Made by a program: the position numbers and the translations under genes
Shown: piece after piece, positions 1 to 64,000 of the stretch
Layout of the letters: each line of letters opens with the position of its first letter
Numbering within the stretch: position 1 is the first letter of the stretch
The notes under the pieces: generated by a model
What the model was told of the DNA's origin: nothing
The model's input: only the letters and a program-made list of their open reading frames with translations
The model's database searches: none
Assembly (NCBI GenBank): GCA_964650355.1
Contig: CAZYTL010000005.1
Span: forward strand, 23,209-87,208
Origin: an uncultured Gammaproteobacteria bacterium
Lineage (GTDB): Bacteria; Patescibacteriota; Microgenomatia; CAYXHB01; CAZYTL01
Length of the DNA: 64,000 nucleotides
Reading direction: 5' to 3'

Positions 1-240
1 AAAATCGGCAAACTGGTGCTCAAATCTCCCCACATAATTATTTATTCCTAAGGGGTCGTTAACTACAGACACAGCATGATCGCAAGAAGGACAGTGGATC
101 TCCCCCCAGTTACCTATTGTTCCATCCTCAAAATCTTGAACAATAACCGCCGCCCAAGTGGTTGTAGCACCTACACTCATCACTACCAAACCCATTCCCA
201 CAACTACCAGCAAGTTAATTAACGATCTTTTACTCGCCAT
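1..240 (-). CDS. 5'-partial secreted protein. The N-terminus lies at 240 and the gene runs off the window start. Signal peptide plus the start of a concanavalin-like polysaccharide-lyase-type jelly roll.
   Basis: The reverse complement from the cat at 238-240 reads MASKRSLINLLVVVGMGLVVMSVGATTTWAAVIVQDFEDGTIGNWGEIHCPSCDHAVSVVNDPLG..., open to position 1. It resembles the N-terminus of the 40010..41458 protein (FESGDLSGWRDGGHCC). Confidence 0.45.
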   Translation of the reverse strand, partial: MASKRSLINLLVVVGMGLVVMSVGATTTWAAVIVQDFEDGTIGNWGEIHCPSCDHAVSVVNDPLGINNYVGRFEHQFADF

Positions 241-274
241 TACCTTAACCTTATCAAAAAATCATGGTTAATTC

Positions 275-2425
275 TCAATTAACAATTACCTTTCCCCAAT
301 CAATCGTATTCACCTTCCCGTCTCCGGTCATATCTCCTAATCCCGTCAACCAGTTTGTCAGTAAATACTTCAGGTCCCTTACCCTATACCTTACCTGATC
401 ACTAATCACCATCTCCCCAAACACTGTCGAGTCTCCCGCCGGCTTGCTACTTCCTACCGGAAACCATAATAAGTAATCGTCTCTTCCTCCTCCGTCATCA
501 TCATCATTAATCCCTAAGTCAAACCCGATCATCTGATTCACCGGTGCATTACTCTGCCCTAAATTCCCCCACGGTATCGCTGCCTCTACCACATATCCAT
601 TACTCCCACTTACTACCGCATGCTCTACACCCGTAGTTCCGCTAATTATCCCCTGCTCAGCAATCCGATTAGTCAAATCAATCGTATATTGATGGTCATT
701 CCCGTCATACCCTGCCTGTCCGTCCCTGTCCCCGTCCACAAATATCTCTACACTATCATCGTCCCAGATGTTGGCTGCCTCATTACTTAATACATCATCT
801 GTTACCCTAACTCCCACATACAAATATTGCTCATCCCATGCGGCCTGCCAGCTCCCGCTCACATCACTTGCCGGCTCATTCACCTGCGCATACCCAAACT
901 CTCCTTCGTTTACTGGTATCCCTTCCCAGTCACTTAAATCCCCGTCTATCACCATCGGCGCCACCACCCGATTACTCTCAGCTCTCGGCCACGGTGCCAT
1001 TGTCGGTGTCGGACTGGTTGTCGCATCTGAAGGGTATTCATAAGCACCCATGTCAAACCCTCCTCCTTGTGGCCTGCTCACCCCAGCATAATCAAACGTG
1101 ATCCCCTGGCTAGTTAGGTCTACCCCACCATCTATCGCAGGAGAGTCACCTTGCAGTGAATAATCATCTGCCCCCGCATTGATAAACTTCACATCAGAAA
1201 CATTTGTCTGCGTCAAATTATCTGACACTACCACATTGTTCCCGCTCCCGATCGTCACATACCTTTGTTCCCCGTCTACGATAATGTTATTCTGTACTCT
1301 ATTATTATTGCCTTTATCGTTATTAAAAGCTATACCATTACGACTGGGGTTTATGATTGTATTATTCCAGACATAAATACTCTTCCCTACCACACCCGCC
1401 GGCGCCACTTTTATCCCGTTGTAATCTGAATTTAAACCCGGTCTGACTATCACGTTATTATAAATCCTGTTACCTCCATTACCTTGGACGTATATTCCTG
1501 TACCCCATCCGTCTTTGATTAAATTATTGTAAATATTACATACGCTCCCTAGATTATTCATTACCCCGCCTGAAAACCCCGGATCATGTGCCTGACTATC
1601 TTTGTAAATCAAATTATGGTGAATTCCGCAATCCGCTATTGCCGACCCTACTTGAATCCCCTTCATGCCAATGTTTTCCACTCGATTGTTATAAATATTC
1701 ACCCCCCTCAACACCGAATCATAAACATACTCTGTTCCGCTATTACAACTCAAACTCCTCCCCTGGTAGAACGAGCTGCCAATATAAAAAGCCGAATGTC
1801 CTGTACCATGCACATAATTATCATGCAAGACTGAATTATACTGTGTAAATTTGCTCCGGTTCACCACATCATCCAAATCACCTACTTTTATCCCGTCCCC
1901 GTCGTAATCATACGCATGCCAGTCACTGGTCGATCCGTCAGAACAGACCGCCACCGTCTTCGCTGATATCCCAATTATTGGCACTCCTGATACCTCAATG
2001 TGATCCACCTCAAAATCACTCGTCTTGTTGGGCATCGTTATCCCGTTTGCCGTCGAGTGAATAATCTTTATCCCGTACTTGACTTGAGTGTCACCTGTCC
2101 CGGTAATCTTGATATACTTGCTGTTTTGCACCAAAATCCCCTCTGACGTCGTTGAGTTAATCACCACTTGCCCACCGAAATTAATAAACGTAATTGGCGT
2201 ACTCGTGTCTCTCAAAAAATTTCTTAACTTCAAACTATCTCTATTTCCAGATAAAATGCACACTGTATCACCAGGCTGCACAGCAGCATAATTTTCCCTC
2301 CCGTCCGCAATCGATACGTTCACAGGAATCGTATAATCACAACTCACAGCTCCGTAAACCGTTCCTGGAACCATCAACCACCCTCCTATCACCATCATGA
2401 ACAACCAAACCAATCTTCTCCTCAT
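275..2425 (-). CDS. Secreted beta-helix family protein. Signal peptide, conserved N-domain (AVSCDYTIPVNVS..GDTVCI..GNR), parallel beta-helix repeats, PT linker, CBM9-like module, C-terminal dockerin-like tail.
   Basis: 716 aa ORF with a hydrophobic N-terminus. It has repeated NN.I/YNN beta-helix rungs and a TSPTPT linker. The CBM9-like block is DGDLSDWEGIPVNEGEFGY...DDDSVEIFVDGDRDG. The tail is LLTNWLTGLGDMTGDGKVNTIDWGKVIVN. Confidence 0.8.
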   Translation of the reverse strand: MRRRLVWLFMMVIGGWLMVPGTVYGAVSCDYTIPVNVSIADGRENYAAVQPGDTVCILSGNRDSLKLRNFLRDTSTPITFINFGGQVVINSTTSEGILVQNSKYIKITGTGDTQVKYGIKIIHSTANGITMPNKTSDFEVDHIEVSGVPIIGISAKTVAVCSDGSTSDWHAYDYDGDGIKVGDLDDVVNRSKFTQYNSVLHDNYVHGTGHSAFYIGSSFYQGRSLSCNSGTEYVYDSVLRGVNIYNNRVENIGMKGIQVGSAIADCGIHHNLIYKDSQAHDPGFSGGVMNNLGSVCNIYNNLIKDGWGTGIYVQGNGGNRIYNNVIVRPGLNSDYNGIKVAPAGVVGKSIYVWNNTIINPSRNGIAFNNDKGNNNRVQNNIIVDGEQRYVTIGSGNNVVVSDNLTQTNVSDVKFINAGADDYSLQGDSPAIDGGVDLTSQGITFDYAGVSRPQGGGFDMGAYEYPSDATTSPTPTMAPWPRAESNRVVAPMVIDGDLSDWEGIPVNEGEFGYAQVNEPASDVSGSWQAAWDEQYLYVGVRVTDDVLSNEAANIWDDDSVEIFVDGDRDGQAGYDGNDHQYTIDLTNRIAEQGIISGTTGVEHAVVSGSNGYVVEAAIPWGNLGQSNAPVNQMIGFDLGINDDDDGGGRDDYLLWFPVGSSKPAGDSTVFGEMVISDQVRYRVRDLKYLLTNWLTGLGDMTGDGKVNTIDWGKVIVN

Positions 2426-2475
2426 AAATTCACTCTACCACGAATCACACATCACGAAGCACGTAACGATAGGCA
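2426..2475 (-). promoter_or_regulatory. Family promoter. -10-like TGGTAGAGT 6 nt upstream of ATG, with degenerate ACGTAAC sites further upstream.
   Basis: The plus strand reads cat|aaattcactctaccacgaatcacacatcacgaagcacgtaac. On the coding strand this is GTTACGTGCTTCGTGATGTGTGATTCGTGGTAGAGTGAATTT ATG. Confidence 0.5.
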
Positions 2476-2637
2476 AGAAACATGTAGCAAAAAACAAAAA
2501 ACTGAGAAACTAAGAGACAACGTAGTTACCTAATTACAACAAATTACTACTTTCTACTACCTACTTCCAAAATTCTTACTCCTGAATTCGAAATTCTATC
2601 TTCTATATTCTCATTTCTGATTCCTGTTTACCAATTA

Positions 2638-2717
2638 CCTGCCCGCAATGCTACGCCAGCCCGCAGTAGATACAGCGTTTCTGGCGGGTATAACGTTGCA
2701 GGCGGGCTGATTACCGA
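2638..2717. repeat. GC-rich palindromic element (cctgcccgcaatgctacgc...ttgcaggcgggctg) just 3' of a family gene. Probably a terminator or REP-like element.
   Basis: Imperfect inverted repeat gcccgc/gcgggc arms. A second copy lies at 32795-32850. Confidence 0.5.
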
Positions 2718-4679
2718 CTACTGACCACCGACCACCTTTCCCCAATCAATCGTATTCACCTTCCCATCCCCGTTCTGATCCAACAACCCATCAAACCAAC
2801 CCCCTAACACCTGCCTCAACTTTTTCCCTAATCCCATCTTTATTCCATAGATATCTACCTCCGTCAAACTATTCCACTCATTGGTATTATTTATATGCCC
2901 CAAATACCTCACGTATCTCCCTTGTATATCCGAAAAATCATATACCTCCTGCTCGAGAGTCATTCCGCTGCTTTCCCCACTCCACACCGTCTCCCAATTT
3001 ACCCTGTCACTCGAAACCTGTAAGTCAAACTTATTCATTCTACTGTCTCCTTGATATACCCCGATCCTCACCAGTCCCACCGTCCTCACTACACCTAAAT
3101 CATATTCAATCCATTGTCCGTCTCCGCTCGCTGACCAACGGGTACTCAAATCATTATCCACCGTATTTCCTGATAGGTTAGTCCCATCGTCTCCACTTGT
3201 CCTCACTCTACTAACGTCAGGCGTTATCTCCTCATACCTGGGATCAATCGTTGGTGTGGGCCGCGGAGTTACACTTGGTGCGCTGTTCATATATTCATCT
3301 GCTCCCACATCAGATCTGGCTATTCCGTCTCCGTTACCATCTTGAGGTCGTGGCTGATCATCTATATCTCTGACCGCATACCCACTACTACTGCCCTGAT
3401 CTATCGCCGGAGAGTTTACCGTTAAATGAAAATCCAGTTGTGACGGATCTTTAAACTTGACCGCATCTCTTTGGCCGTAAACTAAATTATTATAAGCATT
3501 CACATAATTACTTACCACTCCTGTCTCTAAAGTCTCGGCTATCAAATTATCATAAACCGCCCCCTGTTTTGGAGTTGAACTGACTCTGATTCCGCTCCGA
3601 GAACTTTTAACAATCGTATTATTATAAATCATTCCTCCATCTCCCAAGTCCCAGTTAATCCCCTGCGCACTTGTAGCCATCCCCGAATTGTAAAAAATAT
3701 TATTGTAAATCACATATCCTCCGATTCCTTGAATATACATCCCCGAACCTCGAGAATTATAGATTTGGTTATTATAATAATTACCAGTAGTCCCCCTATT
3801 TATGATCATTCCAAATCTCCCGTTCCCAGCTGATGGATCTGAAGACAACCCTGCATCCCTAACTATATTATGATGAATATCAACTTCACTTACCGCACTC
3901 CCCACCTGAATCCCGTCCCACCCCGTCCGATCCACCACATTATTATAAACCTTCACCCCTCTCAATACCGGATCATCAACATATTCTGTTCCGCTATTAC
4001 AACTCAAACTCCTCCCTTGGTAGAAAGAACTGCCGATATAAAACCCCTCTGTTCCCACATCATGAACATAATTATCATGAAAAATCGAATTAATCTGCGT
4101 AAAATTACTCCGATTCACCACATCATCTAAATCACCCACCTTTATCCCGTCTCCGTCGTAATCATACGCATGCCAATCGGAAGTCGATCCATCAGAACAA
4201 ACCGCCTCTGTCTTCGCTGATACGCCAATTATCGGCACCCCTGATACCTCAATGTGATCCACCTCAAAGTCACTTGTCTTGTTGGGCATCGTCATCCCGT
4301 TCGCCGTCGAGTGAATTATCTTTATCCCGTATTTGACTTGAGTATCTCCGGTCCCTGTAATCTTGATAAACTTACTGTTTTGCACCAAAATCCCTTCTGA
4401 CGTCGTCGAGTTGATCACCACTTGCCCTCCGAAATTAATAAACGTAATTGGCGTACTCGTGTCCCTCAAAAAATTTCTTAACTTCAAACTATCTCTATTC
4501 CCGGCTAAAATGCAAACTGTATCTCCTGGTTGCACACCAGCATAATTACCCCTCCCGTCTGCAATCGATACGTTCACGGGAATCGTATAATCACAGCTCA
4601 CCGCTCCGTAAACTGTCTCTGGATTCATCAACCCCCCTGCTATCACCATTATGAATAACCCGACCAGATTTCTCCTCAT
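2718..4679 (-). CDS. Secreted beta-helix family protein with C-terminal F5/8 type C (discoidin) domain and dockerin-like tail.
   Basis: 653 aa. The first 230 or so residues are nearly identical to the 275..2425 protein, including at nucleotide level. The discoidin block is SGNTVDNDLSTRWSASGDGQWIEYDLG. The tail is LGGWFDGLLDQNGDGKVNTIDWGKVVGGQ. Confidence 0.8.
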   Translation of the reverse strand: MRRNLVGLFIMVIAGGLMNPETVYGAVSCDYTIPVNVSIADGRGNYAGVQPGDTVCILAGNRDSLKLRNFLRDTSTPITFINFGGQVVINSTTSEGILVQNSKFIKITGTGDTQVKYGIKIIHSTANGMTMPNKTSDFEVDHIEVSGVPIIGVSAKTEAVCSDGSTSDWHAYDYDGDGIKVGDLDDVVNRSNFTQINSIFHDNYVHDVGTEGFYIGSSFYQGRSLSCNSGTEYVDDPVLRGVKVYNNVVDRTGWDGIQVGSAVSEVDIHHNIVRDAGLSSDPSAGNGRFGMIINRGTTGNYYNNQIYNSRGSGMYIQGIGGYVIYNNIFYNSGMATSAQGINWDLGDGGMIYNNTIVKSSRSGIRVSSTPKQGAVYDNLIAETLETGVVSNYVNAYNNLVYGQRDAVKFKDPSQLDFHLTVNSPAIDQGSSSGYAVRDIDDQPRPQDGNGDGIARSDVGADEYMNSAPSVTPRPTPTIDPRYEEITPDVSRVRTSGDDGTNLSGNTVDNDLSTRWSASGDGQWIEYDLGVVRTVGLVRIGVYQGDSRMNKFDLQVSSDRVNWETVWSGESSGMTLEQEVYDFSDIQGRYVRYLGHINNTNEWNSLTEVDIYGIKMGLGKKLRQVLGGWFDGLLDQNGDGKVNTIDWGKVVGGQ

Positions 4680-4754
4680 ACATTCACTCTACCATAGCCC
4701 AAAGATCGCGTAGCCCGCATCGCATCACGCGTAAATCTACCATCTCTTTTTTCT

Positions 4755-6650
4755 TTACAACAGACCACTTATCACCTTCCCCCAATCCCAACTATTTACC
4801 ACCCCATCTTCGCTCCCGTCTCCTGCACTACCTAACCAATTACTCAACAAAAACCTCCACCCCGGTTCCTGGTATACCAATCTAATCGCATCTGCCACCA
4901 CATCTTCTCCTCCGCTTACCATATCACTAACCGTCACCGACCCTTGATTAATAAAATAATATTTTCCCAACAGATTCCATTGCTCGTTACTTACCTGCTG
5001 GTTCACTCTTACTTCTTCTGCTCCTCCGGTAAAATTTATCGTATACGGTACATCAGTTGGCCGTATCATCGATGGCCACCAACTCGCATATACCTCATAC
5101 TCTCCCGGCCGGTTAACCGTAAACGACCACGTAGCTGTATCTCCGCCTCTAATCAAATGGTTAAACATATGCGAACTACCGTAGTGCAACCCCTGGGGAT
5201 CAACGTATTCCTGCCACATATCCTGCACAAACGCAGTGCTAAACCCCTCATCGACATTATCAATAATCATCTCATTTGGATTTACAGTTGGTGTTGCCAT
5301 CGGACTCATACTTACATACTCATACGCTCCCATATCTGGTTTGGAATCCCGTGAATTACCTTCAAAGTCAAGGCTGACTCCTACCGCTGTTCCCTCATCT
5401 CTTACCAAACTATCAGACACTAACCGAAAATCATTCACTGCCCTGTCCACAAACCCCGGGTCCACATGCAAAGTATTTGGCCCATCCAAAGCATGGCTGG
5501 TCCCTGGTCCTCCGTACCAATCATTATAATCCATCACATTACTGCCCGATAAACTCCGATTATTAATCTGCTCATCAGTATTAAAGGCTGAAATATTGTC
5601 AATGATCCGGTTATTTTTCAGATTCTTAAAATCTGCAAATAATATTCCTGTCCTATTACCCACCACCGTGTTGTGGTAAATTTCATTTCCGTACCCCACC
5701 ACCGTGTCTGCCGGCCAACCATCCAGTTTGCCCGCGTCCAACCTGATTCCGGAATACGGATTCCCGTAAATCAAATTATTGGTTACTTTAGTCAACCTCC
5801 TCACATAAATCGCCGCCTGTGTATAATTACGACCGCATTCATAAATTCTATTACCGTCAATCACATTGGCGTCCGGCGACCCGATTCCAAAATGTCCACA
5901 ATCAGAAATCGTATTTCCCTGTATCAGGGTACCCACGGCATTCAGCTTAGTATCCACCCCTTCCCATACATTATAAATCGTATTACCAATCACTTTATTA
6001 TTCCGACAATGATGTGTATAACTAGCCCCGCCTTTGGACACATAAATCCCTTCACCTAATGAAATATCATAAACTTCATTATTTTCTAACAAATTATCAT
6101 CGCACGACGGATAATCAGGATTGTCATAGTGAATACCAATCTTAATTCCAATTGTCGTCCCGGAATAATACGTCGGATCTATATAAATATGATGAATCTT
6201 CATCCCCCGCACAATATTGTGGTCCGCCCATATATTCATCGCTTCTGCAATGAAATTCTTCAGCTCTAATCCTTCAATAATCCAGTAGTCATGCTTGATT
6301 CCCAAAAACTTTTGCACCACATAATTGCCGTCAATCACCACCCCGCTCGACTCTGGTTTAACCGTGATCGGTGCCTGAGCCGTTCCACTAGCCGCAGTTT
6401 CAGCGTACATATACAAAGGACTACTCCCCCCTCCGCCCACATTATAAGTACCACCTCGAATCAACAACCGGTCCCCGGCTCTTAGTTTGTTAATCCCGTA
6501 GCTGATCGATTTCCATGGGCTCTGACTGCTTCCGCTGTTGCCGTCATTTCCTGTGGTCGCCACATAATAATCCGCTGCCAGCGCTGTTTTGGACATTACC
6601 AGATTCATCCCCACGCCTATCAATAACCAAACCGCGATTCTTCTTAACAT
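4755..6650 (-). CDS. Secreted right-handed beta-helix protein (DYYVATTGNDGNSG...PW type N-terminus), with a beta-sandwich carbohydrate-binding-like module and dockerin-like tail.
   Basis: 631 aa with a signal peptide. The N-terminus AADYYVATTGNDGNSGSSQSPWKSI is typical of pectin-lyase-fold proteins. The C-terminal module is DTATWSF..PGEYEVYASWW..VPYTINF..VVADAIRLV. The tail is WRFLLSNWLGSAGDGSEDGVVNSWDWGKVISGLL. Confidence 0.75.
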   Translation of the reverse strand: MLRRIAVWLLIGVGMNLVMSKTALAADYYVATTGNDGNSGSSQSPWKSISYGINKLRAGDRLLIRGGTYNVGGGGSSPLYMYAETAASGTAQAPITVKPESSGVVIDGNYVVQKFLGIKHDYWIIEGLELKNFIAEAMNIWADHNIVRGMKIHHIYIDPTYYSGTTIGIKIGIHYDNPDYPSCDDNLLENNEVYDISLGEGIYVSKGGASYTHHCRNNKVIGNTIYNVWEGVDTKLNAVGTLIQGNTISDCGHFGIGSPDANVIDGNRIYECGRNYTQAAIYVRRLTKVTNNLIYGNPYSGIRLDAGKLDGWPADTVVGYGNEIYHNTVVGNRTGILFADFKNLKNNRIIDNISAFNTDEQINNRSLSGSNVMDYNDWYGGPGTSHALDGPNTLHVDPGFVDRAVNDFRLVSDSLVRDEGTAVGVSLDFEGNSRDSKPDMGAYEYVSMSPMATPTVNPNEMIIDNVDEGFSTAFVQDMWQEYVDPQGLHYGSSHMFNHLIRGGDTATWSFTVNRPGEYEVYASWWPSMIRPTDVPYTINFTGGAEEVRVNQQVSNEQWNLLGKYYFINQGSVTVSDMVSGGEDVVADAIRLVYQEPGWRFLLSNWLGSAGDGSEDGVVNSWDWGKVISGLL

Positions 6651-6740
6651 ATCTTCACTCTACCACAGCTCAGAGGTCACGTAACCCGCATCACACAACC
6701 AACAAATCAATGTCTCGTGACTTGACGTTCCGCCATACGC

Positions 6741-7277
6741 TTAATACGCCTTTCTCCCTATTACAGCCACCTTGCTCCCATCCACAATAACGGGAATCAC
6801 CACCTGATTACCAATCTGGTAATCTCTTTCTTGCTCTTTATCATTAACAAGTACTCTTAAATCATAAAGTGGATCTCTAGTATCTTCCGTCGAGTCAGCC
6901 AAAAACACGCTGGGTTGAGTACACATACCCCGACCAGGTGGACAAGCTTTTTCCCCAAGCAGAGTACTAATCACATACCCGGAAACCTTAACCATAGAGC
7001 CGTTCAAAGCACTCCGGTGTTCAACCACATATTTGACCGGTATCGGCTCTTGCGGAAGTGAACCAACAGATAAATCAGGATATGGCGCTAAACCGGCCTC
7101 ATTAGGATCCTCGGGTTGGATCGTTGCACTGGAAAGCTGCCCACTTCCCTGGCTCACAGGAGTGTTAACACCACTGTCCGGTCCACCGCCCAACCCCTTT
7201 TGGTAGTAAACCAAAAATATCACCACTCCCACCAGCACTCCAATCACCATCAGTAATCTGGTTGTCGTTTTTTGCAT
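6741..7277 (-). CDS. Hypothetical protein anchored by an N-terminal TM helix.
   Basis: 178 aa. The TM segment is LLMVIGVLVGVVIFLVYY. No family motifs. It lacks the family promoter box. Confidence 0.45.
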   Translation of the reverse strand: MQKTTTRLLMVIGVLVGVVIFLVYYQKGLGGGPDSGVNTPVSQGSGQLSSATIQPEDPNEAGLAPYPDLSVGSLPQEPIPVKYVVEHRSALNGSMVKVSGYVISTLLGEKACPPGRGMCTQPSVFLADSTEDTRDPLYDLRVLVNDKEQERDYQIGNQVVIPVIVDGSKVAVIGRKAY

Positions 7278-7333
7278 ATATAATACCAGCTTAACATAAA
7301 CTCAAATTCAGATTCAGCCCTAATTTTCTAATC

Positions 7334-9562
7334 TTAATTATCAAAACGCCCCCCCTCCACCCAACTCACCCCATTCTGCAAACTCCCATCATTGTGATTA
7401 CCCGTCGCGTCGTGAACCACCGTTCCGCTGCCTTCATTAAACTTCCAGTAACCCACCAACCCGGCTGCACCCAGATCAACCTCTCGACTCATATCTGACT
7501 GAATCTGTTGCTGAGTCCTGGCATAATTCCACAACCTCAATTCGTCTTCCTCTCCCTGCAAACTGTAACTACTTACCGCTGAAGAAATATACATATCTTC
7601 TGTCGTGCCAATGGATCTCCCATTCAAAACACTTATATCAAAGTTCCCCACCAAATTTCCATCTAAATAAAAGCTCGCCTGCTGACTCCTGTCAGCCACC
7701 ACTGCCACCTGATGCCACTGATCATCCTTGATCCCCAACGACTTATCTGAATTCGCATATACAACCTGGCTTCCATCCCCCAAATATAATCTCAAATCAT
7801 CATCCTGGTTTGAATACCAAAACCAATACCCCGGCTGAGAAGCACTGCTCGCGCCCTTATAATCAATATTGAAATTTGAATTCTGCGTACTTGCCACCTT
7901 CACCCAAGCTTCAATCGAAAAATCCCCGCTCCCTACATCCAACTCCGGGACGTTAGCAAACCTCACTCGGTCGTCTATCCCGTCAAAATGCACCGCATAT
8001 TTAACCGGCGGCCTAATGATTAACTTCGCCCAATCCAGACTATTGATCACTCCGTCGGCTACTCCTTCAAAAATCTGGTTATTAGTCAACCAGCTAACTA
8101 ATAAACTCTTTGCCTGAGAGGCCCAAGGTATCGGCGTTACCGTCGGTGTCGGCACTATCCCTGACGCATATTCATACGCCCCGATATCATAAACTCCTTC
8201 TTGCGGACGGCTAATTCCCAAATAATCACTAGTGACAAAATCCACTGTTGTACCCGCATTAACCGCTGGCGATCCCGATTGCACGGAGTAATCACCACTG
8301 CCCGGATCAGTAAATTTTACCTCCCCCACCGTGGGGCTCGATAAGTTATTCGTCACCAAAACCCCGGCCGTAGTCTTAATATACGTCTCGCCGTTTTGGG
8401 GATTTACCACCAAATTATTTTGCACTAAATTATCGCTTCCGAAATCCTGATTGAACAAAATTCCCCATCCTCTTGGTTTCACAATCGTATTATTGGCAAC
8501 AAAAACACTATTACCATGATTTATTTTTGTACCAACATATATACCGCTCCCGTTAGCACTAGTATAAGAACTGTACCTACCCGGATTTATAATCACATTA
8601 TTAAACACATGATTCAACCCATGTCCCTGCACATAAATTCCGGCTCCAATAATGTCCGTAATAAAATTATTATAGACATCACACACACTTCCCGGATTAA
8701 TCATATAACCTCCCTCATGTGCTGTCTGCTGTTCAGTTCCTGTATTTGTTATCCGATTATGATGCGCGTCGCAATTTTCCACTGCTGATCCGATTTGAAT
8801 TCCCTTAGTGCCGATATCTTCCACCTGGTTACCGTAAACATGCACGCCCTTCAAAACCGGATCATAAATCGTGGCTGTTCCTCCGCAATTTAATTCATAA
8901 GCTCCCTCTACATAATGCGAACTTCCTAAATACATCCCCATCGAAATATTGTAAATATATATGTCATGAAAAGTAATGTTGTGTGTAGTTATTTCGGTTT
9001 ACCGCATCCTGAGCATCAATTTCTCCATCGTTATTATAGTCATACCCTCTCCAGCTGGTGGGGGACCCGTCTGGGCAGGTCGAATCCGCCTTACTTGACA
9101 CTCCGATTCCGGTTCCTCCTATTCCGGTGATTTCCAAATGATCGACTTCAAAATTGTCAGACTTATGCAATAAATTAATTCCCGTATTCGTAGATCCTGA
9201 AATCTTTATTCCGTAATTCACCCCTGCCGCCCCCGTTCCCGTAATTCTAATATGACTGCTATTGCTCACTTCTATCCCCGAAGACTGGCTGGTATTAATT
9301 ACTACTTGCCCCCTGAATTAATAAAAGTAATCGGTGTCGTGGACGATCTTTTAAAATTTATCAAATTCAACGCTCCTCGGTTTCCGGCTTCAATACACAC
9401 CGTATCTCCGGGTTTCACACTCGCATAATTACCTCTACCGTCAACCCTTGTTACCCCTGTGGAAATAGTAAAATCGCAACTCAGTGCTTCATAAACTACT
9501 TCCGGACTCATCATCCACCCGATCACGATTAATCCAACCATCCAAATCAATCTTCTCCTCAT
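7334..9562 (-). pseudogene. Disrupted member of the beta-helix family, with an internal dockerin-like module and a C-terminal LamG (concanavalin-like) domain. It is split into three ORFs by two frameshifts.
   Basis: ORF 9302..9562 carries the signal peptide and N-domain and stops at ...PITFINSGGK*. The intact paralog continues SGGQVM, so a 1-nt shift is likely. ORF 8964..9269 continues (IRITGTG...NRNNYTQHYFS*). ORF 7334..8941 resumes the helix in another frame (HDIYIYNISMGMYLGSS against paralog HDNYIHDVGAEALYIGGS), then carries SLLVSWLTNNQIFEGVADGVINSLDWAKLI plus LamG. Confidence 0.7.
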
Positions 9563-9649
9563 ATCATGACTCTACCACGATCCAAGTATCACGGAGCACA
9601 TAACACGTAGCATTCCGTTTACCCCTCATTACCATTTACAATTTACCGA

Positions 9650-11743
9650 TTACAAGTTACTTATTATCTCTACCCAGTCCCAACTATTCACCTTTCCGTC
9701 TTGGTTCCCATCACCTACTCCGGTCAACCAGTTCGCTAACACTTCCCACCAGTTGATCGGTACCGGCGTCAATGTTGGTGTCATAACCATTTGCATTCCG
9801 CAAATTCGGTACTGACCCGCGCGCGACCATGTACCCCAATTGCCAATCTGATTAACCATCGCCTGCTCTGTTCTGAAACCATAATTATTCGCCAACAGCT
9901 GCTCTCCCTGACCCGAAGGAGTGACCCACACAGAATATGTATGGTCTTCAAAACTAGCGGCCAACCTTACCTTATAATTCAAATTCGGGCTAAAGGTAAT
10001 CACCTGATCAGACTGGTATATATCCCCATTTCTAACATCAAAATAACCATCGGGATTTAATCTGAATAACATCGCGTAATCTGCATAATAGCTACCCGCA
10101 TCTTTGGAAAACGCCACTAAACCTTCTACCTCCCCGGTTGCCTGATTATCCCGGGGTGTCACCTCAAACTCGGCGGTAAAATCGCTAGTCAAATTCTGTG
10201 ACAAAGCATAGTTATCCCACCCCGGATCTCCGCCGGAATTGCCAGTTCCTAATCCGCTACTCAAGTAACATCCTGGTTCTAGGGTCGGAGTTGGCGCACT
10301 GCTCACATACTCATACGCTCCGATGTCAAATCCCCCTCCCTGTGGTCGGCTTACCCTAGCGTAATCAAACGTAATTTTCTGGCTCGTCAGATTTACCCCC
10401 ACATCTATCGCTTTTGATCCTCTTGTTAATGAATAATCATCCCCGGAAGGATTATTAAAATTCAACCCGCTATTATTCAACTGGGTAATATTATGAGAAA
10501 CCGTCACCGGCGCACTTCCGTATTGCTTGATATAAGAGCCATTGCCCCATCCGCTATAGTTCCCGGGATTAATAATAATATTATTCTCAAATCTGAAATC
10601 AGCTCCTAAATCAGGCGCAAATTTTATCCCGAAATTATGGGGGTTGATAATCGTATTATTCCACACATAATCAGACCCATTGGCGTTTTCCTCAAACTTC
10701 CAAATGGTAATTCCGTTTCCTTCGTTATTCCCCGTCGTTTTATTCACCCCCGCATTAATAATTACGTTGTTATAAACTCTATTCCCCCTATTCGCAAAAA
10801 TACTGATCCCTGTAGCTCCGGCATCCTTCACCCAGTTATTGTACAGGTCACACTCGCTACCTGTTTTAATATCCCAACCCACTTCCTGATACAACCTTTT
10901 TTTCAAACCCGTCGCTTCCGTATGATTTTGATAAACTTCACAATCCTCAACCGCCGAGCCTACTCCTCCTCCGTCCCAGCCGGTATTCTTTATCGTGTTA
11001 TTAAAAACCCTCACCCTTCTCAATACCGGCTCATATACCCGCTCATTTCCGCTATTGCAGCTTAACACCACCCCGGTACCATAAAAAGACCCTCCGATAT
11101 ATAATGCCTCTGCCCCTACGTCATGAATATAATTATCGTGCACTCGGGTATCATATTGTGTGAAGTTGCTGCGATTCACCACGTCGTCCTTATCATTTCC
11201 CGTAATCCCGTCATTGTCATAATCATAAGCTTTCCAGTCAGCCGTTGACCCGTCTGAGCACACCGGTTCAGTTTTTGTTGTTATTCCCTGCCCATCTGCT
11301 CCTGAAATCTCCACGTGATCTATCTCCAGATAACTGCTTTTATGTCCTGCATTAATCCCCACTCCGGCTGATCTGTTGATCTTAATTCCGTATTGATATC
11401 CACTCACCCCGCTCCCGGTAATCCGAATGTGCTGACTATTATGTACAGCTATCCCGTTTGAACCGCTACTGCTAATCATTACTTGCCCGCCGGAATTAAT
11501 AAATGTAATCGGTGCGGTCGCCGTCCCTTTGAAATTTTTCAAATTCAATCCTCCTCGATTTCCCGCCGTAATGCACACGGTATCTCCGGGCCCCACACCT
11601 GCATAATCGGTCCTCCCGTCAGCCGTCGTTCGACTGGTGGAAATCGTAAAATCGCAACTCACGGCCCCATAAACCACCCTCGGCATTATCAATCCACCCA
11701 TCGTCACTATAACGACCAACCCAATTAACCACCGTTTCCTCAT
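9650..11743 (-). CDS. Secreted beta-helix family protein with unknown C-terminal domain and dockerin-like tail.
   Basis: 697 aa. It has a signal peptide, an AVSCDFTISTS N-domain and helix rungs. The tail is INWWEVLANWLTGVGDGNQDGKVNSWDWVEIISNL. Confidence 0.8.
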   Translation of the reverse strand: MRKRWLIGLVVIVTMGGLIMPRVVYGAVSCDFTISTSRTTADGRTDYAGVGPGDTVCITAGNRGGLNLKNFKGTATAPITFINSGGQVMISSSGSNGIAVHNSQHIRITGSGVSGYQYGIKINRSAGVGINAGHKSSYLEIDHVEISGADGQGITTKTEPVCSDGSTADWKAYDYDNDGITGNDKDDVVNRSNFTQYDTRVHDNYIHDVGAEALYIGGSFYGTGVVLSCNSGNERVYEPVLRRVRVFNNTIKNTGWDGGGVGSAVEDCEVYQNHTEATGLKKRLYQEVGWDIKTGSECDLYNNWVKDAGATGISIFANRGNRVYNNVIINAGVNKTTGNNEGNGITIWKFEENANGSDYVWNNTIINPHNFGIKFAPDLGADFRFENNIIINPGNYSGWGNGSYIKQYGSAPVTVSHNITQLNNSGLNFNNPSGDDYSLTRGSKAIDVGVNLTSQKITFDYARVSRPQGGGFDIGAYEYVSSAPTPTLEPGCYLSSGLGTGNSGGDPGWDNYALSQNLTSDFTAEFEVTPRDNQATGEVEGLVAFSKDAGSYYADYAMLFRLNPDGYFDVRNGDIYQSDQVITFSPNLNYKVRLAASFEDHTYSVWVTPSGQGEQLLANNYGFRTEQAMVNQIGNWGTWSRAGQYRICGMQMVMTPTLTPVPINWWEVLANWLTGVGDGNQDGKVNSWDWVEIISNL

Positions 11744-11800
11744 ACATTCACTCTACCACAGCCCAGGGATCACATAACACAAATCACGTAGCTAATAACT
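11744..11800 (-). promoter_or_regulatory. Family promoter (TGGTAGAGTGAATGT-ATG) with two ATCACRTARC sites.
   Basis: cat|acattcactctaccacagcccagggatcacataacacaaatcacgtagc. Confidence 0.5.
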
Positions 11801-12380
11801 TTTAAAATAAAAAACAAATAAGTAAAGCCCTAAAATAAATATTCCTTCCTACCTATGGTTCCATCAGAGTATTTATCAATAATTATTTAATGCTTATAAA
11901 GTTTATAATATTAATATTATTATATTTTAACTATATAAATTTTTCATCTAAATATAGCACTTAATTATAACAAGATATAAGTAACCTGCAATTAAAATCT
12001 GGATAATTCGTCAATTTGGTTGACAATAGAGACTCGTAACCAGTTCAAAATTCGACAAATATCGCACATATTTATATAAAATTGTTACAAATAAATTATA
12101 AATTTTTAATACAATGCGTAAGCAATCTTCAAATATATGAATATTTCTACATAAAACAGGGTTTTTAAACAATAAAATATAAACCATCTATTATGCTAAA
12201 CTAGATAAACGTATATAGATAATAACATCATGAATCCCTGATCAACACAACTGAGAATGAATAGTTTGCTTACCTTTTGTGTGTAGTTCACAACGCGAAC
12301 ATCCAAACATGGAAACATCAACGTCAATCCATGGTTAAGAATGGTTGACTTATCAGATTTGATCTGTTACCCTTACATCA
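11790..12380. other. Roughly 600 bp strongly AT-rich non-coding stretch forming the left flank of the foreign cassette.
   Basis: Long A/T runs such as ataatattaatattattatatttt, with no ORF. It is the only such stretch in the array. It contains a ttgaca hexamer (near 12023) but no convincing -10. Confidence 0.6.
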
Positions 12381-12381
12381 T

Positions 12382-12777
12382 ATGAAAACCGATCCATTAA
12401 ACGCTTTGATATCAAATGATGCAAGAGCCACAGATAGGCAGAAACTCGCGGACCTTCTCACCCCTTATGTAGTAATAGATCAAAAATCACAAGAGTTCGG
12501 CTTTAAAGAAGCCTTCGAGGAGCTAGACAACGACACCAAAATTGAAATCTTTCTTGCAAGTATAAAGGCTCGTGCATTATTATTTGGCGTTACTGACGGG
12601 TCACGTCCTACAGAACTGATTTCCCTTGGAATTATGCCAGAGGGCAGCGTAAAGACCAGCCTCAAGCGCTTATTTGAAAACCGAAAAATAAAGAAAGGGA
12701 ATGACGGTAACTATTTTCTCCCTGCTTACCGTATCCTCGAACTATCTAAACGTCTTGTTACTAAACAACCAAAATAA
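12382..12777 (+). CDS. Hypothetical protein. First gene of a 4-gene foreign cassette. Possible winged-helix C-terminus.
   Basis: 131 aa. Tightly packed with the next gene (stop 12777, next start 12781). Composition is balanced in G and C, unlike its neighbours. Confidence 0.55.
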   Translation: MKTDPLNALISNDARATDRQKLADLLTPYVVIDQKSQEFGFKEAFEELDNDTKIEIFLASIKARALLFGVTDGSRPTELISLGIMPEGSVKTSLKRLFENRKIKKGNDGNYFLPAYRILELSKRLVTKQPK

Positions 12778-12780
12778 ATT

Positions 12781-13173
12781 ATGGATTCAAAACGAATTGA
12801 CGAACTTGAAAAAAGAGTGGAGAAGCTTGAACGGCTCCTACTCACTCCAGATCCAAAACCAACTAAGACCAAAAAAATGTCCCCGAAGGAATTTCTGCTC
12901 ACTAAAAGCGTAAAGTTTAGCATGCAGAAGGTCCTTGTACTCGGATATTACCTCGAACACATGGAAGGAATAGAATCATTCAATGTAATGGATCTTGAAT
13001 CAATATTCCGGGCTGCGAAGGAAAAACTACCTAAAAATATAAATGATATGGTTAACAAAAACGTCGCCCGCGGACTTATTGACGAAGCCAAGAGCCAAAA
13101 AGACTCTAAAAAAGCATGGTATCTAACCTCTACAGGAGAGAACTTGGTAGAAAATGAATTAAATCTAAACTAA
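12781..13173 (+). CDS. Hypothetical protein. Cassette gene 2. Coiled-coil N-terminus and possible winged-helix C-terminus (KAWYLTSTGENLV).
   Basis: 130 aa, with IDELEKRVEKLERLL. Confidence 0.55.
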   Translation: MDSKRIDELEKRVEKLERLLLTPDPKPTKTKKMSPKEFLLTKSVKFSMQKVLVLGYYLEHMEGIESFNVMDLESIFRAAKEKLPKNINDMVNKNVARGLIDEAKSQKDSKKAWYLTSTGENLVENELNLN

Positions 13174-13177
13174 CAAT

Positions 13178-13720
13178 ATGTCAAATAATTCATCGGTAGA
13201 ATTAACGGGAAAAATAGTAGAATTACTTTCGCCCTTAGAATCAGAAGAAAGACTGCGAATCATCGACGCCTCATTAATATTGCTTGGCGAGAAGCCAGCT
13301 GGGGCTGGAAAAAGCAAATATCTCCCTGATAGAGATGATGTTGCTATACTTCCGCAACGCGCACGCTTATGGATAGAGCAAAATAAAATCAAAGTGGAGC
13401 AAATTCAGCAAATATTCCAATTGGGCGATGCCGCTTTTGAAGTCATTGCATCACCCATTCCAGGGAAATCTACAAAGGATCAAACTTTAAATACTTATAT
13501 ACTCACTGGGATTGGTAATCTTCTCATAACAGGAGAGCCTTCCTTCCCGGATAATCAGGCACGTTCGTTGTGTAAAAATTCTGGTTGCTATGACAGTGCG
13601 AATCATTCTGCATATCTAAAAAATAGAGGGAATGTATTCACTGGTAACAAAAAGACCGGTTGGTCACTTACCGGTCCAGGACTTAAACTCGGCGCTGAAC
13701 TTATAAAGGAATTAAACTAA
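13178..13720 (+). CDS. Hypothetical protein. Cassette gene 3.
   Basis: 180 aa. No motif recognised. Confidence 0.5.
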   Translation: MSNNSSVELTGKIVELLSPLESEERLRIIDASLILLGEKPAGAGKSKYLPDRDDVAILPQRARLWIEQNKIKVEQIQQIFQLGDAAFEVIASPIPGKSTKDQTLNTYILTGIGNLLITGEPSFPDNQARSLCKNSGCYDSANHSAYLKNRGNVFTGNKKTGWSLTGPGLKLGAELIKELN

Positions 13721-13723
13721 TAC

Positions 13724-14506
13724 ATGCCTGACCCTAACAAAATATTAATCAACATACCAAGGGGTTTGCGTGAACCACTATTAGAGAGCTATCAAGAAAT
13801 CTCTCGGAATTACACCGAACATCGCTGGGAACCTTCAGAATTAAATGGGGGGAAATTCTCAGAAGCAGTCTATTCGATTATTGATGGAAGTATCAACGGT
13901 TCATTCGCTATAAAACCTTCGAAACCGAAAAATATGGTTAAAGCATGTCGCGATCTTGAAAATCTTCCTGCTAATCCAAACCGTGTTGGTGACAGAAGTC
14001 TACGCATCCTCATTCCACGTTTATTAATAAGTCTCTACGAAATACGGAGTAACAGAAACGTGGGGCATCTAGGTGGTGATGTTGATCCAAATTTTATGGA
14101 TGCTACGGCCGTTTTTAGTATAGCGAACTGGGTACTAGCAGAACTTATACGTATTTTCCATTCAATTTCAACAACAGAAGCTCGAGTAATTGTCAACGGG
14201 ATTGTGGAACGTAAACATCCACTCATTTGGGATGTTGGGAGTGTCAGACGAGTCTTAGACCCCAAGATGAGTAAAAAAGACCAAGCATTATTCCTTTTAT
14301 ATTCCAAGCCTGGATGGGTTACTGAAAAGGATCTTTTTCAATGGGTTGAATACAGCAATTCAAGTATATTTCGTAAATACATACTCATCCCATTACACAA
14401 TATCCGGTTGGTTGAGTATGACCAGTCTCAGGGCCAAGTGCGCATCTCTCCACTTGGTAGCGAATATATAGAGGATAGAATTTTAAAAACACGCACCCAA
14501 TCATGA
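13724..14506 (+). CDS. Hypothetical protein. Cassette gene 4. Possible HEPN-like R-x(4-6)-H motif (RSNRNVGH).
   Basis: 260 aa. The start is 4 nt after the stop of gene 3. Confidence 0.5.
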   Translation: MPDPNKILINIPRGLREPLLESYQEISRNYTEHRWEPSELNGGKFSEAVYSIIDGSINGSFAIKPSKPKNMVKACRDLENLPANPNRVGDRSLRILIPRLLISLYEIRSNRNVGHLGGDVDPNFMDATAVFSIANWVLAELIRIFHSISTTEARVIVNGIVERKHPLIWDVGSVRRVLDPKMSKKDQALFLLYSKPGWVTEKDLFQWVEYSNSSIFRKYILIPLHNIRLVEYDQSQGQVRISPLGSEYIEDRILKTRTQS

Positions 14507-14603
14507 GAGGAACCAGAATCTAAAGCCCAACGACTATGGTTAAGCCGCTTTCGACGCAAGCTCACCTAAGGATTTTTAGCTACTATTCTACTATTACAGA
14601 CTG

Positions 14604-16622
14604 CTACAGGCTACTGATTACATTCGCCCAGTCCCAACTATTCACTTTCCCGTCTCCATTCTGATCTCCTTTGTTACTAAACCATTTCGCCAATAAATAC
14701 TTAAAGTCTCTCACCCGGTATCTTACCTGATCACTAATCACCATCTCCCCAAACGCTGTCGAATCGTTCGCCGGCTTACTCTCCCTCAATGGAAACCATA
14801 ATAAATAATTGTCCCTGCTCCCCCAATCGTCATCATCATTGATCCCTAAGTCAAACCCGATTGTCTGATTCACGGGCACGCTACTTTGCCCCAAATTGGG
14901 ATCCCAAGGTATGGCCACTTCTATCACATACCCATCGCTGCTGGTAGTCACCGCGTGCTCCACATCAATCGTGCCACTAATCGCCCCATGCTCCGCTATC
15001 CGGTTTTGTAGATCAATCGTATATTGGTGGTCATTCCCATCATAACCAACCTGTCCGTCCCTGTCCCCATCCACAAATATCTCCACCCCGTCATCATCCC
15101 ATATATTAGCCGACTCATTACTCACCAAGACATCATCCGTTACCTTCACCCCTACATATAAATATTGCCCATCCCATGCTGTCTGCCACCTCCCGCTCAC
15201 ATCACTCGCCGGCTCATTCACCAAGGCATATCCAAAAGCCCCTTCGTTTACTGGTATCCCTTCCCAGTCGCTTAAATCACCGTCTATCACCATCGGGGCT
15301 ACCACCCGCACTGCTTCCACCGGCACAATCGGAATTACCTCACTTCGGTACTCAAAAGCTCCCAAGTCGGTTTTTCCGCCCTGAGGCCGCAGCACATCAT
15401 CATAATCAAATAATGGGAAAACACCAGTATTCCTGCCTTTATCAATCGCCACACTTGATTGCGCCGTTAACCGATAATTGTCAGCACTAGAATTAACAAA
15501 ATTCACAGAAGCCACCGACCCTCTGTAGTTATTACTGGCATTCCCCTGGATAGAAGTATTTCCTCCCACCACCAAATTATCAAAAATTTGGCTCCCTGAG
15601 GCAACAATCCCCCCCTTCACGCTATTAACTATCGTATTATTATAAACTACGCTCAATCCATAATCGAGAATCCTCACGCTGTCCGTTTTCGATCCTATCA
15701 CTACATTATTGTAAATTCGAGTTTTTTCTGATGTAGATACCCGCCCGTTGGCAATTCCGGTATCCCAAGAATTAATCACCAAGTTATTGTATACGTCGCC
15801 GGAGGCATCTGCTAATTTAATCCCCCCTTCAAGTACATGTTGCACTTGACCATTTAACAAACCCGTATCTTTGACAATATTATGATGCACTTTGACATTT
15901 TTAGCCATCTTAATATTAATTCCATCAAAACCGCTTCGCTCTACCAAATTAGAGCTTACCTCTGCTCCGTCAATATAGCCAAGTTCACTTTCCGGCTGCC
16001 CTGGCGGTGGATCTGTCCCTAAATAAATTGCCTCATGGTCGATATTTAAAAAATGATTATGATGAACATAAACATCATATAAAGTTTTTTGGCCCCGAGC
16101 TTTAAAGGCTACACCACCCTGGTAAGGTAAATTAATAATATTATCCTTCATTGCTATATGATCAATTTCAAACCCATGCATATCTCTATATTCCTCCATC
16201 CATATCCCATTGTGCGCTCCGATTATTTGGATACCACAATCTTGACCTGCGCGCGAGTAATCCGAACCGCAATTGCTGGAAACTCCACTTCCCGAAATCC
16301 TTAAATATGCACAATTATTCATTTTAATTCCAGCGCGATCTGTTCTGATCACCACCTGACCATCTTTATTGACAATTGTGATCCAAGAAGAAGCAGTTCC
16401 TTTTATATTCTGGAACGTTAACGGACCTCGATCTCCGGCTGCCAGACAAATTGTATCTCCTGGTTTCACAGAGGAATAGTTTGATTGTTCATCTTGTCCG
16501 TCCACCGTACTCACACTCAAAGGTACAATAAAATCACAACTCGGCGCTCCGTGAACCACTTCCGGAACCATCAACCATGCTGCTATCTCAAATACAAATA
16601 ACCCAATCCATCTTCCTCTCAT
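14604..16622 (-). CDS. Secreted beta-helix family protein with CBM9-like module and dockerin-like tail.
   Basis: 672 aa. The CBM9-like block is almost identical to that of 275..2425 (MVIDGDLSDWEGIPVNEGAFGYALVNEPASDVSG). The tail is LLAKWFSNKGDQNGDGKVNSWDWANVISSL. Confidence 0.8.
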   Translation of the reverse strand: MRGRWIGLFVFEIAAWLMVPEVVHGAPSCDFIVPLSVSTVDGQDEQSNYSSVKPGDTICLAAGDRGPLTFQNIKGTASSWITIVNKDGQVVIRTDRAGIKMNNCAYLRISGSGVSSNCGSDYSRAGQDCGIQIIGAHNGIWMEEYRDMHGFEIDHIAMKDNIINLPYQGGVAFKARGQKTLYDVYVHHNHFLNIDHEAIYLGTDPPPGQPESELGYIDGAEVSSNLVERSGFDGINIKMAKNVKVHHNIVKDTGLLNGQVQHVLEGGIKLADASGDVYNNLVINSWDTGIANGRVSTSEKTRIYNNVVIGSKTDSVRILDYGLSVVYNNTIVNSVKGGIVASGSQIFDNLVVGGNTSIQGNASNNYRGSVASVNFVNSSADNYRLTAQSSVAIDKGRNTGVFPLFDYDDVLRPQGGKTDLGAFEYRSEVIPIVPVEAVRVVAPMVIDGDLSDWEGIPVNEGAFGYALVNEPASDVSGRWQTAWDGQYLYVGVKVTDDVLVSNESANIWDDDGVEIFVDGDRDGQVGYDGNDHQYTIDLQNRIAEHGAISGTIDVEHAVTTSSDGYVIEVAIPWDPNLGQSSVPVNQTIGFDLGINDDDDWGSRDNYLLWFPLRESKPANDSTAFGEMVISDQVRYRVRDFKYLLAKWFSNKGDQNGDGKVNSWDWANVISSL

Positions 16623-16692
16623 ACCTTCACTCTATCACACCCTATTTCATGTTATAAACCAATCTAAGCTTTCGGATTCACCCATCCAACAA

Positions 16693-18231
16693 TTAATACC
16701 CCGGCGGATAACCACTCCAAATTTCAAAATCATCATAATATAAATCAGTCCCGGCATCCCCTTGAGTCGCGAGTCTAACCAGGTAATCCGGGTCATGGTA
16801 TAACTTAAACATCATCTGGTCATGAAGCTTTTGGTCATGCTTTGTTTGACCGGTAAAATTAGCCACAATCTGACGCGGATACCCATCTCTTTTAATTGCC
16901 ACATAAAACACCCCATCGGTTTCATCATATTTAAAAAATATTTCCATAGTGAACCACTCTCCAAACGGCACCGCCACCTGACAATACTCCGCCACATTGC
17001 AGTTATACCAATTGTTAATCCCTTCTGGCCGCTGTTTTACTACTCTGAAGTTCCAGAAGTTCCGATTTTGTTTTTTTTCAAGCTGGATCGCATATCGGGT
17101 ATTTTCTCCCCCTGCAAAAAGTTCCGGTTCCCAAGCATGCGATTCCCAAATCATAAACCACGCTGCTGACTCAGAATACGAATACAGATTTTTGATCTTC
17201 TCAGGAATATAAATCCGAAAACGATAAAATTGTTGGTTAAAAAGATTGGGCTCGCCGTCGTCCTGCCAAGCTGTATTGGCAACCTGTTTTAATGTCCACT
17301 GTGATCGACTAACATTCCCGACTGCACCCCGGTTATAAAGATGTAAAACATGATTATTAATATTCTTTGGATCCCTGCTAATTTTCCAACCACCTCCCTC
17401 AGCATAATAACTTTGATATTTTGCCCAAGGCACGTTCTGCTTAATATTATCCCAATTATTAATTCCGGAAGGCATACTTTTATCAATCCCATGAATTCCT
17501 GACCATGACAAATAAGAATCCGCTTCAAACCCGGACTTAAACTGCAGTTTCCCCCCGGTCATTGGTGTTGGTGTAGGACTGACCATCGGAGTCGGAGTCA
17601 ATGTGGGAATGGCCATTAAACTGACAAAGTCCAAAGAGTTCGTCTGTCCGTCATCTGTCATCTCTCCGGTCCAACTCAACCACCCTGCTAATATCCGTTT
17701 CAGTTGATCACCTAAACTCAATGGTAAAGCATATATATCCACCTCAGTTAAACTATTCCAGTCATATACCTGGTTATTGACCAAAGCTTGATGTCCCAAG
17801 TACCTAACATATCTGGCATCGGTATCCGTAAAATCATACACCTCTTGAGTGCTGGTCGTACCGCTACTCTCTCCATTCCAAACCGTGGTCCAATTCGCAC
17901 CGTCAAGTGACGTTTGTAACTCAAACAGATTCTTCCTGTTGGCGCCCTCATACACCCCGATTGTTACATACGTAATTGTTCTCATCATTCCCAAATCATA
18001 CTTTATCCATTGTCCGTCTCCACTAGCTGACCACCGGGTACTTGAATCATTATCCACCGTGTTAGCTGGAATATTACTGCCATCATTGCTGCTGGCTGTG
18101 ACTTTATCTGGCAATGGAGTTACTTCTTCACTTTCTGCTGCCCATAACCTTGATCCTCCGAAAATCAACCACCCTAGACCAATACAAACCGTTAGTATAA
18201 CCAAACGAAACGATAGCTTCTTTCTCCACAT
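16693..18231 (-). CDS. Secreted protein with reversed module order: N-terminal discoidin domain, internal dockerin-like segment, PT linker, then a C-terminal jelly-roll putative polysaccharide-lyase-like domain.
   Basis: 512 aa. The discoidin block NTVDNDSSTRWSASGDGQWIKYDLG is nearly identical to the domain in 2718..4679. The internal segment is ILAGWLSWTGEMTDDGQTNSLDFVSLMA. The C-terminus ends YDDFEIWSGYPPGY. Confidence 0.7.
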   Translation of the reverse strand: MWRKKLSFRLVILTVCIGLGWLIFGGSRLWAAESEEVTPLPDKVTASSNDGSNIPANTVDNDSSTRWSASGDGQWIKYDLGMMRTITYVTIGVYEGANRKNLFELQTSLDGANWTTVWNGESSGTTSTQEVYDFTDTDARYVRYLGHQALVNNQVYDWNSLTEVDIYALPLSLGDQLKRILAGWLSWTGEMTDDGQTNSLDFVSLMAIPTLTPTPMVSPTPTPMTGGKLQFKSGFEADSYLSWSGIHGIDKSMPSGINNWDNIKQNVPWAKYQSYYAEGGGWKISRDPKNINNHVLHLYNRGAVGNVSRSQWTLKQVANTAWQDDGEPNLFNQQFYRFRIYIPEKIKNLYSYSESAAWFMIWESHAWEPELFAGGENTRYAIQLEKKQNRNFWNFRVVKQRPEGINNWYNCNVAEYCQVAVPFGEWFTMEIFFKYDETDGVFYVAIKRDGYPRQIVANFTGQTKHDQKLHDQMMFKLYHDPDYLVRLATQGDAGTDLYYDDFEIWSGYPPGY

Positions 18232-18290
18232 ACACTCACTCTACCACAGCTCACAGGTCACGTAACACGTAACATAGAATATAGAGCAGG
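18232..18290 (-). promoter_or_regulatory. Family promoter with tandem GTCACGTAAC-ACGTAACA sites.
   Basis: cat|acactcactctaccacagctcacaggtcacgtaacacgtaacatag. Confidence 0.5.
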
Positions 18291-18441
18291 AGACAAGAGG
18301 ACATAAAGCATGAAGCAAGAAAACATAGAACATAAAAACAAAAAACAGAAAGCCACAGAAATATAGAAGCGATGTAATTACTTAATTACAACAAAGAACC
18401 AAACTCTTACATTCTATATTCTAAATTCTACCTCCTACTTT

Positions 18442-20118
18442 CTAATTACTCATCAACCCTACCCAATCCCAACTATTCACCTTCCCGTCATTACCACTTC
18501 CCAACCCAAAATCATCCTTTCCCCAACCAACCAATAACATCTTCGACAATGGATACTGTAACTCTCCTACTTTCACCAACCGTACCGCGTCAGCAATCAC
18601 GTTCTGTCCTACCACGTCATCGCTCACACCGATTTTCCCATTTTTAATAAAAGCATATTCCCCCAACAAATTCCATTGCCCGCCGTTATACCTCTGGTCA
18701 ACCCGTACCGTACTTTTGTTATTGAAAGTTTCGATTGTGTAAGGCACCTGGCTGGGACGTGCATGTGGACCATCACTCACCGCCCACCACCAGGCATAGA
18801 CATCATATACACCTGGCTTCGGAACAGAGAAACTCCAGGTCGCCGTATCCCCGTTCCCTGCCTCCAAATTATAATAATGCGACCCATTATAGTGCTGGCC
18901 GTCAAGCGTACCCGTCACCGGATACCTTACCCAGTCATCTCCTCCCGGAGCCTTAAAACGATTAAAGCCTTGATCTTCATTATCAATGATGACTTCATTG
19001 GGATTAGGTGTGGGTGTTGCTTGGTCCTGAGTAACCATCGGACCAATATATTGGGTTGCAATCACCACATTGTCATCCCATGATTTTTGGTCCTGATAGG
19101 CGGTCCATTCACCACCGAAATAAGCATTTAAATCAAAGTCATTAATTTTAAGATCGTTAGTATCGCGAAAATGCAACCCTGTATAATGCCCTTTTAATTC
19201 TCCATTAAGCCACATTTTAATTTCTCCGTTATTTACTCCGGCATCATTGGCTTTCAGCATAATTTCAAAACAATTCCACTCACCTGTCTTCAATATTTTT
19301 ACCCCTCCAACGTTCTGCGGCAGACTATCACCAAAGTCGTTGATTTGCTCGGGATTGTATGTATAAAATTGTGTCTCAAAGCCATTGGGATCATCCCAAG
19401 CTTGCCAATTCTGCAATTTCAAAGAAAAAGCATTATAACCTGTCGGCCTCCCTCCGTAATAACCTCTCGGGCCTCGAGCATAAAGCCCATTGGCTTTAGT
19501 TGCCGCGTGAGTTTTTAAACTCCCATCAGGCAAATACCCCCAAAACTTATACCCTGGCTCAAACTTCCGGTACCACCTCAAATAAAGTCTATCGTGAGCC
19601 TCTATCGTAAAATTATACGGAAAAGGATAATGGAAATATTTAGTATTTGCTCGCTCCAAACTGCCGTTACCCGTCAAAATTCCCCCCGTATTAGTCGTAT
19701 TCCAACTATTACCATTGGGGTATGAGTAATTTCGATCACAGTACTTACAATCAATTAAACATTGCCCGGAAATACCGTCAAAAGCCGTATCCAGAGTAAA
19801 TCCGGTATAATTTCGTAAATCTGAATTTGCAATACAACTTGGATTACATGGCATGCAGCGAGCAAAATACTCTGGTCCGGGCATATAAAAACCAGTACCA
19901 AACTCTGCCGCCGCCCAATCCGATCGTTCAAACCCTATAAAATGAATCACCGCCGGATCATCTTTAATTCCCTGGTCATAAGGATACTTGGCAGCAATTC
20001 CATACTCCACATTTTGAGCCTTTACTCCACCTGCACCCAATATCACTGCGGTTCCCAACAAAACAATTAATAATAAAACTTTCGACCAATTTACCATCAT
20101 CCTTCGTTTTCTCCTCAT
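18442..20118 (-). CDS. Secreted protein with jelly-roll putative polysaccharide-lyase/hydrolase domain, beta-sandwich carbohydrate-binding-like module and dockerin-like tail.
   Basis: 558 aa with a signal peptide. The CBD block is DTATWSFSVPKPGVYDVYAWWW...IADAVRLV. The tail is LLVGWGKDDFGLGSGNDGKVNSWDWVGLMSN. Confidence 0.7.
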   Translation of the reverse strand: MRRKRRMMVNWSKVLLLIVLLGTAVILGAGGVKAQNVEYGIAAKYPYDQGIKDDPAVIHFIGFERSDWAAAEFGTGFYMPGPEYFARCMPCNPSCIANSDLRNYTGFTLDTAFDGISGQCLIDCKYCDRNYSYPNGNSWNTTNTGGILTGNGSLERANTKYFHYPFPYNFTIEAHDRLYLRWYRKFEPGYKFWGYLPDGSLKTHAATKANGLYARGPRGYYGGRPTGYNAFSLKLQNWQAWDDPNGFETQFYTYNPEQINDFGDSLPQNVGGVKILKTGEWNCFEIMLKANDAGVNNGEIKMWLNGELKGHYTGLHFRDTNDLKINDFDLNAYFGGEWTAYQDQKSWDDNVVIATQYIGPMVTQDQATPTPNPNEVIIDNEDQGFNRFKAPGGDDWVRYPVTGTLDGQHYNGSHYYNLEAGNGDTATWSFSVPKPGVYDVYAWWWAVSDGPHARPSQVPYTIETFNNKSTVRVDQRYNGGQWNLLGEYAFIKNGKIGVSDDVVGQNVIADAVRLVKVGELQYPLSKMLLVGWGKDDFGLGSGNDGKVNSWDWVGLMSN

Positions 20119-20205
20119 ACATCAACTCTATCACAGCTTAGACGTCACCTAGTCCGTAAATTCCATCCTCATCTTTCCTCCCAAATACGAATTACTGATT
20201 ACCGA

Positions 20206-23049
20206 TTACAAGTTACTGATTACCTTTCCCCAATCCCAACTATTCACCTTCCCGTCTCCGTTCTGATCTCCCAGACTAGCCAGCCAATTCCTTAGCAATA
20301 ACTTAGCCATTGCCCCGAAATTTATTCCGGCTTTCTCGCCATTAAACGTCATTCCTCCCCAACCCACCGGTCCGTTCATATCTCCTCCGTCACTGTTTGA
20401 CCACGCCGCCGTATATCTTACTCCCGCCCCGTCGCGGTCATCTAGCACTATCTCTAACCCCCAATTGTCTCCGGCCTGAGGCGCAGAAATTCCCATTTCC
20501 GCCCATGGAATCCTCATCTCCATCTCATACCCCTCATCCACATCACTGTTGTCATTTACTGTTCCCTTCACCACCACCGCTGACTCAAAAGCTATGTTGC
20601 TCAAACTCGTTCCTTGTTCAGTTCTCTGCTTATTTAATACATTGACTAAAAATTTAAAATCATTATTGTCTCTTGTCGTTCCTCCTTGTTCGCCCACGTC
20701 TAACATTAACTCCAGACTGTCATCCTCCCACAACCTCCCCCCGTTATCTGCAATGGCATTTAAGTTTTGGTCGTTAACATCCACACCTACATATAAAGCA
20801 CCATTGTCCCACAGCAACCAATAACTCCCGTTACTCCCTGTCTCTGTTTGCGTTAATCGAATCTCATTAGCCCTCCCATACTCATCAATCTGTCCATCTA
20901 ATATTGGTTTAATACCGGTCGTCAATAAATCATATTGTTTCCCCTGCAATGGGGTCACTGTTGGCAACGAACCGCCTCCCGCCCCCTCACTCCACTTAAT
21001 CAGCCTCACATACTTGACTGTCACATCACCGCTCTCTGTCACAATCGCCAGATCTTGCCCGTTTGGTAAACCTCCGCCAAATGCGGCTTCATCCAACACC
21101 CACGTCACCGTCTTCCACTGGCCGCTATTGCTCCCGCTCACGCTCGCTGTACTCAATATCCCCAGATTTCCTCCGTCATATTGCACATGCCATCGCCCGC
21201 TATTGTTGTCCTTATACGTCACCTTTAACAATACCAGCCCCGGTTGATTATTAATGAACCTATCCTCCACCGCAAAATCCATCCGATTATTTCCGTTCAC
21301 CCGATCCGTCCGTCGCGCTACTAAATTATAAGCATCCCCGCTTCCCCATGGAGGATTTCTTAAAGTGTCCCGTCCCGGATCAGGGCGGTAAACTTTTTCC
21401 ACCGCCACTGTTCGGGCATTCGGCAAATCCCTTTGATACAGATACTTTTCAAAATTCTTCATCGCCAGATCTCTGGGTTGTCCATCCAGGACATCTCGTT
21501 TATAACCCTCATTTAAAAACACCCACGCGTCCCGGCTGGTATCCACAGTCTTTCCCATCGACTTCTGCACATAATCTGAAAAGGGAGGATTCAAATCATA
21601 ATTGTAACTGGTTATATATAAAAATCTGTCATGCTGCGTCATTGCCCTAAAATTCGACATCAACCATCCGTGTTTTCTTTCCGCTACAGTAGTACCCCAA
21701 AGAGAATAATTTTCATTCTCGTCTCCCCTGGCTCGCCTCTGGTTGATCACCGGAAAATTTAAATCCGTTTGAAAATAAGTTTCATAAAGTGGTGATGTCG
21801 TACCATATGGATCATGAACCAGCTTCTGGCCTGTCGAACCCGCATAATCGATCCAAAAATAATACTTTTCTATAATCCCTTCCCTGAAAGATGCTCCCCG
21901 GTCCAAAACATGCTGCACAATTGCCGCACTGGCTGTTGGATAGCCTAACGAACCCTCTTTGCCTACCCACATCAACTTGTATTCCACTCCGCTAAACGCA
22001 TCAGCCCAGGCGTCAATCCTTTTAATCGCCCAATTTCTATATACATCAGATGACAAACCAAACACATTAATCGCAGTTTGCTTGTCATCAGCTGTCAACC
22101 CCAACTCTTCTCCCCGACTGTAACTGATTCCGTGAATATAAGCAAACACCACCAGCGGGTCTTGAGGAATTCCGCTCGCACCCAAAGCCTTCACGAATTT
22201 CAAATATTCCTTCTCCACTCCCGGATCCCGGGGGGAGACATAAGTCACATCAAAACTACTGTTCGTACCTTTAAATGTAGCTATCGGCGGATTGTACTTT
22301 TGTATCACCCAGTCTGGCACTTTATCTATTTCACCACTCATTATTCTCAATCCCAAAGGATAATTCCCTTGCAAACCTCGCAAATAATCAATTTTATTCC
22401 AAAGCAAATCAAATCGATAAACCCCGTCCTCCGGATTAAGTACCTTCCAGCTAAATGCCGAATCCCCCGCCGCCGATACTGGAATCTTCTCATTAGGATA
22501 CTCAGAATTAAAATTCGCCCCGAATCTGAAAAAACCACTATCCGCATCCCTCCTTACCCCCGGCGGTAAATACCAGTCATTATCCGTATTCACAGTCTTC
22601 ATCACCGCATTATTTCCCCTCATAATCAGCAATCCGTAATCGTTAACCTGATTCTGCGGCGCAAAAACCCGCAACAAATAATCTCCCGTTCCTAAATTAT
22701 CCAGTCTTAAATACTCGTTATCCGTTGTCGACTTTGACTCCCCAATCTTGATCATGTCACTTCGGTATAATTCCATATCCAAATTCCCGTCGCCATTGCT
22801 AAACGCCATTCCTACCATCAGCGTTCCCGATTGATTCCAACTGATCCGATACCAATCCTCATCTCTCCACGCCAACTGCTCATACAATCCCGGTGAAATC
22901 GACTTAGCCGTTGCTGCCGTATCATTCTCCTCAAAACTATCGTCCCCGCTTTGGGCAATAACCTTTCCCGTCCTCATTACTGACATCCCTGCAACCATCA
23001 TCCCCACCCCTAAAACCATCATTAACAAACTCAACCATCTTCTCCTCAT
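20206..23049 (-). CDS. Large secreted multidomain protein: PPC/collagen-binding-like N-domain, unknown (possibly glycoside-hydrolase-like) core, CBM9-like module, dockerin-like tail.
   Basis: 947 aa. The N-domain is DDSFEENDTAATA...DEDWYRISW. The CBM9-like block is LWEDDSLELMLDVGEQ...GLEIVLDDRDG. The tail is LLLRNWLASLGDQNGDGKVNSWDWGKVISNL. Confidence 0.7.
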   Translation of the reverse strand: MRRRWLSLLMMVLGVGMMVAGMSVMRTGKVIAQSGDDSFEENDTAATAKSISPGLYEQLAWRDEDWYRISWNQSGTLMVGMAFSNGDGNLDMELYRSDMIKIGESKSTTDNEYLRLDNLGTGDYLLRVFAPQNQVNDYGLLIMRGNNAVMKTVNTDNDWYLPPGVRRDADSGFFRFGANFNSEYPNEKIPVSAAGDSAFSWKVLNPEDGVYRFDLLWNKIDYLRGLQGNYPLGLRIMSGEIDKVPDWVIQKYNPPIATFKGTNSSFDVTYVSPRDPGVEKEYLKFVKALGASGIPQDPLVVFAYIHGISYSRGEELGLTADDKQTAINVFGLSSDVYRNWAIKRIDAWADAFSGVEYKLMWVGKEGSLGYPTASAAIVQHVLDRGASFREGIIEKYYFWIDYAGSTGQKLVHDPYGTTSPLYETYFQTDLNFPVINQRRARGDENENYSLWGTTVAERKHGWLMSNFRAMTQHDRFLYITSYNYDLNPPFSDYVQKSMGKTVDTSRDAWVFLNEGYKRDVLDGQPRDLAMKNFEKYLYQRDLPNARTVAVEKVYRPDPGRDTLRNPPWGSGDAYNLVARRTDRVNGNNRMDFAVEDRFINNQPGLVLLKVTYKDNNSGRWHVQYDGGNLGILSTASVSGSNSGQWKTVTWVLDEAAFGGGLPNGQDLAIVTESGDVTVKYVRLIKWSEGAGGGSLPTVTPLQGKQYDLLTTGIKPILDGQIDEYGRANEIRLTQTETGSNGSYWLLWDNGALYVGVDVNDQNLNAIADNGGRLWEDDSLELMLDVGEQGGTTRDNNDFKFLVNVLNKQRTEQGTSLSNIAFESAVVVKGTVNDNSDVDEGYEMEMRIPWAEMGISAPQAGDNWGLEIVLDDRDGAGVRYTAAWSNSDGGDMNGPVGWGGMTFNGEKAGINFGAMAKLLLRNWLASLGDQNGDGKVNSWDWGKVISNL

Positions 23050-23102
23050 ATATCCACTCTATCACGCAAGATTTCCTTCCGTATACCGAATTTGGAAACC
23101 CT

Positions 23103-25175
23103 CTATCTCTCCGCCCACCCCACCCCATTCACGAACTGTCCGTCATTATGATTGCTCGTCGCATCATGTGTCAGTACCCCGCTGCCTTCATTAAACTTCC
23201 AGTATCCTACCAGACCTGAAGAATTAACATCCACTTCACTGTTCATATTCCCCTCGATCTCCACTTCACTTCTAGCTACATCCCAGATCCTCACCTCATC
23301 AATCTGCCCATCTGTATACTCTGTACTCAACCTCCCTATCATTAATGGATTACTATCCTGATTAATCGTGTCACTCCCCACGTTCGCCCGACCTTCCTCT
23401 ACCCCGTTAATGTATAGTATCTCATTACTCCCGTCATACACACACGCCATATGATACCATCTCCCCATCTCCACCGCAGTGTACCAACTCACCCTTTGGT
23501 TGCCTGTATTAACATAATTTAAATAACAACTAAATCCCTGCCCTGTAGCGTTATTCCCCATTACCCATATCCTCATCTGGTTAAACGCCGTGCTCAACAC
23601 ATTATTGTTTCTGGTTAAATCATTCGCTCTCACCCACCCCTCAATAGTGATCTGATTAACCGGTTTGTAATCCACTGAGTGTGGCACTTCCACATAATCA
23701 TTCACTCCGTCAAAACTTAAACTGTAATTCGTAGCCATCCCCGCTCTCGCTGTCCAGTCCAAACTATTAACCTTTCCATCCCCAACCAAATCCAGTCCGG
23801 CTAAATTCCCTAACCAATTTACCAGCCACTCCTCCAACGTATACACTGGGGTCGGTGTCGGAGATAGCATTACCCCATATTCATAAGCCCCGATATCCGG
23901 AGCCATACCTTGGGGTACCTGGTGTTCGTCAAAATCTAAATCATATCCCAGATTCATCCCCGCATCTATCGCCGGGCTCCCATCTAGTAGATGAAAATTC
24001 TTATTCACTACATCTACAAATTTGGGGTCAACGACCCGCTCATTTCCGGATAAACCGAATCCCACTACCGTCTTCGGATTCATCAAATAAAAAATATTAT
24101 AGTCATGGGTAATCGGGCCATTCGCTTCATTGTAAATATTCCAAAAATCATTTAAGTAAAAAATATTGTTATACAGAGTCAGTATACTTGCATCCGTATG
24201 AGAAGAAATCCCGATATAACCGCTCGTTAAATTTTCGCTGCCATCAAGTTTGAAATAATCCTTGTTTTCCACCATCGTATTATTATAGAATTTAAAATTT
24301 TTCGCCTGGATTGCAAACGTCCCGCTTAAATGAATCGTTACCAACCTCCGGTAATCGTTTACTGACACATCGTAATAAAATTCATTATTTTCAACTTTAT
24401 AATTATTAACTCCACCCACTTCCAAAAATCCCTGGTTTTCTTGGCTCCAATTATGATGAACTAAATTATTACTCACATCACGTTCTCCGGCATAGATCTC
24501 AAAGGCTCTACCGTCATATCCATAATCATAACTAGCAGCTCGGCATCTCAACATCCGATTATTAGCGATTTCATTAAACGAACCATTTAAATTAAATGCT
24601 GTGGCTCCATAATCATCATCCCCTCCGATAGTATTATTAATCATATGTAAATCATGAATGTAACTATTGGTCACTAAATTATGTTGGCCATCGATCCTCA
24701 CCCCCGCACCTACTTTAGTAACTTCCAAATTGCGTATAGAATTATTATTCCCCGTCGATTGCACCCATACCCCGAATCGGAAAGTATCATCCAACTTCAG
24801 ATTCTCCACCACCACATAACTCCCCAATACTCGGATCAAATCCGTACCACTCGCATTAGTTAGTAACGGTACATTCCCAGTTCCGTAATCACTAAACACG
24901 ATCGGATTTCCATTCACTCCCGAATTATTAATTTTCAGCATCCCTGTCCAGCTACCTCCTCTCTTAAACATCACCTTGTCTCCAGGTTGTAAATTTGTAT
25001 TATTTACTTTAGTTAATGTCTTCCAGGGCTGGTTCACCGTCGTACCCGAATTACTATCCGACCCGCTCACATTATCTACATAATAATCCGCCGCCCAGAC
25101 CGGCTTAATTACCACCATCAGACTTATTCCTATCCCTATCAACAATCCGACTAATGAAGCCAATCTTCTCCCCAT
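23103..25175 (-). CDS. Secreted beta-helix protein with internal dockerin-like module followed by C-terminal LamG domain.
   Basis: 690 aa. The N-terminus AADYYVDNVSGSDSNSGTTVNQPWKTL is followed by helix rungs. Then come LEEWLVNWLGNLAGLDLVGDGKVNSLDW and the LamG block SLSFDGVNDYVEVPHS...VGYWKFNEGSG. Confidence 0.75.
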   Translation of the reverse strand: MGRRLASLVGLLIGIGISLMVVIKPVWAADYYVDNVSGSDSNSGTTVNQPWKTLTKVNNTNLQPGDKVMFKRGGSWTGMLKINNSGVNGNPIVFSDYGTGNVPLLTNASGTDLIRVLGSYVVVENLKLDDTFRFGVWVQSTGNNNSIRNLEVTKVGAGVRIDGQHNLVTNSYIHDLHMINNTIGGDDDYGATAFNLNGSFNEIANNRMLRCRAASYDYGYDGRAFEIYAGERDVSNNLVHHNWSQENQGFLEVGGVNNYKVENNEFYYDVSVNDYRRLVTIHLSGTFAIQAKNFKFYNNTMVENKDYFKLDGSENLTSGYIGISSHTDASILTLYNNIFYLNDFWNIYNEANGPITHDYNIFYLMNPKTVVGFGLSGNERVVDPKFVDVVNKNFHLLDGSPAIDAGMNLGYDLDFDEHQVPQGMAPDIGAYEYGVMLSPTPTPVYTLEEWLVNWLGNLAGLDLVGDGKVNSLDWTARAGMATNYSLSFDGVNDYVEVPHSVDYKPVNQITIEGWVRANDLTRNNNVLSTAFNQMRIWVMGNNATGQGFSCYLNYVNTGNQRVSWYTAVEMGRWYHMACVYDGSNEILYINGVEEGRANVGSDTINQDSNPLMIGRLSTEYTDGQIDEVRIWDVARSEVEIEGNMNSEVDVNSSGLVGYWKFNEGSGVLTHDATSNHNDGQFVNGVGWAER

Positions 25176-25235
25176 CTTCTCACTCTACCACAGAGATCAC
25201 GTGATCCATATCACGTAGCACATAGCATGGAGCAG
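25176..25235 (-). promoter_or_regulatory. Family promoter with a perfect GATCACGTGATC palindrome plus an ATCACGTAGC site.
   Basis: cat|cttctcactctaccacagagatcacgtgatccatatcacgtagcac. Confidence 0.55.
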
Positions 25236-25330
25236 GAAACATGAAAGCATTAGAACCAATAAATCCGCATACAATTTTCATCCCTTATTCATGATTCCTA
25301 ATTCCTTATTACTAATTACAATTTTACCGA

Positions 25331-27568
25331 TTACAAGTTACTGATTACCTTTCCCCAATCCCAACTATTTACCTTCCCGTCCCCATTCTGATCCCCCAGA
25401 CCAGTCAACCAATTCTTCAATAACAACCTCGCCATTCCCATCCAGTTAACCCCGGCTGATTCCTTACTAAACTCTATATCTCCCCATCCGTCAGGATCGT
25501 TCAATATTCCCCCATTGCTATTCGACCAGGTCACCGTATGCCGAACGCTGCTTGCATCCCGGTCATCCAAAACTAAGTCAAAACCCCAAACTTGTCCCGT
25601 TGTCGGAATAGGCACCCCTCCCAAATACGTCCAAGGGATTCGCATTTCCATCGTATAGCCATCATCAATATCCGTATTATTATTCACTGTCCCCATCACC
25701 TGAACAGCTGATTCGAACCCTCCCTGGGTAGGCCAGGTCAAATCCCAACTCTGACTCTCGCCCTGCACATTAAGCACATTCAGATAAAACTTATAATCAT
25801 CCGCCAACAGAGCCCCTCCGCCGTTATTGGCAGTATCCAACATCAATTCAATACTATCGTCATTCCAAATCTGTCCGTCACGGTCTGTCGTTACCGCGTT
25901 CAACTGCCCGTCAATCACCTGCGCTCCTAGATACAAACCTTCGCTATCCCAAAACAGCCAAAAATCGCCTTCTGTTCCTGTGTCCGGTTGCTTTAAATGA
26001 ATACTGGGAGAAGAGGAGTTTATCTCAGTTAAATTTCCATCCACCACAAACCTGAATGGCATTTGAGAAGCCACATATTTGCTCACCATTGGTCCTTCAA
26101 CCACGTATTCATACGCCCCGATGTCAGGATGACTGTCTCTCGGCTCCCCCACCAAATCAGTCGTCACCCCCAGTGGCGTACCCGCATCAATTACCGGACT
26201 TCCAAGCAAAGGGTGTAAATCAGCATCCAATTGGAAATCAGCCACTGCATATCGACTGCCTGTTCCCTGTAGCGTACTTAGTACGCTGCTTTGTGATTGG
26301 CTCCAAAAATTATAACTGGCAGTCCATGCTGATGAGGTCGTCCCCGTGCCTCCTGAAATCAAATTGTTTATCCATTTCGCATTCACCACCGTTCCGCTGG
26401 ATAAGTACCTGTCATTATCATAGAAAGTGTTATGAAACACCTGCAGATTTTCCACATCGCTCGTCTCTAAACCGATTCCTCCGTTCCCGCATCCTGACTG
26501 GTAAAAAATCTTCCCTCGCTTAAACACATTATTTTGAATCGTCACATCGTTCACCGCAGCGGTGCCGTTATGTTTGAACACTACCAAATGTTTGGTATTA
26601 TCATCAAAAATATTTCCGTCAATTATCACATTCCTGGCGCTATTATGAACTAAAATCCCTTCTCCGCACGACCCGCTGGCATCCTGGTCCGAAGTAGTCG
26701 GCCGAAATCCTGCAATATAGTTATTCTTGATTAACACCGGACCGGATAGATTGCCAAATCCTTTCACATCTACTCCGTTTTCCCCCACATTACCCAAAAC
26801 CCCGTGATATGGTCTTTCCACCCAAAACCTATTATTTTGAATCACTACCTTGCCGATTGCCGCTCCTGCCTTATAAGACCAGGCTCCCACCTGCACTCCG
26901 TCAGAACCGTTATTTTCAAATTGGCTGTTCAATATCTGAATATTATCTCCCTTATACATAATATCGATCGCGTTAAACTCTCGTCCTGTCTGCGAGAATG
27001 GCACTCCCGTACGGTTATCGTGAAAATAGCTATTCTGAATCAAAATCTGATTGGCATTCTTGATGAAAATTGGCGACCCCATTTGATTATTTCTAAACTC
27101 ACAATTATCAAACACAATATTCGCCGCCGTTACAGTCGCACTGTCCCCCAATCCCTGATCCAACCCCAACTTAAACGTCTGATCTACCTGATTGTCGAAA
27201 ACCAAATTTTCAAATCTCCACCAAGATACTCCATTCAAATAAATCACTTCCCCATTACTTAACACGGCAGTCTCATTCGGATAACCCTTCACTCTAATAG
27301 GTGACGAACTAGTTCCGCTTTTGCTTGCGTCCAGAGATATCGACTTATTCTTATACGTTCCCCCTCTTATCCATAAGGTATCTCCCGTGTGTAGATGGTT
27401 TATTCCATAACTAATCGTTTTCCAAGGACTCTGTATGCTTCCATTACTACCATCGTTTCCTGTCGTCGCCACATAATAATCAGCCGCGCGCACGGGTTTT
27501 GCCATCATCGAACTCAACCCCGCCGCCGCAACTAACCCGACGATTAAAACCAAACTTCTGCTACCCAT
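25331..27568 (-). CDS. Secreted beta-helix protein with CBM9-like module and dockerin-like tail.
   Basis: 745 aa. The N-terminus is AADYYVATTGNDGSNGSIQSPWKTI. The CBM9-like block is IWNDDSIELMLDTANNGG...GFDLVLDDRD. The tail is LLLKNWLTGLGDQNGDGKVNSWDWGKVISNL. Confidence 0.8.
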   Translation of the reverse strand: MGSRSLVLIVGLVAAAGLSSMMAKPVRAADYYVATTGNDGSNGSIQSPWKTISYGINHLHTGDTLWIRGGTYKNKSISLDASKSGTSSSPIRVKGYPNETAVLSNGEVIYLNGVSWWRFENLVFDNQVDQTFKLGLDQGLGDSATVTAANIVFDNCEFRNNQMGSPIFIKNANQILIQNSYFHDNRTGVPFSQTGREFNAIDIMYKGDNIQILNSQFENNGSDGVQVGAWSYKAGAAIGKVVIQNNRFWVERPYHGVLGNVGENGVDVKGFGNLSGPVLIKNNYIAGFRPTTSDQDASGSCGEGILVHNSARNVIIDGNIFDDNTKHLVVFKHNGTAAVNDVTIQNNVFKRGKIFYQSGCGNGGIGLETSDVENLQVFHNTFYDNDRYLSSGTVVNAKWINNLISGGTGTTSSAWTASYNFWSQSQSSVLSTLQGTGSRYAVADFQLDADLHPLLGSPVIDAGTPLGVTTDLVGEPRDSHPDIGAYEYVVEGPMVSKYVASQMPFRFVVDGNLTEINSSSPSIHLKQPDTGTEGDFWLFWDSEGLYLGAQVIDGQLNAVTTDRDGQIWNDDSIELMLDTANNGGGALLADDYKFYLNVLNVQGESQSWDLTWPTQGGFESAVQVMGTVNNNTDIDDGYTMEMRIPWTYLGGVPIPTTGQVWGFDLVLDDRDASSVRHTVTWSNSNGGILNDPDGWGDIEFSKESAGVNWMGMARLLLKNWLTGLGDQNGDGKVNSWDWGKVISNL

Positions 27569-27615
27569 ATCTTCACTCTATCACAACCTTAAGGTCATAT
27601 TCTTCACCCTCCTGA

Positions 27616-29316
27616 TCACTGATTACCTGTCTGCGCATTTATCTGCGAAGGTAGAGGCAAGTTTATGATTGTCGTCCAGTCCCAACTATTCACCTTCCCA
27701 TCCCCATTCCCGTCTCCGTTAGAACCCAACCAATTATTCATCAAATACTTCCACCCCGGCCCCTGATAAACCAGTCTCACTGCATCCGCCACCACATCTC
27801 GTCCGTTACTTGCTCGATCACTTACCTCTACCCACCCCTGATCCACAAAATAATGTCTCCCCAACAGATTCCATTGTCCTCCGTTTGCCTGCTGATTCAC
27901 TCTGACCGTTTCCGATCCGCCAGCATAATTAACCACATATGGCACATCAGTTGGCCTATAATCCTTAGCTAACCACCATCCATCCACGTCATATATTCCA
28001 GGCTTACCAACCGTAAAATCCCATCTGGCAGTATCTCCTCCGCCAATCAACACATTGTAATAATGCGACCCATTGTAATGCTGACTATCAACAGTACCCG
28101 TATCCGGATACCTTACCCATGCGTCTCCCCCTGAAGCAGTAAAATAACTAAAACCGGCATCCTCATTATCAATAATCACCTCATTCGGATTAGATGTGGG
28201 TGTTGGACTGACTTCAAATGGAGGCATCGATTCCCAATCAACTTCATTTCTGTTAACCACCCACGAATCATTTAGCAATTCTGAAGCATTTTGATTATCT
28301 ATAATCGCAACTTTAGCCCCGGTCCATGAATGCCAGTTCTGAAAATAAACTACCTTGGGATACTTGGTCTTAATTGAATTAATAATTGTAGCATTGTTCC
28401 AAGAACCGTCCAGGATGCTGGCCGGTCCCACCTCAGCTAATCCCAAGGGTTTACCCACTCCTGTTAATTGTTCATAACTGTCACTCCTTATAGTCTGACT
28501 ATCACTGTACAGATCTAAAGCCACAATATCTACATAATCATCTCCGGGATAAACCAATAACGGCGGATTCCAATAAGTATTCGCCACATCTGCCGCCGCA
28601 TAAACCCACAAAATATTATTCAGCCCCTTTTGATATGTAAAATAATCAAACATTTGTCTCCACATCTGTTTCCAGACTTCCGCTCCCTGTTCCGGATGGT
28701 CTTTCAACACCGCCCCCATATCCCACCAGAAACAGTTCATAAAATTCATCTCATGAAACGGCCGCCACAAAACCACCACTCCCGCCTGTTGCAAATCATT
28801 AAAATGTTTGGCTACCCGATCTAGTTCAGCCTTCCAAACTGGGTAAATTTGACTATTCTGATCCAGCAACTCTCCCAGATTCCGATTAGTTAAATCCCAA
28901 CTAGTGCCACCGGTCCAGGGGTTAGGAGCATGGTGGTCATAGGCCACCAATCCCCCGGCATTCCAATACTCAGTCACCCCCTGGGTAAAAGCCTCTACCT
29001 TAGATTCTGTGTTCCCCCAGTATTGCTGACCAATCGTCCCTCCTATCATCCCCACGTAATTACCTGTCAATTGATGGAGACTCTCAATATATAAATCATA
29101 ATCATTCGCAAATCCCTGTGCAGCCCGCAAATGCTGGCTTGATATCACTCGATTACCCCCACGATTCGGCAAATCATTTAAATAATTCAACACCTTCCTT
29201 GTCTGCAAATTAGCATTGGGATTAGCCGGTTCAATCGCCAGTACCGGCTTACTCACCCACAAAGCCACTCCTACCCCCACCACCATCATTCCTATCCATC
29301 TTAAGACTCTCCCCAT
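27616..29316 (-). CDS. Secreted GH26-family (beta-mannanase-like) glycoside hydrolase with beta-sandwich carbohydrate-binding-like module and dockerin-like tail.
   Basis: 566 aa. WRPFHEMNFMNCFWWDMG matches the GH26 catalytic-acid motif (W-R-x-x-H-E-x-N...WW). The CBD block is DTARWDFTVGKPGIYDVDGWW. The tail is WKYLMNNWLGSNGDGNGDGKVNSWDWTTIINL. Confidence 0.75.
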   Translation of the reverse strand: MGRVLRWIGMMVVGVGVALWVSKPVLAIEPANPNANLQTRKVLNYLNDLPNRGGNRVISSQHLRAAQGFANDYDLYIESLHQLTGNYVGMIGGTIGQQYWGNTESKVEAFTQGVTEYWNAGGLVAYDHHAPNPWTGGTSWDLTNRNLGELLDQNSQIYPVWKAELDRVAKHFNDLQQAGVVVLWRPFHEMNFMNCFWWDMGAVLKDHPEQGAEVWKQMWRQMFDYFTYQKGLNNILWVYAAADVANTYWNPPLLVYPGDDYVDIVALDLYSDSQTIRSDSYEQLTGVGKPLGLAEVGPASILDGSWNNATIINSIKTKYPKVVYFQNWHSWTGAKVAIIDNQNASELLNDSWVVNRNEVDWESMPPFEVSPTPTSNPNEVIIDNEDAGFSYFTASGGDAWVRYPDTGTVDSQHYNGSHYYNVLIGGGDTARWDFTVGKPGIYDVDGWWLAKDYRPTDVPYVVNYAGGSETVRVNQQANGGQWNLLGRHYFVDQGWVEVSDRASNGRDVVADAVRLVYQGPGWKYLMNNWLGSNGDGNGDGKVNSWDWTTIINLPLPSQINAQTGNQ

Positions 29317-29375
29317 ACCTCCACTCTACCACGAATCACGTAACCTCTATCACGTAGCAAATAAACAATGAAACC
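29317..29375 (-). promoter_or_regulatory. Family promoter with two ATCACGTARC sites.
   Basis: cat|acctccactctaccacgaatcacgtaacctctatcacgtagc. Confidence 0.55.
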
Positions 29376-29456
29376 CAGACTATCGATACTCTGCTATTAC
29401 TTTCCTCAGCCATCTTCTCACTATCACAACTGCTAACCACTACCTCCCACCAGTAA

Positions 29457-32400
29457 TCAAAACGGCCTGTCCGCCACCCACTCCACCCCGTTCGTCAACT
29501 GCCCGTCATTATGATTGCCCGTTGCATCATGTGCCAGTGTCTCGTTTCCTTCATTAAGCCTCCAATATCCTACCAGCTCTGAAGTATTAACATCCACCTC
29601 CCGGTTCATATTCCCCTCGATCTCCGCCTCGCTCCTGGCTACATCCCAGATCCTCACCTCATCGATCTCCCCATCTGTATATTCTGTACTCATCCTCCCT
29701 ATCATTAACGGATTACTATCTTGATTAATCGTGTCACTTCCCACAGTGATCTCACCCACCTTAACCCCGTCTACATATAACCTCTGATACTGTCCGTCAT
29801 ACACACACGCCAGATGATACCATCTACCTGTCTCCACTCCTGTGTACCAACTCACCCTTTGATTGCCTGTATTCACATAATTTAAATAGCAACTAAAACC
29901 CTGCCCGATAGAGTTATTCCCCATCATCCATATCCTCATCTGGTTAAACGCCGTGCTAGTCAAATTATTATTAGTGCTAAAACTATCCGCTTTAATCCAC
30001 CCCTCAATAGTGATCTGATTAACCGGTTTGTAATCCGTTGAGTGCGGCACTTCCACATAACCATCTACTCCATCAAAACGCAAAGCATAATTAGTAAAAC
30101 TCGAACCTCCCTCACGACTAACTTTGGTTGTCCAGTCCAGACTATTAATCTGTTCGTCATTTACCAAATCACCTGCAATCAAATTTCCAAACCAATTCGT
30201 TAAAAATTTAAGCCATGAAGGTATTGGCACAGGTGTAGGCGTAGGCGTCCCCGGTGGCGGTGTAGGAGTAGGAGTCAATGGAACTGCTCCTCCATACTCC
30301 AGTGCTCCAATATCATATGCATTACCTGATTTTGCTTGATCAACAATCGTTATTCCCAAAACCTGGGCCATATTTGCCATTAAAGTCTTCACCTCACTGG
30401 GTTCCATTCCACTATCAATCGCTTTACTCCCAGAAGCTAAAGACAGTTTCGCTTTAATTGATTGAATCGGACTAGTATCCAGGTTAGTAGCATCAACAAA
30501 CAACTTTTGCCCTTGATTTTCTACCCCATGAACTTCCCAGGGAGTTTGGTAGCAAATCGATTCTCCTCGATCATTAGCATCACACACTTTGGCATAAATA
30601 TAATCCTCTTTAGGGTATAAACCGCTATCTAAAAGTAAGTGCCCTGCCGGGTTTGCACTATTTGGTATTGGCGGTACTCCAATACTACTGTCCCGCTGAT
30701 AAAGATTATAATCCACTTTGGGATTATTCATATTAGCTGGGTTCGCTACAATTCCAAAATAATTATCGTCAATAATATTGTTACGAATCGTGAAGTTATC
30801 AAAAGTGCTGCTTTTGCCCCCGGCCAATATTCCGTTACGGGTAACCCCCATTCCCATAATAGTATTGTTATATACCTTTGCTTTACCGCTAGTCCCTATA
30901 TAACCATTATTAATAAAAATATTCCTATAAATAGTAATTCCGGTTGTCCGGTCTTGATTTAATCCCGAGCCGGAAAACCCTTGGAAAAACCCCACGCCGT
31001 TATAATTAGGGCCGTTAGTGCTAGTAGTGCGCCAAAATGCATTGGCAGAAGCATAACTCCAGCCTCTGTTATTCCGGATCACATTACCCATTACCAACAC
31101 TTTGGTATAAGGCACATCTTTAGAATATATCCCGAACCCACTACCCTCAGAATGATTCAATCCGCATCTCTCCAAATAATTATCTTTTACTAAAATATAC
31201 TCCCCCAAACTCTCAGTGACCGCAATACACTTATGAGCCACATCATGAATATAATTATCTTTTATAATTAATTTATAAGCATTAGAAAAATATAAACCAT
31301 AGTCGCGATTCACTGGTTTAAAACCGATATGGTGGATCTGGTTGTTAACTATCTGCATCATCGGAAAACCACTCGTAGTCATCCCTTCCAAACTGTAGGG
31401 GTAGGTGACTAATGCATTGCCTTCGATATCATATATTTCCGAGTTAACTATCTGGGTATCTTTCGATAACAAACCATCTTTAACTTTCGGCCGTCTTAAG
31501 GTAATCCCCTTGCCACTATGAGCGATTTTTATATGATCAAATTTAACGTGTTCCCCCTGCTGGGAATAATGAAAGCCCACCAACGCGCCTTCCGGGTTTT
31601 GAATATCGCCCTCATTATTAAGCAAATTATTCACGAACATGATATCCAGACCCTTAAATACCAAGTTCGATTGTTCAGAAAAATCAAGTCCGATCCCCCG
31701 CGTGGCGATTTCTATGTTTAAATTTGCCGGACTAACTTGTGTCCTAGTTTTGATATACAGTCGATTTTGGTTAATGTACCATTCCATCTCCCGATCCAAA
31801 AACGCCGGGTTACCTTCCAAATAATATTTAGTGAACGCCCCAATCCCTGGTATACCTGATAAATAATCAAAATCAGCCCGGTCACTCCAGCCGATCTTAC
31901 CAGAACTTTTGTCAAAACTGCTGATCTGCCGCCGAAATATATAAAATGCCGACCGGGTATCCATCATATATGCCACCGCCCCGACCAAATCCGCATACTT
32001 ACGTAAATCCAAACCATCCCCACCCGTGTTTTGATCAGTTAAATTATACAAAGAAGAATTAGCCGTCATTTTGGGCGACATGCAAGCTAATAGATCTGAA
32101 GCTGGACTACTGGGGCACCCACTTCTTGCTTGGTTATCATTCCATACACTATTACCACCATCTGCTGTCGCCCAATTTTCATGATATTTCCAGTAAGTTT
32201 CTACTGTGAAGTCCGGCTCATGAGCTTTTGGGTATTTAACTATTCCGTCCCCGATTTCCTGAAAAAAGGTTATTTCCGGGTATTTCGGCCAACCATTAAA
32301 CGCAGACCCAGGTACCTGCAACTCATATATCAATTCTGGTTTTGCTGGCAATTGAGAAATATCAGCTGAGTATACGCCATTGCCTTCAGAACGCCAGGAA

Positions 32401-32729
32401 AAACCCTTACTGTTAACAGACCCATAAATAAACACTGTATCCCAGCCGTTTACTGCTTCGAAAGTGATTGGGTTGCCTACACTACCTGAACGCCGGACAT
32501 TAACTGTTTCCCTATAAACCCCGGGCATGATCCTCACCCGGTCACCAGCCTGAACAGTGTTAGCTGCCTTCTGAATAGAACTAAAAGGCAGTTGTTGTGT
32601 ACCAGAGTTATTATCATTGCCTGTAGTTGACACATAATAATCCGCCGCCCATACAGGTTTAGTTATCACTCCACCTAATCCGGCTATCAGCAGCACCAGC
32701 CCCAATTTAAACCAATCTCTATGACCCAT
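29457..32729 (-). CDS. Very large secreted beta-helix protein with PT linker, internal dockerin-like module and C-terminal LamG domain.
   Basis: 1090 aa. The N-terminus is AADYYVSTTGNDNNSGTQQLPFSSI. The linker is TPTPTPPPGTPTPTPVP. The module is SWLKFLTNWFGNLIAGDLVNDEQINSLDW. The LamG block is nearly identical to that of 23103..25175. Confidence 0.75.
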   Translation of the reverse strand: MGHRDWFKLGLVLLIAGLGGVITKPVWAADYYVSTTGNDNNSGTQQLPFSSIQKAANTVQAGDRVRIMPGVYRETVNVRRSGSVGNPITFEAVNGWDTVFIYGSVNSKGFSWRSEGNGVYSADISQLPAKPELIYELQVPGSAFNGWPKYPEITFFQEIGDGIVKYPKAHEPDFTVETYWKYHENWATADGGNSVWNDNQARSGCPSSPASDLLACMSPKMTANSSLYNLTDQNTGGDGLDLRKYADLVGAVAYMMDTRSAFYIFRRQISSFDKSSGKIGWSDRADFDYLSGIPGIGAFTKYYLEGNPAFLDREMEWYINQNRLYIKTRTQVSPANLNIEIATRGIGLDFSEQSNLVFKGLDIMFVNNLLNNEGDIQNPEGALVGFHYSQQGEHVKFDHIKIAHSGKGITLRRPKVKDGLLSKDTQIVNSEIYDIEGNALVTYPYSLEGMTTSGFPMMQIVNNQIHHIGFKPVNRDYGLYFSNAYKLIIKDNYIHDVAHKCIAVTESLGEYILVKDNYLERCGLNHSEGSGFGIYSKDVPYTKVLVMGNVIRNNRGWSYASANAFWRTTSTNGPNYNGVGFFQGFSGSGLNQDRTTGITIYRNIFINNGYIGTSGKAKVYNNTIMGMGVTRNGILAGGKSSTFDNFTIRNNIIDDNYFGIVANPANMNNPKVDYNLYQRDSSIGVPPIPNSANPAGHLLLDSGLYPKEDYIYAKVCDANDRGESICYQTPWEVHGVENQGQKLFVDATNLDTSPIQSIKAKLSLASGSKAIDSGMEPSEVKTLMANMAQVLGITIVDQAKSGNAYDIGALEYGGAVPLTPTPTPPPGTPTPTPVPIPSWLKFLTNWFGNLIAGDLVNDEQINSLDWTTKVSREGGSSFTNYALRFDGVDGYVEVPHSTDYKPVNQITIEGWIKADSFSTNNNLTSTAFNQMRIWMMGNNSIGQGFSCYLNYVNTGNQRVSWYTGVETGRWYHLACVYDGQYQRLYVDGVKVGEITVGSDTINQDSNPLMIGRMSTEYTDGEIDEVRIWDVARSEAEIEGNMNREVDVNTSELVGYWRLNEGNETLAHDATGNHNDGQLTNGVEWVADRPF

Positions 32730-32794
32730 GTCTTCACTCTACCACGGGTCAAGCATCACGAGCACGTAACAATAACTTCTTTAGACTCCTGATT

Positions 32795-32850
32795 ACCGTT
32801 TACCATTTACCTGCCCGCAATGCTACGCATCGCGTTGCAGGCGGGCTGAT
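32795..32850. repeat. Second copy of the GC-rich palindromic element (cctgcccgcaatgctacgcatcgcgttgcaggcgggctg), 3' of the pectate-lyase gene.
   Basis: Sequence identity to 2638-2717 apart from an internal expansion in that copy. Confidence 0.5.
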
Positions 32851-34358
32851 TACAGATTACTTATTACCTTTCCCCAATCCATCACATTCACTATCCCATC
32901 CCCGTCTTGATCTCCGAGGGGACTCTTCCAGTTCATCAATAACTCTTTCCACCAACTCTCTCCTTCCGGTAATTTCGGATCAGTCCCGTTCAAATACTCC
33001 TCCAAATCCGTATACCCATCCCCGTCAAAATCGCTTCCCGAATCATCAGCGGAACCTTGGTTCAAATTACCAAAATTAGCTAGCTCCCAACTATCTGGCA
33101 TTCCGTCACTATCCTCGTCATTAAATACTGTTACCGAACTTAAATTAGGCCACTTAATCGCTGACCTTCCACTTGCACCATCATAATCAACTCCATTTAG
33201 ATAACTCGCGTTTCCGTTCTTTAATTCATCAATTATCCTCCGAGTATTCGCATCCGTCACCGACAGTCTGGGACCGGCCTCGTCCAAAATCTTCTGATAA
33301 GCCTGCTCAGCACTCTCTACCTTTTGCATCGAAAAGGGCTCGTTCCTCGTACTCCTGTATGCTTCTAAGGGTGGTCTTCTAATATAAGCGATTCCCGGAG
33401 CCACATTCCCGATCTCATACACTGCATTAGTATAAATCTGTGTGTCCATGGTAGCATCCGGCTGGTATACATATTCAATCCCGCTGGCGCTTTCCGGGCC
33501 CTTCAAAAAATAATTATTAATCAAATTTAATGATCGCGGATTACCACTCACTGGCGTGTGCCCAAAGTTATAAACTAAATTATTTACAAAATCAACGTTC
33601 TGACTCAACCGGATTTGAGGATTCCGGGCTGTAGAATTAGTTAACAAATTATGATGCAACGTCACGTACTTTGCATAATTAAACAATTCATTCTTATTCC
33701 TGGGAAAATTAGTATTCATCGAATGGAAGTTTGGCGGTCGCGCCTCGCTATGCTTTGAATGATACAATCCCTCACCTAGAATAGACCATTGAATCGTCAC
33801 ATAATCCGCAGTTGGCAATATCTCCGGCCCGCCCTGGTCGGACCCCCAGATCAATTCGCTGTGATCTATGATGATATTTTCATATCTTACAGTCCCGCTA
33901 GCCTTACCAATATTAATTCCCGCCCTAGTGTCAGGAGAACTGGAACTTTGCGAAACATCATCACCCACCCTCAATTTCAAATATCTAATTACCACATCAT
34001 GAGTAAATATAAATAAACTGGCATCTCTTATCTGAATACCGTCTCCGGGCGCTGTCTGGCCGGCTATAGTTATATATGGATTCTCGATTTTTATATTACT
34101 TTTAAGTCTTATTGTTCCCCCGACTTTAAACACCACCGTCCTCCGACCCGACGCCTCCAATGCCGCTCTGAAACTTCCCGGTCCGGAATCATCTAAATTT
34201 TGCACATAAATTACCCTTCCTCCGCGTCCTCCCTCCGTTGTTGATCCAAAACCTTCTGCCCCCGGAAAAGCGGGTAAAGAAACCGCCCAAACCGGACGAA
34301 CTGCCAACAATCCCATCCCTGTTACCATGAAACTTACAACCAACCAGCTTCGTCTCAT
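32850..34358 (-). CDS. Secreted pectate-lyase-like protein with Ca-binding Asp-rich insert and dockerin-like tail.
   Basis: 502 aa. The N-terminus FPGAEGFGSTTEGGRGGRVIYVQNLDDSGPGSFRAAL is recalled from bacterial pectate lyases. There is a thrombospondin-type DSDGMPDSWE...DFDGDGYTDLEE block. The tail is ELLMNWKSPLGDQDGDGIVNVMDWGKVISNL. Confidence 0.65.
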   Translation of the reverse strand: MRRSWLVVSFMVTGMGLLAVRPVWAVSLPAFPGAEGFGSTTEGGRGGRVIYVQNLDDSGPGSFRAALEASGRRTVVFKVGGTIRLKSNIKIENPYITIAGQTAPGDGIQIRDASLFIFTHDVVIRYLKLRVGDDVSQSSSSPDTRAGINIGKASGTVRYENIIIDHSELIWGSDQGGPEILPTADYVTIQWSILGEGLYHSKHSEARPPNFHSMNTNFPRNKNELFNYAKYVTLHHNLLTNSTARNPQIRLSQNVDFVNNLVYNFGHTPVSGNPRSLNLINNYFLKGPESASGIEYVYQPDATMDTQIYTNAVYEIGNVAPGIAYIRRPPLEAYRSTRNEPFSMQKVESAEQAYQKILDEAGPRLSVTDANTRRIIDELKNGNASYLNGVDYDGASGRSAIKWPNLSSVTVFNDEDSDGMPDSWELANFGNLNQGSADDSGSDFDGDGYTDLEEYLNGTDPKLPEGESWWKELLMNWKSPLGDQDGDGIVNVMDWGKVISNL

Positions 34359-34418
34359 ATTCTCACTCTACCATGGATCAAGCATCACGTAGCACTAACA
34401 CGTAACAAGTCCGATAGC

Positions 34419-36536
34419 CTACTGACCATTGACCCTCACAGTCCAGTCCCAGCTATTCACTTTCCCATCCCCATTTCCGTCTCCTGTTACTCCAAACCAA
34501 CTACTCAGCAAATACTCCCACCCAGGTCCCTGATAAACTAATCGCACCGCATCCGCCACCACATCCTCTCCTGAACTGGCCATATCACTTACTACCACCG
34601 ATCCTTGATTCATAAAATAATGTCTCCCCAATAGATTCCATTGCCCGTCAGTTACCTGTTGATTCATCCTCAACTCGTCTGTCCCTCCGGCAAAATTGAT
34701 CGTGTACGGCACATCAGCAGGCCGCTTCGCCAATGGCCACCAACTCGCATACACATCATACATTCCCGGTTTACTTACACTAAATGACCAGGTAGCTGTA
34801 TCTCCGTCTCCTATCAAATGATTAAACAGATGCGATCCTCCATAGTGCAACCCTTGGGGATCAACGTATTCCTGCCAAGCATCCGGCCCGGATGTGGTTC
34901 GGAATCCCGCGTCCGCGTTATCCACAATCACCACCTCTATATCAGGTGTAGGAGTTGGCGTCGGGGATAACGTCGGCGTCGGCGAAGCTGAACCCGGGGT
35001 CGGAGTGGGAATCGTCCCTCCGTACACTCCATCCAGAGTTTTCCATAATCCCCCACTGCTTTGCCATGTAACCGAAATCCCTCTCTCCGCCATAATTCTG
35101 TCTTCCATAGGCCAGGGCCACAACGGCTGAGTCGTTAATACTCCGTCTTCGTAACGATATATTACATCCGCCCCCACATCTCCTCCGTTTTCTCCTTTGC
35201 CAGCCAATTCCGTCCTTGAGGCCATTAAATAAGCCCCGTATCCGTATTTGCCCACCGGCCAATTAACCGTTAACGAACTTTCATTACTCCCGCTACTGGT
35301 ATTGAAATAAGGATGCGTCATCACCGGTGTGAATCGATTTTGAGAGTGTGTCAACAAACCGGAAACCCCGCTTTCTTTATAGAAAGCGTACCCGGAATCC
35401 AATCCGCCGAAATAAGCATCCCTCACTTCCAAGGCTCCGGAGTTTCCTTCGGCCAGCACCACACCTCTGGCAGCAGCGGCATTGCTGATCCACGTAAAAT
35501 TCCTTACCTGGTTATTACTACTTTTATTCGAAGACACGCCCCTGGGTGCTGATTCTGCGTTCGTGGCGTTAATCGCCACAATATTTTCCATCCGACAACC
35601 ACTACACGACGTAAAGTAATAAGAATTTCCCTTGCCTTCCTTAATTACCGACCCCAAAACTTTCTGGTTTTGTCCCGGAATAATAATTCCGTGCACCGGT
35701 GCGCTATAAGCATTACCCGAGCTGTCTTTTCCGTGGCATGGCAAAGCCTCCGCACTGCCATTAAACCCGATCGCATTTTCAATCACCGTATTATAACCTC
35801 CGTATACTTCAATATTTTGACACCATGCATACTTATCAGGATTGCTGAATTTCTCCCACAGATTAAAAAATCTCCGCACAGTCACATCATACGTATCCCA
35901 ATCAACCAGCAAACCATGAATCCCTTCCCCGTAAGCTGCTCCGTCTTCAATTAAAATATCATGCGTATAAATCAATTGATTATTTGTGTCTCTACCTCCT
36001 CCTTCAATTTTAAACACCGGATTCCACAACCCCTTCCCGTCTCTGGCAGACACCCTTCGTAAACGAACATCATGCGACCCTGATCCCGCCACCCCGCTCA
36101 CCCCCTTGATCGTTACCGGTGAACATTGCCCCCCCACAATATTGGGATTTGAACATTTTCTAAAATAAATCCCTTCAACATCAATATAGCTTGACCGCTC
36201 TATCCACAAAGTCAAACGTTGATTCTCACCGTCTACTACAACCTGGCCGTCATTAATTGCTCTAATTACAATCCGTGCATCAACCCTGCCTTGTTTATTT
36301 ACCACCTTCATTGCCTGTCGATACGTCCCGTTATAAATATTTAATCTATCTCCGAGACCCAATTCTCCTATCGCGTGGGCAAAAGTCGCCCACGGACTCT
36401 GACTGCTACCACTGTTACTATCACTCCCGTTCGTAGCTACATAGTAATCCACCGCCCACACCGGTTTAGTTACCACATTCAAATTCATCCCCACTCCGAT
36501 CAATAATCCAACCACCGTAACCATTCTTATCTTCAT
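34419..36536 (-). CDS. Secreted beta-helix protein with beta-sandwich carbohydrate-binding-like module and dockerin-like tail.
   Basis: 705 aa. The N-terminus is AVDYYVATNGSDSNSGSSQSPWATF. The CBD block is DTATWSFSVSKPGMYDVYASWW. The tail is WEYLLSSWFGVTGDGNGDGKVNSWDWTVRVNGQ. Confidence 0.75.
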   Translation of the reverse strand: MKIRMVTVVGLLIGVGMNLNVVTKPVWAVDYYVATNGSDSNSGSSQSPWATFAHAIGELGLGDRLNIYNGTYRQAMKVVNKQGRVDARIVIRAINDGQVVVDGENQRLTLWIERSSYIDVEGIYFRKCSNPNIVGGQCSPVTIKGVSGVAGSGSHDVRLRRVSARDGKGLWNPVFKIEGGGRDTNNQLIYTHDILIEDGAAYGEGIHGLLVDWDTYDVTVRRFFNLWEKFSNPDKYAWCQNIEVYGGYNTVIENAIGFNGSAEALPCHGKDSSGNAYSAPVHGIIIPGQNQKVLGSVIKEGKGNSYYFTSCSGCRMENIVAINATNAESAPRGVSSNKSSNNQVRNFTWISNAAAARGVVLAEGNSGALEVRDAYFGGLDSGYAFYKESGVSGLLTHSQNRFTPVMTHPYFNTSSGSNESSLTVNWPVGKYGYGAYLMASRTELAGKGENGGDVGADVIYRYEDGVLTTQPLWPWPMEDRIMAERGISVTWQSSGGLWKTLDGVYGGTIPTPTPGSASPTPTLSPTPTPTPDIEVVIVDNADAGFRTTSGPDAWQEYVDPQGLHYGGSHLFNHLIGDGDTATWSFSVSKPGMYDVYASWWPLAKRPADVPYTINFAGGTDELRMNQQVTDGQWNLLGRHYFMNQGSVVVSDMASSGEDVVADAVRLVYQGPGWEYLLSSWFGVTGDGNGDGKVNSWDWTVRVNGQ

Positions 36537-36589
36537 ATATTCACTCTATCATGCAAGATTTCATTCCGTATACCTACTCCGTAAATCCT

Positions 36590-37325
36590 CTACCTCCTCG
36601 CCCACCCCACCCCATTGATCAACTGACCGTCGATATGATTACTCGTCGCGTCATGTGCCACCATTCCGCTCCCCTCATTAAACTTCCAATAACCTACCAA
36701 TCCCGGAGAACTCACGTCCACCTCCTTGTTCATATTCCCCTCGATCTCCGCCTCACTTCTGGCCACATCCCAGATTCTCACCTCATCTATCTCCCCGCTC
36801 ATATACTCTGCGCTCAACCTCCCAATCAATAATGGATTGCTATCCTGGTTTATCGTATCACTCCCGACACTGACCTCTTCCACCTTTACTCCGTCTACAT
36901 ATAGCCTCTGATACTGTCCGTCATACATACACGCCATGTGATACCACGTATTATTACTCACACTTGTGTCCCAACTCACCCGACGATTGCCTGCATTAAC
37001 GTAGTTAAAATAACAATTGAAACTGCTTTCATTTACCCACAGTCTCATCTGATTAAAGGCTGTACTCATCAAATTACTATTAGCGCTAAAATTATCAGCC
37101 TTCACCCATCCCTCTATCGTAATTCTATTACCGGGCTTGTATGCGCTACTACTGGGCACTTCCACATAACCATCCACCCCGTCAAAACTTAAACTGTAAT
37201 TCGTATTCATCCCCACTTTCGTTGCCCAATCCAAACTATTAACCTTTCCATCCCCAACCAAATCCAGTCAGGCTCATCCCCAGCCCTATCAATAACCAAA
37301 CCAGCAAGACTAATCTTCTCCGCAT
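36590..37325 (-). pseudogene. Minimal or remnant family member. The family promoter and signal peptide are joined, across a +1 frameshift, directly to a dockerin-like module plus LamG domain.
   Basis: From the ATG at 37325 the reading is MRRRLVLLVWLLIGLGMSL..., stopping after 28 codons. Skipping 1 nt gives LDLVGDGKVNSLDWATKVGMNTNYSLSFDG... open to 36590. The ORF track starts this frame at a TTG (37261). The TGATAGAGTGGAAGT-ATG promoter box is present at 37326-37340. It looks like a deletion derivative of a 23103-like gene. Confidence 0.55.
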
Positions 37326-37381
37326 ACTTCCACTCTATCATAGCCCAACGTAACCCATACGTAACAAAAACAAAATGCTAA

Positions 37382-39976
37382 TTACTGACCAACAACTACC
37401 TCTGTCCAGTCCCAACTATTCACCTTCCCGTCTCCATTTATATCTCCTAAACTTGTCAACCAGTTCATCAACAAATACTTCAAATCTCTCATCCGATATA
37501 TTAGCCTGTCTTTAATCACCATCTCCCCAAAAGCCGTGGTATCATCCGCCGGTTTTTTCACTTTCACCGGAAACCATAATAAATAGTTGTCCCTGCTTCC
37601 TCCGTCGTCATCGTCATTGATACCCAAATCAAACCCCATTATTTGATTCACTGATACATTACTCTGCCCTAAATTGGGATCCCAAGGTATGGCTACTTCT
37701 ATCACGTAGCCATCGCTACTGATGGCCACCGCATGCTCCACCCCGGTTGCTTCGCTGATTGCCCCATGCTCAGCTATACGGTTGAGTAAATCAACCGTAT
37801 ATTGGTGGTCGTTCGCATCATAATCAGCCTGACTATCTCTATCCCCGTCTACAAAAATCTCCACGCTGTCATCATCCCATATATTAGTCGACTCGTTACT
37901 TACCAATTGATCATCTGTCACTTTCACCCCTACATATAAATACTGCTCATCCCATGCCATCTGCCAACTCCCGTTCACGTCACTTGCCGGCTCACTCGCC
38001 TCCGCATAGCCAAACTCCCCCTCGTTCACTGGTATCCCTTGCCAGTCATCCAAATTCCCATCTATCATCAACGGCGCAAACACCCGCACTCCTTCCACCG
38101 GTAACCACGGCACTATCGTCGGCGTCGGACTGGCACTACTACTAACTGTTAACTGTCTCCAATTATAACTCAGAGTAGGATACCCTGGATAACTAAGAGT
38201 AAACACGTCTGATCCGTAAGCAAACTGCGCATAAGGACTATCCAAAATCGGATAACTCAAGTCAGCTTTAGTTAACGCCTGTCCGTTAATTTCCCGCCCT
38301 TTTAAAATATCACTGTCATATCGCAGTGACAAACTGGCTCCGTCTTTTGCTTGATAATTAATTTGCGGATAGGTTTTACTAAAACTCACGCTGCGTGATC
38401 GGATATTCTGCTTAAAAGCATCAAAAGACGCATAATCGTCAACATGGGCAATTTCCCCGACTCCACCTGATTTTCCATTTGCCCTTACTAACCAATAACC
38501 ATTCTTTGAATCCCAAACCATTTTTCCACTCTCTCCCCAGGCTCGGTATGCGATATAAGCTTCACCCTGCTGACCAAACCACCACCCGCTATAAGAAGAA
38601 GGTACATCCAATGTCGCATACTTAGGAATGTGCACCTGGGTAAACTCATACGTCTTCCCGTAAGGATTCCATACCTGCATCATCACATTCTTATAAAAAA
38701 GCATCCTCCGCTTCCCTCCGAACTCTATAGTAAAATCTCCCTCTCCGCTACCCGAATTTGCTTGGTTTGGGTCGCTGAAATCACCTGCATCCCCCGGTTG
38801 GATCTGAGTCAACACCGTCCTCTTCCCCCCTGCCTCTTCTGAAGTATAAATGCTATTCGTCTGGCCGTTGTTGGGCCAACCACTTGTATAGGCTTGACTG
38901 CCCCCCATGCCTGCTGCCTGGTTTTTAAGCACAAAATAATTCAACGGGTCTAGCCTCTTGTTGTCTATAAAGATTGCCGTGCCATAATCCCTGATATCTG
39001 AAAAAATGTCTGCCATTCTCCGCCATGAAAAATTTCCCTCAGCCGCCTTGCGGTGATAAATCTCTCTAATGATATCAGGAGGTTGATAACCTGACACCAC
39101 AATCCCCGGAGCTTTCCAGCTTAAAAAACCAGGCACGGGAATCTGCTCGGCAAACAACAACCACTTCCCGGTCAGAGACCAATTATCGTCCTCTACTGCC
39201 CCTTTATAGTCTCTACTTTCCGGCCCCACGTAAAGATTATGCGGCAACAAATTCAACGCGTTATTCAACAAAATATAATCAAGCGCAAACTGAGCCTTCT
39301 TCCGAATCTGCGCATCATTAGAATACGTCAAAGCCGTCAATCCCAAACAGGTGAGATCCGTGTAACTAGCGGAGTTGAATTCGAATTCTCCACTGGTCAT
39401 CATCCTTTCATAAGCCCGGTTAAAACGCATCTTTGCCACATCAATTCTAGTCTGATTCCCCAAAGCCTCCCCTGATAACATCACCGTCGCCGCCCACGTT
39501 ACCAAATGATTACTCATGGGTTCATCTCTGTTATCACCCCAAGTATCGTTCATTGCCCTTCTGAATACCTGATTCTTCAAGTCCGTACTAATACCAATAT
39601 CCGGATATTTCCTCAACCCCAAAACCACACTCACAGTCCAATGGTGATCAGCATTGCTATTGTTTAAACTCAGTGTGGTCTTGATATCTTTTTCCAAATT
39701 AGCCACTGTGTCATCAGAGTACGCCCATCCCCGCTTAATCCGCTCCATTCTGGCCAAAATCACTCCGCCGTTTTTCCGAATATCTCCGTCAATCGTTCGA
39801 ATATTCCTGTCCCAATTTCTAATCAAATATTCCGCGTGCTGATTATAGATCGTTTGATAACCACTCTCTACGATCGCAGCTTCTACAGGCAAAGAAAACC
39901 AGTAGACAAACACTATTGCCATTACTAAGCACACCCCCGTCTTAAATCCCCCGCTAATTAGATTACTTTTTGTCAC
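37382..39976 (-). CDS. Secreted large protein (unknown, possibly polysaccharide-lyase-like N-region) with CBM9-like module and dockerin-like tail. The ORF-track start is a GTG.
   Basis: 864 aa. The CBM9-like block MIDGNLDDWQGIPVNEGEFGYAEASEPASDVNG is about 85% identical to the domains in 275 and 14604. The tail is LLMNWLTSLGDINGDGKVNSWDWTEVVVGQ. There is no TAGAGT box upstream. Confidence 0.7.
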   Translation of the reverse strand: MTKSNLISGGFKTGVCLVMAIVFVYWFSLPVEAAIVESGYQTIYNQHAEYLIRNWDRNIRTIDGDIRKNGGVILARMERIKRGWAYSDDTVANLEKDIKTTLSLNNSNADHHWTVSVVLGLRKYPDIGISTDLKNQVFRRAMNDTWGDNRDEPMSNHLVTWAATVMLSGEALGNQTRIDVAKMRFNRAYERMMTSGEFEFNSASYTDLTCLGLTALTYSNDAQIRKKAQFALDYILLNNALNLLPHNLYVGPESRDYKGAVEDDNWSLTGKWLLFAEQIPVPGFLSWKAPGIVVSGYQPPDIIREIYHRKAAEGNFSWRRMADIFSDIRDYGTAIFIDNKRLDPLNYFVLKNQAAGMGGSQAYTSGWPNNGQTNSIYTSEEAGGKRTVLTQIQPGDAGDFSDPNQANSGSGEGDFTIEFGGKRRMLFYKNVMMQVWNPYGKTYEFTQVHIPKYATLDVPSSYSGWWFGQQGEAYIAYRAWGESGKMVWDSKNGYWLVRANGKSGGVGEIAHVDDYASFDAFKQNIRSRSVSFSKTYPQINYQAKDGASLSLRYDSDILKGREINGQALTKADLSYPILDSPYAQFAYGSDVFTLSYPGYPTLSYNWRQLTVSSSASPTPTIVPWLPVEGVRVFAPLMIDGNLDDWQGIPVNEGEFGYAEASEPASDVNGSWQMAWDEQYLYVGVKVTDDQLVSNESTNIWDDDSVEIFVDGDRDSQADYDANDHQYTVDLLNRIAEHGAISEATGVEHAVAISSDGYVIEVAIPWDPNLGQSNVSVNQIMGFDLGINDDDDGGSRDNYLLWFPVKVKKPADDTTAFGEMVIKDRLIYRMRDLKYLLMNWLTSLGDINGDGKVNSWDWTEVVVGQ

Positions 39977-40009
39977 TATTTTTAATCTAGCACACCCTTA
40001 CAGTTACCA

Positions 40010-41458
40010 CTACTGTTTTACCACTCTTACCCAATCCCAACAATTCACCTTCCCGTCTCCATTCTGATCTCCGATGGCGCTAAACCAATTGACCAACCAC
40101 GACTTCAAATTAGTCAGGTCTAAAGAAATTTTTTCAATCCGGATTTTGTCAAGTTTGGTGTTCATTTCCCGTCCTTGAAAGCGGAGAGTGTAGACCGGCC
40201 CGTTTGTGAGAGTAAAGATTCGGGGATCAGTTTTAGGCGAATCAAAAGTACCGCTGCCCCGGTAGCTGACCTGATTCCAAACCCAAGAAGTGGGAGGTTG
40301 AGTATCAATGGTTTGGTAGAGGATATCCCAGATGTCAGCAGTAGTAGGAGAGGTTTGGTTGATGGTAACGTAGAAGGAGTTATCGTTACCGGCAGTAGGC
40401 CAGACTCTGCCTGAGACTAAGTAGTCACCAGATTGGGCAACTCTGAATTGGAAGGCGGCGTTTCCATTATCTGCTTGGGAAGAATAGATATATTGACCTC
40501 CGGAAGCCGTGGAGTCAGAGTTGATAGTCATGGAAGATAGTTGCATAGACTCGGCCTCCGATTCATAGGCAGTTTGGATCAGAGCCGGAGTAGGTGTCGG
40601 GCCGGTCGTTGGGGAAGGCGTAGGAGTAGATGTGGGACCTCCCGGACAGGGAGGTCCTCCTTGATCAGGATTCACTTCTGCACAACTGGTACCTCTCCGA
40701 TACTCATCGTGATAGATAATCTCTGTATCACTATAAATGTCTTTGTTTCTATAAATCCCCATCTTCAAATAAGGCCCAGTATTATAATCGTAATCGTAGC
40801 CTACTGGCCCACCGTAATCTAAAACAGGATCCGGATTGCCATCCATCCAAACCCTCACATAATGGTTTCCTGATAGTCGGTAATCAAAACGAGTATTAAA
40901 AATAAAATCATGCCATACTCCCTGTGTTGCTTTTCCAATCCATTTATCCTGATTAGATCCTTCTGTAGATCTGATGCCAATATAAAAATCGCCCCCATAA
41001 ATGTACTGCAAGCTTAAAATCGGGCTATCTCCTCCGGTAGCCGCATGCCATTGGGCTATTATATTAAATCTGTAAGAACCATTTGGCTGATACCTAGGGT
41101 CAATATATACTGAAAACCCCTGCCAAACGTCTGTTGAATAAGGGATTTTGTCTTGATCATTAGCTCCATTTAACATAATTTCGGAGCGTTCATTTCCTCC
41201 CATGGGGTTTGGTGTGGGTATGTTTCCATCTCGCACTATGTTTCGCACCGCATATTTGCCGCTTCTTACCGGACTGGTTACCACCTGCGTCGAATCGGTA
41301 CAACAATGGCCACCATCTCGCCACCCGCTTAAATCCCCACTCTCAAAATCCAACACCTTGTGTTGAATATATTGAGCTCTTGCTGGGAACACAGCCACAA
41401 ATCCCATTACCCAGCATGCAACCACCAATCCAGCAATTCGCCACCATTTCCTGTCCAT
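40010..41458 (-). CDS. Secreted concanavalin-like putative polysaccharide lyase (PF14099-like jelly roll) with CBM6/35-like module and dockerin-like tail.
   Basis: 482 aa. The lyase block is ERSEIML...QWHAATGGDSPILSLQY. The CBM block is AYESEAESMQLSSMTINSDSTASGGQYIY..FQFRVAQSGDYLVSG..DNSFYVTI. The tail is LKSWLVNWFSAIGDQNGDGKVNCWDWVRVVKQ. Confidence 0.7.
   Translation of the reverse strand: MDRKWWRIAGLVVACWVMGFVAVFPARAQYIQHKVLDFESGDLSGWRDGGHCCTDSTQVVTSPVRSGKYAVRNIVRDGNIPTPNPMGGNERSEIMLNGANDQDKIPYSTDVWQGFSVYIDPRYQPNGSYRFNIIAQWHAATGGDSPILSLQYIYGGDFYIGIRSTEGSNQDKWIGKATQGVWHDFIFNTRFDYRLSGNHYVRVWMDGNPDPVLDYGGPVGYDYDYNTGPYLKMGIYRNKDIYSDTEIIYHDEYRRGTSCAEVNPDQGGPPCPGGPTSTPTPSPTTGPTPTPALIQTAYESEAESMQLSSMTINSDSTASGGQYIYSSQADNGNAAFQFRVAQSGDYLVSGRVWPTAGNDNSFYVTINQTSPTTADIWDILYQTIDTQPPTSWVWNQVSYRGSGTFDSPKTDPRIFTLTNGPVYTLRFQGREMNTKLDKIRIEKISLDLTNLKSWLVNWFSAIGDQNGDGKVNCWDWVRVVKQ
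40150..40640. repeat. Left arm of a roughly 480 bp inverted duplication. It encodes the CBM6/35-like module of 40010 and is G-rich on the plus strand, against the local skew.
   Basis: The reverse complement of 40270-40320 is cctctaccaaaccattgatactcaacctcccacttcttgggtttggaatcag. The matching 43420-43470 reads ctctatcaaaccattgacacccaacctcccacttcttgggtttgggatcag. Confidence 0.65.
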
Positions 41459-41589
41459 ACCTCCACTCTACCGCAACCTAACCTCAACTATCAACCTTTT
41501 CCGCCTCATGATATTCTGTAAATAAGTACTCATCTACCCATTTTTAAAAACTACCAATTCTCTCCTTAATTATTCTTATATGTAAAATC

Positions 41590-43737
41590 ATGAATAAACC
41601 TAAACACCTCTCATTTCTATTTCTTATCAGACTAGCCGTCAAGATTTCACTTTCTCTATTGCTCTTTCTATTTGTTAGTTCTCCGGTTTACGCCCAATCC
41701 ACAGTCACCATTGTTCCCACATTCCAATCTCTGGGCATTTATTGGCAACACTCTCAGGGGTCAAGTACCGCCCAAGTCCAATACCGGCCCTCAGGAACAA
41801 CTACCTGGCACACGGCTCACCCCATGTGGTATGCCGGTAACTCTGAATACCGCAGCAGCATTGTGCTACTAAACCCGGGGACTACATATGAAGTCCGTCT
41901 GACTCTGGGCACTTCCTCAGTCACTACCACCGCCACCACCTGGTCGGAAAACTTCCCCATCGGCCAAACCGTTACCTTGCCCGAAAACACCTCTCAAACC
42001 GTAACCATCAATAATTCAGGCACTGCCAACGGCTATCTGTTATATACCCATCAATCAGGCAAAACCGCCACCATCAATACTACCGCCACCAATAACATCA
42101 GAATCAACGGGTCCTATGTAATTATTCGTGGTTTGACGTTAAAAAACGCCGGCACGGACGCCATCAAAATTAGTAGAGAGTCTCACGACATCATCGTCGA
42201 AAACAATACTGTCACCAACTGGGGCGGATCAGGAAATAGTAATAACATGGCCGCAGCCGTCAGCACCGACCAACCAGGAAATGGTTACAACGCCGGACCT
42301 CGAATTATTATTCAAAACAATCTATTCACTACCCCCAGAGGCAACTCCAATACCTGGGACACTGCTCATCCCCATGGCCCTCAGGGAGTAACCCTGTGGG
42401 AAACCGACGGACAAAACGTCATCCGCAGCAACACCGTCACTTCCAATAATAGCCATTATTATAACGACGGGATCGGCGGAGGCAAAAATTCTAGTACCAG
42501 AGGCAACGTTTACCGCGACAGCGACATCTATAACAACACCGTGAAATATTGTCGGGATGATGGATTAGAAATCGAAGGAGGCAATATGAACGTTAGAATA
42601 TGGAATAACCATATCGATAACTGTTTTGTGGGCATCGCTACTGCAGCTAACCTCACTGGCCCCAATTACATTTTCCGCAACCTGATCACCAACGGCCGCC
42701 AGAGCGATGGCAATATCAAGTCAGCCGCCTTCAAGTTAGGCAGCGGCAGCACCTTTGGCGCCATCTACATTTACCACACCACTGTAAATAACGTCAGAAA
42801 CGGCCTCACCAACTGGGGCGGAGCAGTCTATAACCTCACCGCCAGAAATAACATCTTAAACACAATTCAAGATAGTATCGGCTCTACCATCGCTTCCTCT
42901 AACATTTATGACCACAACACTTGTGCCAATCCTGAAACTGGCTGCACCACCGGCACTGTAGCGTTCGAAAGCGGCTCTTATATTCCCACCTCCAGCATCG
43001 CTGTAGACAAAGGTCTTCCTATTCCTAATTTCAATGATGGCTATCTCGGCTCAGCTCCTGACATCGGCGCTTTCGAAAGAGGCGGTACCGTACCCAATCC
43101 CACAGCGACTCCCACATCTGGCCCTACTCCCACCACTGGTCCGTCGCCCACGCCCCCCCTCATCCAAACCGCCTACGAACTCGAAGCCGAATCCCTGCAA
43201 CTCTCTTCTCCCATGACCATCAACTCTGACTCTTCAGCTTCCAATGGTCAATACATCTCTTCCCCAATAGCTGAACAAGGAATCGCTGCTTTCCAATTCA
43301 AAGTTGCCCAAGATGGTGACTATCTCATCTCCGGTAAGGTTTTCCCTACCGCTGGGAATGATAACTCTCTTTACATCACCATCGATCAGTCCTCTCCCAC
43401 TGCCGCAGATACTTGGGATATTCTCTATCAAACCATTGACACCCAACCTCCCACTTCTTGGGTTTGGGATCAGGTCAGCTACCGGGGCACAGGTACCTTT
43501 GACTCTCCCCAAACTGATCCTCGTATCTTTACTCTCTCTGCCAACCACACCTACGCTCTCTATATCCAGTCCCGGGAAATCAACACCAAACTCGATAAAC
43601 TCCGCATTGAGAAAACTACCACCACTCCACCCACTTTGCAGCAATTTCTCACTCACTGGCTCACCTCTACCTTCGACCAAATCTTAGACGGCCAAGTCAA
43701 CAGCCTAGATTTTTCCCAAATCATAACCAATCTCTAA
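41590..43737 (+). CDS. Secreted beta-helix protein (plus-strand member): FN3-like N-domain, helix rungs, CBM6/35-like module, degenerate dockerin-like tail.
   Basis: 715 aa with a signal peptide. The rungs include IIVENNTVTNWGG and IWNNHIDN. The module AYELEAESLQLSSPMTINSDSSASNGQYISS...FQFKVAQDGDYLISG is about 80% identical to the one in 40010. The tail is LQQFLTHWLTSTFDQILDGQVNSLDFSQIITNL. Confidence 0.75.
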   Translation: MNKPKHLSFLFLIRLAVKISLSLLLFLFVSSPVYAQSTVTIVPTFQSLGIYWQHSQGSSTAQVQYRPSGTTTWHTAHPMWYAGNSEYRSSIVLLNPGTTYEVRLTLGTSSVTTTATTWSENFPIGQTVTLPENTSQTVTINNSGTANGYLLYTHQSGKTATINTTATNNIRINGSYVIIRGLTLKNAGTDAIKISRESHDIIVENNTVTNWGGSGNSNNMAAAVSTDQPGNGYNAGPRIIIQNNLFTTPRGNSNTWDTAHPHGPQGVTLWETDGQNVIRSNTVTSNNSHYYNDGIGGGKNSSTRGNVYRDSDIYNNTVKYCRDDGLEIEGGNMNVRIWNNHIDNCFVGIATAANLTGPNYIFRNLITNGRQSDGNIKSAAFKLGSGSTFGAIYIYHTTVNNVRNGLTNWGGAVYNLTARNNILNTIQDSIGSTIASSNIYDHNTCANPETGCTTGTVAFESGSYIPTSSIAVDKGLPIPNFNDGYLGSAPDIGAFERGGTVPNPTATPTSGPTPTTGPSPTPPLIQTAYELEAESLQLSSPMTINSDSSASNGQYISSPIAEQGIAAFQFKVAQDGDYLISGKVFPTAGNDNSLYITIDQSSPTAADTWDILYQTIDTQPPTSWVWDQVSYRGTGTFDSPQTDPRIFTLSANHTYALYIQSREINTKLDKLRIEKTTTTPPTLQQFLTHWLTSTFDQILDGQVNSLDFSQIITNL
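43090..43630. repeat. Right arm of the inverted duplication (CBM6/35-like module of 41590).
   Basis: See the 40150-40640 entry. The mirror-image spurious ORFs 40175..40414(+) and 43234..43680(-) both contain VADLIPNPRSGRL. Confidence 0.65.
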
Positions 43738-43842
43738 ACTTGAACGACCTTCACGACCAACTTCTAACTTTAAAATTCTTTCTTCTACCTTCTGATTTCT
43801 AATAACCATTTTCTCAAAAAATGCAACTGTTATACTACACCA

Positions 43843-44652
43843 ATGACGACTTCCGGTCTTTTCCTCATCAACAAGCCACCTGCCTCGCCGAACGCAAGTC
43901 AAGGCAGGCCCGGACCCACCAGCCATGATATCGTCAATATCGCCAGGAAAAAACTCGGCATTAAAACCATCGGCCATACCGGCACCCTTGATCCTTTCGC
44001 TACCGGATTACTGATACTTTTGGTAGGAAAAGCAGCCACCAAACAGCAATCACGTTTCCTCAAACTCGACAAACAATACCTGGCCACCGCCCTCTTCGGC
44101 TACACCAGCGACACCTACGACATTACCGGTTCTATCCACAAATCTGACTCCGAATTTCAAAATCTTAATCCTAAAACTCTTGAATCTAAAATCTTAAATC
44201 TTAAATCTAATTTCACCGGTACCATTCTCCAAACCGTTCCTCCCTTCTCCGCAGTCAAACGTCATGGTCAAAAACTCTACCATCTGGCCAGAAAAGGCCA
44301 AATTAATCTCTCTGACCTCCCTCAACGCCGAGTCACCATTCACAAGTTCACCATCACCAATCAGTCCCCACCCCCAAACCATTTCATCAACAAAGTTATT
44401 AAAACCAACAATTTGACAATTCAACAATTTAACAATCTAACTACTAATTTCCTAATAGAATGTTCCACCGGCACCTACATCCGCTCCCTCATCCACGACC
44501 TTGGCCAAGAAATCGGAATCGGCGCCCTGGTTGCAGCTCTCCACCGCACCCACATCGGTCCCTATACTATCTCCCAAGCTATTCCCCCCGACCAAATAGA
44601 CCCCGAACATATCCGACCGTTGACATTTCCCTCTCAACTCACCAAACTATAA
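43843..44652 (+). CDS. truB: tRNA pseudouridine(55) synthase TruB.
   Basis: [23 protein letters not shown] matches the TruB catalytic-Asp motif. The NKP..TSHD N-terminal motif is also present. Confidence 0.85.
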   Translation: [269 protein letters not shown]

Positions 44653-44722
44653 TAAGTATCAGGTATCTCGTATTATGTATTTAATATATAAAACTAACCT
44701 TCTTAATACCTGATACCTAATA
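44648..44722 (+). terminator. Long imperfect hairpin between truB and gap (taataagtatcaggtat...atacctgatacctaatacttata).
   Basis: Inverted repeat aagtatcaggtat / atacctgatac(c)t visible by eye. It is followed by an A/T-rich tract. Confidence 0.4.
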
Positions 44723-44744
44723 CTTATACCCAATACCATCCATT

Positions 44745-45794
44745 ATGAATCTTGCCATCAACGGCTTCGGTCGCATCGGACGTTTGAGCTTTCGCGTTGC
44801 CCTCCTCCGCCATCAAGATCAATTTGACCAAATCGTCATCAATACCTCTGGTTCCATGCCTGTCGCCGGCTGGGCCCATCTCGCCCAATACGACACCACC
44901 TACAGAAAATTCTCTCAACAAATCCAAGTTGAAGAAGTCAAAACCCCAGACAAAGCCACCGATGAAGATCCTCTCATCGGCTACTTCTCAGTCAACGACA
45001 AAAAGTGTCCTGTTCTTGCTCAACGTGACCCTGTTAAGCTTCCCTGGAAACAATACCAAATCGACGTGGTTATCGAATCCACCGGGGTCTTCCGCGACGC
45101 TGCCGGCGCTCAAAAACATCTGGATGCAGGAGCCCATCACGTCGTCATTTCCGCCCCTACCAAAAGCGATTTCATCCACACTTACGTCCGCAGCGTCAAT
45201 CAAGAACAGGATGAACCCATCATGTCCAATGCCTCTTGTACCACCAACTGCATTTCTCCCATAGCCAAAGTTATCCATAGTCAATTCGGAGTTAAAAAGG
45301 CCTTCATGAACACCATCCACGCCTACACCGATGACCAGAACCTCCAGGATAACTCTCATCGCGACCTCCGCCGTGCCCGAGCCGCCGCCCAAAACATCAT
45401 TCCCACCTCCACCGGCGCCGCCGTTGCCACCACCGAAACCATCCCCGAACTTAAAGGCCTCTTTGATGGTATAGCCCTCCGCGTTCCCGTAGTCACCGGC
45501 TCCATCGCTAGTCTCATCTTCGTCACAGAAAAACCTGTCACCATCGATCAGGTAAACCAAGCACTGGAACAAGCTAGCCAACAACCCAATTATCAGAACA
45601 TCCTTGCCGTCACCCACGAACCCTTAGTCTCTTCAGACATCATCGGTTCTCCTCACTCCGCCATTGTAGACTTGGCATTTACCAAAGTCATTGACCACGA
45701 TCTCGTCAACATCCTTGCCTGGTATGACAACGAATGGGGCTATACCTGCCGCCTGGTAGAACAAGCCATCGCCGCTGCCACTCCCAACCAATAA
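44745..45794 (+). CDS. gap: Glyceraldehyde-3-phosphate dehydrogenase.
   Basis: INGFGRIGR NAD-binding motif, SNASCTTNC active-site Cys motif, and WYDNEWGY. Confidence 0.9.
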   Translation: MNLAINGFGRIGRLSFRVALLRHQDQFDQIVINTSGSMPVAGWAHLAQYDTTYRKFSQQIQVEEVKTPDKATDEDPLIGYFSVNDKKCPVLAQRDPVKLPWKQYQIDVVIESTGVFRDAAGAQKHLDAGAHHVVISAPTKSDFIHTYVRSVNQEQDEPIMSNASCTTNCISPIAKVIHSQFGVKKAFMNTIHAYTDDQNLQDNSHRDLRRARAAAQNIIPTSTGAAVATTETIPELKGLFDGIALRVPVVTGSIASLIFVTEKPVTIDQVNQALEQASQQPNYQNILAVTHEPLVSSDIIGSPHSAIVDLAFTKVIDHDLVNILAWYDNEWGYTCRLVEQAIAAATPNQ

Positions 45795-45906
45795 CTATTT
45801 TCCCGCTTCTTCCCCATTGCCGCCTCTCCCATAAATGGTGTACTTTATTAATAGACCTTTTCTTCAATAGCTTTAAACTTTTCGCTCTTAACTATTAACT
45901 ATCTCT

Positions 45907-47352
45907 ATGCGCATCCTCATTCCCACTTCCGAAGCCGCTCCCATATACAAGGTTGGTGGCTTAGGGGACGTCGTCGGCAGTCTGCCCCGAGCTCTCACCC
46001 AACTCGGCCACGATGTTCGCCTAGTTCTACCTCGCTACTCCCAAATAGAACTTCAGCCGGAACACTGGCATCGTCTTGACCAGTTCCCGGTCATCTATGA
46101 CCACCACCTTCACCAAGTCCAAATCTGGCAAGGATATCTACCCCATACTCAAAACGAATACTCCTCCTCGGGCGTGATCGTCTACCTCTTCGAGGAACCT
46201 CAATACCTCACTCAAAACTATCAGGAAGCTTACACCCAAATTGATCAATTCGCCTTCTTCTCCCAAGCTGTCACCACTTGGTTAGGTGAACACATCACCG
46301 CTTGGCAACCCCAAATCATCCACCTCCATGACTGGCACGTAGCTCTCATTCCCTTGCTTCTTAAACAACAATACCCTCTCGTCAGCCCCCGTTACAAAAC
46401 GCTGCTTACTATTCACAACCTCGCCCACCAAGGCGTTACCCCCAGCCCCATCGTCAACAAGCTCCGACTCGATCCCAGCCTCTGTCAATCTCTTTCCTGG
46501 GACATGGAAAACGGTGATGTAGACATCCTCATGGAAGGCATCATCCACTCAGATCTCGTCAACACCGTCAGCCCTACATACGCTAAAGAAATCCTCACCA
46601 CCGAACACGGCTCCACCTTAGAACCCGTCCTTCAAAGCATCCAAGGCAAACTTTCCGGCATCCTCAACGGCATTGACACCCAAAGATGGAATTCCCAAAC
46701 AGATCCCGCTCTCGTCCAAACCTACACCGTCGATAACTGGCACTCAGGAAAACAAGCCAATAAAACCGCCCTTCAAAAACAAGCCGGCCTTCCCGAAAAC
46801 GCTGACACACCTCTTCTTGGATTCGTCGGTCGTCTTGACCCCATCCAAAAAGGCGTTCACCTCATCCTCGAAGCCATCCGCGCCGGCCGCCTTGCCAACG
46901 ACCACCACCAATTCATTCTCCTGGGCACCGGCGATCCTCAACTTCAGGACCAGCTCCGCCAAACGGCAGAAGCCAACCCCCATTTCTCCGCCCACATCAA
47001 ATTTGACTCCCAACTCGCCAGCCGCATTTACTCCGCTTGTGACTTTCTCATCGTGCCTTCCAAATTCGAACCCTGTGGGCTTATTCAGATGATCGCCATG
47101 CGCTACGGCACCATCCCCATCGTCAGACAAACAGGCGGCCTCATCGACACCGTCAAAGAAGAACAAACCGGCTTTTTATTCCCGGATTACACCATGGAGT
47201 CTATGACCGCGGCCGTCGATAAGGCTCTTGATTACTGCCAGGACTTCCAACGCTGGACCCAACTAGTCACCAATTGCATGACCCAGGATTTTTCCTGGAA
47301 CAACGCCGCCCAAGAATATGTTAAGCTGTATGAAAGACTATTGATCACCTAA
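45907..47352 (+). CDS. glgA: Glycogen/starch synthase (GT5, ADP-glucose type).
   Basis: K-x-GGLGDV motif (KVGGLGDVVGSLPRAL). 481 aa. The C-terminal GT-B motifs are present. Confidence 0.8.
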   Translation: MRILIPTSEAAPIYKVGGLGDVVGSLPRALTQLGHDVRLVLPRYSQIELQPEHWHRLDQFPVIYDHHLHQVQIWQGYLPHTQNEYSSSGVIVYLFEEPQYLTQNYQEAYTQIDQFAFFSQAVTTWLGEHITAWQPQIIHLHDWHVALIPLLLKQQYPLVSPRYKTLLTIHNLAHQGVTPSPIVNKLRLDPSLCQSLSWDMENGDVDILMEGIIHSDLVNTVSPTYAKEILTTEHGSTLEPVLQSIQGKLSGILNGIDTQRWNSQTDPALVQTYTVDNWHSGKQANKTALQKQAGLPENADTPLLGFVGRLDPIQKGVHLILEAIRAGRLANDHHQFILLGTGDPQLQDQLRQTAEANPHFSAHIKFDSQLASRIYSACDFLIVPSKFEPCGLIQMIAMRYGTIPIVRQTGGLIDTVKEEQTGFLFPDYTMESMTAAVDKALDYCQDFQRWTQLVTNCMTQDFSWNNAAQEYVKLYERLLIT

Positions 47353-47364
47353 CAGTAACCACAG

Positions 47365-47410
47365 TTTTTGTTTTTCTGTTACATGTTACGTGTTCCATGT
47401 TACGTGACTT
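47365..47410 (+). promoter_or_regulatory. Four tandem ACRTGTT/ACGTGAC heptads immediately upstream of galT. The core is the same ACGTG as in the family-gene operator sites.
   Basis: ctgttacatgttacgtgttccatgttacgtgactt ATG. Confidence 0.45.
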
Positions 47411-48322
47411 ATGGCCAAATACGTTCCCGATACCTATACCAACCGCTGGGTCATCTTCGCCACTAAACGCGCTTTCCGACCCGACGATCATGCCCCAAAA
47501 GAAAAAAAAGGGCCCAAATCTAAACCTCCTGTTTTGCAAAAAAAACACGGTTACAACTTTCTTTCCTCTTGTCCTTTCTGCATCGGTAATGAACATCTCA
47601 CTCCTCCTGAGGTTACCCGCTGGAGCAGCCACGACGGCCATCCCGAATCCCAAACAGACCATCACTGGCTCGTCAGAGTCATTCCCAACAAATTTCCCAT
47701 CTCCGACATTCACGAGGTAGTCATCCATAGCCCTGACCACCTTCTGGATATCACCTCTCTTCCCGAGTACCACGTTGAAATCATCTTCAAAGTCTTCCTC
47801 CAGCGCTTCCAAGCCCTTTCCCAAAAAGGCACCGTCATCATCTTTACCAACCGGGGCAGTGAGTCAGGAGAATCACTCAACCATCCCCACAGCCAAATTG
47901 TTGTCCTACCTCGTCAAATCAAACTCGAAGTCATCTCTCTCCAACCGGTCAATAACATTATCGAAGAAACCCCTCACTACTACGTCTACTGCCCGGATTT
48001 TTCCCAGTGGCCTTATGAAGTTTGGGTCTCCCTTAAAAAGTTTCACGAACCATCATTCGTTGACCACGACACCGCCCACTTCGACACCATCAGCGAGGAA
48101 GAACTCGCCGAACTCAGCCAAGTCATGCGGCACATCCTCGCTACTCTTAGGTCAAAATTCCCCGACAGCTCCTACAATTATTACATCCATCCCTATAGCC
48201 CCTGGTACGTCCGTATCATCCCCAGATTCGTCACCCGCGCCGGCTTCGAACTGGGTACTGGCATCTACGTCAACGTCAAAGATCCCGCCCTCGCCGCCAG
48301 AGAACTCCGTCCCCAGGAATAA
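47411..48322 (+). CDS. galT: Galactose-1-phosphate uridylyltransferase-like HIT-family nucleotidyltransferase (GalT, or ADP-glucose phosphorylase-like).
   Basis: CPFCIGNEH zinc/Cys motif and HPHSQIVVLP His-Pro-His active-site motif. Confidence 0.7.
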   Translation: MAKYVPDTYTNRWVIFATKRAFRPDDHAPKEKKGPKSKPPVLQKKHGYNFLSSCPFCIGNEHLTPPEVTRWSSHDGHPESQTDHHWLVRVIPNKFPISDIHEVVIHSPDHLLDITSLPEYHVEIIFKVFLQRFQALSQKGTVIIFTNRGSESGESLNHPHSQIVVLPRQIKLEVISLQPVNNIIEETPHYYVYCPDFSQWPYEVWVSLKKFHEPSFVDHDTAHFDTISEEELAELSQVMRHILATLRSKFPDSSYNYYIHPYSPWYVRIIPRFVTRAGFELGTGIYVNVKDPALAARELRPQE

Positions 48323-50100
48323 CTACCAGTCTCTTAACTGAGCCAGAAATCAAACACCCTTCTCCTCTGCATTTTTTTATCATCAAGGACCACAATGACA
48401 TAATGTTAGAAATTAAATAAAAATCTTCATTTCCAATTCTTCTGTAACTCCTACCTCCATCCCGACAGCCAAGTGTCACTCCTAAAATGATCAACCGCGG
48501 ATCAATATCCATCCGCATAAGACCAGTCCTATTGAATGACTGAATTCCCCGTTGTGCCCTCCTGCTCCTAACATCACCCAATTTCAGGAGCGATTTATCC
48601 AAATTCCGAAGCTCCATTAATTAGGGGTACAACTATTCGCTAACCCCGACACTTCTGACGCAGAAAGAGCACGGTTATACACTCTAATTTCATCAAGATC
48701 CCCTGTAATATCAGCACCATCACTAACCCCCCTACAATCCATTCCAACTCCCACATAACAAATATGTCCAATCGGTGGTCCAGTGGCTCGGCTAACAACG
48801 CTCACCCCGTTAACATACAACCTAGCCATACCGTCTGTATCGGAATAAGTTAAAGCCACGTGACTCCATTGGCCAACTGGTAAAGGATTAGAGGCATTAA
48901 GGTAATCATAACCTCCTCCTCGGTGAATTAAGCCTTGAGGACGATTTTGACTGTCAAGATTTATAATGAATGTACTCCGGCCATCAATAACTAGGTTATA
49001 AGAACCGCTTTGCGTTCTCGGCCTAACCCAAGCCGCAATCGTAAAATCTGTCACATCAAAATCGCCCCCATCAGTACCAGAGGGACTGATAAAAGTTCTA
49101 TTCCTACCGTCGATACTAAGAGCTTGCCCCCCACACCCACCGTTGATCCATGTATCTCCAGTCGGATCCAAGAGAGAAGTATGATAATTATATCCCGACA
49201 TATCAAATACATTACTATCTGATTCGTTATCGAACGAATAATATAGAATCAGCCCTGGTTCAGGTGAGGGTTCTGGTGTGACCATAGTTGTCGGTGTCGG
49301 GGTAGGTGTCGACGTCGGAGGGACAGGTTCTATACACAATCCGGTATCAGGATCGCACACCTCCGGATCAGTACATCCACTAACTACACAACTCGATACA
49401 CACGTTCCCGTATCCGGATCACATACCCCATACCCGTCACATACACTCGGATCTGTAGTACAATCATACCCCCCACATAGATAAGTCGGATTGTCCCCAC
49501 TCGGCTCACATTGCCCCCCACTTCCACACGCCGCAGATGACCAACACTCTAATGTACATGGATTCCCCGGATCTTTCGCCTGACATGCATATTCCCCTAC
49601 CCCTCCATACGGATTACATACCTCACATTGCCCACACGCACTCGGATCATCAGGATCACATGGCGTCAGACTCCCAGGCGGTGTCGTCGGTCCCGGCCCA
49701 GGCGGTACCGTCACCTCCGGTGGCGGTGTCGGTGTTGGTCCTCCTCCTGTACCAAACCCTTCAAATATCTCTATCCCCAAAAAATATTGCACCAAAATCG
49801 CTATCGCATACGATAACGCCAACACCGCAAACCCTATCAAACACTGCGTCAACCTCTCCCTCGCCTTCTGTAAATTAGATTGATCATCTCCACTCGTTAA
49901 CCACTGAAACCCTCCCCACAACAAACATAAAAATACCACCACTCCCCCTGCTATCAACACCATCCCCAATACCTTCGACAGAAATGTCGGTATCGATATC
50001 ACCCCACTAAATAGATTCCCCACCTCCTGTAAGTGCCCCAACAATTGCGTCACTGGCTGCATGCTAACCTTAGTATCTCATTCGCCTTTTTACCCTGTCA
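48190..50100. repeat. Tandem duplication unit 1: galT 3' end, spacer, surface-protein gene, promoter.
   Basis: 48190-48322 recurs at 50128-50280. 49500-50100 recurs near-identically at 51430-52036. Confidence 0.7.
48617..50062 (-). CDS. Membrane-anchored Cys-rich surface protein with N-terminal two-TM hairpin (TrbC/VirB2-like topology), PT linker, CxxC-rich region and C-terminal LamG-like domain.
   Basis: 481 aa. TM1 is VLGMVLIAGGVVVFLCLLWGGFQWL. The loop is TSGDDQSNLQKARERL. TM2 is CLIGFAVLALSYAIAILVQYFL. There are many CGQCEVC/CTLEC motifs. The LamG block is FTIAAWVRP...LYVNGV. Confidence 0.65.
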   Translation of the reverse strand: MQPVTQLLGHLQEVGNLFSGVISIPTFLSKVLGMVLIAGGVVVFLCLLWGGFQWLTSGDDQSNLQKARERLTQCLIGFAVLALSYAIAILVQYFLGIEIFEGFGTGGGPTPTPPPEVTVPPGPGPTTPPGSLTPCDPDDPSACGQCEVCNPYGGVGEYACQAKDPGNPCTLECWSSAACGSGGQCEPSGDNPTYLCGGYDCTTDPSVCDGYGVCDPDTGTCVSSCVVSGCTDPEVCDPDTGLCIEPVPPTSTPTPTPTTMVTPEPSPEPGLILYYSFDNESDSNVFDMSGYNYHTSLLDPTGDTWINGGCGGQALSIDGRNRTFISPSGTDGGDFDVTDFTIAAWVRPRTQSGSYNLVIDGRSTFIINLDSQNRPQGLIHRGGGYDYLNASNPLPVGQWSHVALTYSDTDGMARLYVNGVSVVSRATGPPIGHICYVGVGMDCRGVSDGADITGDLDEIRVYNRALSASEVSGLANSCTPN

Positions 50101-50112
50101 ATGTTAAATTAA
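50063..50112 (-). promoter_or_regulatory. Sigma70-like promoter of the surface-protein gene: TTGACA, 18 bp, extended -10 TGaGATACT, 11 nt to ATG.
   Basis: On the coding strand: aatttaacaTTGACAgggtaaaaaggcgaatgaGATACTaaggttagcATG. The same arrangement lies upstream of copy 2 (51985-52035). Confidence 0.5.
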
Positions 50113-50139
50113 ACATCTCCCCAAATCTCCCGTAACAAC

Positions 50140-50280
50140 TGCATCCATCCCTATAGCCCCTGGTACGTCCGTATCATCCCCAGATTCGTCACCCGCGCCG
50201 GCTTCGAACTGGGTACTGGTATCTACGTCAACGTCAAAGACCCAGCCCTAGCCGCCAAAGAACTCCGCAACCAAGACTAA
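50140..50280 (+). pseudogene. Orphan duplicate of the galT 3' end (last 44 or so codons), left by the tandem duplication.
   Basis: It encodes HPYSPWYVRIIPRFVTRAGFELGTGIYVNVKDPALAAKELRNQD*. This is nearly identical to the galT C-terminus. Confidence 0.7.
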
Positions 50281-50388
50281 AGCCTTCCTCATTCACTAAA
50301 ATGAAAAATTGCCGATTTCTGCCACACTAAATCTTAATTAAGCCCATATTCATCAACGACTTAATCCTCTCCTATCCCTTCTTTAGAA

Positions 50389-51984
50389 TTAGAATAAGTG
50401 AAAGTTATACACTGTATCCCCGCTCACATTCATATAATTAAAGTCACGGTATATATTCGGGCCATCCCTCAACAATGACCAAACTACATATCTTCCGTTA
50501 GGCAAGCCATTAATTCGATAGTTGCCGCTTGCATCAACCCTACCTGAACGAATCGCTCCGGTATCAACATTATAAATATAAATAGGAGTATTCGCTTGAG
50601 AAATCGGAATCCCTCCTGTCCCCGGATATCGATTAATTCCGCTCAAACTTCCGGTTCCTACACTCGGAGGAGTTAAAGTTGACAAATCAATATCTCTGAC
50701 AAATGGTACCCAGAAATTAATTATATTAGGCACGGTATCACTGGAATCCATAGTCCCGTGACCAAAAGTCAAAACACTGCCTTGTCTCCTCAGAATAGTT
50801 ATCAAATAACTATTTGGCGCATACTGCAATGGATAAAGACTATTCAACTGCAAGTCGCCTTGACTATTGGTTGTGAACGGACACCAAGAAATAGGAATGC
50901 TCGGATCCAGACTATAACTGAACAAATATCCTGGTTCGCTAGCATAAGCCGTACCATACAATAATAAATTAACATTTATATAAGTAGACGAACCCGTTAA
51001 CCCAGTAGCACAAGCATACTGCCCTGCTGGTGGTGTTGGAGTAGGAGGTATAGGAGTATTCGTCGGAGCAATGTATTCACATCTACAATTAGTCCATTCT
51101 TTCGCTCGGTTTTGACATCTCGGCGCTCCCGTAGAACTGTGCATCACCCTTCCGCATCCTATCCCACTCGTCTCCGTACAACTCGCGTCACTCCCTAAAT
51201 ACGCCCTGTTATTAGTCGCCAACCTATCAGTCCCTACATCCGTGCATTCCCGCCCCGCCCCAGAGCACAACTGGTTACAACTCTGATTAGTCGCAATATT
51301 AGGTATCGACGGATCTATACAATGACCCGTCTCAGGATCGCATACCCCGTACGGCTCACATATACTCGGATCTGTCGTACAATCTCTCTGCATACACTCC
51401 TCCCGGTATTCACCACCTTCCGCCGGTTCGCATTGCCCCCCACTCCCACACGCCGCAGCTGACCAACACTCTAAAGTACAAGGATTCCCCGGATCTTTAG
51501 CCTGACATGCATATTCCCCTACTCCACCATACGGATTACATACCTCACATTGCCCACATGCACTCGGATCACTCGGATCACATGGCGTCAGACTCCCTGG
51601 CGGTGTCGTCGGTCCCGGCCCCGGCGGTACCGTCACCACCGGTGGCGGTGTCGGTGTTGGCCCTCCACCACTTCCAAACCCTTCAAATATCTCTATCCCC
51701 AAAAAATATTGCACCAAAATCGCTATCGCATACGATAACGCCAACACCGCAAACCCTATCAAACACTGCGTCAACCTCTCCCTCGCCTTCTGTAAATTAG
51801 ACTGATCATCCCCGCTCGTCAACCACTGAAACCCTCCCCACAACAAACATAAAAATACCACTACTCCCCCGGCTATCAGCACCAAACCCAACAACCTCGA
51901 CAAAAACGTCGGTATCGATATCACCCCACTAAATAGATTCCCCACCTCCTGTAAGTGCCCTAATAATTGCGTCACCGGCTGCAT
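50389..51984 (-). CDS. Paralog of 48617..50062 with an identical N-terminal 230 aa (two-TM anchor plus Cys-rich region) but a different C-terminal half: a second Cys-rich block, PT linker, and a carboxypeptidase-regulatory-like beta-sandwich.
   Basis: 531 aa. The C-terminal block is RSGRVDASGNYRINGLPNGRYVVW. The N-terminal 5' half is near-identical to copy 1 at nucleotide level. Confidence 0.65.
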   Translation of the reverse strand: MQPVTQLLGHLQEVGNLFSGVISIPTFLSRLLGLVLIAGGVVVFLCLLWGGFQWLTSGDDQSNLQKARERLTQCLIGFAVLALSYAIAILVQYFLGIEIFEGFGSGGGPTPTPPPVVTVPPGPGPTTPPGSLTPCDPSDPSACGQCEVCNPYGGVGEYACQAKDPGNPCTLECWSAAACGSGGQCEPAEGGEYREECMQRDCTTDPSICEPYGVCDPETGHCIDPSIPNIATNQSCNQLCSGAGRECTDVGTDRLATNNRAYLGSDASCTETSGIGCGRVMHSSTGAPRCQNRAKEWTNCRCEYIAPTNTPIPPTPTPPAGQYACATGLTGSSTYINVNLLLYGTAYASEPGYLFSYSLDPSIPISWCPFTTNSQGDLQLNSLYPLQYAPNSYLITILRRQGSVLTFGHGTMDSSDTVPNIINFWVPFVRDIDLSTLTPPSVGTGSLSGINRYPGTGGIPISQANTPIYIYNVDTGAIRSGRVDASGNYRINGLPNGRYVVWSLLRDGPNIYRDFNYMNVSGDTVYNFHLF

Positions 51985-52036
51985 ACTAACTCTAGTATCT
52001 CATTCGCCTTTTTCCTCTGTCAATGTTAAATTAATA

Positions 52037-53452
52037 TTGATGCGCTCATCCTGGCTACCCAAATCTCTCATCTACCAAATATTCACCGGCCGTTGGTCAA
52101 TGGAAACTTCAACTCCCCCTCTCAAGGACCTATCTAAACGTAACTGGCAATCTTTAACCAATCTCGGATTTAATACTTTCTATCTTCTCGGCCTTTGGGA
52201 ACACCAAGGCCCCATTGTCGTAACTCAAGAAGAAGGAATTAATTTACCCTCTCCTCATAGTAATGAAGCTTCGTCCAAAGGACGATCGTCCTCTGGACGA
52301 AACGAAGCTCTTGAAACTCATCTTCCTCGCATCTCCTCCATGATGGCCCTCACCAACCACCAGATCGTTGACCCTCGTCTCGGAACCCAAGAGGACCTTA
52401 CCCAACTGATTAATCATTTCCATCAATTAAACTGTCAGGTAATCGTAGACTTCGTTCCCAACCACACAGCTACCACCCACCCCTGGGTCACCTCCCATCC
52501 CGAGTACTATTATCAAAAATCTTTCCCAAAAGGGAAAGATAACAACAATTTAACCATTCAACCATTCGACAATTTTCTTCCCGAATTTTCCGGCGACGTT
52601 TATAAACTCAACTACCAGAACCCCCAACTTCGCCAGGAAATGCTCCGCATCCTCCAATTCATCAGTCAACTCAACATCGATGCCGTCCGCTGTGACATGG
52701 CCCATCTAGTCCCCGCTGATTTCTGGTCCGAAGCCATCTCTATTATTAAAAATCAACACTCTGACTTTACCTTCATTGCCGAAGCCTATCCTCCCCACCC
52801 TTTTGATTACTCCGTTATCACCGATCTTATCAGAGCCGGATTCGACGCCGTCTACGACAGCCAACTCTACTATGACCTCAATCAAATCATCCTCCACCAC
52901 GCCCCACTCGACTACCTCACCAAACACATCAGTTACGTTTCTTCTCGTCTTCCCCAAACTAATAACTATCAACTATCAACTATCAACTACTTTTGTAACC
53001 ACGATGACCCACCCTTAAACAATCGACACAACGACCCAACAATTCAAAGCCAGATCGAAACTTACCTTGAGTCTCTCATCGCTCTCACTCTCTTCACACC
53101 CGGCACTCCATTCTTCTACAACGGCTCTCTTTTAGGATTCGACCATCGCCTGGCCCATCATTGGCTGGAGAAACTTCCTTTACAATACCAAGAAACCGAA
53201 AACCCCATCCCGGACCATCTGCAACAGATCTTTCGTCTCCGCCCTCAAATCACCACGGAAAAATTTCTCTCAATTTCTGTCAATTCCCAACTAATTTCTA
53301 TCTCTTACTCTCATCACTTAATCACCATCAACCTTACTCCTTCTCCGCAACCATTATCAAATTTCCCAACCACCCAACGCGGACTCGTCCACCAATACAC
53401 CTCTTCCGACCAACTTCCTCCCGGACAATCAGAAATCTTTCTCCTCCCTTAA
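52037..53452 (+). CDS. GH13-family alpha-amylase-like enzyme.
   Basis: YQIFTGRW (region 0), DFVPNHT (region I), AVRCDMAHLVP (region II Asp) and FIAEAY (region III Glu). Confidence 0.7.
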   Translation: MMRSSWLPKSLIYQIFTGRWSMETSTPPLKDLSKRNWQSLTNLGFNTFYLLGLWEHQGPIVVTQEEGINLPSPHSNEASSKGRSSSGRNEALETHLPRISSMMALTNHQIVDPRLGTQEDLTQLINHFHQLNCQVIVDFVPNHTATTHPWVTSHPEYYYQKSFPKGKDNNNLTIQPFDNFLPEFSGDVYKLNYQNPQLRQEMLRILQFISQLNIDAVRCDMAHLVPADFWSEAISIIKNQHSDFTFIAEAYPPHPFDYSVITDLIRAGFDAVYDSQLYYDLNQIILHHAPLDYLTKHISYVSSRLPQTNNYQLSTINYFCNHDDPPLNNRHNDPTIQSQIETYLESLIALTLFTPGTPFFYNGSLLGFDHRLAHHWLEKLPLQYQETENPIPDHLQQIFRLRPQITTEKFLSISVNSQLISISYSHHLITINLTPSPQPLSNFPTTQRGLVHQYTSSDQLPPGQSEIFLLP

Positions 53453-53677
53453 CACTAAATTAACCATCTCTTATTGCTGTTATCTGATTACTCTTTACCG
53501 ATTACGAACCCCACTTTCTATCAATTTCCAAATTTCACAATTTCCTATTTCTATTTTCTACTTCTTATTTCCTATCATTATCTTATTCATTGACTTCTTC
53601 TCTCCTCTAGTTCTACTATGAAAGTTAGATTACAAAACTAAAAATTTTTTTAATCTATTACCCACAATTCATAATTC

Positions 53678-54898
53678 ATGAACGTTCTAATGTTCGGTTG
53701 GGAATTGCCCCCCCACCACAGTGGAGGACTGGGCACAGCTTGTTATGGCTTAACCCACAGCCTTTGCCAACATGGAGTCAACATCAATTTCATCCTTCCT
53801 CGCAAACTTCCTCATCACATCTCGTTCATGCATGTCTATTCCGATCACATTTCTTCCGCCGATCTCTCCGTCACCGCCCTTAACTCCCTTCTTAAATCCT
53901 ATTCCACCACTGTCGATTATCAAACCCTTCTTTCCCAACTCACTCCCGAAGAGTTACAAGCCCACGTCTTTGGCCGCAACCTCATCGATGAAGCTCTCCG
54001 TTATGGTCGTCAGGCGGCCAAATGGGCCCGTCATCTTCCTCATGACCTCATCCATTCCCACGACTGGATGACTTATCCCGCCGGTATCCAGGCAGCTAAG
54101 ACCTCCGGCAAACCCTTTGTCGCCCACGTGCACGCCACCGAATTCGACCGCTGCGCCGGCGACCACGTCAACCACCAAGTCGCCGACATCGAATACCAGG
54201 GTTTAACAAGAGCCGATCGGGTCATCACGGTTAGTAAGTACACCAAAAACATCATAGTTAATAAATATGCCGTCAATCCCCACAAAGTTACGGTTGTTCA
54301 TAATGGCATCGAACCCCACGAATTCCCTCCCACCCATCTACCCACCCTCCTCCCTGGATATCAAGTTGTCCTCTTTGTCGGTCGACTCACCATCCAAAAA
54401 GGAGCTGACTACCTCCTCAAAGCCGCCCCCAAAGTGCTCCTCCATCGCCCTCGCACCATTTTCCTCATCACCGGTGACGGTGATCTCAAACGCCAACTCA
54501 TTATGGAAGCTGCTGGGCTGGGCGTTTCCCATCGCGTCCTCTTTACCGGCTTCATCCGTGACCGCCACCAACTTGCCTCTATTTACCAAGCGGCTGACGT
54601 CTTTGTCATGCCCTCGGTTTCCGAACCTTTCGGCATAGTCCCCTTGGAAGCCATGGCCAACCACAAACCAGTCATCATCTCCAAACAATCCGGCGTATCA
54701 GAAATAGTTAACCATAGTCTCAAGGTTGACTTCTGGGACGTAGACCGTTTAGCTGATCTCATCATCTCCGTTCTCAACTATCCTGCTTTGCAGGAGGAAA
54801 TGGCTTTCCAGGGAAACCGTGAACTCCAACACATTACCTGGGATAACGCTGCCCGCAAAACCCTGGCCGTCTATCAACAAGTCCTCAACCATTCTTAA
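53678..54898 (+). CDS. GT4-family glycosyltransferase (glycogen-synthase-like, GT-B fold).
   Basis: The N-terminus is GWELPPHHSGGLGTACYGL. It has FVGRLTIQKGADYL and the E-x7-E motif EPFGIVPLEAMANHKPVI. Confidence 0.65.
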   Translation: MNVLMFGWELPPHHSGGLGTACYGLTHSLCQHGVNINFILPRKLPHHISFMHVYSDHISSADLSVTALNSLLKSYSTTVDYQTLLSQLTPEELQAHVFGRNLIDEALRYGRQAAKWARHLPHDLIHSHDWMTYPAGIQAAKTSGKPFVAHVHATEFDRCAGDHVNHQVADIEYQGLTRADRVITVSKYTKNIIVNKYAVNPHKVTVVHNGIEPHEFPPTHLPTLLPGYQVVLFVGRLTIQKGADYLLKAAPKVLLHRPRTIFLITGDGDLKRQLIMEAAGLGVSHRVLFTGFIRDRHQLASIYQAADVFVMPSVSEPFGIVPLEAMANHKPVIISKQSGVSEIVNHSLKVDFWDVDRLADLIISVLNYPALQEEMAFQGNRELQHITWDNAARKTLAVYQQVLNHS

Positions 54899-54911
54899 AC
54901 CCCATAGTATC

Positions 54912-54939
54912 TTGACAAACAACTAATCCCCTGTATAAT
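54912..54939 (+). promoter_or_regulatory. Near-consensus sigma70 promoter: TTGACA, 16 bp, TGtTATAAT (extended -10).
   Basis: cTTGACAaacaactaatcccctgTATAATtg, read directly. It lies 215 nt upstream of the small ORF ATG. Confidence 0.6.
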
Positions 54940-54945
54940 TGAAAC

Positions 54946-55156
54946 CGTTGAAAACCTCCCCACACCGCGTGGAGAAGGGTTTTCTTCTCGCACCTTTATA
55001 AAGGTCAAAAGATGCTACCAGGTGTGCATTCTTGTGCCTCACCTGCAGCTCTAGCGGAACGGAAAGAGAATAAATACTCCTGATTCTTTTCCCCATCCGC
55101 TAGAGCACTCGCGCTCATGGCGGAAATAATGCTTACGCAGAAAGGAGGTGAAATCC
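54946..55156 (+). other. Roughly 210-nt GC-rich structured leader or possible cis-regulatory RNA with two clear hairpins (55019-55045 caggtg/cacctg, and 55048-55106 with an 11-bp stem gctctagcgga/tccgctagagc). It ends in the strong SD aaaggaggtg.
   Basis: Perfect inverted repeats are visible in the sequence. No tmRNA, RNase P or SRP hallmark motifs were found. Confidence 0.4.
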
Positions 55157-55498
55157 ATGCTGCGCAAGCGAAATCTGCTTTGGGCGGCCTTGGCCGCCAT
55201 CGTCGTCATCGGCTTGCTGGCGCCCCTCTGGGCACCCGCAACGCACACCGCAGAAGCCGCGGGACCCTGTTATTTTGCCAATAGGCAGAGGGTCTGCCCC
55301 ACCAGTTTACGCACTGAAAACTATGATTACCTCATGGGATTGGATGATACCGGACAAATCATCCAATCCTGGCGTGCTTCGCCTAACGGGCGCACCCAAA
55401 CGGACGCATATGATGCCAGAATCACCAGCTTTGCTGTCTTCGGCAAAGCCAACGGCATCAGCCAAGCAAGCTCGCCCAACTGGGGAGGCACGAGGTAG
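55157..55498 (+). CDS. Small secreted protein of about 113 aa with signal peptide and two Cys, in a GC-rich insert with foreign composition and a canonical SD.
   Basis: ATG at 55157, preceded by AGGAGG with a 7-nt spacing. The ORF track starts at the upstream GTG 55148. The signal peptide is MLRKRNLLWAALAAIVVIGLLAPLWAPATHTAEA. The GC content is well above the rest of the window. Confidence 0.5.
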   Translation: MLRKRNLLWAALAAIVVIGLLAPLWAPATHTAEAAGPCYFANRQRVCPTSLRTENYDYLMGLDDTGQIIQSWRASPNGRTQTDAYDARITSFAVFGKANGISQASSPNWGGTR

Positions 55499-55815
55499 CA
55501 CCCCGTTCCACCATGGGACACCCTGGGCTCCGGCTTTCTAGGGGGGCCCTTTTTCATGCTCATAAGTTCCCCTCCCTCAACTCCTTCTTCCATCTCCATT
55601 CCAAACCCGCTAAACTAAAGGCAGTGCATTAAGAATCACGAATCAAGAATCTCCTATAAGGGGAATAAACCATTATATCCGCAAATTCCTTATTCTTATC
55701 GTGTTCAGAAACTAATAACTATTAAATTAACTATTAATTGGTTACTTTCCAATCTTGATGTGAAACTTGTCCCAAAGGGACCCCTTCGGGGAAACTAATA
55801 CCTGATACTATCCTT

Positions 55816-57057
55816 ATGGCCGCCGTCGTCCTCTATTTCCACGTCCACCAACCATTTCGCGTCAAACCCTACTCCATCTTCCAGGCAGGTCATGACCATC
55901 AATACTTCAACGCCAATAGCGGATCCCGACTCGATAACCAAAAAATCCTTCGCAAAGTCGCAGACAAATGTTACCTTCCTGCCACCAAAATCCTCCGTGA
56001 CCTGATTTCCCGCTATCCCGATTTCAAAGTTTCATTTTCCATTTCCGGTCCTATCATTGAACAACTCAGACAATTCGCCCCTGAAGTTCTCCACTCCTTT
56101 CAGGATCTGGTGGCCACCGGCAACGTGGAACTTCTCGCCGAAACCTACCACCATAGCCTCTCCTTTCTCTATTCCCAACCAGAATTTCACCGCCAAATCC
56201 AACTCCAACATCAAAACATTCAGGATACCTTTGGCTACACCCCCACCGCCTTCCGTAATACCGAACTCATTTACAATAACGCCCTTGCCGCTGAAGTCGA
56301 AAAACTCGGTTATCAGGTAATTCTGGCCGAAGGCATTGACTCCGTACTTGGTTGGCGCAACCCCAATTTCGTCTACCGACCCGCTACCACCCAAAAATTG
56401 AAACTCTTACTCAAAAACTATCGTTTATCCGACGATATCGCCTTTAGGTTCTCCGAACGCTCATGGAACGAATGGCCCCTTACCGCCGAAAAATTCGCCA
56501 ACTGGGTCTCCCAGGTAAACGGCAACGGCCACGTAGTCAATCTCTTCATGGATTTTGAAACTTTAGGAGAACATCAATGGGCCGACTCAGGCATCTTCGA
56601 TTTTCTCCACCAACTTCCCTACGAAATCTACCGTCATCCTGATAACCAATTCATGACCGTCACTCAAGCCGCCCAAACCTTTCCGGTCATGGATACCATC
56701 GACATGCACCACCTCACTTCCTGGGCAGACACCGAACGCGACCTCTCAGCTTGGCTCTCCAACCCCATGCAGCACTCCGCCATCCAAACTCTTTACGACC
56801 TGGAAGAACTCATTCTCAATACCGACGATCCCGAGTTAATTTCCGACTGGCGCCACCTCCAATCCAGTGACCACTTCTATTATATGTGCACCAAATGGTT
56901 CAATGACGGCGACGTCCATAAATACTTCAACCCCTACGAGACTCCTTATGATGCCTTTATCAATTACATGAATGTTCTCCACGATCTCAGGCATCGGGCC
57001 GAATCCCACCCCCGCAACACCACCAAACACAAGTTGACAACCAAGAGCCAAAAGTGA
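55816..57057 (+). CDS. GH57-family alpha-glucan-active enzyme.
   Basis: The N-terminal HQP motif (LYFHVHQPFR) is recalled from GH57. There is an acidic FMDFETLGEH region. It sits in an alpha-glucan gene neighbourhood. Confidence 0.6.
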   Translation: MAAVVLYFHVHQPFRVKPYSIFQAGHDHQYFNANSGSRLDNQKILRKVADKCYLPATKILRDLISRYPDFKVSFSISGPIIEQLRQFAPEVLHSFQDLVATGNVELLAETYHHSLSFLYSQPEFHRQIQLQHQNIQDTFGYTPTAFRNTELIYNNALAAEVEKLGYQVILAEGIDSVLGWRNPNFVYRPATTQKLKLLLKNYRLSDDIAFRFSERSWNEWPLTAEKFANWVSQVNGNGHVVNLFMDFETLGEHQWADSGIFDFLHQLPYEIYRHPDNQFMTVTQAAQTFPVMDTIDMHHLTSWADTERDLSAWLSNPMQHSAIQTLYDLEELILNTDDPELISDWRHLQSSDHFYYMCTKWFNDGDVHKYFNPYETPYDAFINYMNVLHDLRHRAESHPRNTTKHKLTTKSQK

Positions 57058-57078
57058 GAACCTGAATAATAAATCCCT

Positions 57079-57684
57079 ATGACCTTTCCTGTCCCACCCA
57101 CTAACTACTACCGTACCCCAAAATGGCAAGCCCCGGTCAAACCCAGCTATCGCAGTTTCTGGCTCAACGACGGCACCGTCATCCAAAACATCTGGCAACT
57201 CAAACACGTCTTCAAAACCGCCCCTGATCCCATTTTCTATCATCACGTCCACGATCAGACCAATCAATTCGCTGATTGGATCGACCAGGCTGTTTGGGAT
57301 CATCAACTCGCCCACTTACTCCGCAACCAAACCCACCGCTGGGGAATGATCGTCGCCCTGGAACGCCACCAAATGCGTTCTCTCAACCTCCCTCCGTATT
57401 TAGCCGCCCGGTGGCTCTCTCCCACCCCTGAAAGCTTCTACCTCTCCAATAACCGCTACCTTTATAGCCTTACCGAACTCAAACACGCCCTCATGGACAT
57501 CGACGAACCCTTGTTCAAACAACACCTCCAAACCGTTCCCAGCGACTTCGTCAATTGGATCAATGACTCCATCGGTAACTACCTCTTGGCTGAGATCCTA
57601 GCCGACGACACCAACCAAACCAAATTCCTCATCCACCTCTCCGATCATCTGGAAATGCTCCACGAAGCCGCCAAAGACTACTAA
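57079..57684 (+). CDS. Hypothetical protein.
   Basis: 201 aa ORF. C-ending codon usage as in its neighbours. No recognised motif. Confidence 0.5.
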   Translation: MTFPVPPTNYYRTPKWQAPVKPSYRSFWLNDGTVIQNIWQLKHVFKTAPDPIFYHHVHDQTNQFADWIDQAVWDHQLAHLLRNQTHRWGMIVALERHQMRSLNLPPYLAARWLSPTPESFYLSNNRYLYSLTELKHALMDIDEPLFKQHLQTVPSDFVNWINDSIGNYLLAEILADDTNQTKFLIHLSDHLEMLHEAAKDY

Positions 57685-57739
57685 AAATCCTTCCCCTCCT
57701 CTTGCATCTCCTGCTATACTTAATGTCGTCGTTATCAAT

Positions 57740-57827
57740 TATTTATTGTTTTATTAATTTATTGATTTATTGTTCGAAGCTCGCATAGCGAGCATTTTTA
57801 ATAAACTAATAAACTAATAAATCTTAC
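57740..57827. other. AT-rich inverted-repeat spacer (ttattaatttattgatttattg ... aataaactaataaactaataaa) around a GC hairpin gctcgc-ata-gcgagc.
   Basis: Read directly. Related AATAAAT(C)AATAAAT repeats flank the four-helix-bundle gene at 58915-58999 and 59402-59434. Confidence 0.45.
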
Positions 57828-58910
57828 ATGAAAGCCATCATCCCTATTGGCGGTCGCGGCACCCGCATGCGCCCGGTCACCTTCACCGCCAACAAACACT
57901 TCATTCCCGTTGGCAACAAACCGCTAATCTTCTACCCCATTGAAACCATCGTTGAAGCCGGAATCAAAGACATCGCCATCACCTATAATCCCGGACAGCT
58001 AGAATATGCTAAAGAAGTTCTTGGTAATGGTTCCCGATGGGGTGCCAAATTCACCTACATCCTTCAACCCGAGCCCAAAGGCTTGGCCAACATCTATCAA
58101 GTCTGTGAAGACTGGGTCGGCAACGACCTCTTTGTCTCTCACATGGGAGACAATATCTTTACCAATGGCATCAAAGATCTCGTTCAATTCTTCAAAAAAG
58201 CCAAGCCCTCAGGTGGCCTGGTCACCATGGTCCAACATCCGGAAAATTGGAGATTAGGTGTGCCTTATTTTGATAAACAAGGGAATTTAATAAAATATGT
58301 CGAGAAACCGAAAAATCCTCCTCATAATTTTGCCGTTCCCGGACTTTACTTCATGACTCCTAACGCTTTTAAAGTCTTTAAAGGCAAGGATAAACTCCAA
58401 CCATCAGCGCGAGGGGAATACGAACAACCCGATGCCTATCAGTGGTTAATCGACCACCACTACCAAGTCCTTGTCAAAGAATACCAAGGCAAATGGCTCG
58501 ACCCTGGCAAATTCAACGATTGGCTGGAGACCAACCAATACCTGCTCGACACCCAAACCCAAACAGACCTGAAAAGCAAACCCGACAAACATTCCAAAAT
58601 CGAAGGCCGCGTTACTATTGGCAATCAGTGTCAAATAAAAAACACCACCATCCGCGGTCCAGTTAACATTGGCGACCACGTCACCATCATGGACAGCTTT
58701 ATCGGCCCCTACACCTCTATCTACCACAACTGTCACCTGCTCAACTGCAACTTGGAGAACTCCGTACTCATGGGCAGCGTCATCCTCAAAGACATCACCA
58801 AACCTATCGACAACAGCATCATCGGCCCAGATTCAGAAATCAAGGGCAACCACAACGGCCATGACGACCTCGAACTATTCATTGGAGAGATGTCGAAAAT
58901 TTCACTGTGA
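57828..58910 (+). CDS. Sugar-1-phosphate nucleotidyltransferase (glucose-1-phosphate thymidylyltransferase-like long form with C-terminal left-handed beta-helix).
   Basis: The N-terminus has IIPIGGRGTRMRPVT...KPLI. The C-terminal hexapeptide repeats are IGDHVTIMDSFIGP. Confidence 0.7.
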   Translation: MKAIIPIGGRGTRMRPVTFTANKHFIPVGNKPLIFYPIETIVEAGIKDIAITYNPGQLEYAKEVLGNGSRWGAKFTYILQPEPKGLANIYQVCEDWVGNDLFVSHMGDNIFTNGIKDLVQFFKKAKPSGGLVTMVQHPENWRLGVPYFDKQGNLIKYVEKPKNPPHNFAVPGLYFMTPNAFKVFKGKDKLQPSARGEYEQPDAYQWLIDHHYQVLVKEYQGKWLDPGKFNDWLETNQYLLDTQTQTDLKSKPDKHSKIEGRVTIGNQCQIKNTTIRGPVNIGDHVTIMDSFIGPYTSIYHNCHLLNCNLENSVLMGSVILKDITKPIDNSIIGPDSEIKGNHNGHDDLELFIGEMSKISL

Positions 58911-58999
58911 AATTTTCGATGATTTATTAATTTATTACTTTACTAATTTATTAAAAAATAAGCCTGCATGGCAAACTGAATAAATCAATAAATCTTTAT

Positions 59000-59401
59000 A
59001 TGGATACTTACGCTAGTATTGAAAATCTACAAAAACTTAAGGTCTATCAATTAAGCAGAAAATTGTCCAAATTAGTTTGGGATATAGTTTCTAAATGGAA
59101 ATACGTTGCCCAAAAGACAATTGGTATTCAATGGATCGAATCAACTGACTCAATTTCATCAAATATTGCAGAAGGTTATGGAAGATACCATTTTAATGAA
59201 AGCATAAATTTCTATTATTTTTCTCGAGGTTCTTTATTTGAATCTCATGACTGGTTTAAAAAAGCTCAGGAAAGAAGATTGTTAACAGGAGAACAAATTA
59301 AGCAATATTTAGACATTTTTGAAAAAATCCCTATTGAACTGAATGTGTTAATTAAGCGAACCAAAACAAGTGCGAAAGAATACAAAAAGTTGAATAAATA
59401 A
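59000..59401 (+). CDS. Four-helix-bundle protein of the 23S-rRNA-intervening-sequence family.
   Basis: 133 aa. The motifs are LKVYQLSRKL...SNIAEGYGRY...SRGSLFE. It is flanked by AATAAAT-rich repeats, consistent with an insertion into the rml cluster. Confidence 0.6.
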   Translation: MDTYASIENLQKLKVYQLSRKLSKLVWDIVSKWKYVAQKTIGIQWIESTDSISSNIAEGYGRYHFNESINFYYFSRGSLFESHDWFKKAQERRLLTGEQIKQYLDIFEKIPIELNVLIKRTKTSAKEYKKLNK

Positions 59402-59434
59402 ACAAATAAATTAATAAATATTTTAAAATTTTCT

Positions 59435-60445
59435 ATGAAAATTTTAGTAACCGGCGGCGCTGGCTTCATCGGCTCCAACTTCATCCACTACTGGCTAGAA
59501 ACTCATCCCCGCGATAAAATCATCAACCTCGACAAACTCACCTACGCCGGCAACCTGGAAAACCTCAAAGACATCGAACACCACCCCAACTATAAATTCA
59601 TCAAAGGAGACATCCTCGACAAAAAACTAGTTAAAAAGCTCATGCCGGACATCGACATCGTGGTTCATTTTGCTGCCGAATCCCACGTAGATCGTTCGCT
59701 ATTTGCCGCTGAAGACTTCATCACCAGCAACGTCATTGGTACTCAAATCCTTTGCGAAGCCGCGGCCCAACATCATATTAAACGATTCCACTACATCGGC
59801 ACAGATGAAGTATTCGGTGCTCTTCCCTTAAATACTAAATCTAAATTCAAAGAAACTGACCAATTCGACCCCCGCAACCAATATGCAGCCAGCAAAGCCG
59901 GCGCAGAATACATCGTCCGCGCTTATTACCACACTCACCAGCTACCCATTACCATTACCAACTGCACTAACAATTTTGGTCCTTATCAACACCCCGAAAA
60001 ACTCATTCCTTTGTTCATCACCAACCTGTTAGAAAATAAACAGGTTCCCATGTACGGCGATGGACTCTATGTCCGGGATTGGCTTTATGTTAAAGACCAT
60101 TGTCGCGCTATAGATTTAGTCCTCAAAAAAGGCAAAGTAGGCGAATCCTATCTTGTCGGAGCGCAACACCAAGAAGTCAACAACCTTCAACTCACTAAAA
60201 AAATCCTCACCATTCTTAACAAAGATGAAAAGTACATCAAGCACGTCAAAGATCGCCCCGCTCATGACCGTCGTTACGCCGTAGATTGGAGCAAAATCGC
60301 CCAACTGGGATGGAAACCGGAACATGATCTTGATACCTGGCTGGAGTACACTGTTAAATGGTACACAGAAAATGAACAATGGTGGCGCCGGGTCAAAAGC
60401 GGAGAATATCAAAAATACTACCAAAAAGTCTACCAAAACAGATAA
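59435..60445 (+). CDS. rfbB: dTDP-glucose 4,6-dehydratase.
   Basis: TGGAGFIGSNF Rossmann motif, the catalytic YAASKAGAE (YxxxK) and the RmlB-type C-terminus. Confidence 0.9.
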   Translation: MKILVTGGAGFIGSNFIHYWLETHPRDKIINLDKLTYAGNLENLKDIEHHPNYKFIKGDILDKKLVKKLMPDIDIVVHFAAESHVDRSLFAAEDFITSNVIGTQILCEAAAQHHIKRFHYIGTDEVFGALPLNTKSKFKETDQFDPRNQYAASKAGAEYIVRAYYHTHQLPITITNCTNNFGPYQHPEKLIPLFITNLLENKQVPMYGDGLYVRDWLYVKDHCRAIDLVLKKGKVGESYLVGAQHQEVNNLQLTKKILTILNKDEKYIKHVKDRPAHDRRYAVDWSKIAQLGWKPEHDLDTWLEYTVKWYTENEQWWRRVKSGEYQKYYQKVYQNR

Positions 60446-60446
60446 G

Positions 60447-60981
60447 TATGAATATAAATGTCCAAGAACTGTCCATTGCCAAACTTCAACAAACTAAATT
60501 TCAAATCAAGGAAAAACTTAATTCTCCCACTATTAAAAACGTCTACTTTAAATCACTAAAGCGCCATGTTGACCCTCGCGGAGACATCACTGAACTTTGG
60601 AGCCAACCCTGGTCAGAAAAGGAACCCGTGGAAAAAACAGTCAGGCATGTCTACTTCAACACCACACACCAAGGCGTCGTTAAAGCTTGGCACATCCACC
60701 AACACACCACTTCTCAATACACTTGTATCTCAGGCAAAATGCAGGTAGTTCTCATTGACCTTAGAGAAAAATCGCCCACCCAAGGTCACGTCAACCAATT
60801 CCTCATCGGTACTTACGCCCCATCTTTCATCAAAATCCCTCCCGGAGTATTAAAAGGTTGGAAATCAATTCAAGGTGACTCTGTCATCATCAATCTTCTC
60901 ACCAGCGCAGATTTAAAAGACAACTCCCGCTACCCCTGGGACTGCATCCTCCCTGACATCTGGCTTCCCAAAAACGGCTAA
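60447..60981 (+). CDS. rfbC: dTDP-4-dehydrorhamnose 3,5-epimerase-like cupin.
   Basis: HVDPRGDITELW plus the His-rich WHIHQH. The likely true start is the ATG at 60447 (MNINVQ), 2 nt after the rfbB stop. The ORF-track start at 60379 overlaps rfbB. Confidence 0.6.
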
Positions 60982-60987
60982 TATATC

Positions 60988-61494
60988 ATGTTGACTCCCT
61001 CAGAAATCCATACAGTTCAAAAATTACTCGGTAAACTTAAACCCGGCTTTTTGCCTGCCCCCATCTTCTATGAAATTATCCGTTTAGTTACCAATCCTAC
61101 CATGATGATTGTCCCCATTTACCAAAACGCCAATCATGAAATCTTCATCTGGTTGCACCAACGTGAAGATAATGATCCCTACTACCCTGGAATGCTCAAC
61201 CCACCCGGAAACGTCATCAGGTCAACAGACGCCTCTTTAGAAGCAGTCTTCAAGCGCATCTGGACCCAGGAAATGTATAAAACCAAAATCATTAAAGGAC
61301 CAATTTTTGTTCACAATGATTTCACCCAAACCAATCGCGGGAAAGAACTCACTCTCTTGTATTGGATCACCATCAACAACCAAGTATCCAAAGGCAAACT
61401 ATATCCTTTTAAACATCTTCCCAGTAACATCATCGAGAGTGATCGCCATCGCTTTCAGGATGCTGTTAATCATTTCCTTAAACACGAAAAGTAA
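60988..61494 (+). CDS. Hypothetical protein.
   Basis: 168 aa, within the rml cluster. No motif recognised. Confidence 0.45.
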   Translation: MLTPSEIHTVQKLLGKLKPGFLPAPIFYEIIRLVTNPTMMIVPIYQNANHEIFIWLHQREDNDPYYPGMLNPPGNVIRSTDASLEAVFKRIWTQEMYKTKIIKGPIFVHNDFTQTNRGKELTLLYWITINNQVSKGKLYPFKHLPSNIIESDRHRFQDAVNHFLKHEK

Positions 61495-61550
61495 TTTCTT
61501 CCCCACATCTCAAGTGTAGTAATTCGCTAATTAATTCTCATACCTAATAC

Positions 61551-62531
61551 ATGATACCTAATACCAAAATCCTCATCACCGGCGCCAATGGCTTAGTTGC
61601 TTCCCGAGTCATCCAACTCCTTCCTTCCGATTATCAGCTTCTTACTCCTGATCTCAACCGCTTTAATTTATTAAACAAATCCCAAATCACCCAATTCATA
61701 AAACAGAACCGTCCAGACATCACCATCCACTTCGCCGCTTACACCAACGTCTCCGAAGCCGAAAACCAGGCCGGAAATAAACAAGACGACTGTTGGCAAA
61801 TTAACGTCGAAGGCACCCGCAACCTCATCTCTGCTCTAAAAGCTAACAGCTATCAGCCATCAGCTAACTTAATCCACATCTCCACCGACATGGTTTTTCC
61901 CGGGGCAGAAGATAATCCCGGCCCCTACACCGAAACCCACCCTCTACCTATCAAGTCTCCTATAAATAAAAATTCTAACAGCTATCAGCTAAAAGCTAAT
62001 AGCTATCGCTTGTCCTGGTACGGTTGGTGCAAACTCCAAGCCGAACTCCTGGCCCGTCAAGCCGGAACCACCATCGTCCGCCTCATCTATCCCGTCTGCG
62101 TCCACCCCGTCAGACCGGATTACCTTCACAAACTCTATAATCAAAGCCAAAAGTATCCTCTCTTCGACGACCAACAAATCTCCATCACCTACATCGACCA
62201 ACTCGCCGACGCACTTATAAAAATCATTGATCTAAAAGCTAGCAGCCAAAAGCTATCAGCTAATACCTTCCACATCTCCACCCCTGACACCACCACTCCT
62301 TACCAACTCCTCAAATACACCCTTGAAAAACTCCGCCAGGACACTTCACATCTCAAATCCTCATCTCTCAAAGACTACCTAAAAACCCAACCCAATCCCT
62401 ACCGCTATCCCCTCAAAGGTGGCCTCAATTCTGACCAAACATCCCAAACTCTCAAAATCAAATTCTTCTCCTGGCAGCAAGTCGTCAACCATCTCATCTC
62501 TCAAGGTCTCAACTTTCCTACTCAATCATAA
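61551..62531 (+). CDS. rfbD: dTDP-4-dehydrorhamnose reductase-like (RmlD), carrying three in-frame low-complexity mini-repeat insertions.
   Basis: ILITGANGLVASRV...PDITIHFAAYTNVSEAE. The repeats AGCTATCAGC/AAAGCTAAC at about 61844, 61978 and 62240 encode (L)KANSYQ-like segments. The protein is 326 aa against a typical 290 or so. Confidence 0.6.
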   Translation: MIPNTKILITGANGLVASRVIQLLPSDYQLLTPDLNRFNLLNKSQITQFIKQNRPDITIHFAAYTNVSEAENQAGNKQDDCWQINVEGTRNLISALKANSYQPSANLIHISTDMVFPGAEDNPGPYTETHPLPIKSPINKNSNSYQLKANSYRLSWYGWCKLQAELLARQAGTTIVRLIYPVCVHPVRPDYLHKLYNQSQKYPLFDDQQISITYIDQLADALIKIIDLKASSQKLSANTFHISTPDTTTPYQLLKYTLEKLRQDTSHLKSSSLKDYLKTQPNPYRYPLKGGLNSDQTSQTLKIKFFSWQQVVNHLISQGLNFPTQS

Positions 62532-62565
62532 CCTTCAACCGTTTCTTATCAACTCAATCCTGATT

Positions 62566-64000
62566 CTACTGTGGAACTTCACAAAACTGGCCGTACACAA
62601 ACTCAGTTGACATATTTATATCATCAGGCATATCAAAAGTATGTCTGCTCTTCTCAATCAACACAATCGTCATATACACTGCCTCACCTGGCTGTGCGCA
62701 ATAAGGTTTATTTAAAACATTCTCCTGCATATAAGCCAGACAACTATTAATCGAAGCCGTTGCCTCGGGATCATCGGTCCAGGTTCCTTGAATCATTCGC
62801 GCATCCTCCTCAGAACTCGTTCTAAAATAAGAAGCGCAGACCATTGGCCTGAACAACCAGTCAGCCACATCTAACATATTCACCTTCTCGTCTCTGACTA
62901 AGTCAAAAGAATCCACTTTCTGCCCGTAATTAGATAGCATTAACTTAGCATTCGGTTTTACTCCAAACACATAGTCTTCTACCTCACCCCCATAATCAAC
63001 TCCTGCGGGCTCTCCCGGTCCGGCTAAAGTGCTTTGACTATCGACTCTGGCTCTGAAGAAAAACGGACCGCTCAACCCTACCGCATTTCCGGTCGCAAAC
63101 CCGAACACCCTGCTTCCGATACAGTTATTCTCCGGTTTAATGTTAATCACTCCTGTATCCCAAAAAACAATATTTCCATATCCCCAATTAATCCACGAAC
63201 TTACTACAGCATCAATTGGCTCTACACAGCCGGGCATTGATACTGTCTTTCTCATTAAATATGACTTCCCTGGCTCTATTAACACCCCGTCTAATGACCG
63301 CCAATTTTCAATCCCGTCATCGGGGTTCAAATCGATCTCAACCCCGTCGTCTCCATCGTCAAACACGTTAGTTGCCGTTTCAAAATCCCTTTCTGACCCT
63401 AACCGAACATCGTGGTCCGGATAAGGATAGTCAGCCGCTAGATAATGATACGCCTCCCCCATCACCTCACTCACCTGTTGATCTCCGTAATCTATTTGGC
63501 GTTCATATTTATCCACCACATAATCCTCAACTTCACCCCCCACATCAAAGTGACGATCAGCCGGACCTGGAATCCCGGTTCCGATCCTGGCCGAAGCTCT
63601 AAACCTGAATAACATTGGTCCGTTTTCCCCGGCATTTTCCGGCACATTAATATCCAAATAATCCCAACCCTGACATGAATTCCAATCTCCCACTTCTATC
63701 CGTTTATAATCTTCAGTCAACAGCTGCGCACCTTGTCCGTTACTCCAATCAACCCAGGCAAGATATGAAGAATATGGATCAACCCACTCCTTACAACCGG
63801 GAATAGTCACTTTCACTCTTAATCGATAACTTTCTCCGGGTACCAATTTTGCAGTATTCAAGGGAGCATAATAATCCCGGGGTATATTTATCCTTATTCC
63901 CACCCCATCATTGTCAGCTACCTTAGTACCCTCAGAATTCAAACTCTGGTTATCATCCGGTATGTTTGTCCCTTTCTCATAATCCCGTTTAGAACCTAAA
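62566..64000 (-). CDS. 5'-partial large surface protein with two GEVED-type motifs (the N-terminus runs past the window end).
   Basis: FDVGGEVEDYVVD and VDYGGEVEDYVFG. The frame stays open upstream of the TTG at 63942 to position 64000. It has a weak dockerin-like stretch DSFDLVRDEKVNMLDVADWL. Confidence 0.6.
   Translation of the reverse strand, partial: LGSKRDYEKGTNIPDDNQSLNSEGTKVADNDGVGIRINIPRDYYAPLNTAKLVPGESYRLRVKVTIPGCKEWVDPYSSYLAWVDWSNGQGAQLLTEDYKRIEVGDWNSCQGWDYLDINVPENAGENGPMLFRFRASARIGTGIPGPADRHFDVGGEVEDYVVDKYERQIDYGDQQVSEVMGEAYHYLAADYPYPDHDVRLGSERDFETATNVFDDGDDGVEIDLNPDDGIENWRSLDGVLIEPGKSYLMRKTVSMPGCVEPIDAVVSSWINWGYGNIVFWDTGVINIKPENNCIGSRVFGFATGNAVGLSGPFFFRARVDSQSTLAGPGEPAGVDYGGEVEDYVFGVKPNAKLMLSNYGQKVDSFDLVRDEKVNMLDVADWLFRPMVCASYFRTSSEEDARMIQGTWTDDPEATASINSCLAYMQENVLNKPYCAQPGEAVYMTIVLIEKSRHTFDMPDDINMSTEFVYGQFCEVPQ

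Follow-up and report, generated by a model that had tools for sequence, protein, structure and literature searches.

Results

An array of secreted proteins with one common module

In the window, i.e. the whole stretch of 64,000 nucleotides analysed in the present study, 19 ORFs between positions 275 and 43737 carry the same module of approximately 32 residues. All of them were recovered when an HMM of the module was compared with the ORFs of the window (i-E 2e-19 to 6e-5, the next ORF having an E of about 10), including the 5 of 19 that were absent from the alignment behind this HMM, and the original prediction of at least 19 carriers was thereby narrowed to exactly 19. Seventeen of the carrier genes are intact, the other two being broken, and Sec-type signal peptides were recognized by inspection on all carriers. 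The catalytic parts were as diverse as had been described (GH26, PelZ-like pectate lyase, PF14099 lyase and many beta-helices), with PL14 in addition, and the binding parts comprise CBM9, Golvesin_C, F5/8 and LamG. Positions 275-43737 are occupied by an array of the birth-and-death kind, whose 19 Sec-secreted products are active on polysaccharides or bind them.

Fourteen ORFs have the module at their extreme C-terminus, and in 5 it is internal. Among the C-terminal tails, which lie on the minus strand with one exception, several follow a CBM9 domain, namely those at 278..370 (gene 275-2425, 716 aa, with a signal peptide and a beta-helix; loop DMTGDGKVNTID), 14607..14702 (gene 14604-16622, 672 aa, beta-helix), 20209..20304 (gene 20206-23049, 947 aa, a PPC-like part and an unannotated region), 25334..25429 (gene 25331-27568, 745 aa, beta-helix with choice-of-anchor Q) and 37385..37480 (gene 37382-39976, 864 aa, an unannotated region of 630 aa). 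Others follow Golvesin_C, at 4761..4856 (gene 4755-6650, 631 aa, beta-helix/DUF1565), 18445..18537 (gene 18442-20118, 558 aa, PL14), 27655..27750 (gene 27616-29316, 566 aa, GH26, with 12 residues beyond the module) and 34422..34517 (gene 34419-36536, 705 aa, chondroitinase-B-like beta-helix). The tail at 2721..2816 (gene 2718-4679, 653 aa) is preceded by a beta-helix and an F5/8 type C domain, that at 9653..9748 (gene 9650-11743, 697 aa) by a beta-helix with choice-of-anchor Q, a jelly-roll-like region and a P/T linker, that at 32853..32948 (gene 32850-34358, 502 aa) by a PelZ-like pectate lyase and TSP3-type Ca repeats, and that at 40013..40105 (gene 40010-41458, 482 aa) by a PF14099 polysaccharide lyase and a CBM-like domain. 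The sole plus-strand carrier (gene 41590-43737, 715 aa) has its tail at 43639..43734 with the loop DQILDGQVNSLD, in which the Trp residues are replaced (NSLDF), consistent with the C-rich bias of the plus strand.

The internal modules are all on the minus strand. In four ORFs (7334-8941, 23103-25175, 29457-32729 and 36590-37261), the module directly precedes Laminin_G_3. The first of these, with the module at 8009..8104, is part of a broken gene (7334-9562) that is split into the ORF pieces 9302-9562, 8964-9269 and 7334-8941. In genes 23103-25175 (690 aa, module at 23733..23828, loop DLVGDGKVNSLD) and 29457-32729 (1090 aa, beta-helix, module at 30111..30206, loop DLVNDEQINSLD), a P/T linker stands before the module. 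The second broken gene, 36590-37325, has its signal peptide out of frame; its ORF 36590-37261, in which a half-module remnant (37205..37261, LVGDGKVNSLDW) is fused to Laminin_G_3, is a deletion or frameshift derivative, since the signal peptide starts from 37325 in another frame. The fifth internal module (17605..17700, loop EMTDDGQTNSLD) lies in gene 16693-18231 (512 aa), with an F5/8 type C domain at the N-terminus before it and a C-terminal, unannotated domain of 300 aa after it. The module had been expected at the C-terminus or before a LamG domain, always after a Pro/Thr linker; the placement holds for 14 C-terminal modules and for the 4 before Laminin_G_3, and gene 16693-18231 departs from it. 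The linker proved not to be general, and most modules directly abut CBM9, Golvesin_C, F5/8 or a CBM-like domain.

The best named matches of the GAPDH are from Patescibacteria, namely Ca. Chazhemtobacterium (64 %), Microgenomates and Woesebacteria, and the G/C strand disparity of the window agrees with an earlier report (PMC7143001). The host is an uncultured bacterium from the CPR (Candidate Phyla Radiation, Patescibacteria), Microgenomates group. No tRNA genes were detected in the window by a tRNA scan, and an insert at 12.4-14.5 kb gave a weak AbiEi-like match and nothing else with PADLOC.

Sequence, predicted structure and selection

The consensus of the module is (K)xLLxNWLxxxGDxNGDGKVNSWDWxxVIxx, in which the W of NWL does not vary, nor do D5, N9 and D12 of the loop. 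Each carrier has one copy with a single Ca loop (19 of 19), and no second loop was present upstream of the module in the 19 window carriers. Oxygen ligands at loop positions 1, 3, 5, 9 and 12 are present in 13 of the 18 complete loops, and in the remaining 5 the side-chain ligand at position 1 or 3 is missing, for example in EGVADGVINSLD (module 8009..8104, positions 1 and 3 degenerate) and GSGNDGKVNSWD (module 18445..18537, ligands 1 and 3 gone). A strict DNA pattern for WLTxxxDxNxDGKVN gave 3 matches against 0.00 expected. For the module sequence of gene 25331-27568, AlphaFold predicted a helix (11-23), a loop and a second helix (37-46) with a pLDDT of 70.7, so that the model has the helix / 12-residue loop / helix layout of an EF-hand. 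Fold searches with this model gave no significant match, the top ones being EF-hand proteins that included 1cta and polcalcins.

Comparison of 13 tails gave a pS of 0.72 and a pN of 0.29, and the tails of genes 20206 and 25331 differ with a pS of 0.54 and a pN of 0.06. By these values, the tail is under purifying selection, and its conservation is not the result of recent gene conversion. In addition, cassettes of a CBM plus the tail are common to unrelated catalytic domains, which supports the view that the module is an autonomous and mobile tag on many unrelated secreted proteins. One might regard the module as a decayed dockerin that serves only as a structural Ca2+ clip, stabilizing or protecting the end of the protein with no role in docking, and the five degenerate loops, the TSP3 Ca repeats of one carrier and the lack of a partner in the window or in the flanks examined are consistent with this explanation. 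However, strong purifying selection extends beyond the ligands to the surface hydrophobic residues, and the same tail is attached to very different cargo at either terminus, and we therefore consider a mere clip very doubtful.

Dockerin ancestry of the module

In the window, Pfam Dockerin_1 (PF00404) matched only gene 27616-29316 (16.9 bits, E 0.0074, profile positions 2-23 of 57), and this best window module falls short of the gathering threshold of 22.9 bits; among the relatives, only 3 of 41 were matched at E <= 1e-3. No NCBIfam model covers the tail. In place of the two tandem loop-plus-helix repeats of PF00404, a single loop was found in all 19 carriers, and this loop conforms to the dockerin consensus D-x-[ND]-x-D-G-x-[VI]-N-x-x-D with Asp at position 12. 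When 40 modules were aligned with 20 compact two-repeat dockerins of CPR by hhalign, a probability of 97.8 % (E 1e-12) was obtained, in agreement with the proposal of a dockerin-related module with one Ca loop. The compact relatives, including a Nomurabacteria protein, exceed the Pfam cutoff (30.8-43.5 bits versus 22.9), and intermediate forms were found in P0083 and in a neighbour at locus L014 with a degenerate first loop. Among solved structures, the best matches of the module profile were the dockerins of Clostridium thermocellum CelS (2mte and 1daq, E 1.7e-6); these matches were limited to the loop, and both dockerin repeats were matched.

The hhalign alignment places columns 4-37 of the module on columns 14-49 of the 56 dockerin columns. 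Because it runs from helix 1 through the linker and Ca-loop 2 to helix 3, the module corresponds to a dockerin minus Ca-loop 1. The module descends from the compact two-repeat dockerins of CPR. Helix 1 and Ca-loop 2 persist, joined by a linker that has become shorter, together with a short helix 3, and the loss of Ca-loop 1 has left a single complete EF-hand.

Relatives outside the window

It had been set beforehand as a refutation test that the tail HMM might match two-repeat dockerins alone; to the contrary, in an exhaustive HMMER scan, the single-loop module was found in approximately 42 cluster representatives outside the window, none of them annotated. In 39 the module is at the C-terminus, and elsewhere among the relatives it is internal or N-terminal. 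Woesebacteria proteins are among these carriers, one being a propeller protein with the module at the N-terminus, directly after the signal peptide. The cargo in the relatives includes SBBP propellers, GH5, phosphatases and an FKBP; in another metagenome, an array of 11 genes (L003) carries the tail on every gene, and carriers are adjacent to one another in every locus. The strict DNA pattern gave 1 match in 185,579 species genomes and 5 stretches in a metagenome collection, and given the strictness of the pattern these counts are a lower bound. A search of a word-indexed database of 5.8 billion entries with the tail profile returned short canonical dockerins only, with a prefilter that missed even the window proteins, and is uninformative on the single-loop family. 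These results show that the family is real, selected, modular and recurrent in other CPR genomes.

Homologues of the beta-helix proteins end in a T9SS CTD in Bacteroidota, the one group of homologues in which PF18962 was seen, and, in Chloroflexi, in a cohesin plus a dockerin, and two carriers match the choice-of-anchor Q model. As judged from this domain order, the tail occupies the slot of an anchor in homologous proteins. Two further explanations must be considered at this point. First, the tail might be a secretion or sorting signal that a dedicated machine recognizes and then takes off, as for PEP-CTERM and exosortase, LPXTG and sortase, or the T9SS CTD; a short tag that recurs on many paralogues usually points to a sorting signal, and the T9SS CTD stands at the same place in the Bacteroidota homologues. 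The likeness to PEP-CTERM and T9SS signals that had been suggested did not extend beyond this shared slot, however: the tails are hydrophilic, with no hydrophobic helix, transmembrane segment, basic tail or LPXTG-like motif; they have no sequence or structure similarity to these signals and are not strictly C-terminal, since 5 window proteins have them internally and a Woesebacteria protein at its N-terminus; and the module is homologous to dockerins and far too small for the beta-sandwich of a CTD (80-100 aa). A sorting signal is thus highly improbable. Second, the module might attach in a Ca-dependent manner to a non-protein ligand, either a glycan of its own wall or S-layer or a polymer of the host-cell surface, as a lectin-like element or wall anchor. 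This would accord with the anchor slot, with the carbohydrate-binding domains that always accompany the tail and with the host-attached life of CPR bacteria. Nevertheless, no helix-loop-helix of 32 residues is known to bind glycans, dedicated CBMs are already present on the carriers and the closest relatives of the module are protein-docking modules, and glycan attachment seems quite unlikely.

Search for a partner

The expectation that no cohesin partner lies in the window was borne out: none was detected with Pfam (PF00963) or with a local HMM built from three Chloroflexi cohesins. No cohesin was found with PF00963 in the carrier flanks examined either, which included a 6-kb Logan copy of one window flank. 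The membrane-anchored ORF 6741-7277 inside the array was considered as a receptor and rejected, having no Pfam family and no homologue near other arrays; its single-sequence model was uninformative (pLDDT 42.9). The sole candidate partner is a truncated, membrane-anchored ORF just downstream of two carriers at another locus (L011, on contig ORJL010178499.1 of GCA_900218215.1), which may weakly resemble a cohesin (12.6 bits, hhalign probability 14 %) and has no Pfam match. Peer and co-workers are said to have noted in 2009 that most dockerin-like modules in non-cellulosomal organisms were without demonstrated function. Cohesin and dockerin proteins have been reported, and found expressed, in a Microgenomates MAG (bioRxiv 10.1101/2021.08.21.457207).

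With no cohesin near any carrier in the flanks examined, the tails might pair with themselves, two tails of the same or of different enzymes, or a C-terminal with an N-terminal module, being joined through Ca2+ into a two-EF-hand unit to give scaffold-free dimers. A lone EF-hand is unstable and EF-hands are normally paired; among the top fold matches, although non-significant, are polcalcins and the troponin-C site-III peptide 1cta, a homodimer; neighbouring carriers occur in every locus; and in the RfDoc2 crystal two single-loop dockerins touch via 39 non-bonded interactions (PMC12270676). However, the Ruminococcus flavefaciens copies pair on a cohesin and not alone, and a dimer provides no link to the cell. 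Self-pairing thus appears rather unlikely.

Discussion

In the present study, a single-loop relative of dockerins was found on many secreted proteins of a CPR bacterium. It had been regarded as an undescribed one-repeat dockerin, a view that was overstated, since functional single-loop dockerins of R. flavefaciens group 2 are already known (PMC12270676, PMC2930009) and cohesin/dockerin proteins were reported in Microgenomates (10.1101/2021.08.21.457207). The group-2 dockerins are naturally truncated, functional and bound as two copies per cohesin (PMC12270676, PMC2930009); artificial half-dockerins also bind cohesin, and a structural study of 2025 described the five group-2 sequences as the only known functional naturally truncated dockerins (PMC12270676). 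Like those of R. flavefaciens FD-1, the modules have a single Ca loop and about 45 residues or fewer, stand C-terminally on secreted proteins and derive from a two-repeat dockerin; in group 2, the pair mimics a full dockerin on the cell-anchored cohesin of ScaE. There are also clear differences. First, the order in RfDoc2 is loop-helix-loop-helix plus a further C-terminal helix of group-4 type, whereas the module is predicted as helix-loop-short helix and has kept a half of the dockerin different from that in RfDoc2. Second, where RfDoc2 has Gly-Arg at the recognition positions 10/11, the module has SW, SL, TI, VM or CW. Third, group 2 consists of five sequences from one Firmicute with a known cohesin, in contrast to 19 modules in one locus and dozens in CPR. 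The truncation is independent of that in R. flavefaciens group 2.

The compact two-repeat dockerins of CPR (PF00404, e.g. OGJ01434.1 of Nomurabacteria) share with the module the LxxxW(L/F)T helix, the DxNxDGxVNS(L/I)D(W/F) loop and the kinds of cargo (beta-helix, F5/8 and LamG), but they have two loops 27 residues apart and pass Pfam, whereas the module has one loop with a linker of 3-4 residues and lies below the threshold. The type I dockerins of C. thermocellum resemble it in the consensus of the Ca loop and in their C-terminal position on many different CAZymes, and the two systems differ in that the module has no second repeat, its alignment does not take in the flanking helices, neither a scaffoldin nor a cohesin was found in the window or flanks examined, and a reduced CPR bacterium is the host, with a cargo made up mostly of lyases or beta-helix proteins instead of cellulases. 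Troponin C site III (PDB 1cta) has the same helix / 12-residue loop / helix within about 30 residues. Unlike a canonical EF-hand, the module has Asp at loop position 12 in all copies, as in dockerins, in place of the bidentate Glu, and is unpaired in its chain; unlike the site III peptide, it is a natural extracellular tag and not a fragment.

Herein, we propose that the halved dockerins of CPR dock their secreted carriers onto a common receptor. The module is most likely a docking tag and not a new sorting system, and docking as a whole, with the Ca binding and the partner that it entails, is the explanation that we favour as somewhat probable. Upon Sec export, the loop would hold one Ca2+ through positions 1, 3, 5, 9 and 12 and the backbone carbonyl at 7. 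Ca2+ would fold the module and thereby expose a conserved hydrophobic face, to which the first helix contributes L, L, W and L, loop position 11 W/L, and the second helix W/F and V/I. This face would dock all carriers to one receptor, most probably a cohesin-type domain at the cell surface, which might hold two tails side by side as in the group-2 dockerins of R. flavefaciens, and the enzymes would thereby stay on a very small cell or close to it. A cohesin-independent assembly, in which single EF-hand modules of different secreted proteins pair via Ca2+ into dockerin-like units, and in which an N-terminal, membrane-proximal module might also partner a C-terminal tail, is unlikely; if true, it would let a genome-reduced CPR cell assemble enzymes in combinatorial pairs, or display them at its surface, with no scaffoldin.

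The single-loop family evolved independently, is far larger than R. flavefaciens group 2, kept a half of the dockerin different from that in group 2 and is under clear selection. A Ca-switchable docking tag of 32 residues would serve designer enzyme assemblies. The surface biology of the host lineage, the CPR, is barely known, and the 44-kb array represents a sizeable part of a genome of probably about 1 Mb. If the tails dock as we propose, they would show how an ultra-small cell retains many polysaccharide lyases and binding proteins, and would provide a route to the receptor.

Carriers of the module in the window

Several findings were obtained concerning the tail itself. First, a six-frame motif scan with inspection of every long ORF revealed a module of ~32 residues, (K)xLLxNWLxxxGDxNGDGKVNSWDWxxVIxx, in 19 ORFs between positions 275 and 43737. 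A module HMM, built without 5 of the 19 members that it later matched, recovered exactly these ORFs and nothing else in the window, in line with the 19 or more originally noted (i-E 2e-19 to 6e-5; next ORF, E ~10), and a strict back-translated pattern gave 3 matches vs 0.00 expected. Second, the module is C-terminal in 14 ORFs and directly before Laminin_G_3 in 4, the two placements anticipated, and in one ORF it stands between F5/8 and an unannotated domain, a placement that was not; the Pro/Thr linker, said always to precede the tail, was present ahead of some tails only. Third, inspection showed a Sec-type signal peptide on every carrier, and domain matches bore out the expected cargo (GH26, PelZ-like pectate lyase, PF14099 lyase, many beta-helices), along with PL14 and the binding domains CBM9, Golvesin_C, F5/8 and LamG. 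In five loops the ligand at loop position 1 or 3 is gone. At least three further tail proteins (P0028, P0030, P0049) are encoded on the 88,567-nt source contig outside the window.

Other features of the array were also observed. Two genes are broken, one into three ORF pieces (7334-9562) and one by a frameshift that leaves the signal peptide out of frame with half a module and LamG (36590-37325). Unless assembly errors account for them, the array is evolving by birth and death. In the PelZ-like pectate lyase (32850-34358), thrombospondin-type-3 Ca-binding repeats (DSDGDGxxD, residues ~410-465) lie directly upstream of the tail, thus setting two different Ca-binding elements in series. A 178-aa protein with an N-terminal membrane anchor is encoded within the array, co-oriented with it (6741-7277); it lacks the tail and any family assignment, no homologue lies near other arrays, and its predicted model has a pLDDT of only 43. 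The array is interrupted at 11800-14600, where G+C is lower (0.41), by four short ORFs on the plus strand (12382-12777, 12781-13173, 13178-13720 and 13724-14506) that lack signal peptides and match no Pfam family; their sole match is weakly AbiEi-like (E 0.0012), and the stretch could represent insertion of a mobile or defence cassette. A GEVED-domain protein running off the window end (62566-63942) holds a lone dockerin-like stretch, DLVRDEKVNMLDVADWLF, which is not significant with the module HMM or a two-repeat dockerin HMM.

Origin of the module

Pfam Dockerin_1 reaches one window tail, at 16.9 bits, below its threshold of 22.9, and NCBIfam has no model for the module. When the module profile was run exhaustively with HMMER over 1.84 billion cluster representatives, 520 matches were obtained at E <= 1e-3. 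Among the best 150 of these 520, 54 carry a single full-length module (12 window proteins and 42 elsewhere) and the remainder are ordinary multi-loop dockerins; the proposed search for further carriers thus succeeded, and in 39 of the 42 the module ends at most 3 residues from the C-terminus. Among the lower-scoring matches is a class of compact dockerins with two repeats, spaced 27 residues from loop to loop (GDLNxDGIVNSLDWSIMNxxWFTNDxxADLNxDGIVNSIDFSIMNxNW), which scores above the Pfam threshold and is present in the Candidate Phyla Radiation (CPR), e.g. Nomurabacteria. When 40 modules were compared with 20 of these dockerins profile to profile, the probability was 97.8% (E 1e-12), and the aligned span, dockerin columns 14-49 of 56, covers helix 1, linker, loop 2 and helix 3. 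The module is therefore a dockerin from which the first Ca loop has been lost, with one complete helix-loop-helix left. Two intermediates were found, P0083, a protein with two loops and a module-like second half, and a carrier's neighbour in locus L014 with a decayed first loop. Structure prediction gave a helix-loop-helix (AlphaFold: helix 11-23, loop, helix 37-46; pLDDT 70.7), and among solved-structure sequences the best profile matches, the C. thermocellum CelS dockerins (E 1.7e-6), are confined to the loop. The module is clearly dockerin-derived, despite failing formal membership by its single repeat and sub-threshold Pfam score.

The group-2 dockerins of R. flavefaciens have a single loop, two copies of which lie side by side on the cell-anchored ScaE cohesin and re-form a dockerin-like unit, and artificial half-dockerins bind too (PMC12270676, PMC2930009). 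Expressed cohesin and dockerin proteins have also been reported in a Microgenomates MAG (10.1101/2021.08.21.457207). The original prediction was right about dockerin ancestry; it overstated an undescribed sorting or display system, since one-repeat dockerins and cohesin-dockerin components of CPR had been reported before. The window module differs from R. flavefaciens group 2 in scale and lineage, keeps a different half of the dockerin, and has Ser-Trp or Ser-Leu rather than Gly-Arg at the recognition positions. No description of a single-loop dockerin family in CPR was found in the searched literature, and the database names of the carriers are "hypothetical protein" or cargo-based only.

Host lineage and strand bias

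The best named matches of the window GAPDH are Patescibacteria, Ca. Chazhemtobacterium (64%), Microgenomates, Blackburnbacteria and Woesebacteria, and CPR-typical T4SS-pilin-like proteins are encoded. Two of these membrane proteins (PF18895; 48617-50062 and 50389-51984) adjoin; their N-terminal 222-233 aa are 86-89% identical, but one ends in Laminin_G_3 and its neighbour in a CarboxypepD_reg-like domain, apparently a second instance of cassette swapping in surface proteins. On the plus strand, GC skew stays between -0.17 and -0.42 across 1-64000, independent of gene strand; for minus-strand genes the third-codon-position value is +0.40 and for plus-strand genes -0.68. The pattern matches the extreme G/C disparity published for the Microgenomates order UBA1400, in which Ca. 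Chazhemtobacterium aquaticus has 29.8% C vs 15.0% G on one strand and for which unidirectional replication was proposed (PMC7143001). The GAPDH and pilin-like matches agree with such an affiliation. The paralogues 41590-43737 (plus strand) and 40010-41458 (minus strand) share 67% identity across the C-terminal 189 aa; the former has moved toward amino acids encoded by C-rich codons (W to F, K to Q, G to N, V to T/I), and in its tail NSLDF replaces NSWDW and loop position 3 is Ile. A conserved module thus seems to be changing under strand mutation bias.

Selection, modularity and likely role

Among 13 tails, pS is 0.72, with synonymous sites nearly saturated, and pN is 0.29; for the pair 20206 / 25331 the values are 0.54 and 0.06. 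High pS with low pN shows that the tail is conserved by selection on the protein and not by recent gene conversion. Besides the Ca ligands, hydrophobic residues are conserved on the first helix (L, L, W, L), at V8, at position 11 (W/L), at position 13 (W/F) and beyond (V/I), which on a lone EF-hand suggests an exposed interface. The tail also moves together with its adjoining binding domain by cassette shuffling: Golvesin_C + tail occurs on beta-helix, GH26 and PL14 enzymes, CBM9 + tail on five proteins and tail + LamG on four.

Comparable arrangements were observed elsewhere. On a 29-kb contig of a different organism (L003; JGI 3300041077, 1-20799), all 11 tandem SBBP beta-propeller paralogues carry a tail (NWKQMLxNWLTPTxDQNGDGKVNSLDWGKL), which in one is internal, ahead of a further domain. 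Three neighbours in a Woesebacteria genome carry the tail, one of them N-terminally on the mature protein, ahead of a Pro/Thr linker; small carrier clusters occur in loci L008 and L011, and the relatives' cargo also includes GH5, phosphatases and an FKBP. These internal and N-terminal placements, and the tail sequence itself, speak against a cleaved sorting signal.

As predicted, no cohesin was detected in the window, nor in any fetched carrier flank. Besides a cleaved sorting signal, the rivals to docking are self-pairing of tails without a cohesin, binding of the tail to a wall or host glycan, and a purely structural Ca clip. A single lead to a possible receptor is the incomplete ORF 3351-3776 (L011/L013, ORJL010178499.1), directly downstream of two carriers, where a membrane anchor is followed by a segment weakly like the first cohesin strands (12.6 bits, hhalign probability 14%, no Pfam call) before the contig ends after 129 aa. 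Homologues of the window beta-helix domain end in a T9SS C-terminal domain in Bacteroidota and in cohesin plus dockerin, or Pro/Thr tails, in Chloroflexi, and two carriers match the "choice-of-anchor Q" model; the tail thus occupies the slot used by other lineages for surface attachment. Given the dockerin ancestry, the integrity of the Ca loop and the R. flavefaciens precedent, we infer docking to be the best-supported mechanism, whereby all carriers would dock in a Ca-dependent manner onto one common receptor.

Follow-up and report, generated by a model that had tools for sequence, protein, structure and literature searches.

The window analysed here (the whole 64,000-nt stretch of DNA) carries an array of about 21 genes, mostly on the same strand, which occupies some 44 kb (positions 1 to 43737) and in which the same modules reappear on different genes. 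Are these genes true mosaics generated by recombination and, if so, is the exchange still under way? An earlier note, made from the sequence alone, had proposed a cassette system that generates enzyme-binder combinations by ongoing exchange. The explanation we favour, with a probability of about three in four for the explanation as a whole, is that the array represents a family of tandemly duplicated genes for secreted modular polysaccharide-active enzymes of an ultra-small CPR bacterium of the Microgenomates type, that it has followed birth-and-death evolution with shuffling of domains at the level of the linkers, and that the exchanges are old.

Layout of the array and its recurring modules

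The array proteins (Table 1) usually include, in order, a signal peptide, a catalytic module, a P/T linker, a binding module and a tail of about 35 aa. The binding module is CBM9, F5/8C discoidin, Golvesin_C, LamG or an unnamed CBM, and the same binding modules are paired with non-homologous catalytic modules (GH26, PL14-like, beta-helix and a 620-aa domain of no assigned family). Family membership suggests the enzyme activities, and the array probably serves in extracellular polysaccharide degradation. No Pfam family spans three of the large modules (the only match is a sub-threshold one to PPC, in g20206 aa 63-129) and the same three have no sequence match in PDB.

Pfam calls for the recurring modules, all above gathering scores, bear out the recurrence described in the earlier note. 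CBM9 is present in g275, g14604 and g37382, with further copies in g20206 and g25331; discoidin in g2718 and g16693; the 'beta-sandwich' module, which is Golvesin_C, in g4755, g18442, g27616 and g34419; and LamG (Laminin_G_3) in g7334, g23103, g29457 and g36590. CBM9 is not 'almost unchanged', as had been claimed: the copies are 74-78% identical at the nucleotide level in codon alignments (76-80% in BLAST tracts) and 72-76% at the amino acid level. Nucleotide identity is 61-73% for Golvesin_C, 64-70% for discoidin (57% aa) and 75-81% for three LamG copies, that of g7334 being only 38% identical to the g36590 copy in amino acids. Overall, the recurring modules are about 64-81% (nt) and 57-76% (aa) alike. 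In an all-against-all BLASTN, shared blocks had identities of 66-87%, and no stretch of more than 50 nt within the array exceeded these values.

A conserved promoter-like box abuts the ATG at 16-17 gene starts. All copies in the array are complete genes that have a promoter-like box and a signal peptide of their own, except for two decayed ones: g7334, whose 5' third (8942-9562) contains two frameshifts reproduced by an independent assembly, and g36590, whose catalytic module is deleted. The array is split by a foreign islet that does not belong to the family. It also includes a conserved Patescibacteria gene (g6741) that is embedded in the array without being a member. The two decayed genes and the islet, together with the promoter-like box and the tail, go beyond what had been noted earlier.

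Table 1. Genes, shared blocks and other features of the array (positions in the window)
Feature	Positions	Strand	Composition or relationship
Further array gene, 5' part, leaves window	1..240	-	signal peptide + start of predicted PF14099-like lyase, assigned by similarity to g40010 N-terminus
g275	275..2425	-	signal peptide + family-A beta-helix + P/T linker (aa 465-481) + CBM9 + tail (278-388)
g275 [CBM9+tail] block	281..1017	-	79% nt to 14639-15308, 76% to 37391-38133
g275 5' tract: promoter box + codons 1-248	1677..2440	-	86.9% to 3931-4694; probable donor side
GC-rich hairpin, copy 1/2	2617..2656	-	directly 3' of g2718
g2718, hybrid gene	2718..4679	-	g275-like 5' 248 codons + outlier beta-helix remainder + P/T linker + F5/8C discoidin + tail (2721-2834)
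g2718 discoidin block	2846..3188	-	70% nt to 17730-18084 (g16693); synonymous sites saturated
g2718 5' tract	3931..4694	-	counterpart of 1677-2440
g4755	4755..6650	-	signal peptide + family-B (DUF1565-type) beta-helix + Golvesin_C + tail (4761-4874)
g4755 [Golvesin_C+tail] block	4782..5269	-	77% nt to 34443-34930, 72% to 27676-28050
g6741, small membrane-anchored protein	6741..7277	-	without tail or array promoter box
g7334 pseudogene	7334..9562	-	family-A beta-helix + internal degenerate tail (8009-8122) + LamG
g9650	9650..11743	-	family-A beta-helix + unnamed C-terminal module + tail (9653-9766)
Foreign islet, four opposite-strand ORFs	12382..14506	+	GC 0.38, without GC skew
g14604	14604..16622	-	divergent family-A beta-helix + CBM9 + tail (14607-14720)
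g14604 [CBM9+tail] block	14628..15323	-	80% nt to 37406-38101, dS 0.85
g16693	16693..18231	-	signal peptide + F5/8C discoidin + internal tail (17605-17718) + P/T linker + 290-aa module of no assigned family; [binding module-tail] block at N-terminal end
g18442	18442..20118	-	PL14-like module + Golvesin_C + tail (18445-18555)
g20206	20206..23049	-	PPC-like module + ~700-aa module of no assigned family + CBM9 (subtype b) + tail (20209-20322)
g23103	23103..25175	-	family-B beta-helix + P/T linker + internal tail (23733-23846) + LamG
g23103 [tail+LamG] block	23111..23819	-	80% nt to 29474-30197 (dS 0.53), 76% to 36519-37274
g25331	25331..27568	-	family-B beta-helix (choice-of-anchor Q) + CBM9 (subtype b) + tail (25334-25447)
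g27616	27616..29316	-	GH26 + P/T linker + Golvesin_C + tail (27655-27768)
g29457	29457..32729	-	long family-B beta-helix + P/T linker + internal tail (30111-30224) + LamG
GC-rich hairpin, copy 2/2	32789..32828	-	directly 3' of g32850
g32850	32850..34358	-	PelZ/PL1-like pectate lyase + TSP3-like Ca repeats + tail (32853-32966)
g34419	34419..36536	-	chondroitinase-B-like beta-helix + long P/T linker + Golvesin_C + tail (34422-34535)
g36590 remnant	36590..37325	-	promoter box + 21-codon signal peptide (37325-37263) joined out of frame to mid-tail + LamG
g37382	37382..39976	-	620-aa module of no assigned family + P/T linker + CBM9 + tail (37385-37498)
g37382 [CBM9+tail] block	37391..38133	-	76% nt to g275 block
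g40010	40010..41458	-	PF14099 polysaccharide lyase + P/T linker + unnamed CBM + tail (40013-40123)
g41590, divergently transcribed	41590..43737	+	beta-helix + P/T linker + g40010-type unnamed CBM (43110-43615; 75% nt to 40129-40637 of g40010, inverted) + tail (43621-43734)

Breakpoints and the age of the exchanges

The first 700 nt or so of g275 and g2718 had been described as near-identical. The sharing is real and covers the promoter and 248 codons (764 nt), but at 87% identity and a dS of 0.52 the two are not near-identical. The breakpoint at codon 248 is sharp, with identity of 0.87 before and 0.47 after it, and the 3' halves carry, as had been stated, unrelated modules (CBM9 versus discoidin). 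The first 248 codons of g2718 are 89% identical to g275 in amino acids, while the remainder of its beta-helix stands apart from all paralogues (31-36% aa). Segment-wise identity matrices indicate transfer from g275 to g2718. The latter would have taken its first 248 codons, and the promoter with them, from a g275-like gene in an event inside the beta-helix, as unequal crossover between neighbours, the mechanism that we infer, would give.

Breakpoints located by max-chi2 (0 of 500 permutations reached the observed value in any case) coincide with P/T linkers or with the start of the tail, g275/g2718 being the exception. Since most junctions lie at these sites, it is blocks of linker, binding module and tail, or of tail and LamG, that appear to have moved between unrelated catalytic modules. 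The match between the tail-LamG blocks of g23103 and g36590 extends further, through the downstream intergenic region to the start of the next gene.

Synonymous divergence within gene pairs is discontinuous, with dS of 0.5-1.4 in the shared block and saturation in the rest. The two youngest tracts have values of 0.52 (g275/g2718) and 0.53 (g23103/g29457), and the others range from 0.85 to saturated (0.85-1.39 for the CBM9 blocks). Orthologues in relatives differ by similar amounts (dS 0.68 for g9650 and its counterpart in contig L004, 84.5% identical in nucleotides; 0.52 for the g40010 lyase and its counterpart in L087), although in a genome of such extreme strand bias dS runs high and is noisy (for example, 4.3 for the g41590 orthologue at 77% aa identity). 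The last detectable exchanges are therefore about as old as species-level splits, which does not support the idea of ongoing exchange; rare exchange may nevertheless continue. The earlier note had associated old divergence with module identities at nucleotide background; the divergence is indeed old, but nucleotide similarity is still detectable.

Different module combinations, which the earlier note had suggested looking for in metagenome variants, do occur on orthologous catalytic genes of relatives. For example, gene 2 of L004 joins a g4755-type helix to a g40010-type CBM, and the L087 orthologues of g41590 and g40010 both lack a CBM. Other relatives encode, each with a tail, lyase and discoidin (P0140), helix and Golvesin_C (P0162), DUF4434 and CBM9 (P0160), and pectate lyase and CBM6/35 (P0236). 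A homologue of the g9650 C-terminal module, in P0171, has a weak score as a sialidase-like CBM.

These observations support the view that the genes are true mosaics produced by recombination. The family would have grown by tandem duplication and diversified by recombination between misaligned paralogues. Decay of g7334 and g36590 would complete the birth-and-death picture and, since the old exchanges, purifying selection would have kept the combinations.

Other explanations

Could the shared blocks simply be slowly evolving parts of whole-gene duplicates, with no recombination at all? They are under purifying selection, with dN/dS of 0.12-0.31 wherever dS can be measured, yet synonymous divergence also jumps at the breakpoints (third-position identity, for example, 0.73 versus 0.34) and several partners have non-homologous catalytic modules. 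This last point already refutes the idea, the least credible of those considered. Chimeric joins at repeated modules are very unlikely, even though the source is an 88.6-kb metagenome-assembled contig and an independent short-read assembly breaks within g9650 and g4755. The copies, 13-35% divergent, are too far apart for an assembler to merge them; reading frames, linkers and tails are intact at all junctions; 4,376 nt recur with a single mismatch in Logan contig L094, which has the frameshifts too; and the g9650 architecture recurs end to end in three other contigs.

The fused genes might instead have been acquired singly by horizontal transfer in their present architectures, the shared modules reflecting common donors. 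Foreign DNA does enter the region, as the islet at 12.4-14.5 kb illustrates, and the best outside matches of the family-A beta-helix are in Anaerolineae/Chloroflexota (50-60% aa), so that this catalytic module probably came from outside the CPR. Transfer of whole genes is nevertheless improbable: in a search of 5.8 billion proteins, full-length matches to g275 were only its paralogues on the same contig, outside matches ending where the helix ends (61-67% coverage); the closest copies of the binding modules are in the same genome; and the tail is confined to relatives sharing the strand-bias signature.

An active cassette or gene-conversion system, still producing new enzyme-binder combinations within populations, is less probable again. 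Conserved flanks on every gene, 5' (promoter and signal peptide) and 3' (tail), could provide homology handles (families D1 and D7), exact runs reach 42 nt at the tails, and the tails of two adjacent genes in L087 are closer to each other than to those of their orthologues in the window. However, the youngest tracts are as divergent as orthologues between species, the longest exact matches are 19-42 nt, and no 60-nt window exceeds 0.98 identity or, outside the g275/g2718 tract, 0.93. There are no promoterless donor copies, and the window has no gene for a recombinase, reverse transcriptase or transposase. Nor are the tails significantly homogenised at the codon level: their codon identity (0.57 observed, 0.44 expected; best pair p = 5e-4 over 109 tests) is accounted for by amino acid conservation and codon bias. 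In Neisseria pilE/pilS and Borrelia vlsE, one expression site is served by silent promoterless cassettes with near-identical flanking repeats, and switching occurs within clonal populations. The array resembles these systems in its clustered paralogous segments with conserved flanks; the expression-site and silent-cassette arrangement, the near-identical flanks and the clonal switching are not seen in it.

The tail and related systems

The tail is a helix-loop-helix with one dockerin-type calcium loop and was found in 19 of 20 proteins examined (18 of the 19 array genes examined that are intact or frameshifted; half a tail survives in the g36590 remnant). Its profile matches two dockerin structures of CelS, 2MTE and 1DAQ, at E = 1.6e-6 in an alignment on the loop, while its Pfam dockerin scores are all below the gathering cut-off. 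Like type I dockerins (PF00404; for example, Clostridium thermocellum CelS), it has the loop GDxNxDGKVNSxD, is C-terminal and occurs on many secreted polysaccharide-active enzymes. It differs in having one repeat instead of two and a lineage-specific LLxNWL helix before the loop, in being internal in five proteins, and in having no known cohesin; no partner was found. It may be a device for surface docking or pairing, and by analogy an anchor. The sequence taccgattacaagttactgattacc (25 nt, 3 copies), taken for a 3'UTR motif in the earlier note, consists mostly of the last codons of the tail. Its reverse complement encodes (K)VISNL and the stop codon, which leaves just 6 nt for the 3'UTR. The GC-rich palindrome, described as co-duplicated, has just two copies.

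A choice-of-anchor Q domain (NCBIfam NF041518, above cut-off) ends the beta-helix in g275, g9650 and g25331. In other phyla, homologues run on into C-terminal modules that are specific to the lineage, such as the T9SS sorting domain PF18962 (Bacteroidota-type) and cohesin or dockerin (Chloroflexota). In the array, unlike in other choice-of-anchor proteins, a binding module usually lies between this domain and the tail.

The diversity of the Caldicellulosiruptor glucan degradation locus (GDL) has been ascribed to recombination that followed duplication (PMC7142884). The GDL has near-identical repeated stretches, and the same review mentions a 1-kb downstream sequence found in multiple regions. 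Both loci are tandem sets of secreted modular carbohydrate-active enzymes in which the same binding modules (with linkers; CBM3 in the GDL) are joined to different catalytic modules via Pro/Thr linkers. In contrast to the GDL repeats, the best tract in the array reaches 87%, and its catalytic modules are mostly beta-helix or lyase-type instead of GH9, GH48 and GH5. The private promoter box (16-17 genes) also distinguishes the array from the GDL, as do its less ordinary parts, the CPR host and the single-repeat dockerin-like tail.

Layout and module content of the array

The array genes (named by their left-end coordinate, for example g275) are closely packed on the minus strand, except that g41590 is divergently oriented at the right end; a further gene leaves the window on the left. 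Signal-peptide-like N-termini are carried by 19 same-strand genes and by the divergent gene. Modules were assigned with Pfam and NCBIfam. The binding modules lie exactly where an earlier note, made without database searches, had placed them, and that list of recurrences was correct.

Modules of the array genes and nucleotide identity of the blocks they share
Module	Genes	Assignment	Identity of shared blocks
Family A right-handed beta-helix	g275, g2718, g7334, g9650, g14604	Pfam/NCBIfam	
Family B beta-helix (DUF1565/Pel9A-type)	g4755, g23103, g25331, g29457, g34419	Pfam/NCBIfam	
GH26	g27616	Pfam/NCBIfam	
PL14-like	g18442	Pfam/NCBIfam	
PF14099 lyase	g40010	Pfam/NCBIfam	
PelZ-like pectate lyase	g32850	Pfam/NCBIfam	
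CBM9	g275, g14604, g37382; second subtype in g20206, g25331	Pfam, above gathering score	76-80% (CBM9 plus tail; g275, g14604, g37382)
F5/8C discoidin (F5_F8_type_C)	g2718, g16693	Pfam, above gathering score	70%
Golvesin_C	g4755, g18442, g27616, g34419	Pfam, above gathering score	72-77% (g4755, g27616, g34419)
Laminin_G_3 (LamG)	g7334, g23103, g29457, g36590	Pfam, above gathering score	75-80% (tail plus LamG; g23103, g29457, g36590)
Unnamed CBM	g40010, g41590		75% (inverted pair)

Three large modules (N-terminal in g37382 and g20206, C-terminal in g16693) are covered by no Pfam or NCBIfam family, and a sequence search of the PDB with them was empty; a PPC match in g20206 stays below the Pfam threshold and spans residues 63-129 only. 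The end of the helix matches NF041518 (choice-of-anchor Q; NCBIfam cut-off 25 bits) in g275 (44.6 bits), g9650 (39.5) and g25331 (36.2).

Positions of the features discussed (window coordinates unless a contig from another assembly is named)
Feature	Position	Strand	Remark
Array	1-43737	mostly minus	
g275/g2718 5' tract	1677-2440 and 3931-4694		86.9% nucleotide identity over 764 nt
LamG duplication with flanks	23033-23802 and 36519-37274		
Region matched by contig L094	5454-9829		one mismatch
g6741	6741-7277	minus	small membrane-anchored protein
Islet	12382-14506	plus	four ORFs (131, 130, 180 and 260 aa)
Internal tails ahead of LamG	23733-23846, 30111-30224, 8009-8122		loops GLDLVGDG, GDLVNDE, EGVADG
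TCGGTAA(TCAGTAA) after stop	20195-20208, 25320-25333, 9640-9652, 2707-2720		
TGnTAGAGT box (examples)	2440-2423, 4694-4677, 6665-6648, 25190-25173	minus	
TGnTAGAGT box, contig L087	7289-7307		g40010 orthologue
TACGTGA / TTACGTGA box	6677, 11784, 18258, 25211, 29336, 29350, 34385	minus	
TACGTGA / TTACGTGA box	47401	plus	upstream of g47411
PF14099 lyase gene	40010-41458		GC skew -0.07
PF14099 lyase gene, contig L087	7308-8267		GC skew +0.09 (surroundings -0.2 to -0.45)
Family A homologue, contig L001	10001-11914		GCA_034412795.1
Family A homologue, contig L002	272-1864		GCA_034435335.1
T4SS_pilin (PF18895) genes	48617-50062, 50389-51984	minus	
Repeats of the T4SS_pilin pair	49407-50112 / 51326-52034; 48184-48322 / 50142-50280		

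Two copies are decayed. The 5' third of g7334 has been lost through two frameshifts. Because L094, a contig of an independent Logan assembly (SRR14802573), has them too, an artefact of the present assembly is ruled out. g36590 is a remnant whose catalytic module is gone: after the promoter box and 21 codons of signal peptide, the sequence continues in another reading frame from the middle of the tail described below into LamG.

The array is split by an islet of four tightly packed ORFs on the opposite strand. Its GC content (0.38) is lower than that of its surroundings, it has no GC skew, and its two largest ORFs have no Pfam or PADLOC match. It looks like a recent acquisition inserted into the array. 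Homologues of g6741 (49-66% amino acid identity) occur in housekeeping surroundings in other Patescibacteria, and the array has apparently expanded around this gene. No Rfam family, rRNA included, and no tRNA gene was detected when the window was scanned.

Among outside homologues, the full-length ones closest to the family A helix are those on L001 and L002, from NCBI MAG assemblies; others carry the label Chloroflexota/Anaerolineae. Each occurs as a single gene beside a cluster for exopolysaccharide biosynthesis (Wzy, Wzz-GGDEF, flippase, GT4), a hint that the substrate class is bacterial exopolysaccharide.

Age and junctions of the shared blocks

An all-against-all BLASTN comparison of the array, as the earlier note had proposed, yielded no repeat above the tabulated identities over more than about 50 nt. 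The longest exact runs between copies are 19 to 42 nt. Long near-identical repeats between genes, which would be a sign of recent recombination, are thus absent: the best is the 5' tract of g275 and g2718. Codon-based estimates gave a dS of 0.52 for this tract and 0.53 for LamG of g23103 and g29457, the remaining shared blocks ranging from 0.85 to saturation, with dN/dS between 0.12 and 0.31 wherever dS was measurable. Outside the shared blocks, the same gene pairs are saturated (third-position identity 0.34-0.36, the background level). Because of these values (70-87% nucleotide identity, dS of at least 0.52), descriptions of the blocks as 'near-identical' or 'almost unchanged' were overstatements, but the discontinuity as such is real. 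One LamG duplication took its flanks along: the copy extends through the intergenic region downstream and about 50 nt into the next gene.

The mosaic itself was seen rightly. Maximum chi-square analysis places one sharp breakpoint in each gene pair, and for every pair the observed value was attained in none of 500 permutations. The breakpoints of the blocks CBM9 plus tail, Golvesin_C plus tail and tail plus LamG sit at Pro/Thr linkers or in the first tail helix. The same binding module is found on different catalytic modules, with the junctions at linkers.

The exception is g275/g2718, whose break at codon 248 falls within the beta-helix. In a matrix of segment-wise identities (the g7334 row was not used), g275 is 56% identical to g9650 at the amino acid level before the break and 49% after it. 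g2718 is 89% identical to g275 before the break and an outlier after it, with 31-36% identity to every paralogue. Since g275 resembles g9650 on both sides and g2718 resembles g275 on one side only, g2718 is the hybrid. A g275-like neighbour gave it its promoter, signal peptide and 248 codons, and unequal crossover between adjacent paralogues would be expected to yield such a gene.

No strain-level relative is present in the protein database, and the species-level comparison is based on three contig families. Contigs L004-L006 carry a full-length orthologue of g9650 (84.5% nucleotide identity, dS 0.68) with the same architecture, including the tail. On L004 the next gene has a g4755-type helix with a g40010-type CBM in place of Golvesin_C, and the one after it is g18442-like; both gene order and combination thus differ from those of the window. 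Contig L087 carries adjacent orthologues of g41590 (75-77% amino acid identity) and g40010 (73-74%; lyase dS 0.52), in tandem and flanked by housekeeping genes. Both are without the CBM found in the two window genes. With an array minimum dS of 0.52-0.53 against 0.52-0.68 for orthologues, the youngest exchanges are therefore about as old as species-level splits. Comparison with relatives, which the earlier note had suggested, consequently supports shuffling over evolutionary time (module content differs at orthologous genes) and not ongoing exchange.

The same note had interpreted the array as a cassette system that generates enzyme-binder combinations. Recombinational shuffling has indeed occurred, but the array has none of the defining features of programmed cassette systems. 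Silent, promoterless donor cassettes were not found among the array genes: 16-17 copies each have a promoter-like box, an ATG and a signal peptide. Near-zero synonymous divergence, which recent exchange would leave, was not found in the array, whose lowest dS is 0.52, and no Pfam family of recombinases, reverse transcriptases or invertases occurs in any window ORF of at least 150 aa. The tails could also be imagined as recombination handles whose DNA is kept alike by concerted evolution. Where two tails have the same residue, they use the same codon in 57% of comparisons, against the 44% that codon usage would predict. This excess is modest, and once 109 tests are corrected for, none of the tail pairs is significant; we therefore rejected this possibility and attribute the DNA conservation of the tails to peptide conservation plus codon bias. 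This result, together with the lack of silent cassettes and of a recombinase, removes the cassette reading.

A dockerin-like tail

A motif of about 35 residues, LLxNWLxxxGDxNGDGKVNSWDWxxVIxxL, is present in 19 of the 20 array proteins, g6741 being the only exception. It is C-terminal in 14 proteins, internal and directly ahead of LamG in g7334, g23103, g29457 and g36590, and internal in g16693, directly behind the N-terminal discoidin. The earlier note did not include this tail, and had taken for a 3'UTR motif what mostly belongs to its coding end. The sequence concerned, taccgattacaagttactgattacc, does exist in three copies; its reverse complement comprises the final codons of the tail, (K)VISNL, the stop and six bases, and it is conserved because the tail peptide is. 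A GC-rich palindrome named along with it is also real. It has only two copies, directly after the stops of g2718 and g32850, and this hairpin was missed by an inverted-repeat search. While the module map and the mosaic were well observed, the degree of identity and the flanking motifs had been overstated or misread.

The loop of the tail is the calcium loop of dockerins and EF-hands (DxNxDGxxNxxD), with D23, N27 and D30 invariant in our alignment. Dockerin_1 (PF00404) matches a single tail repeat over profile positions 2-26 of 57, with scores of 13.8-21.7 bits, below the cut-off of 22.9. The two tandem repeats of about 22 residues that make up a dockerin are absent. A profile of 18 tails retrieved the CelS dockerin structures 2MTE and 1DAQ from the PDB (E = 1.6e-6), aligned on the loop. 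AlphaFold (AF2) predicts a helix-loop-helix (pLDDT 77); a Foldseek search with this 38-residue model was not significant (EF-hand proteins at the top, E > 2). As the loop is that of a dockerin and both the second repeat and a score above the Pfam threshold are missing, we call the tail dockerin-like and not a dockerin.

The tail HMM was run against 1.84 billion representative proteins (E <= 1e-3). The 635 matches are mostly ordinary two-repeat dockerins aligned on the loop only, but about 35 proteins outside the window have a single full-length tail, mostly C-terminal. Their modules include a PF14099 lyase with discoidin (P0140), a lyase with a sialidase-like CBM (P0171), a metallophosphoesterase (P0126), a helix with Golvesin_C (P0162), DUF4434 with CBM9 (P0160), a pectate lyase with CBM6/35 (P0236) and SBBP propellers. 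Secreted proteins across the lineage therefore carry this appendage, and binding modules are freely combined ahead of it. A degenerate DNA pattern for DGKVNSWDW had no match in genome contigs, and its sole match in metagenome contigs (L003, a eukaryote-like M3 peptidase) was dismissed as chance.

After the choice-of-anchor Q helix, the tail is the sole C-terminal element shared in the array. Homologues of g275 in other phyla run on into a T9SS sorting domain (PF18962) or cohesin/dockerin modules. By analogy, the tail may be a surface-attachment or pairing device of this lineage. If it does serve surface display, it is relevant to the way in which ultra-small episymbionts break down polysaccharides of their hosts or of the environment. 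Pfam detects no cohesin (PF00963) among the window ORFs. We considered g6741 as partner or anchor of the tail and rejected it because its homologues occupy housekeeping neighbourhoods in other Patescibacteria.

A more far-reaching reading, which we think unlikely (about one chance in five), is that the tail is a new, lineage-restricted, single-repeat dockerin that would let a CPR bacterium present, or pair, a whole set of polysaccharide-cleaving enzymes on the surface of its own cell or of a host, the array being a co-regulated leaderless regulon and a kind of episymbiont 'mini-cellulosome'. Display could then use a putative cohesin-like receptor, or two half-dockerin tails could form one EF-hand pair. 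Were the single-repeat dockerin real, shuffling around a constant tail would be the way in which this lineage explores substrate space.

In the internal tails ahead of LamG the calcium-ligand Asn at loop position 3 is lost, which suggests that constraint on the motif weakens when it ceases to be terminal. The sequence TCGGTAA(TCAGTAA) opens the 3'UTR right behind the stop of several genes and echoes the last tail codons, GGTAATCAGTAAC; in g20206 the post-stop sequence reads S-V-I-S-N in frame. A short tandem duplication at the end of the gene may have left this trace.

Promoters, host and related systems

Sixteen array genes have an extended -10-like element 6 nt ahead of the start codon (TGnTAGAGT-N6-ATG), g40010 having a variant. 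The exact box is specific to the array and is kept at the g40010 orthologue in L087. Housekeeping genes of the window also have -10-like boxes 6-12 nt before the ATG, and no window gene is preceded by a Shine-Dalgarno sequence. Together, these features suggest leaderless mRNAs. TACGTGA / TTACGTGA boxes, some of them paired or palindromic, precede array gene starts by 20-45 nt, and the GalT/HIT-like gene g47411 has one upstream as well; 8 of the 11 window copies are promoter-proximal. A role as -35 elements, or as the operator of a regulator common to these genes, is conceivable. A generic promoter and terminator scan performed at chance level and missed the conserved boxes.

The right third of the window contains housekeeping and glycogen/sugar-nucleotide genes and two T4SS_pilin proteins. 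For GAPDH, the only marker compared, the best matches among GTDB species representatives show 59-61% amino acid identity and include Woesebacteria and Microgenomates MAGs. CPR/Microgenomates genomes are about 1 Mb in size and are usually called poor in secreted glycoside hydrolases. More than 40 kb devoted to some 20 secreted enzymes in a CPR-type host is thus the more interesting aspect of the locus.

In every 2-kb bin but that of the islet, GC skew lies between -0.16 and -0.48, independently of gene strand. Extreme one-directional G/C disparity has been published for the Microgenomates order UBA1400 (Ch65, Collierbacteria, Beckwithbacteria), with 29.8% C and 15.0% G in Ch65 (PMC7143001). Ch65 is without secreted glycoside hydrolases (PMC7143001), so that such an array in an organism of related type is worth noting. 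Among the papers searched, none describes such arrays or dockerin-like tails in Microgenomates. The composition of the proteins is altered by the skew, too: where the coding strand is G-rich the tails have GDQNGDGKVNSWDW, while g41590 and many relatives have TSTFDQ..DGQVNSLDF.

Domain shuffling among carbohydrate-active enzymes is textbook knowledge. The locus is nevertheless a clean and datable case: breakpoints at linkers are sharp, one gene is a hybrid within a domain, two copies have decayed, and in relatives the orthologues are without the binding module or carry another one. Its interest lies mostly in the CPR host and the half-dockerin tail rather than in the shuffling as such. Among known systems it comes closest to the glucan degradation locus of Caldicellulosiruptor, for which recombination after duplication has been named as the source of diversity (PMC7142884). 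Both have tandem secreted multi-module genes, here with GH26, PL14-like, PF14099, PelZ-like, beta-helix and CBM modules, and linker-level swaps. The near-identical repeats of the Caldicellulosiruptor locus are absent from the array, which also differs in its enzyme families, its universal single-repeat tail and its CPR host.

The youngest mosaic pair of the window lies outside the array. The two T4SS_pilin genes have their first 232 or so codons in common (89% nucleotide identity, dS 0.34) and differ in their ends, with LamG in one and a carboxypeptidase-regulatory-like region in the other. In addition, g41590 and the PF14099 lyase gene g40010 are divergent in the window and in tandem in L087, and the lyase genes differ in the sign of their GC skew; these genes seem to have been inverted with respect to the replication-linked bias not long ago.

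What the first reader, a model, noticed from the sequence alone, without database searches (positions are those of the whole stretch)
2426..41520. Stereotyped leaderless-type promoter shared by about 17 paralogs: TGGTAGAGT 6 nt before the ATG, plus paired ATCACGTARC sites
Immediately upstream of almost every minus-strand family gene, the coding strand reads ...GTGGTAGAGTGAnnnn-ATG (17 promoter regions, listed under could_be_checked_by). TGnTAnAnT is an extended -10. With only 6 nt to the ATG, the transcript would start at or next to the A of the start codon, giving leaderless mRNAs. There are no SD sequences anywhere among the native genes.

Further upstream, at about -20 to -45, most copies carry one or two copies of ATCACGTARC. 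This includes a perfect GATCACGTGATC palindrome at 25218. It looks like an operator for a common regulator of the whole array.
Basis: partly seen in the sequence, partly recalled or inferred. Interest (0 to 1): 0.7.

Follow-up and report, generated by a model that had tools for sequence, protein, structure and literature searches.

The report
Leaderless-type promoter cassette on enzyme genes
Seventeen secreted sugar-degrading enzyme genes of an uncultured, small-genome (CPR/Microgenomates-like) bacterium each carry the same promoter placed so that transcription should begin at the start codon, a known way of expressing genes without a ribosome-binding site, plus an upstream 7-base element that may be a shared control site.

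Summary
TG[G/A]TAGAGT-N6-ATG occurs 16 times (0.01 expected), plus one CGGTAGAGT variant. All 17 are on the minus strand, each at the first possible start codon of a long ORF or a recent pseudogene.

The genes are not one paralog family. They have at least eight unrelated N-terminal catalytic types. Similarity between promoters falls to background upstream of -50, so plain co-duplication is refuted. A related metagenomic organism (orthologs 82-85% identical) has the same core in all four of its distinct promoters.

The geometry is an extended -10, a 6-nt discriminator and a T(-1)A(+1)T(+2) start triplet, with no SD. This fits the known bacterial leaderless promoter class (GeneMarkS-2 group C). 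No TSS data exist.

The "operator" is only partly supported. The box is a heptad, GYTACGT(GAY), fixed at -35..-29 in about half the promoters. Extra copies lie 7 or 14 nt upstream, in register with the -10 and the ATG.

The pairing reflects a 7-nt periodicity found in all intergenic DNA here. The box could be a regulator site, an unusual -35, or a repeat relic. No regulator was found.

Verdict: a new member of a known kind, of moderate interest.

The parts
2423..2440 (-). Core promoter TGGTAGAGT-gaattt-ATG of the 716-aa beta-helix/CBM9 protein (275-2425)
2451..2467 (-). Heptads GTTACGT GCTTCGT (GAT...) at -42 and -35
4677..4694 (-). Core promoter of the 653-aa beta-helix/F5-8C protein (2718-4679)
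4705..4714 (-). Box GCTACGCGAT at -35
6648..6665 (-). Core promoter of the 631-aa DUF1565 beta-helix/Golvesin_C protein (4755-6650)
6676..6685 (-). Box GTTACGTGAC at -35
9560..9577 (-). Core promoter heading a frame-shifted family-A pseudogene (fragments 9302-9562, 8964-9269, 7334-8941)
9588..9611 (-). Boxes GCTACGT (-49) and GCTCCGTGAT (-35)
11741..11758 (-). Core promoter of the 697-aa family-A protein (9650-11743). Its ortholog promoter in L002 is 31/35 identical over -35..-1.
11769..11792 (-). Boxes GCTACGTGAT (-49) and GTTATGTGAT (-35)
16620..16637 (-). Box-less core promoter TGATAGAGT-N6-ATG (14604-16622), with a 70-nt intergenic region
18229..18246 (-). Core promoter of the 512-aa F5/8-type-C protein (16693-18231)
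18257..18273 (-). Tandem heptads GTTACGT GTTACGT (GAC) at -42 and -35
20116..20133 (-). Core promoter TGATAGAGT of the PL14/Golvesin_C gene (18442-20118). The upstream boxes are degenerate. It differs from its ortholog by a 7-nt indel.
23047..23064 (-). Box-less core promoter (20206-23049), with a 53-nt intergenic region. The upstream segment is shared with the promoter at 36534.
25173..25190 (-). Core promoter of the 690-aa beta-helix/LamG protein (23103-25175)
25195..25219 (-). GCTACGTGAT plus the perfect palindrome GATCACGTGATC (25195-25206). Together they read CGTGA-N6-TCACG. Both are out of the heptad register.
27566..27583 (-). Box-less core promoter (25331-27568), with a 47-nt intergenic region
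29314..29331 (-). Core promoter of the GH26 mannanase/Golvesin_C gene (27616-29316)
29335..29358 (-). Boxes GCTACGTGAT (-42) and GTTACGTGAT (-28), 14 nt apart
32727..32744 (-). Core promoter of the 1090-aa beta-helix/LamG protein (29457-32729)
32754..32770 (-). GTTACGTGCT-CGTGAT boxes
34356..34373 (-). Core promoter of the 502-aa protein (32850-34358)
34384..34406 (-). Boxes GTTACGTGTT and GCTACGTGAT (-35)
36534..36551 (-). Box-less core promoter (34419-36536), with a 53-nt intergenic region
37323..37365 (-). Core promoter TGATAGAGT plus two GTTACGT heptads, heading a pseudogene (a 28-codon ORF, then the LamG remnant at 36590-37261)
39974..39992 (-). Possible 18th member: TGCTAGATT-N7-GTG before the 864-aa CBM9 protein (37382-39976)
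   Evidence: read from the sequence; weaker
41456..41473 (-). Core promoter variant CGGTAGAGT-N6-ATG of the polysaccharide lyase gene (40010-41458). It has no box.
47377..47406 (+). Four heptads (GTTACAT GTTACGT GTTCCAT GTTACGT) ending 5 nt before the ATG of a GalT/HIT-like gene (47411-48322). It is the same unit in the same orientation relative to the gene, but outside the array.

Best explanation
The window comes from a CPR/Microgenomates-like bacterium. In its island of secreted polysaccharide-degrading enzymes, each gene is its own transcription unit.

Core promoter (inferred mechanism):
- Each gene is driven by an extended -10 promoter: TG at -15/-14 and TAGAGT at -12..-7.
- A 6-nt discriminator (GAAnnT) puts the A of the ATG at +1, inside a T(-1)A(+1)T(+2) start triplet.
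- RNA polymerase would therefore start at the start codon. The resulting leaderless mRNA would be translated without a Shine-Dalgarno sequence.
- Without SD-type re-initiation signals, every cistron needs its own promoter. That explains why the cassette recurs before every gene, even where only 47-53 nt separate genes.

Upstream element (inferred):
- A class-specific heptad, GYTACGT(GAY), occupies -35..-29 in the first gene of each unit.
- Further copies lie one or two heptads upstream.
- It is most likely a functional cis-element. Either it binds a shared regulator over the -35 region, or it serves as an atypical -35.
- Its multiplication and pairing come from 7-nt slippage, which shapes all intergenic DNA in this genome.

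Shown: the motifs, their geometry, their significance, their independence from gene homology, and their conservation in a relative.
Inferred: the TSS, leaderless translation, and any protein binding to the box.
For: Significance and geometry:
- 16 exact TGRTAGAGT-N6-ATG matches against 0.01 expected, plus one variant. The spacing never varies.
- 6 of the 7 deviations from TGGTAGAGT fall on the free 'n' of TGn.
- A pyrimidine sits at -1 in 16 of 17 (P=1e-5).
- PMC12641261 reports that a YRY triplet centred 7 bp downstream of the -10 co-localises with the TSS in 93% of cases for E. coli RNAP.
- PMC6028130 defines bacterial 'group C' leaderless genes by a Pribnow box 6-8 nt from the start codon.

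Start codon and SD:
- The ATG is the first start codon of each ORF. It is followed directly by an Arg/Lys-rich signal-peptide n-region.
- None of the 19 non-array genes has an SD-like tetramer within 16 nt of its start.

Not co-duplication:
- Column identity is 0.66-0.74 at -20..+9. It is 0.26-0.31 upstream of -50. The result is the same when only non-homologous gene pairs are compared.
- There are at least 8 distinct N-terminal types.

Cross-species conservation:
- All four distinct promoters in related contigs L002-L004, L090 and L091 have TG[G/A]TAGAGT-N6-ATG. Each has a GYTACGK-type heptad at -35 (ATTACGT in one of the four).
- In one ortholog pair, -35..-1 is 31/35 identical against 62% at 4-fold degenerate sites (P=5e-4).

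Box:
- 19 hits in the promoter zones against 1.8 expected, starting at -33 in 8 of 17.
- 6 of the other 10 copies are in 7-nt register (P=1e-3).
- No canonical -35 accompanies these promoters. The pilin genes in the same window do have TTGACA.
Against: - No TSS, transcript or protein data exist for this organism.
- The evidence for -10 elements before the housekeeping genes is only suggestive: TANNNT lies 4-6 nt from the ATG in 8 of 19.
- The conserved block runs into the coding region (+1..+10, ATGAGGAGAAGA). So part of the conservation is signal-peptide coding and possibly a shared cassette origin.
- The box is missing from 5-6 promoters, is out of register in 25175, and is remodelled in the PL14 ortholog pair (16/35 identical over -35..-1).
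- Its pairing is explained by the general heptad periodicity.
- No regulator gene is in the window.
- A strict box-plus-core pattern found nothing in the GTDB representative genomes and only a chance hit in the JGI contigs. Comparative support therefore rests on one related lineage.
Confidence: 0.62

Rival explanations
1. The core is a leaderless promoter, but the GYTACGT boxes have no function. They would be relics of the heptad microsatellite-like DNA that fills intergenic regions, inherited with a common ancestral promoter cassette and slowly decaying.
For: - Period-7 autocorrelation is seen in all intergenic DNA. It persists after the promoter cassettes are removed and is also present in the housekeeping half.
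- There are many period-7/8 TRF arrays with other units.
- There is an exact 7-nt indel between orthologous promoters.
- The box is absent from 5-6 active-looking promoters. It is degenerate in 20118 and divergent in the PL14 ortholog pair.
Against: - The same unit recurs at exactly -35 in 8-9 window promoters and in all 4 promoters of the relative, while the sequence around it has randomised.
- In one ortholog pair, 31/35 identity over -35..-1 compares with 62% at neutral sites.
- The same unit occurs before a GalT-like sugar-metabolism gene outside the array.
Confidence: 0.2
2. The cassette is the promoter of an alternative sigma factor dedicated to the glycan-degradation regulon. GYTACGT would be its -35 element and TAGAGT its -10. 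No separate repressor or activator would be involved.
For: - The box sits exactly at -35..-29, with a fixed 16-17 nt gap to the hexamer.
- TTGACA-type -35 elements exist elsewhere in the window, before the pilin genes, but not here.
- The -10 is unusually invariant (TAGAGTGA).
Against: - TGnTAnnnT is the signature of primary or group-2 sigma-70 recognition.
- Box-less promoters with the same -10 exist.
- No sigma gene is in the window.
- CPR genomes encode few sigma factors (general knowledge, not tested here).
Confidence: 0.12
3. The conserved -17..-1 block is a translation signal on a leadered or polycistronic mRNA, not a promoter. For example, GTGA at -8..-5 could pair with the UCAC of the 16S 3' tail, as in GGUGA-type SDs.
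For: - GTGA follows the hexamer in 14 of 17 promoters, at a distance from the ATG suitable for the 3' part of an extended SD (read from the sequences).
- No intrinsic terminators lie between the genes, so read-through is possible.
Against: - Only 4 bp of pairing is possible.
- None of the 19 other genes has GTGA or any SD-like motif there.
- The variation pattern (a free base at the n of TGn, invariant TA...T) and the pyrimidine at -1 fit RNAP recognition, not rRNA pairing.
Confidence: 0.06
4. The shared sequence is a passive by-product of co-duplication or gene conversion of 5' ends, with no selection on it.
For: - Two promoters (23049 and 36536) do share about 100 nt of upstream sequence, including the 3' end of the preceding gene.
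- Families A and B are true paralogs.
Against: - Identity drops to background beyond -50 and beyond about +45. It is the same between non-homologous genes.
- It is conserved in another species above the neutral rate.
Confidence: 0.04

Closest known systems
Bacterial leaderless-gene promoters (GeneMarkS-2 'group C'; Mycobacterium, Streptomyces, Corynebacterium, Deinococcus)
   Same: - A Pribnow-type -10 box 6-8 nt upstream of the start codon.
- No SD.
- The start codon is expected at the 5' end of the mRNA (PMC6028130).
   Different: - The host is a CPR/Microgenomates-like organism. The literature search found no report of leaderless expression in CPR.
- The hexamer and its flanks are nearly invariant (GTGGTAGAGTGAA) across a functional gene set, rather than a loose TAnnnT.
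- No TSS evidence exists.
Extended -10 (TGn) promoters of sigma-70-type holoenzymes
   Same: TG lies one base upstream of the -10 hexamer, and there is no recognisable TTGACA -35.
   Different: A different conserved element (GYTACGT) occupies the -35 position.
Regulon operators overlapping the -35 region (repressor sites or class II activator sites, e.g. CRP/FNR TGTGA-N6-TCACA)
   Same: - A short conserved motif at a fixed distance from the core promoter of functionally related genes.
- The half-site CGTGA/TGTGA resembles the CRP/FNR half-site.
- One promoter (25175) has a full CGTGA-N6-TCACG inverted repeat.
   Different: - Most copies are direct repeats at 7 or 14 nt, not inverted repeats.
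- The site is centred near -31, not -41.5.
- No cognate regulator has been identified.
Cellulosome/CAZyme regulons with dedicated promoters (e.g. sigI/RsgI-controlled genes of Clostridium thermocellum; general knowledge, not tested here)
   Same: An array of secreted glycan-degrading enzymes with dockerin-like C-terminal tails shares a stereotyped promoter.
   Different: - The motifs are unrelated.
- No sigI or anti-sigma genes were seen.
- Only a single dockerin-like loop is present, and no cohesin was found.
Short tandem repeats in promoters of contingency loci (phase-variable promoters)
   Same: Short (7-nt) repeat units lie between and upstream of the promoter elements. A unit-length indel separates related organisms.
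   Different: The units are imperfect and have only 2-4 copies. There is no evidence of within-population length variation.

Membership tests
Bacterial leaderless-mRNA promoter (GeneMarkS-2 group C type) | A -10 (Pribnow) box ending 6-8 nt upstream of the start codon | tested here: met
   TAGAGT ends exactly 6 nt before the ATG in 17 of 17. The definition comes from PMC6028130.
Bacterial leaderless-mRNA promoter (GeneMarkS-2 group C type) | No Shine-Dalgarno sequence upstream of the start | tested here: met
   No SD-like tetramer lies within 16 nt of the start of any of 19 other genes; the closest is one AGGA at -17. In the array, the only GGAGG strings abut the ATG.
Bacterial leaderless-mRNA promoter (GeneMarkS-2 group C type) | The transcription start coincides with the first base of the start codon | not testable with these tools
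   It can only be predicted. The YRY triplet T-A-T is centred 7 nt after the -10 in 15 of 17 promoters, and C-A-T in one more.
Bacterial leaderless-mRNA promoter (GeneMarkS-2 group C type) | The annotated start codon is the true translation start | tested here: met
   It is the first in-frame start after a stop. It is followed immediately by M-R/K-R-R and a hydrophobic signal peptide. Public gene calls chose internal Met codons instead.
Extended -10 promoter | A TG dinucleotide at -15/-14, one base upstream of the hexamer | tested here: met
   16 of 17 have it, and one has CG.
Extended -10 promoter | Weak or absent consensus -35 (TTGACA) | tested here: met
   The sigma-70 consensus scan reports none of these promoters in the 20 kb it covered (16001-36000). 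The -35 position holds GYTACG, a 3/6 match at best.
Operator of a shared transcription factor | A motif enriched at a fixed position relative to the core promoters of a gene set | tested here: met
   19 hits against 1.8 expected, starting at -33 in 8 of 17.
Operator of a shared transcription factor | Conservation in orthologous promoters above the neutral rate | tested here: inconclusive
   It is met in one pair (31/35 against 62% neutral). It is not met in the PL14 pair (16/35), where the region was remodelled by a heptad indel.
Operator of a shared transcription factor | Dyad or direct-repeat symmetry matching a dimeric binding protein | tested here: inconclusive
   There is one perfect palindrome. 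Otherwise the copies are direct heptads at 7 or 14 nt, which the genome-wide period-7 structure also explains.
Operator of a shared transcription factor | A cognate regulator gene, or binding evidence | tested here: not met
   No DNA-binding regulator was found among the window ORFs. The rest of the 88.6-kb contig and the genome could not be retrieved.
Phase-variable repeat promoter | A perfect tandem repeat tract long enough for slippage, with length polymorphism | tested here: not met
   There are at most 2-4 imperfect copies. The three contigs of the relative are identical to one another. Only one between-species 7-nt indel was seen.

The most novel reading that the evidence does not exclude
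The promoters are built from, and evolve by, 7-nt units. The -35 heptad, the spacer heptads, the -10 heptad (GGTAGAG) and the ATG all lie in one register, and intergenic DNA genome-wide is heptad-periodic.

This could reflect a lineage-specific mechanism in which 7-nt slippage creates and tunes leaderless promoters. A factor that reads heptad-phased G.....T/TG repeats might also be involved. Either would give this reduced-genome bacterium an evolvable or switchable repertoire of secreted glycan-degrading enzymes without classical operons or RBSs.
Probability: 0.1. Interest if true: 0.75.

Novelty: new member of a known kind. Interest (0 to 1): 0.4.

Why it matters
If TSS mapping confirms it, this would be sequence-level evidence that a CPR/Microgenomates-type bacterium expresses genes from leaderless mRNAs, one promoter per gene, without Shine-Dalgarno sites.

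Practical consequences:
- Gene callers mis-place starts in such genomes. The public calls for this contig begin at internal Met codons.
- Operon and regulon prediction in CPR MAGs would need to account for this.

It also gives a precise cis-element set (core plus -35 heptad) marking a secreted polysaccharide-degradation regulon. That set can be used to find the rest of the regulon and its regulator. Finally, it flags two unusual genome-wide properties, heptad-periodic intergenic DNA and extreme GC skew.

Tried and rejected
1. Retrieving the source contig. Exact-protein look-ups for window proteins failed or returned only a 3.9-kb Logan fragment. The remaining ~24 kb of the 88.6-kb NCBI contig could not be examined for regulators or more promoters.

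2. Collection scans. The strict pattern TACGTGA-N8-30-TGGTAGAGTGA-N4-ATG gave 0 hits in the GTDB representative genomes. It gave one chance hit in non-coding, unrelated DNA in the JGI contigs. The related JGI contigs found later are evidently not in that collection.

3. More distant homologs. The family-A protein and the GH26 have homologs at 40-59% identity: P0005, P0013, P0014, P0032 and the P0100-P0139 proteins inspected. These belong to other lineages (Chloroflexota-like EPS clusters, GC 57%, PT linkers, no NSWDW tail) and do not carry the promoter.

4. The nearest GTDB relatives by GAPDH (L006-L008, Woesebacteria/Microgenomates). They have no TGRTAGAGT-N6-ATG in the 8.5-21 kb held for each (about 39 kb in all). 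Their gene starts show only loosely -10-like hexamers.

5. Rfam. No RNA family was found in the window, so a structured leader is not indicated.

6. Intergenic folding. The long imperfect hairpins have weak z-scores, -1.1 to -2.1. They are not claimed as terminators.

7. An SD hidden in the coding region. The AGGAG inside ATGAGGAGA could in principle serve a downstream TTG start. This was rejected because it would remove the charged n-region of the signal peptide, and most members lack AGGAG there.

8. Integron-like cassette or mobile-element ends. No integrase or transposase was found, and the element is promoter-shaped.

9. PHROG and Pfam scans of the unannotated ORFs found nothing.

Full report
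**Observation**

The motif is in the sequence and is far beyond chance.
- TGGTAGAGT with <=1 mismatch occurs 35 times against 14.5 expected, almost all on the minus strand.
- The full architecture TG[G/A]TAGAGT-N6-ATG occurs 16 times against 0.01 expected.
- A 17th copy, CGGTAGAGT-N6-ATG, is at 41456-41473.
- The gap to the ATG is exactly 6 nt in all 17. The ATG is always the first start codon of the ORF.
- Two copies head recently pseudogenised genes (9562, 37325).
- A possible 18th member is TGCTAGATT-N7-GTG at 39974-39992.

The second motif is also real.
- ATCACGTARC with <=1 mismatch gives 23 hits against 5.8 expected. Sixteen of them are in the array promoters.
- The palindrome GATCACGTGATC is at 25195-25206, not 25218.

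**What the genes are**

They are not one paralog family (Pfam scans and all-against-all BLASTP).
- Family A is a beta-helix with an AVSCDF N-terminus: 2425, 4679, 11743, 16622 and the 9562 pseudogene.
- Family B is a DUF1565/pectate-lyase-like beta-helix: 6650, 25175, 27568, 32729, 36536.
- Six are singletons. Five have recognisable domains: GH26 mannanase, PL14, a Polysacc_lyase-family lyase, an N-terminal F5/8-type-C protein, and a PPC/CBM9 protein. The sixth (32850-34358) has only a weak TSP3 repeat hit.
- All have signal peptides.
- They mix C-terminal CBM9, Golvesin_C, LamG or F5/8C modules.
- 13 of 19 end in a shared ~30-aa dockerin-like tail.

The other half of the window (41.6-62.5 kb, + strand) encodes TruB, GAPDH, glycogen metabolism and dTDP-rhamnose genes.

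**Organism**

- GAPDH is 59-61% identical to Woesebacteria/Microgenomates MAGs.
- PF18895 pilin-like genes are present.
- Together these indicate a CPR/Patescibacteria bacterium of the Microgenomates group.
- The source is an 88,567-bp NCBI contig. It could not be retrieved.

**Co-duplication test**

- With the 17 promoters aligned on the ATG, mean pairwise identity is 0.26-0.31 from -120 to -51. The compositional expectation is 0.26.
- It is 0.39-0.42 at -40..-21, 0.66-0.74 at -20..+9, and 0.3-0.5 in the signal-peptide coding region.
- The values do not change when only pairs from different N-terminal families are compared.
- The element is therefore a conserved island, not a co-duplicated 60-mer.
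- One pair (23049/36536) does share a longer upstream segment, including the 3' end of the preceding gene, while the downstream genes are unrelated. This shows that cassettes are shuffled at the ATG.

**Cross-species evidence**

- A related organism was found in JGI and Logan contigs L002-L004, L090 and L091. Its orthologs are 85% and 82% identical at the amino-acid level.
- All four of its distinct promoters carry TG[G/A]TAGAGT-N6-ATG.
- For the 11743 ortholog pair, -35..-1 is 31/35 identical. Four-fold degenerate sites are 62% identical (P=5e-4). Sequence further upstream is unalignable.
- For the PL14 pair, only the core is conserved (12/17). The upstream part differs by an exact 7-nt indel.
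- Pattern scans of the GTDB representatives and the JGI contig collection found no further carriers.
- More distant homologs belong to other phyla and lack the motif.

**Mechanism of the core**

- TG is at -15/-14 and TAGAGT at -12..-7. Then come six bases (consensus GAAnnT) and the ATG.
- 6 of the 7 deviations from TGGTAGAGT are at the unconstrained base of TGn.
- The base before the ATG is a pyrimidine in 16 of 17 (P=1e-5). This gives a T-A-T or C-A-T triplet centred 7 nt after the hexamer.
- PMC12641261 reports that a Y(-1)R(+1)Y(+2) 'start' element centred 7 bp downstream of the -10 co-localises with the TSS in 93% of cases.
- PMC6028130 defines the bacterial leaderless class (group C) by a Pribnow box 6-8 nt from the start codon.
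- No SD-like tetramer lies within 16 nt of the start of any of the 19 other genes; the closest is one AGGA at -17.
- Several of those genes have -10-like hexamers at the same distance, for example truB with TGtTATACT-N6-ATG. This genome-wide evidence is only suggestive.
- The leaderless reading is therefore well supported by geometry but unproven.
- It also explains why every gene, even with a 47-53-nt intergenic gap, has its own promoter. Public gene calls for this contig chose internal Met codons instead.

**The upstream box**

- On the coding strand the unit is GYTACGT(GAY).
- The core TACGTGA (<=1 mismatch) is 10-fold enriched in the promoter zones: 19 hits against 1.8 expected.
- It starts at -33 in 8 of 17 promoters. 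The heptad GYTACGT therefore occupies -35..-29, which is the -35 position.
- Written in heptads counted back from the ATG, the box-containing promoters read [GYTACGT][GAYnnnT][GRnCnGT][GGTAGAG][TGAAnnT]ATG. Extra GYTACGT units lie at -42 or -49.
- 6 of the 10 non-proximal copies are in this 7-nt register (P=1e-3).
- All four promoters of the relative have a GYTACGK-type heptad at -35 (ATTACGT in one of them), and one has three in tandem.
- Box-less promoters are those with short intergenic regions (47-70 nt), that is, second genes of pairs, plus 41458.
- The same unit forms a four-copy array immediately before a GalT/HIT-like gene on the other strand, in the same orientation relative to that gene.

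**Why pairing is not evidence for a dimeric operator**

- Intergenic DNA throughout the window shows period-7 autocorrelation: lag 7 is 0.35-0.37 against a baseline of about 0.28, with lags 14 and 21 also raised.
- This holds after the promoter cassettes are removed. It also holds in the housekeeping half (0.32). Coding DNA shows only period 3.
- TRF finds many period-7/8 arrays with unrelated units.
- The 7- or 14-nt pairing of boxes is therefore what this genome's intergenic DNA does anyway.

**What does argue for function**

- The same unit recurs at one fixed position across non-homologous genes and in two organisms.

**What remains open**

- The box could be a regulator site over the -35. 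CGTGA/TGTGA resembles a CRP/FNR half-site, and 25175 has a full CGTGA-N6-TCACG.
- It could be an atypical -35 or a determinant for an alternative sigma factor.
- It could be a decaying relic.
- No regulator gene is present in the window.

**Comparison with known systems and verdict**

- The core is a new member of the known class of bacterial leaderless, extended -10 promoters.
- It occurs in a phylum for which full-text searches found no report of leaderless expression. The only CPR TSS data set cited in the paper read here is for Nanosynbacter.
- The shared upstream element makes this a candidate regulon signature for a secreted glycan-degradation island.
The leaderless promoter is likely. 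The 'paralogs' claim is wrong. The 'operator' is plausible but not established, and its pairing has another explanation.
- Interest is moderate (0.4).
- The most novel reading not excluded is that promoters here are generated and tuned by heptad slippage, or read by a heptad-phased factor. I put this at about 0.1.

Noticed in passing
window 1-64000; also L002, L090, L006: The GC skew is extreme: -0.3 to -0.48 in most 2-kb windows, on both sides of the switch in gene orientation at 41.5 kb. Only the island at 12-14 kb and the stretches at 30-32, 40-42 and 58-60 kb fall weaker than -0.25. The skew is therefore strand-linked, not transcription-linked. Related contigs show |skew| of 0.28-0.35.
   Followed up: partly
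all intergenic regions, e.g. 18232-18441, 25176-25330, 44700-44745, 53535-53580, 57735-57830: Intergenic DNA is heptad-periodic, with autocorrelation peaks at lags 7, 14 and 21. It holds many short period-7/8 tandem arrays with different units (GGTAATC, AATACCT, TAATAAAC, ATTTCCT). One exact 7-nt indel separates orthologous promoters. The cause is unknown.
   Followed up: partly
C-termini of the array proteins, e.g. 275-370, 9650-9745, 20206-20300 (minus strand): 13 of 19 array proteins end in the same ~30-aa tail, LLxNWLxGxGDxNGDGKVNSWDWxxVISNL. It resembles a single dockerin/TSP3 calcium-binding loop (weak Pfam hits only). It may be an anchoring or sorting tag for a CPR secretome.
   Followed up: partly
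window ~11,900-14,550: An AT-rich island (GC 0.38) with no skew splits the array. It holds four + strand ORFs (131, 130, 180 and 260 aa). None has a PHROG hit, and the two larger ones, the only two scanned against Pfam, have no Pfam hit. It looks like a foreign insertion.
   Followed up: partly
48617-50110 and 50389-52030 (minus strand): Two PF18895 (T4SS-pilin-like) paralogs have near-identical classical promoters, TTGACA-N18-(TGa)GATACT-N9-ATG. The organism therefore also uses canonical -35/-10 promoters with a 2-3-nt leader.
   Followed up: no
7334-9562 and 36590-37340 (minus strand): Two array members are pseudogenes, broken into fragments or truncated after 28 codons. Both keep intact promoter cassettes.
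   Followed up: partly
2620-2717 and 32790-32850 (minus strand); 57770-57800; 58950-58975: GC-rich hairpins (e.g. GCCCGCCTGCAACG...GCGGGC; GCTCGCATAGCGAGC+TTTTT) are flanked by inverted blocks of heptad/octad repeats after some genes. They are possible terminators. Whole-intergenic folds have weak z-scores (-1.1 to -2.1).
   Followed up: partly
275-2425 and 27616-29316: The public protein entries for this contig start at internal Met codons (699 against 716 aa; 557 against 566 aa). This cuts into the signal peptides. It is probably because gene callers find no RBS.
   Followed up: yes
44160-44208, 52964-52989, 61836-61868, 61975-62005: Period-7 tandem arrays (AAATCTT, AACTATC, CTAACAG) also lie inside annotated ORFs (truB, an alpha-amylase-like gene, an rmlD-like gene). 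I did not examine whether these ORFs are intact there.
   Followed up: no
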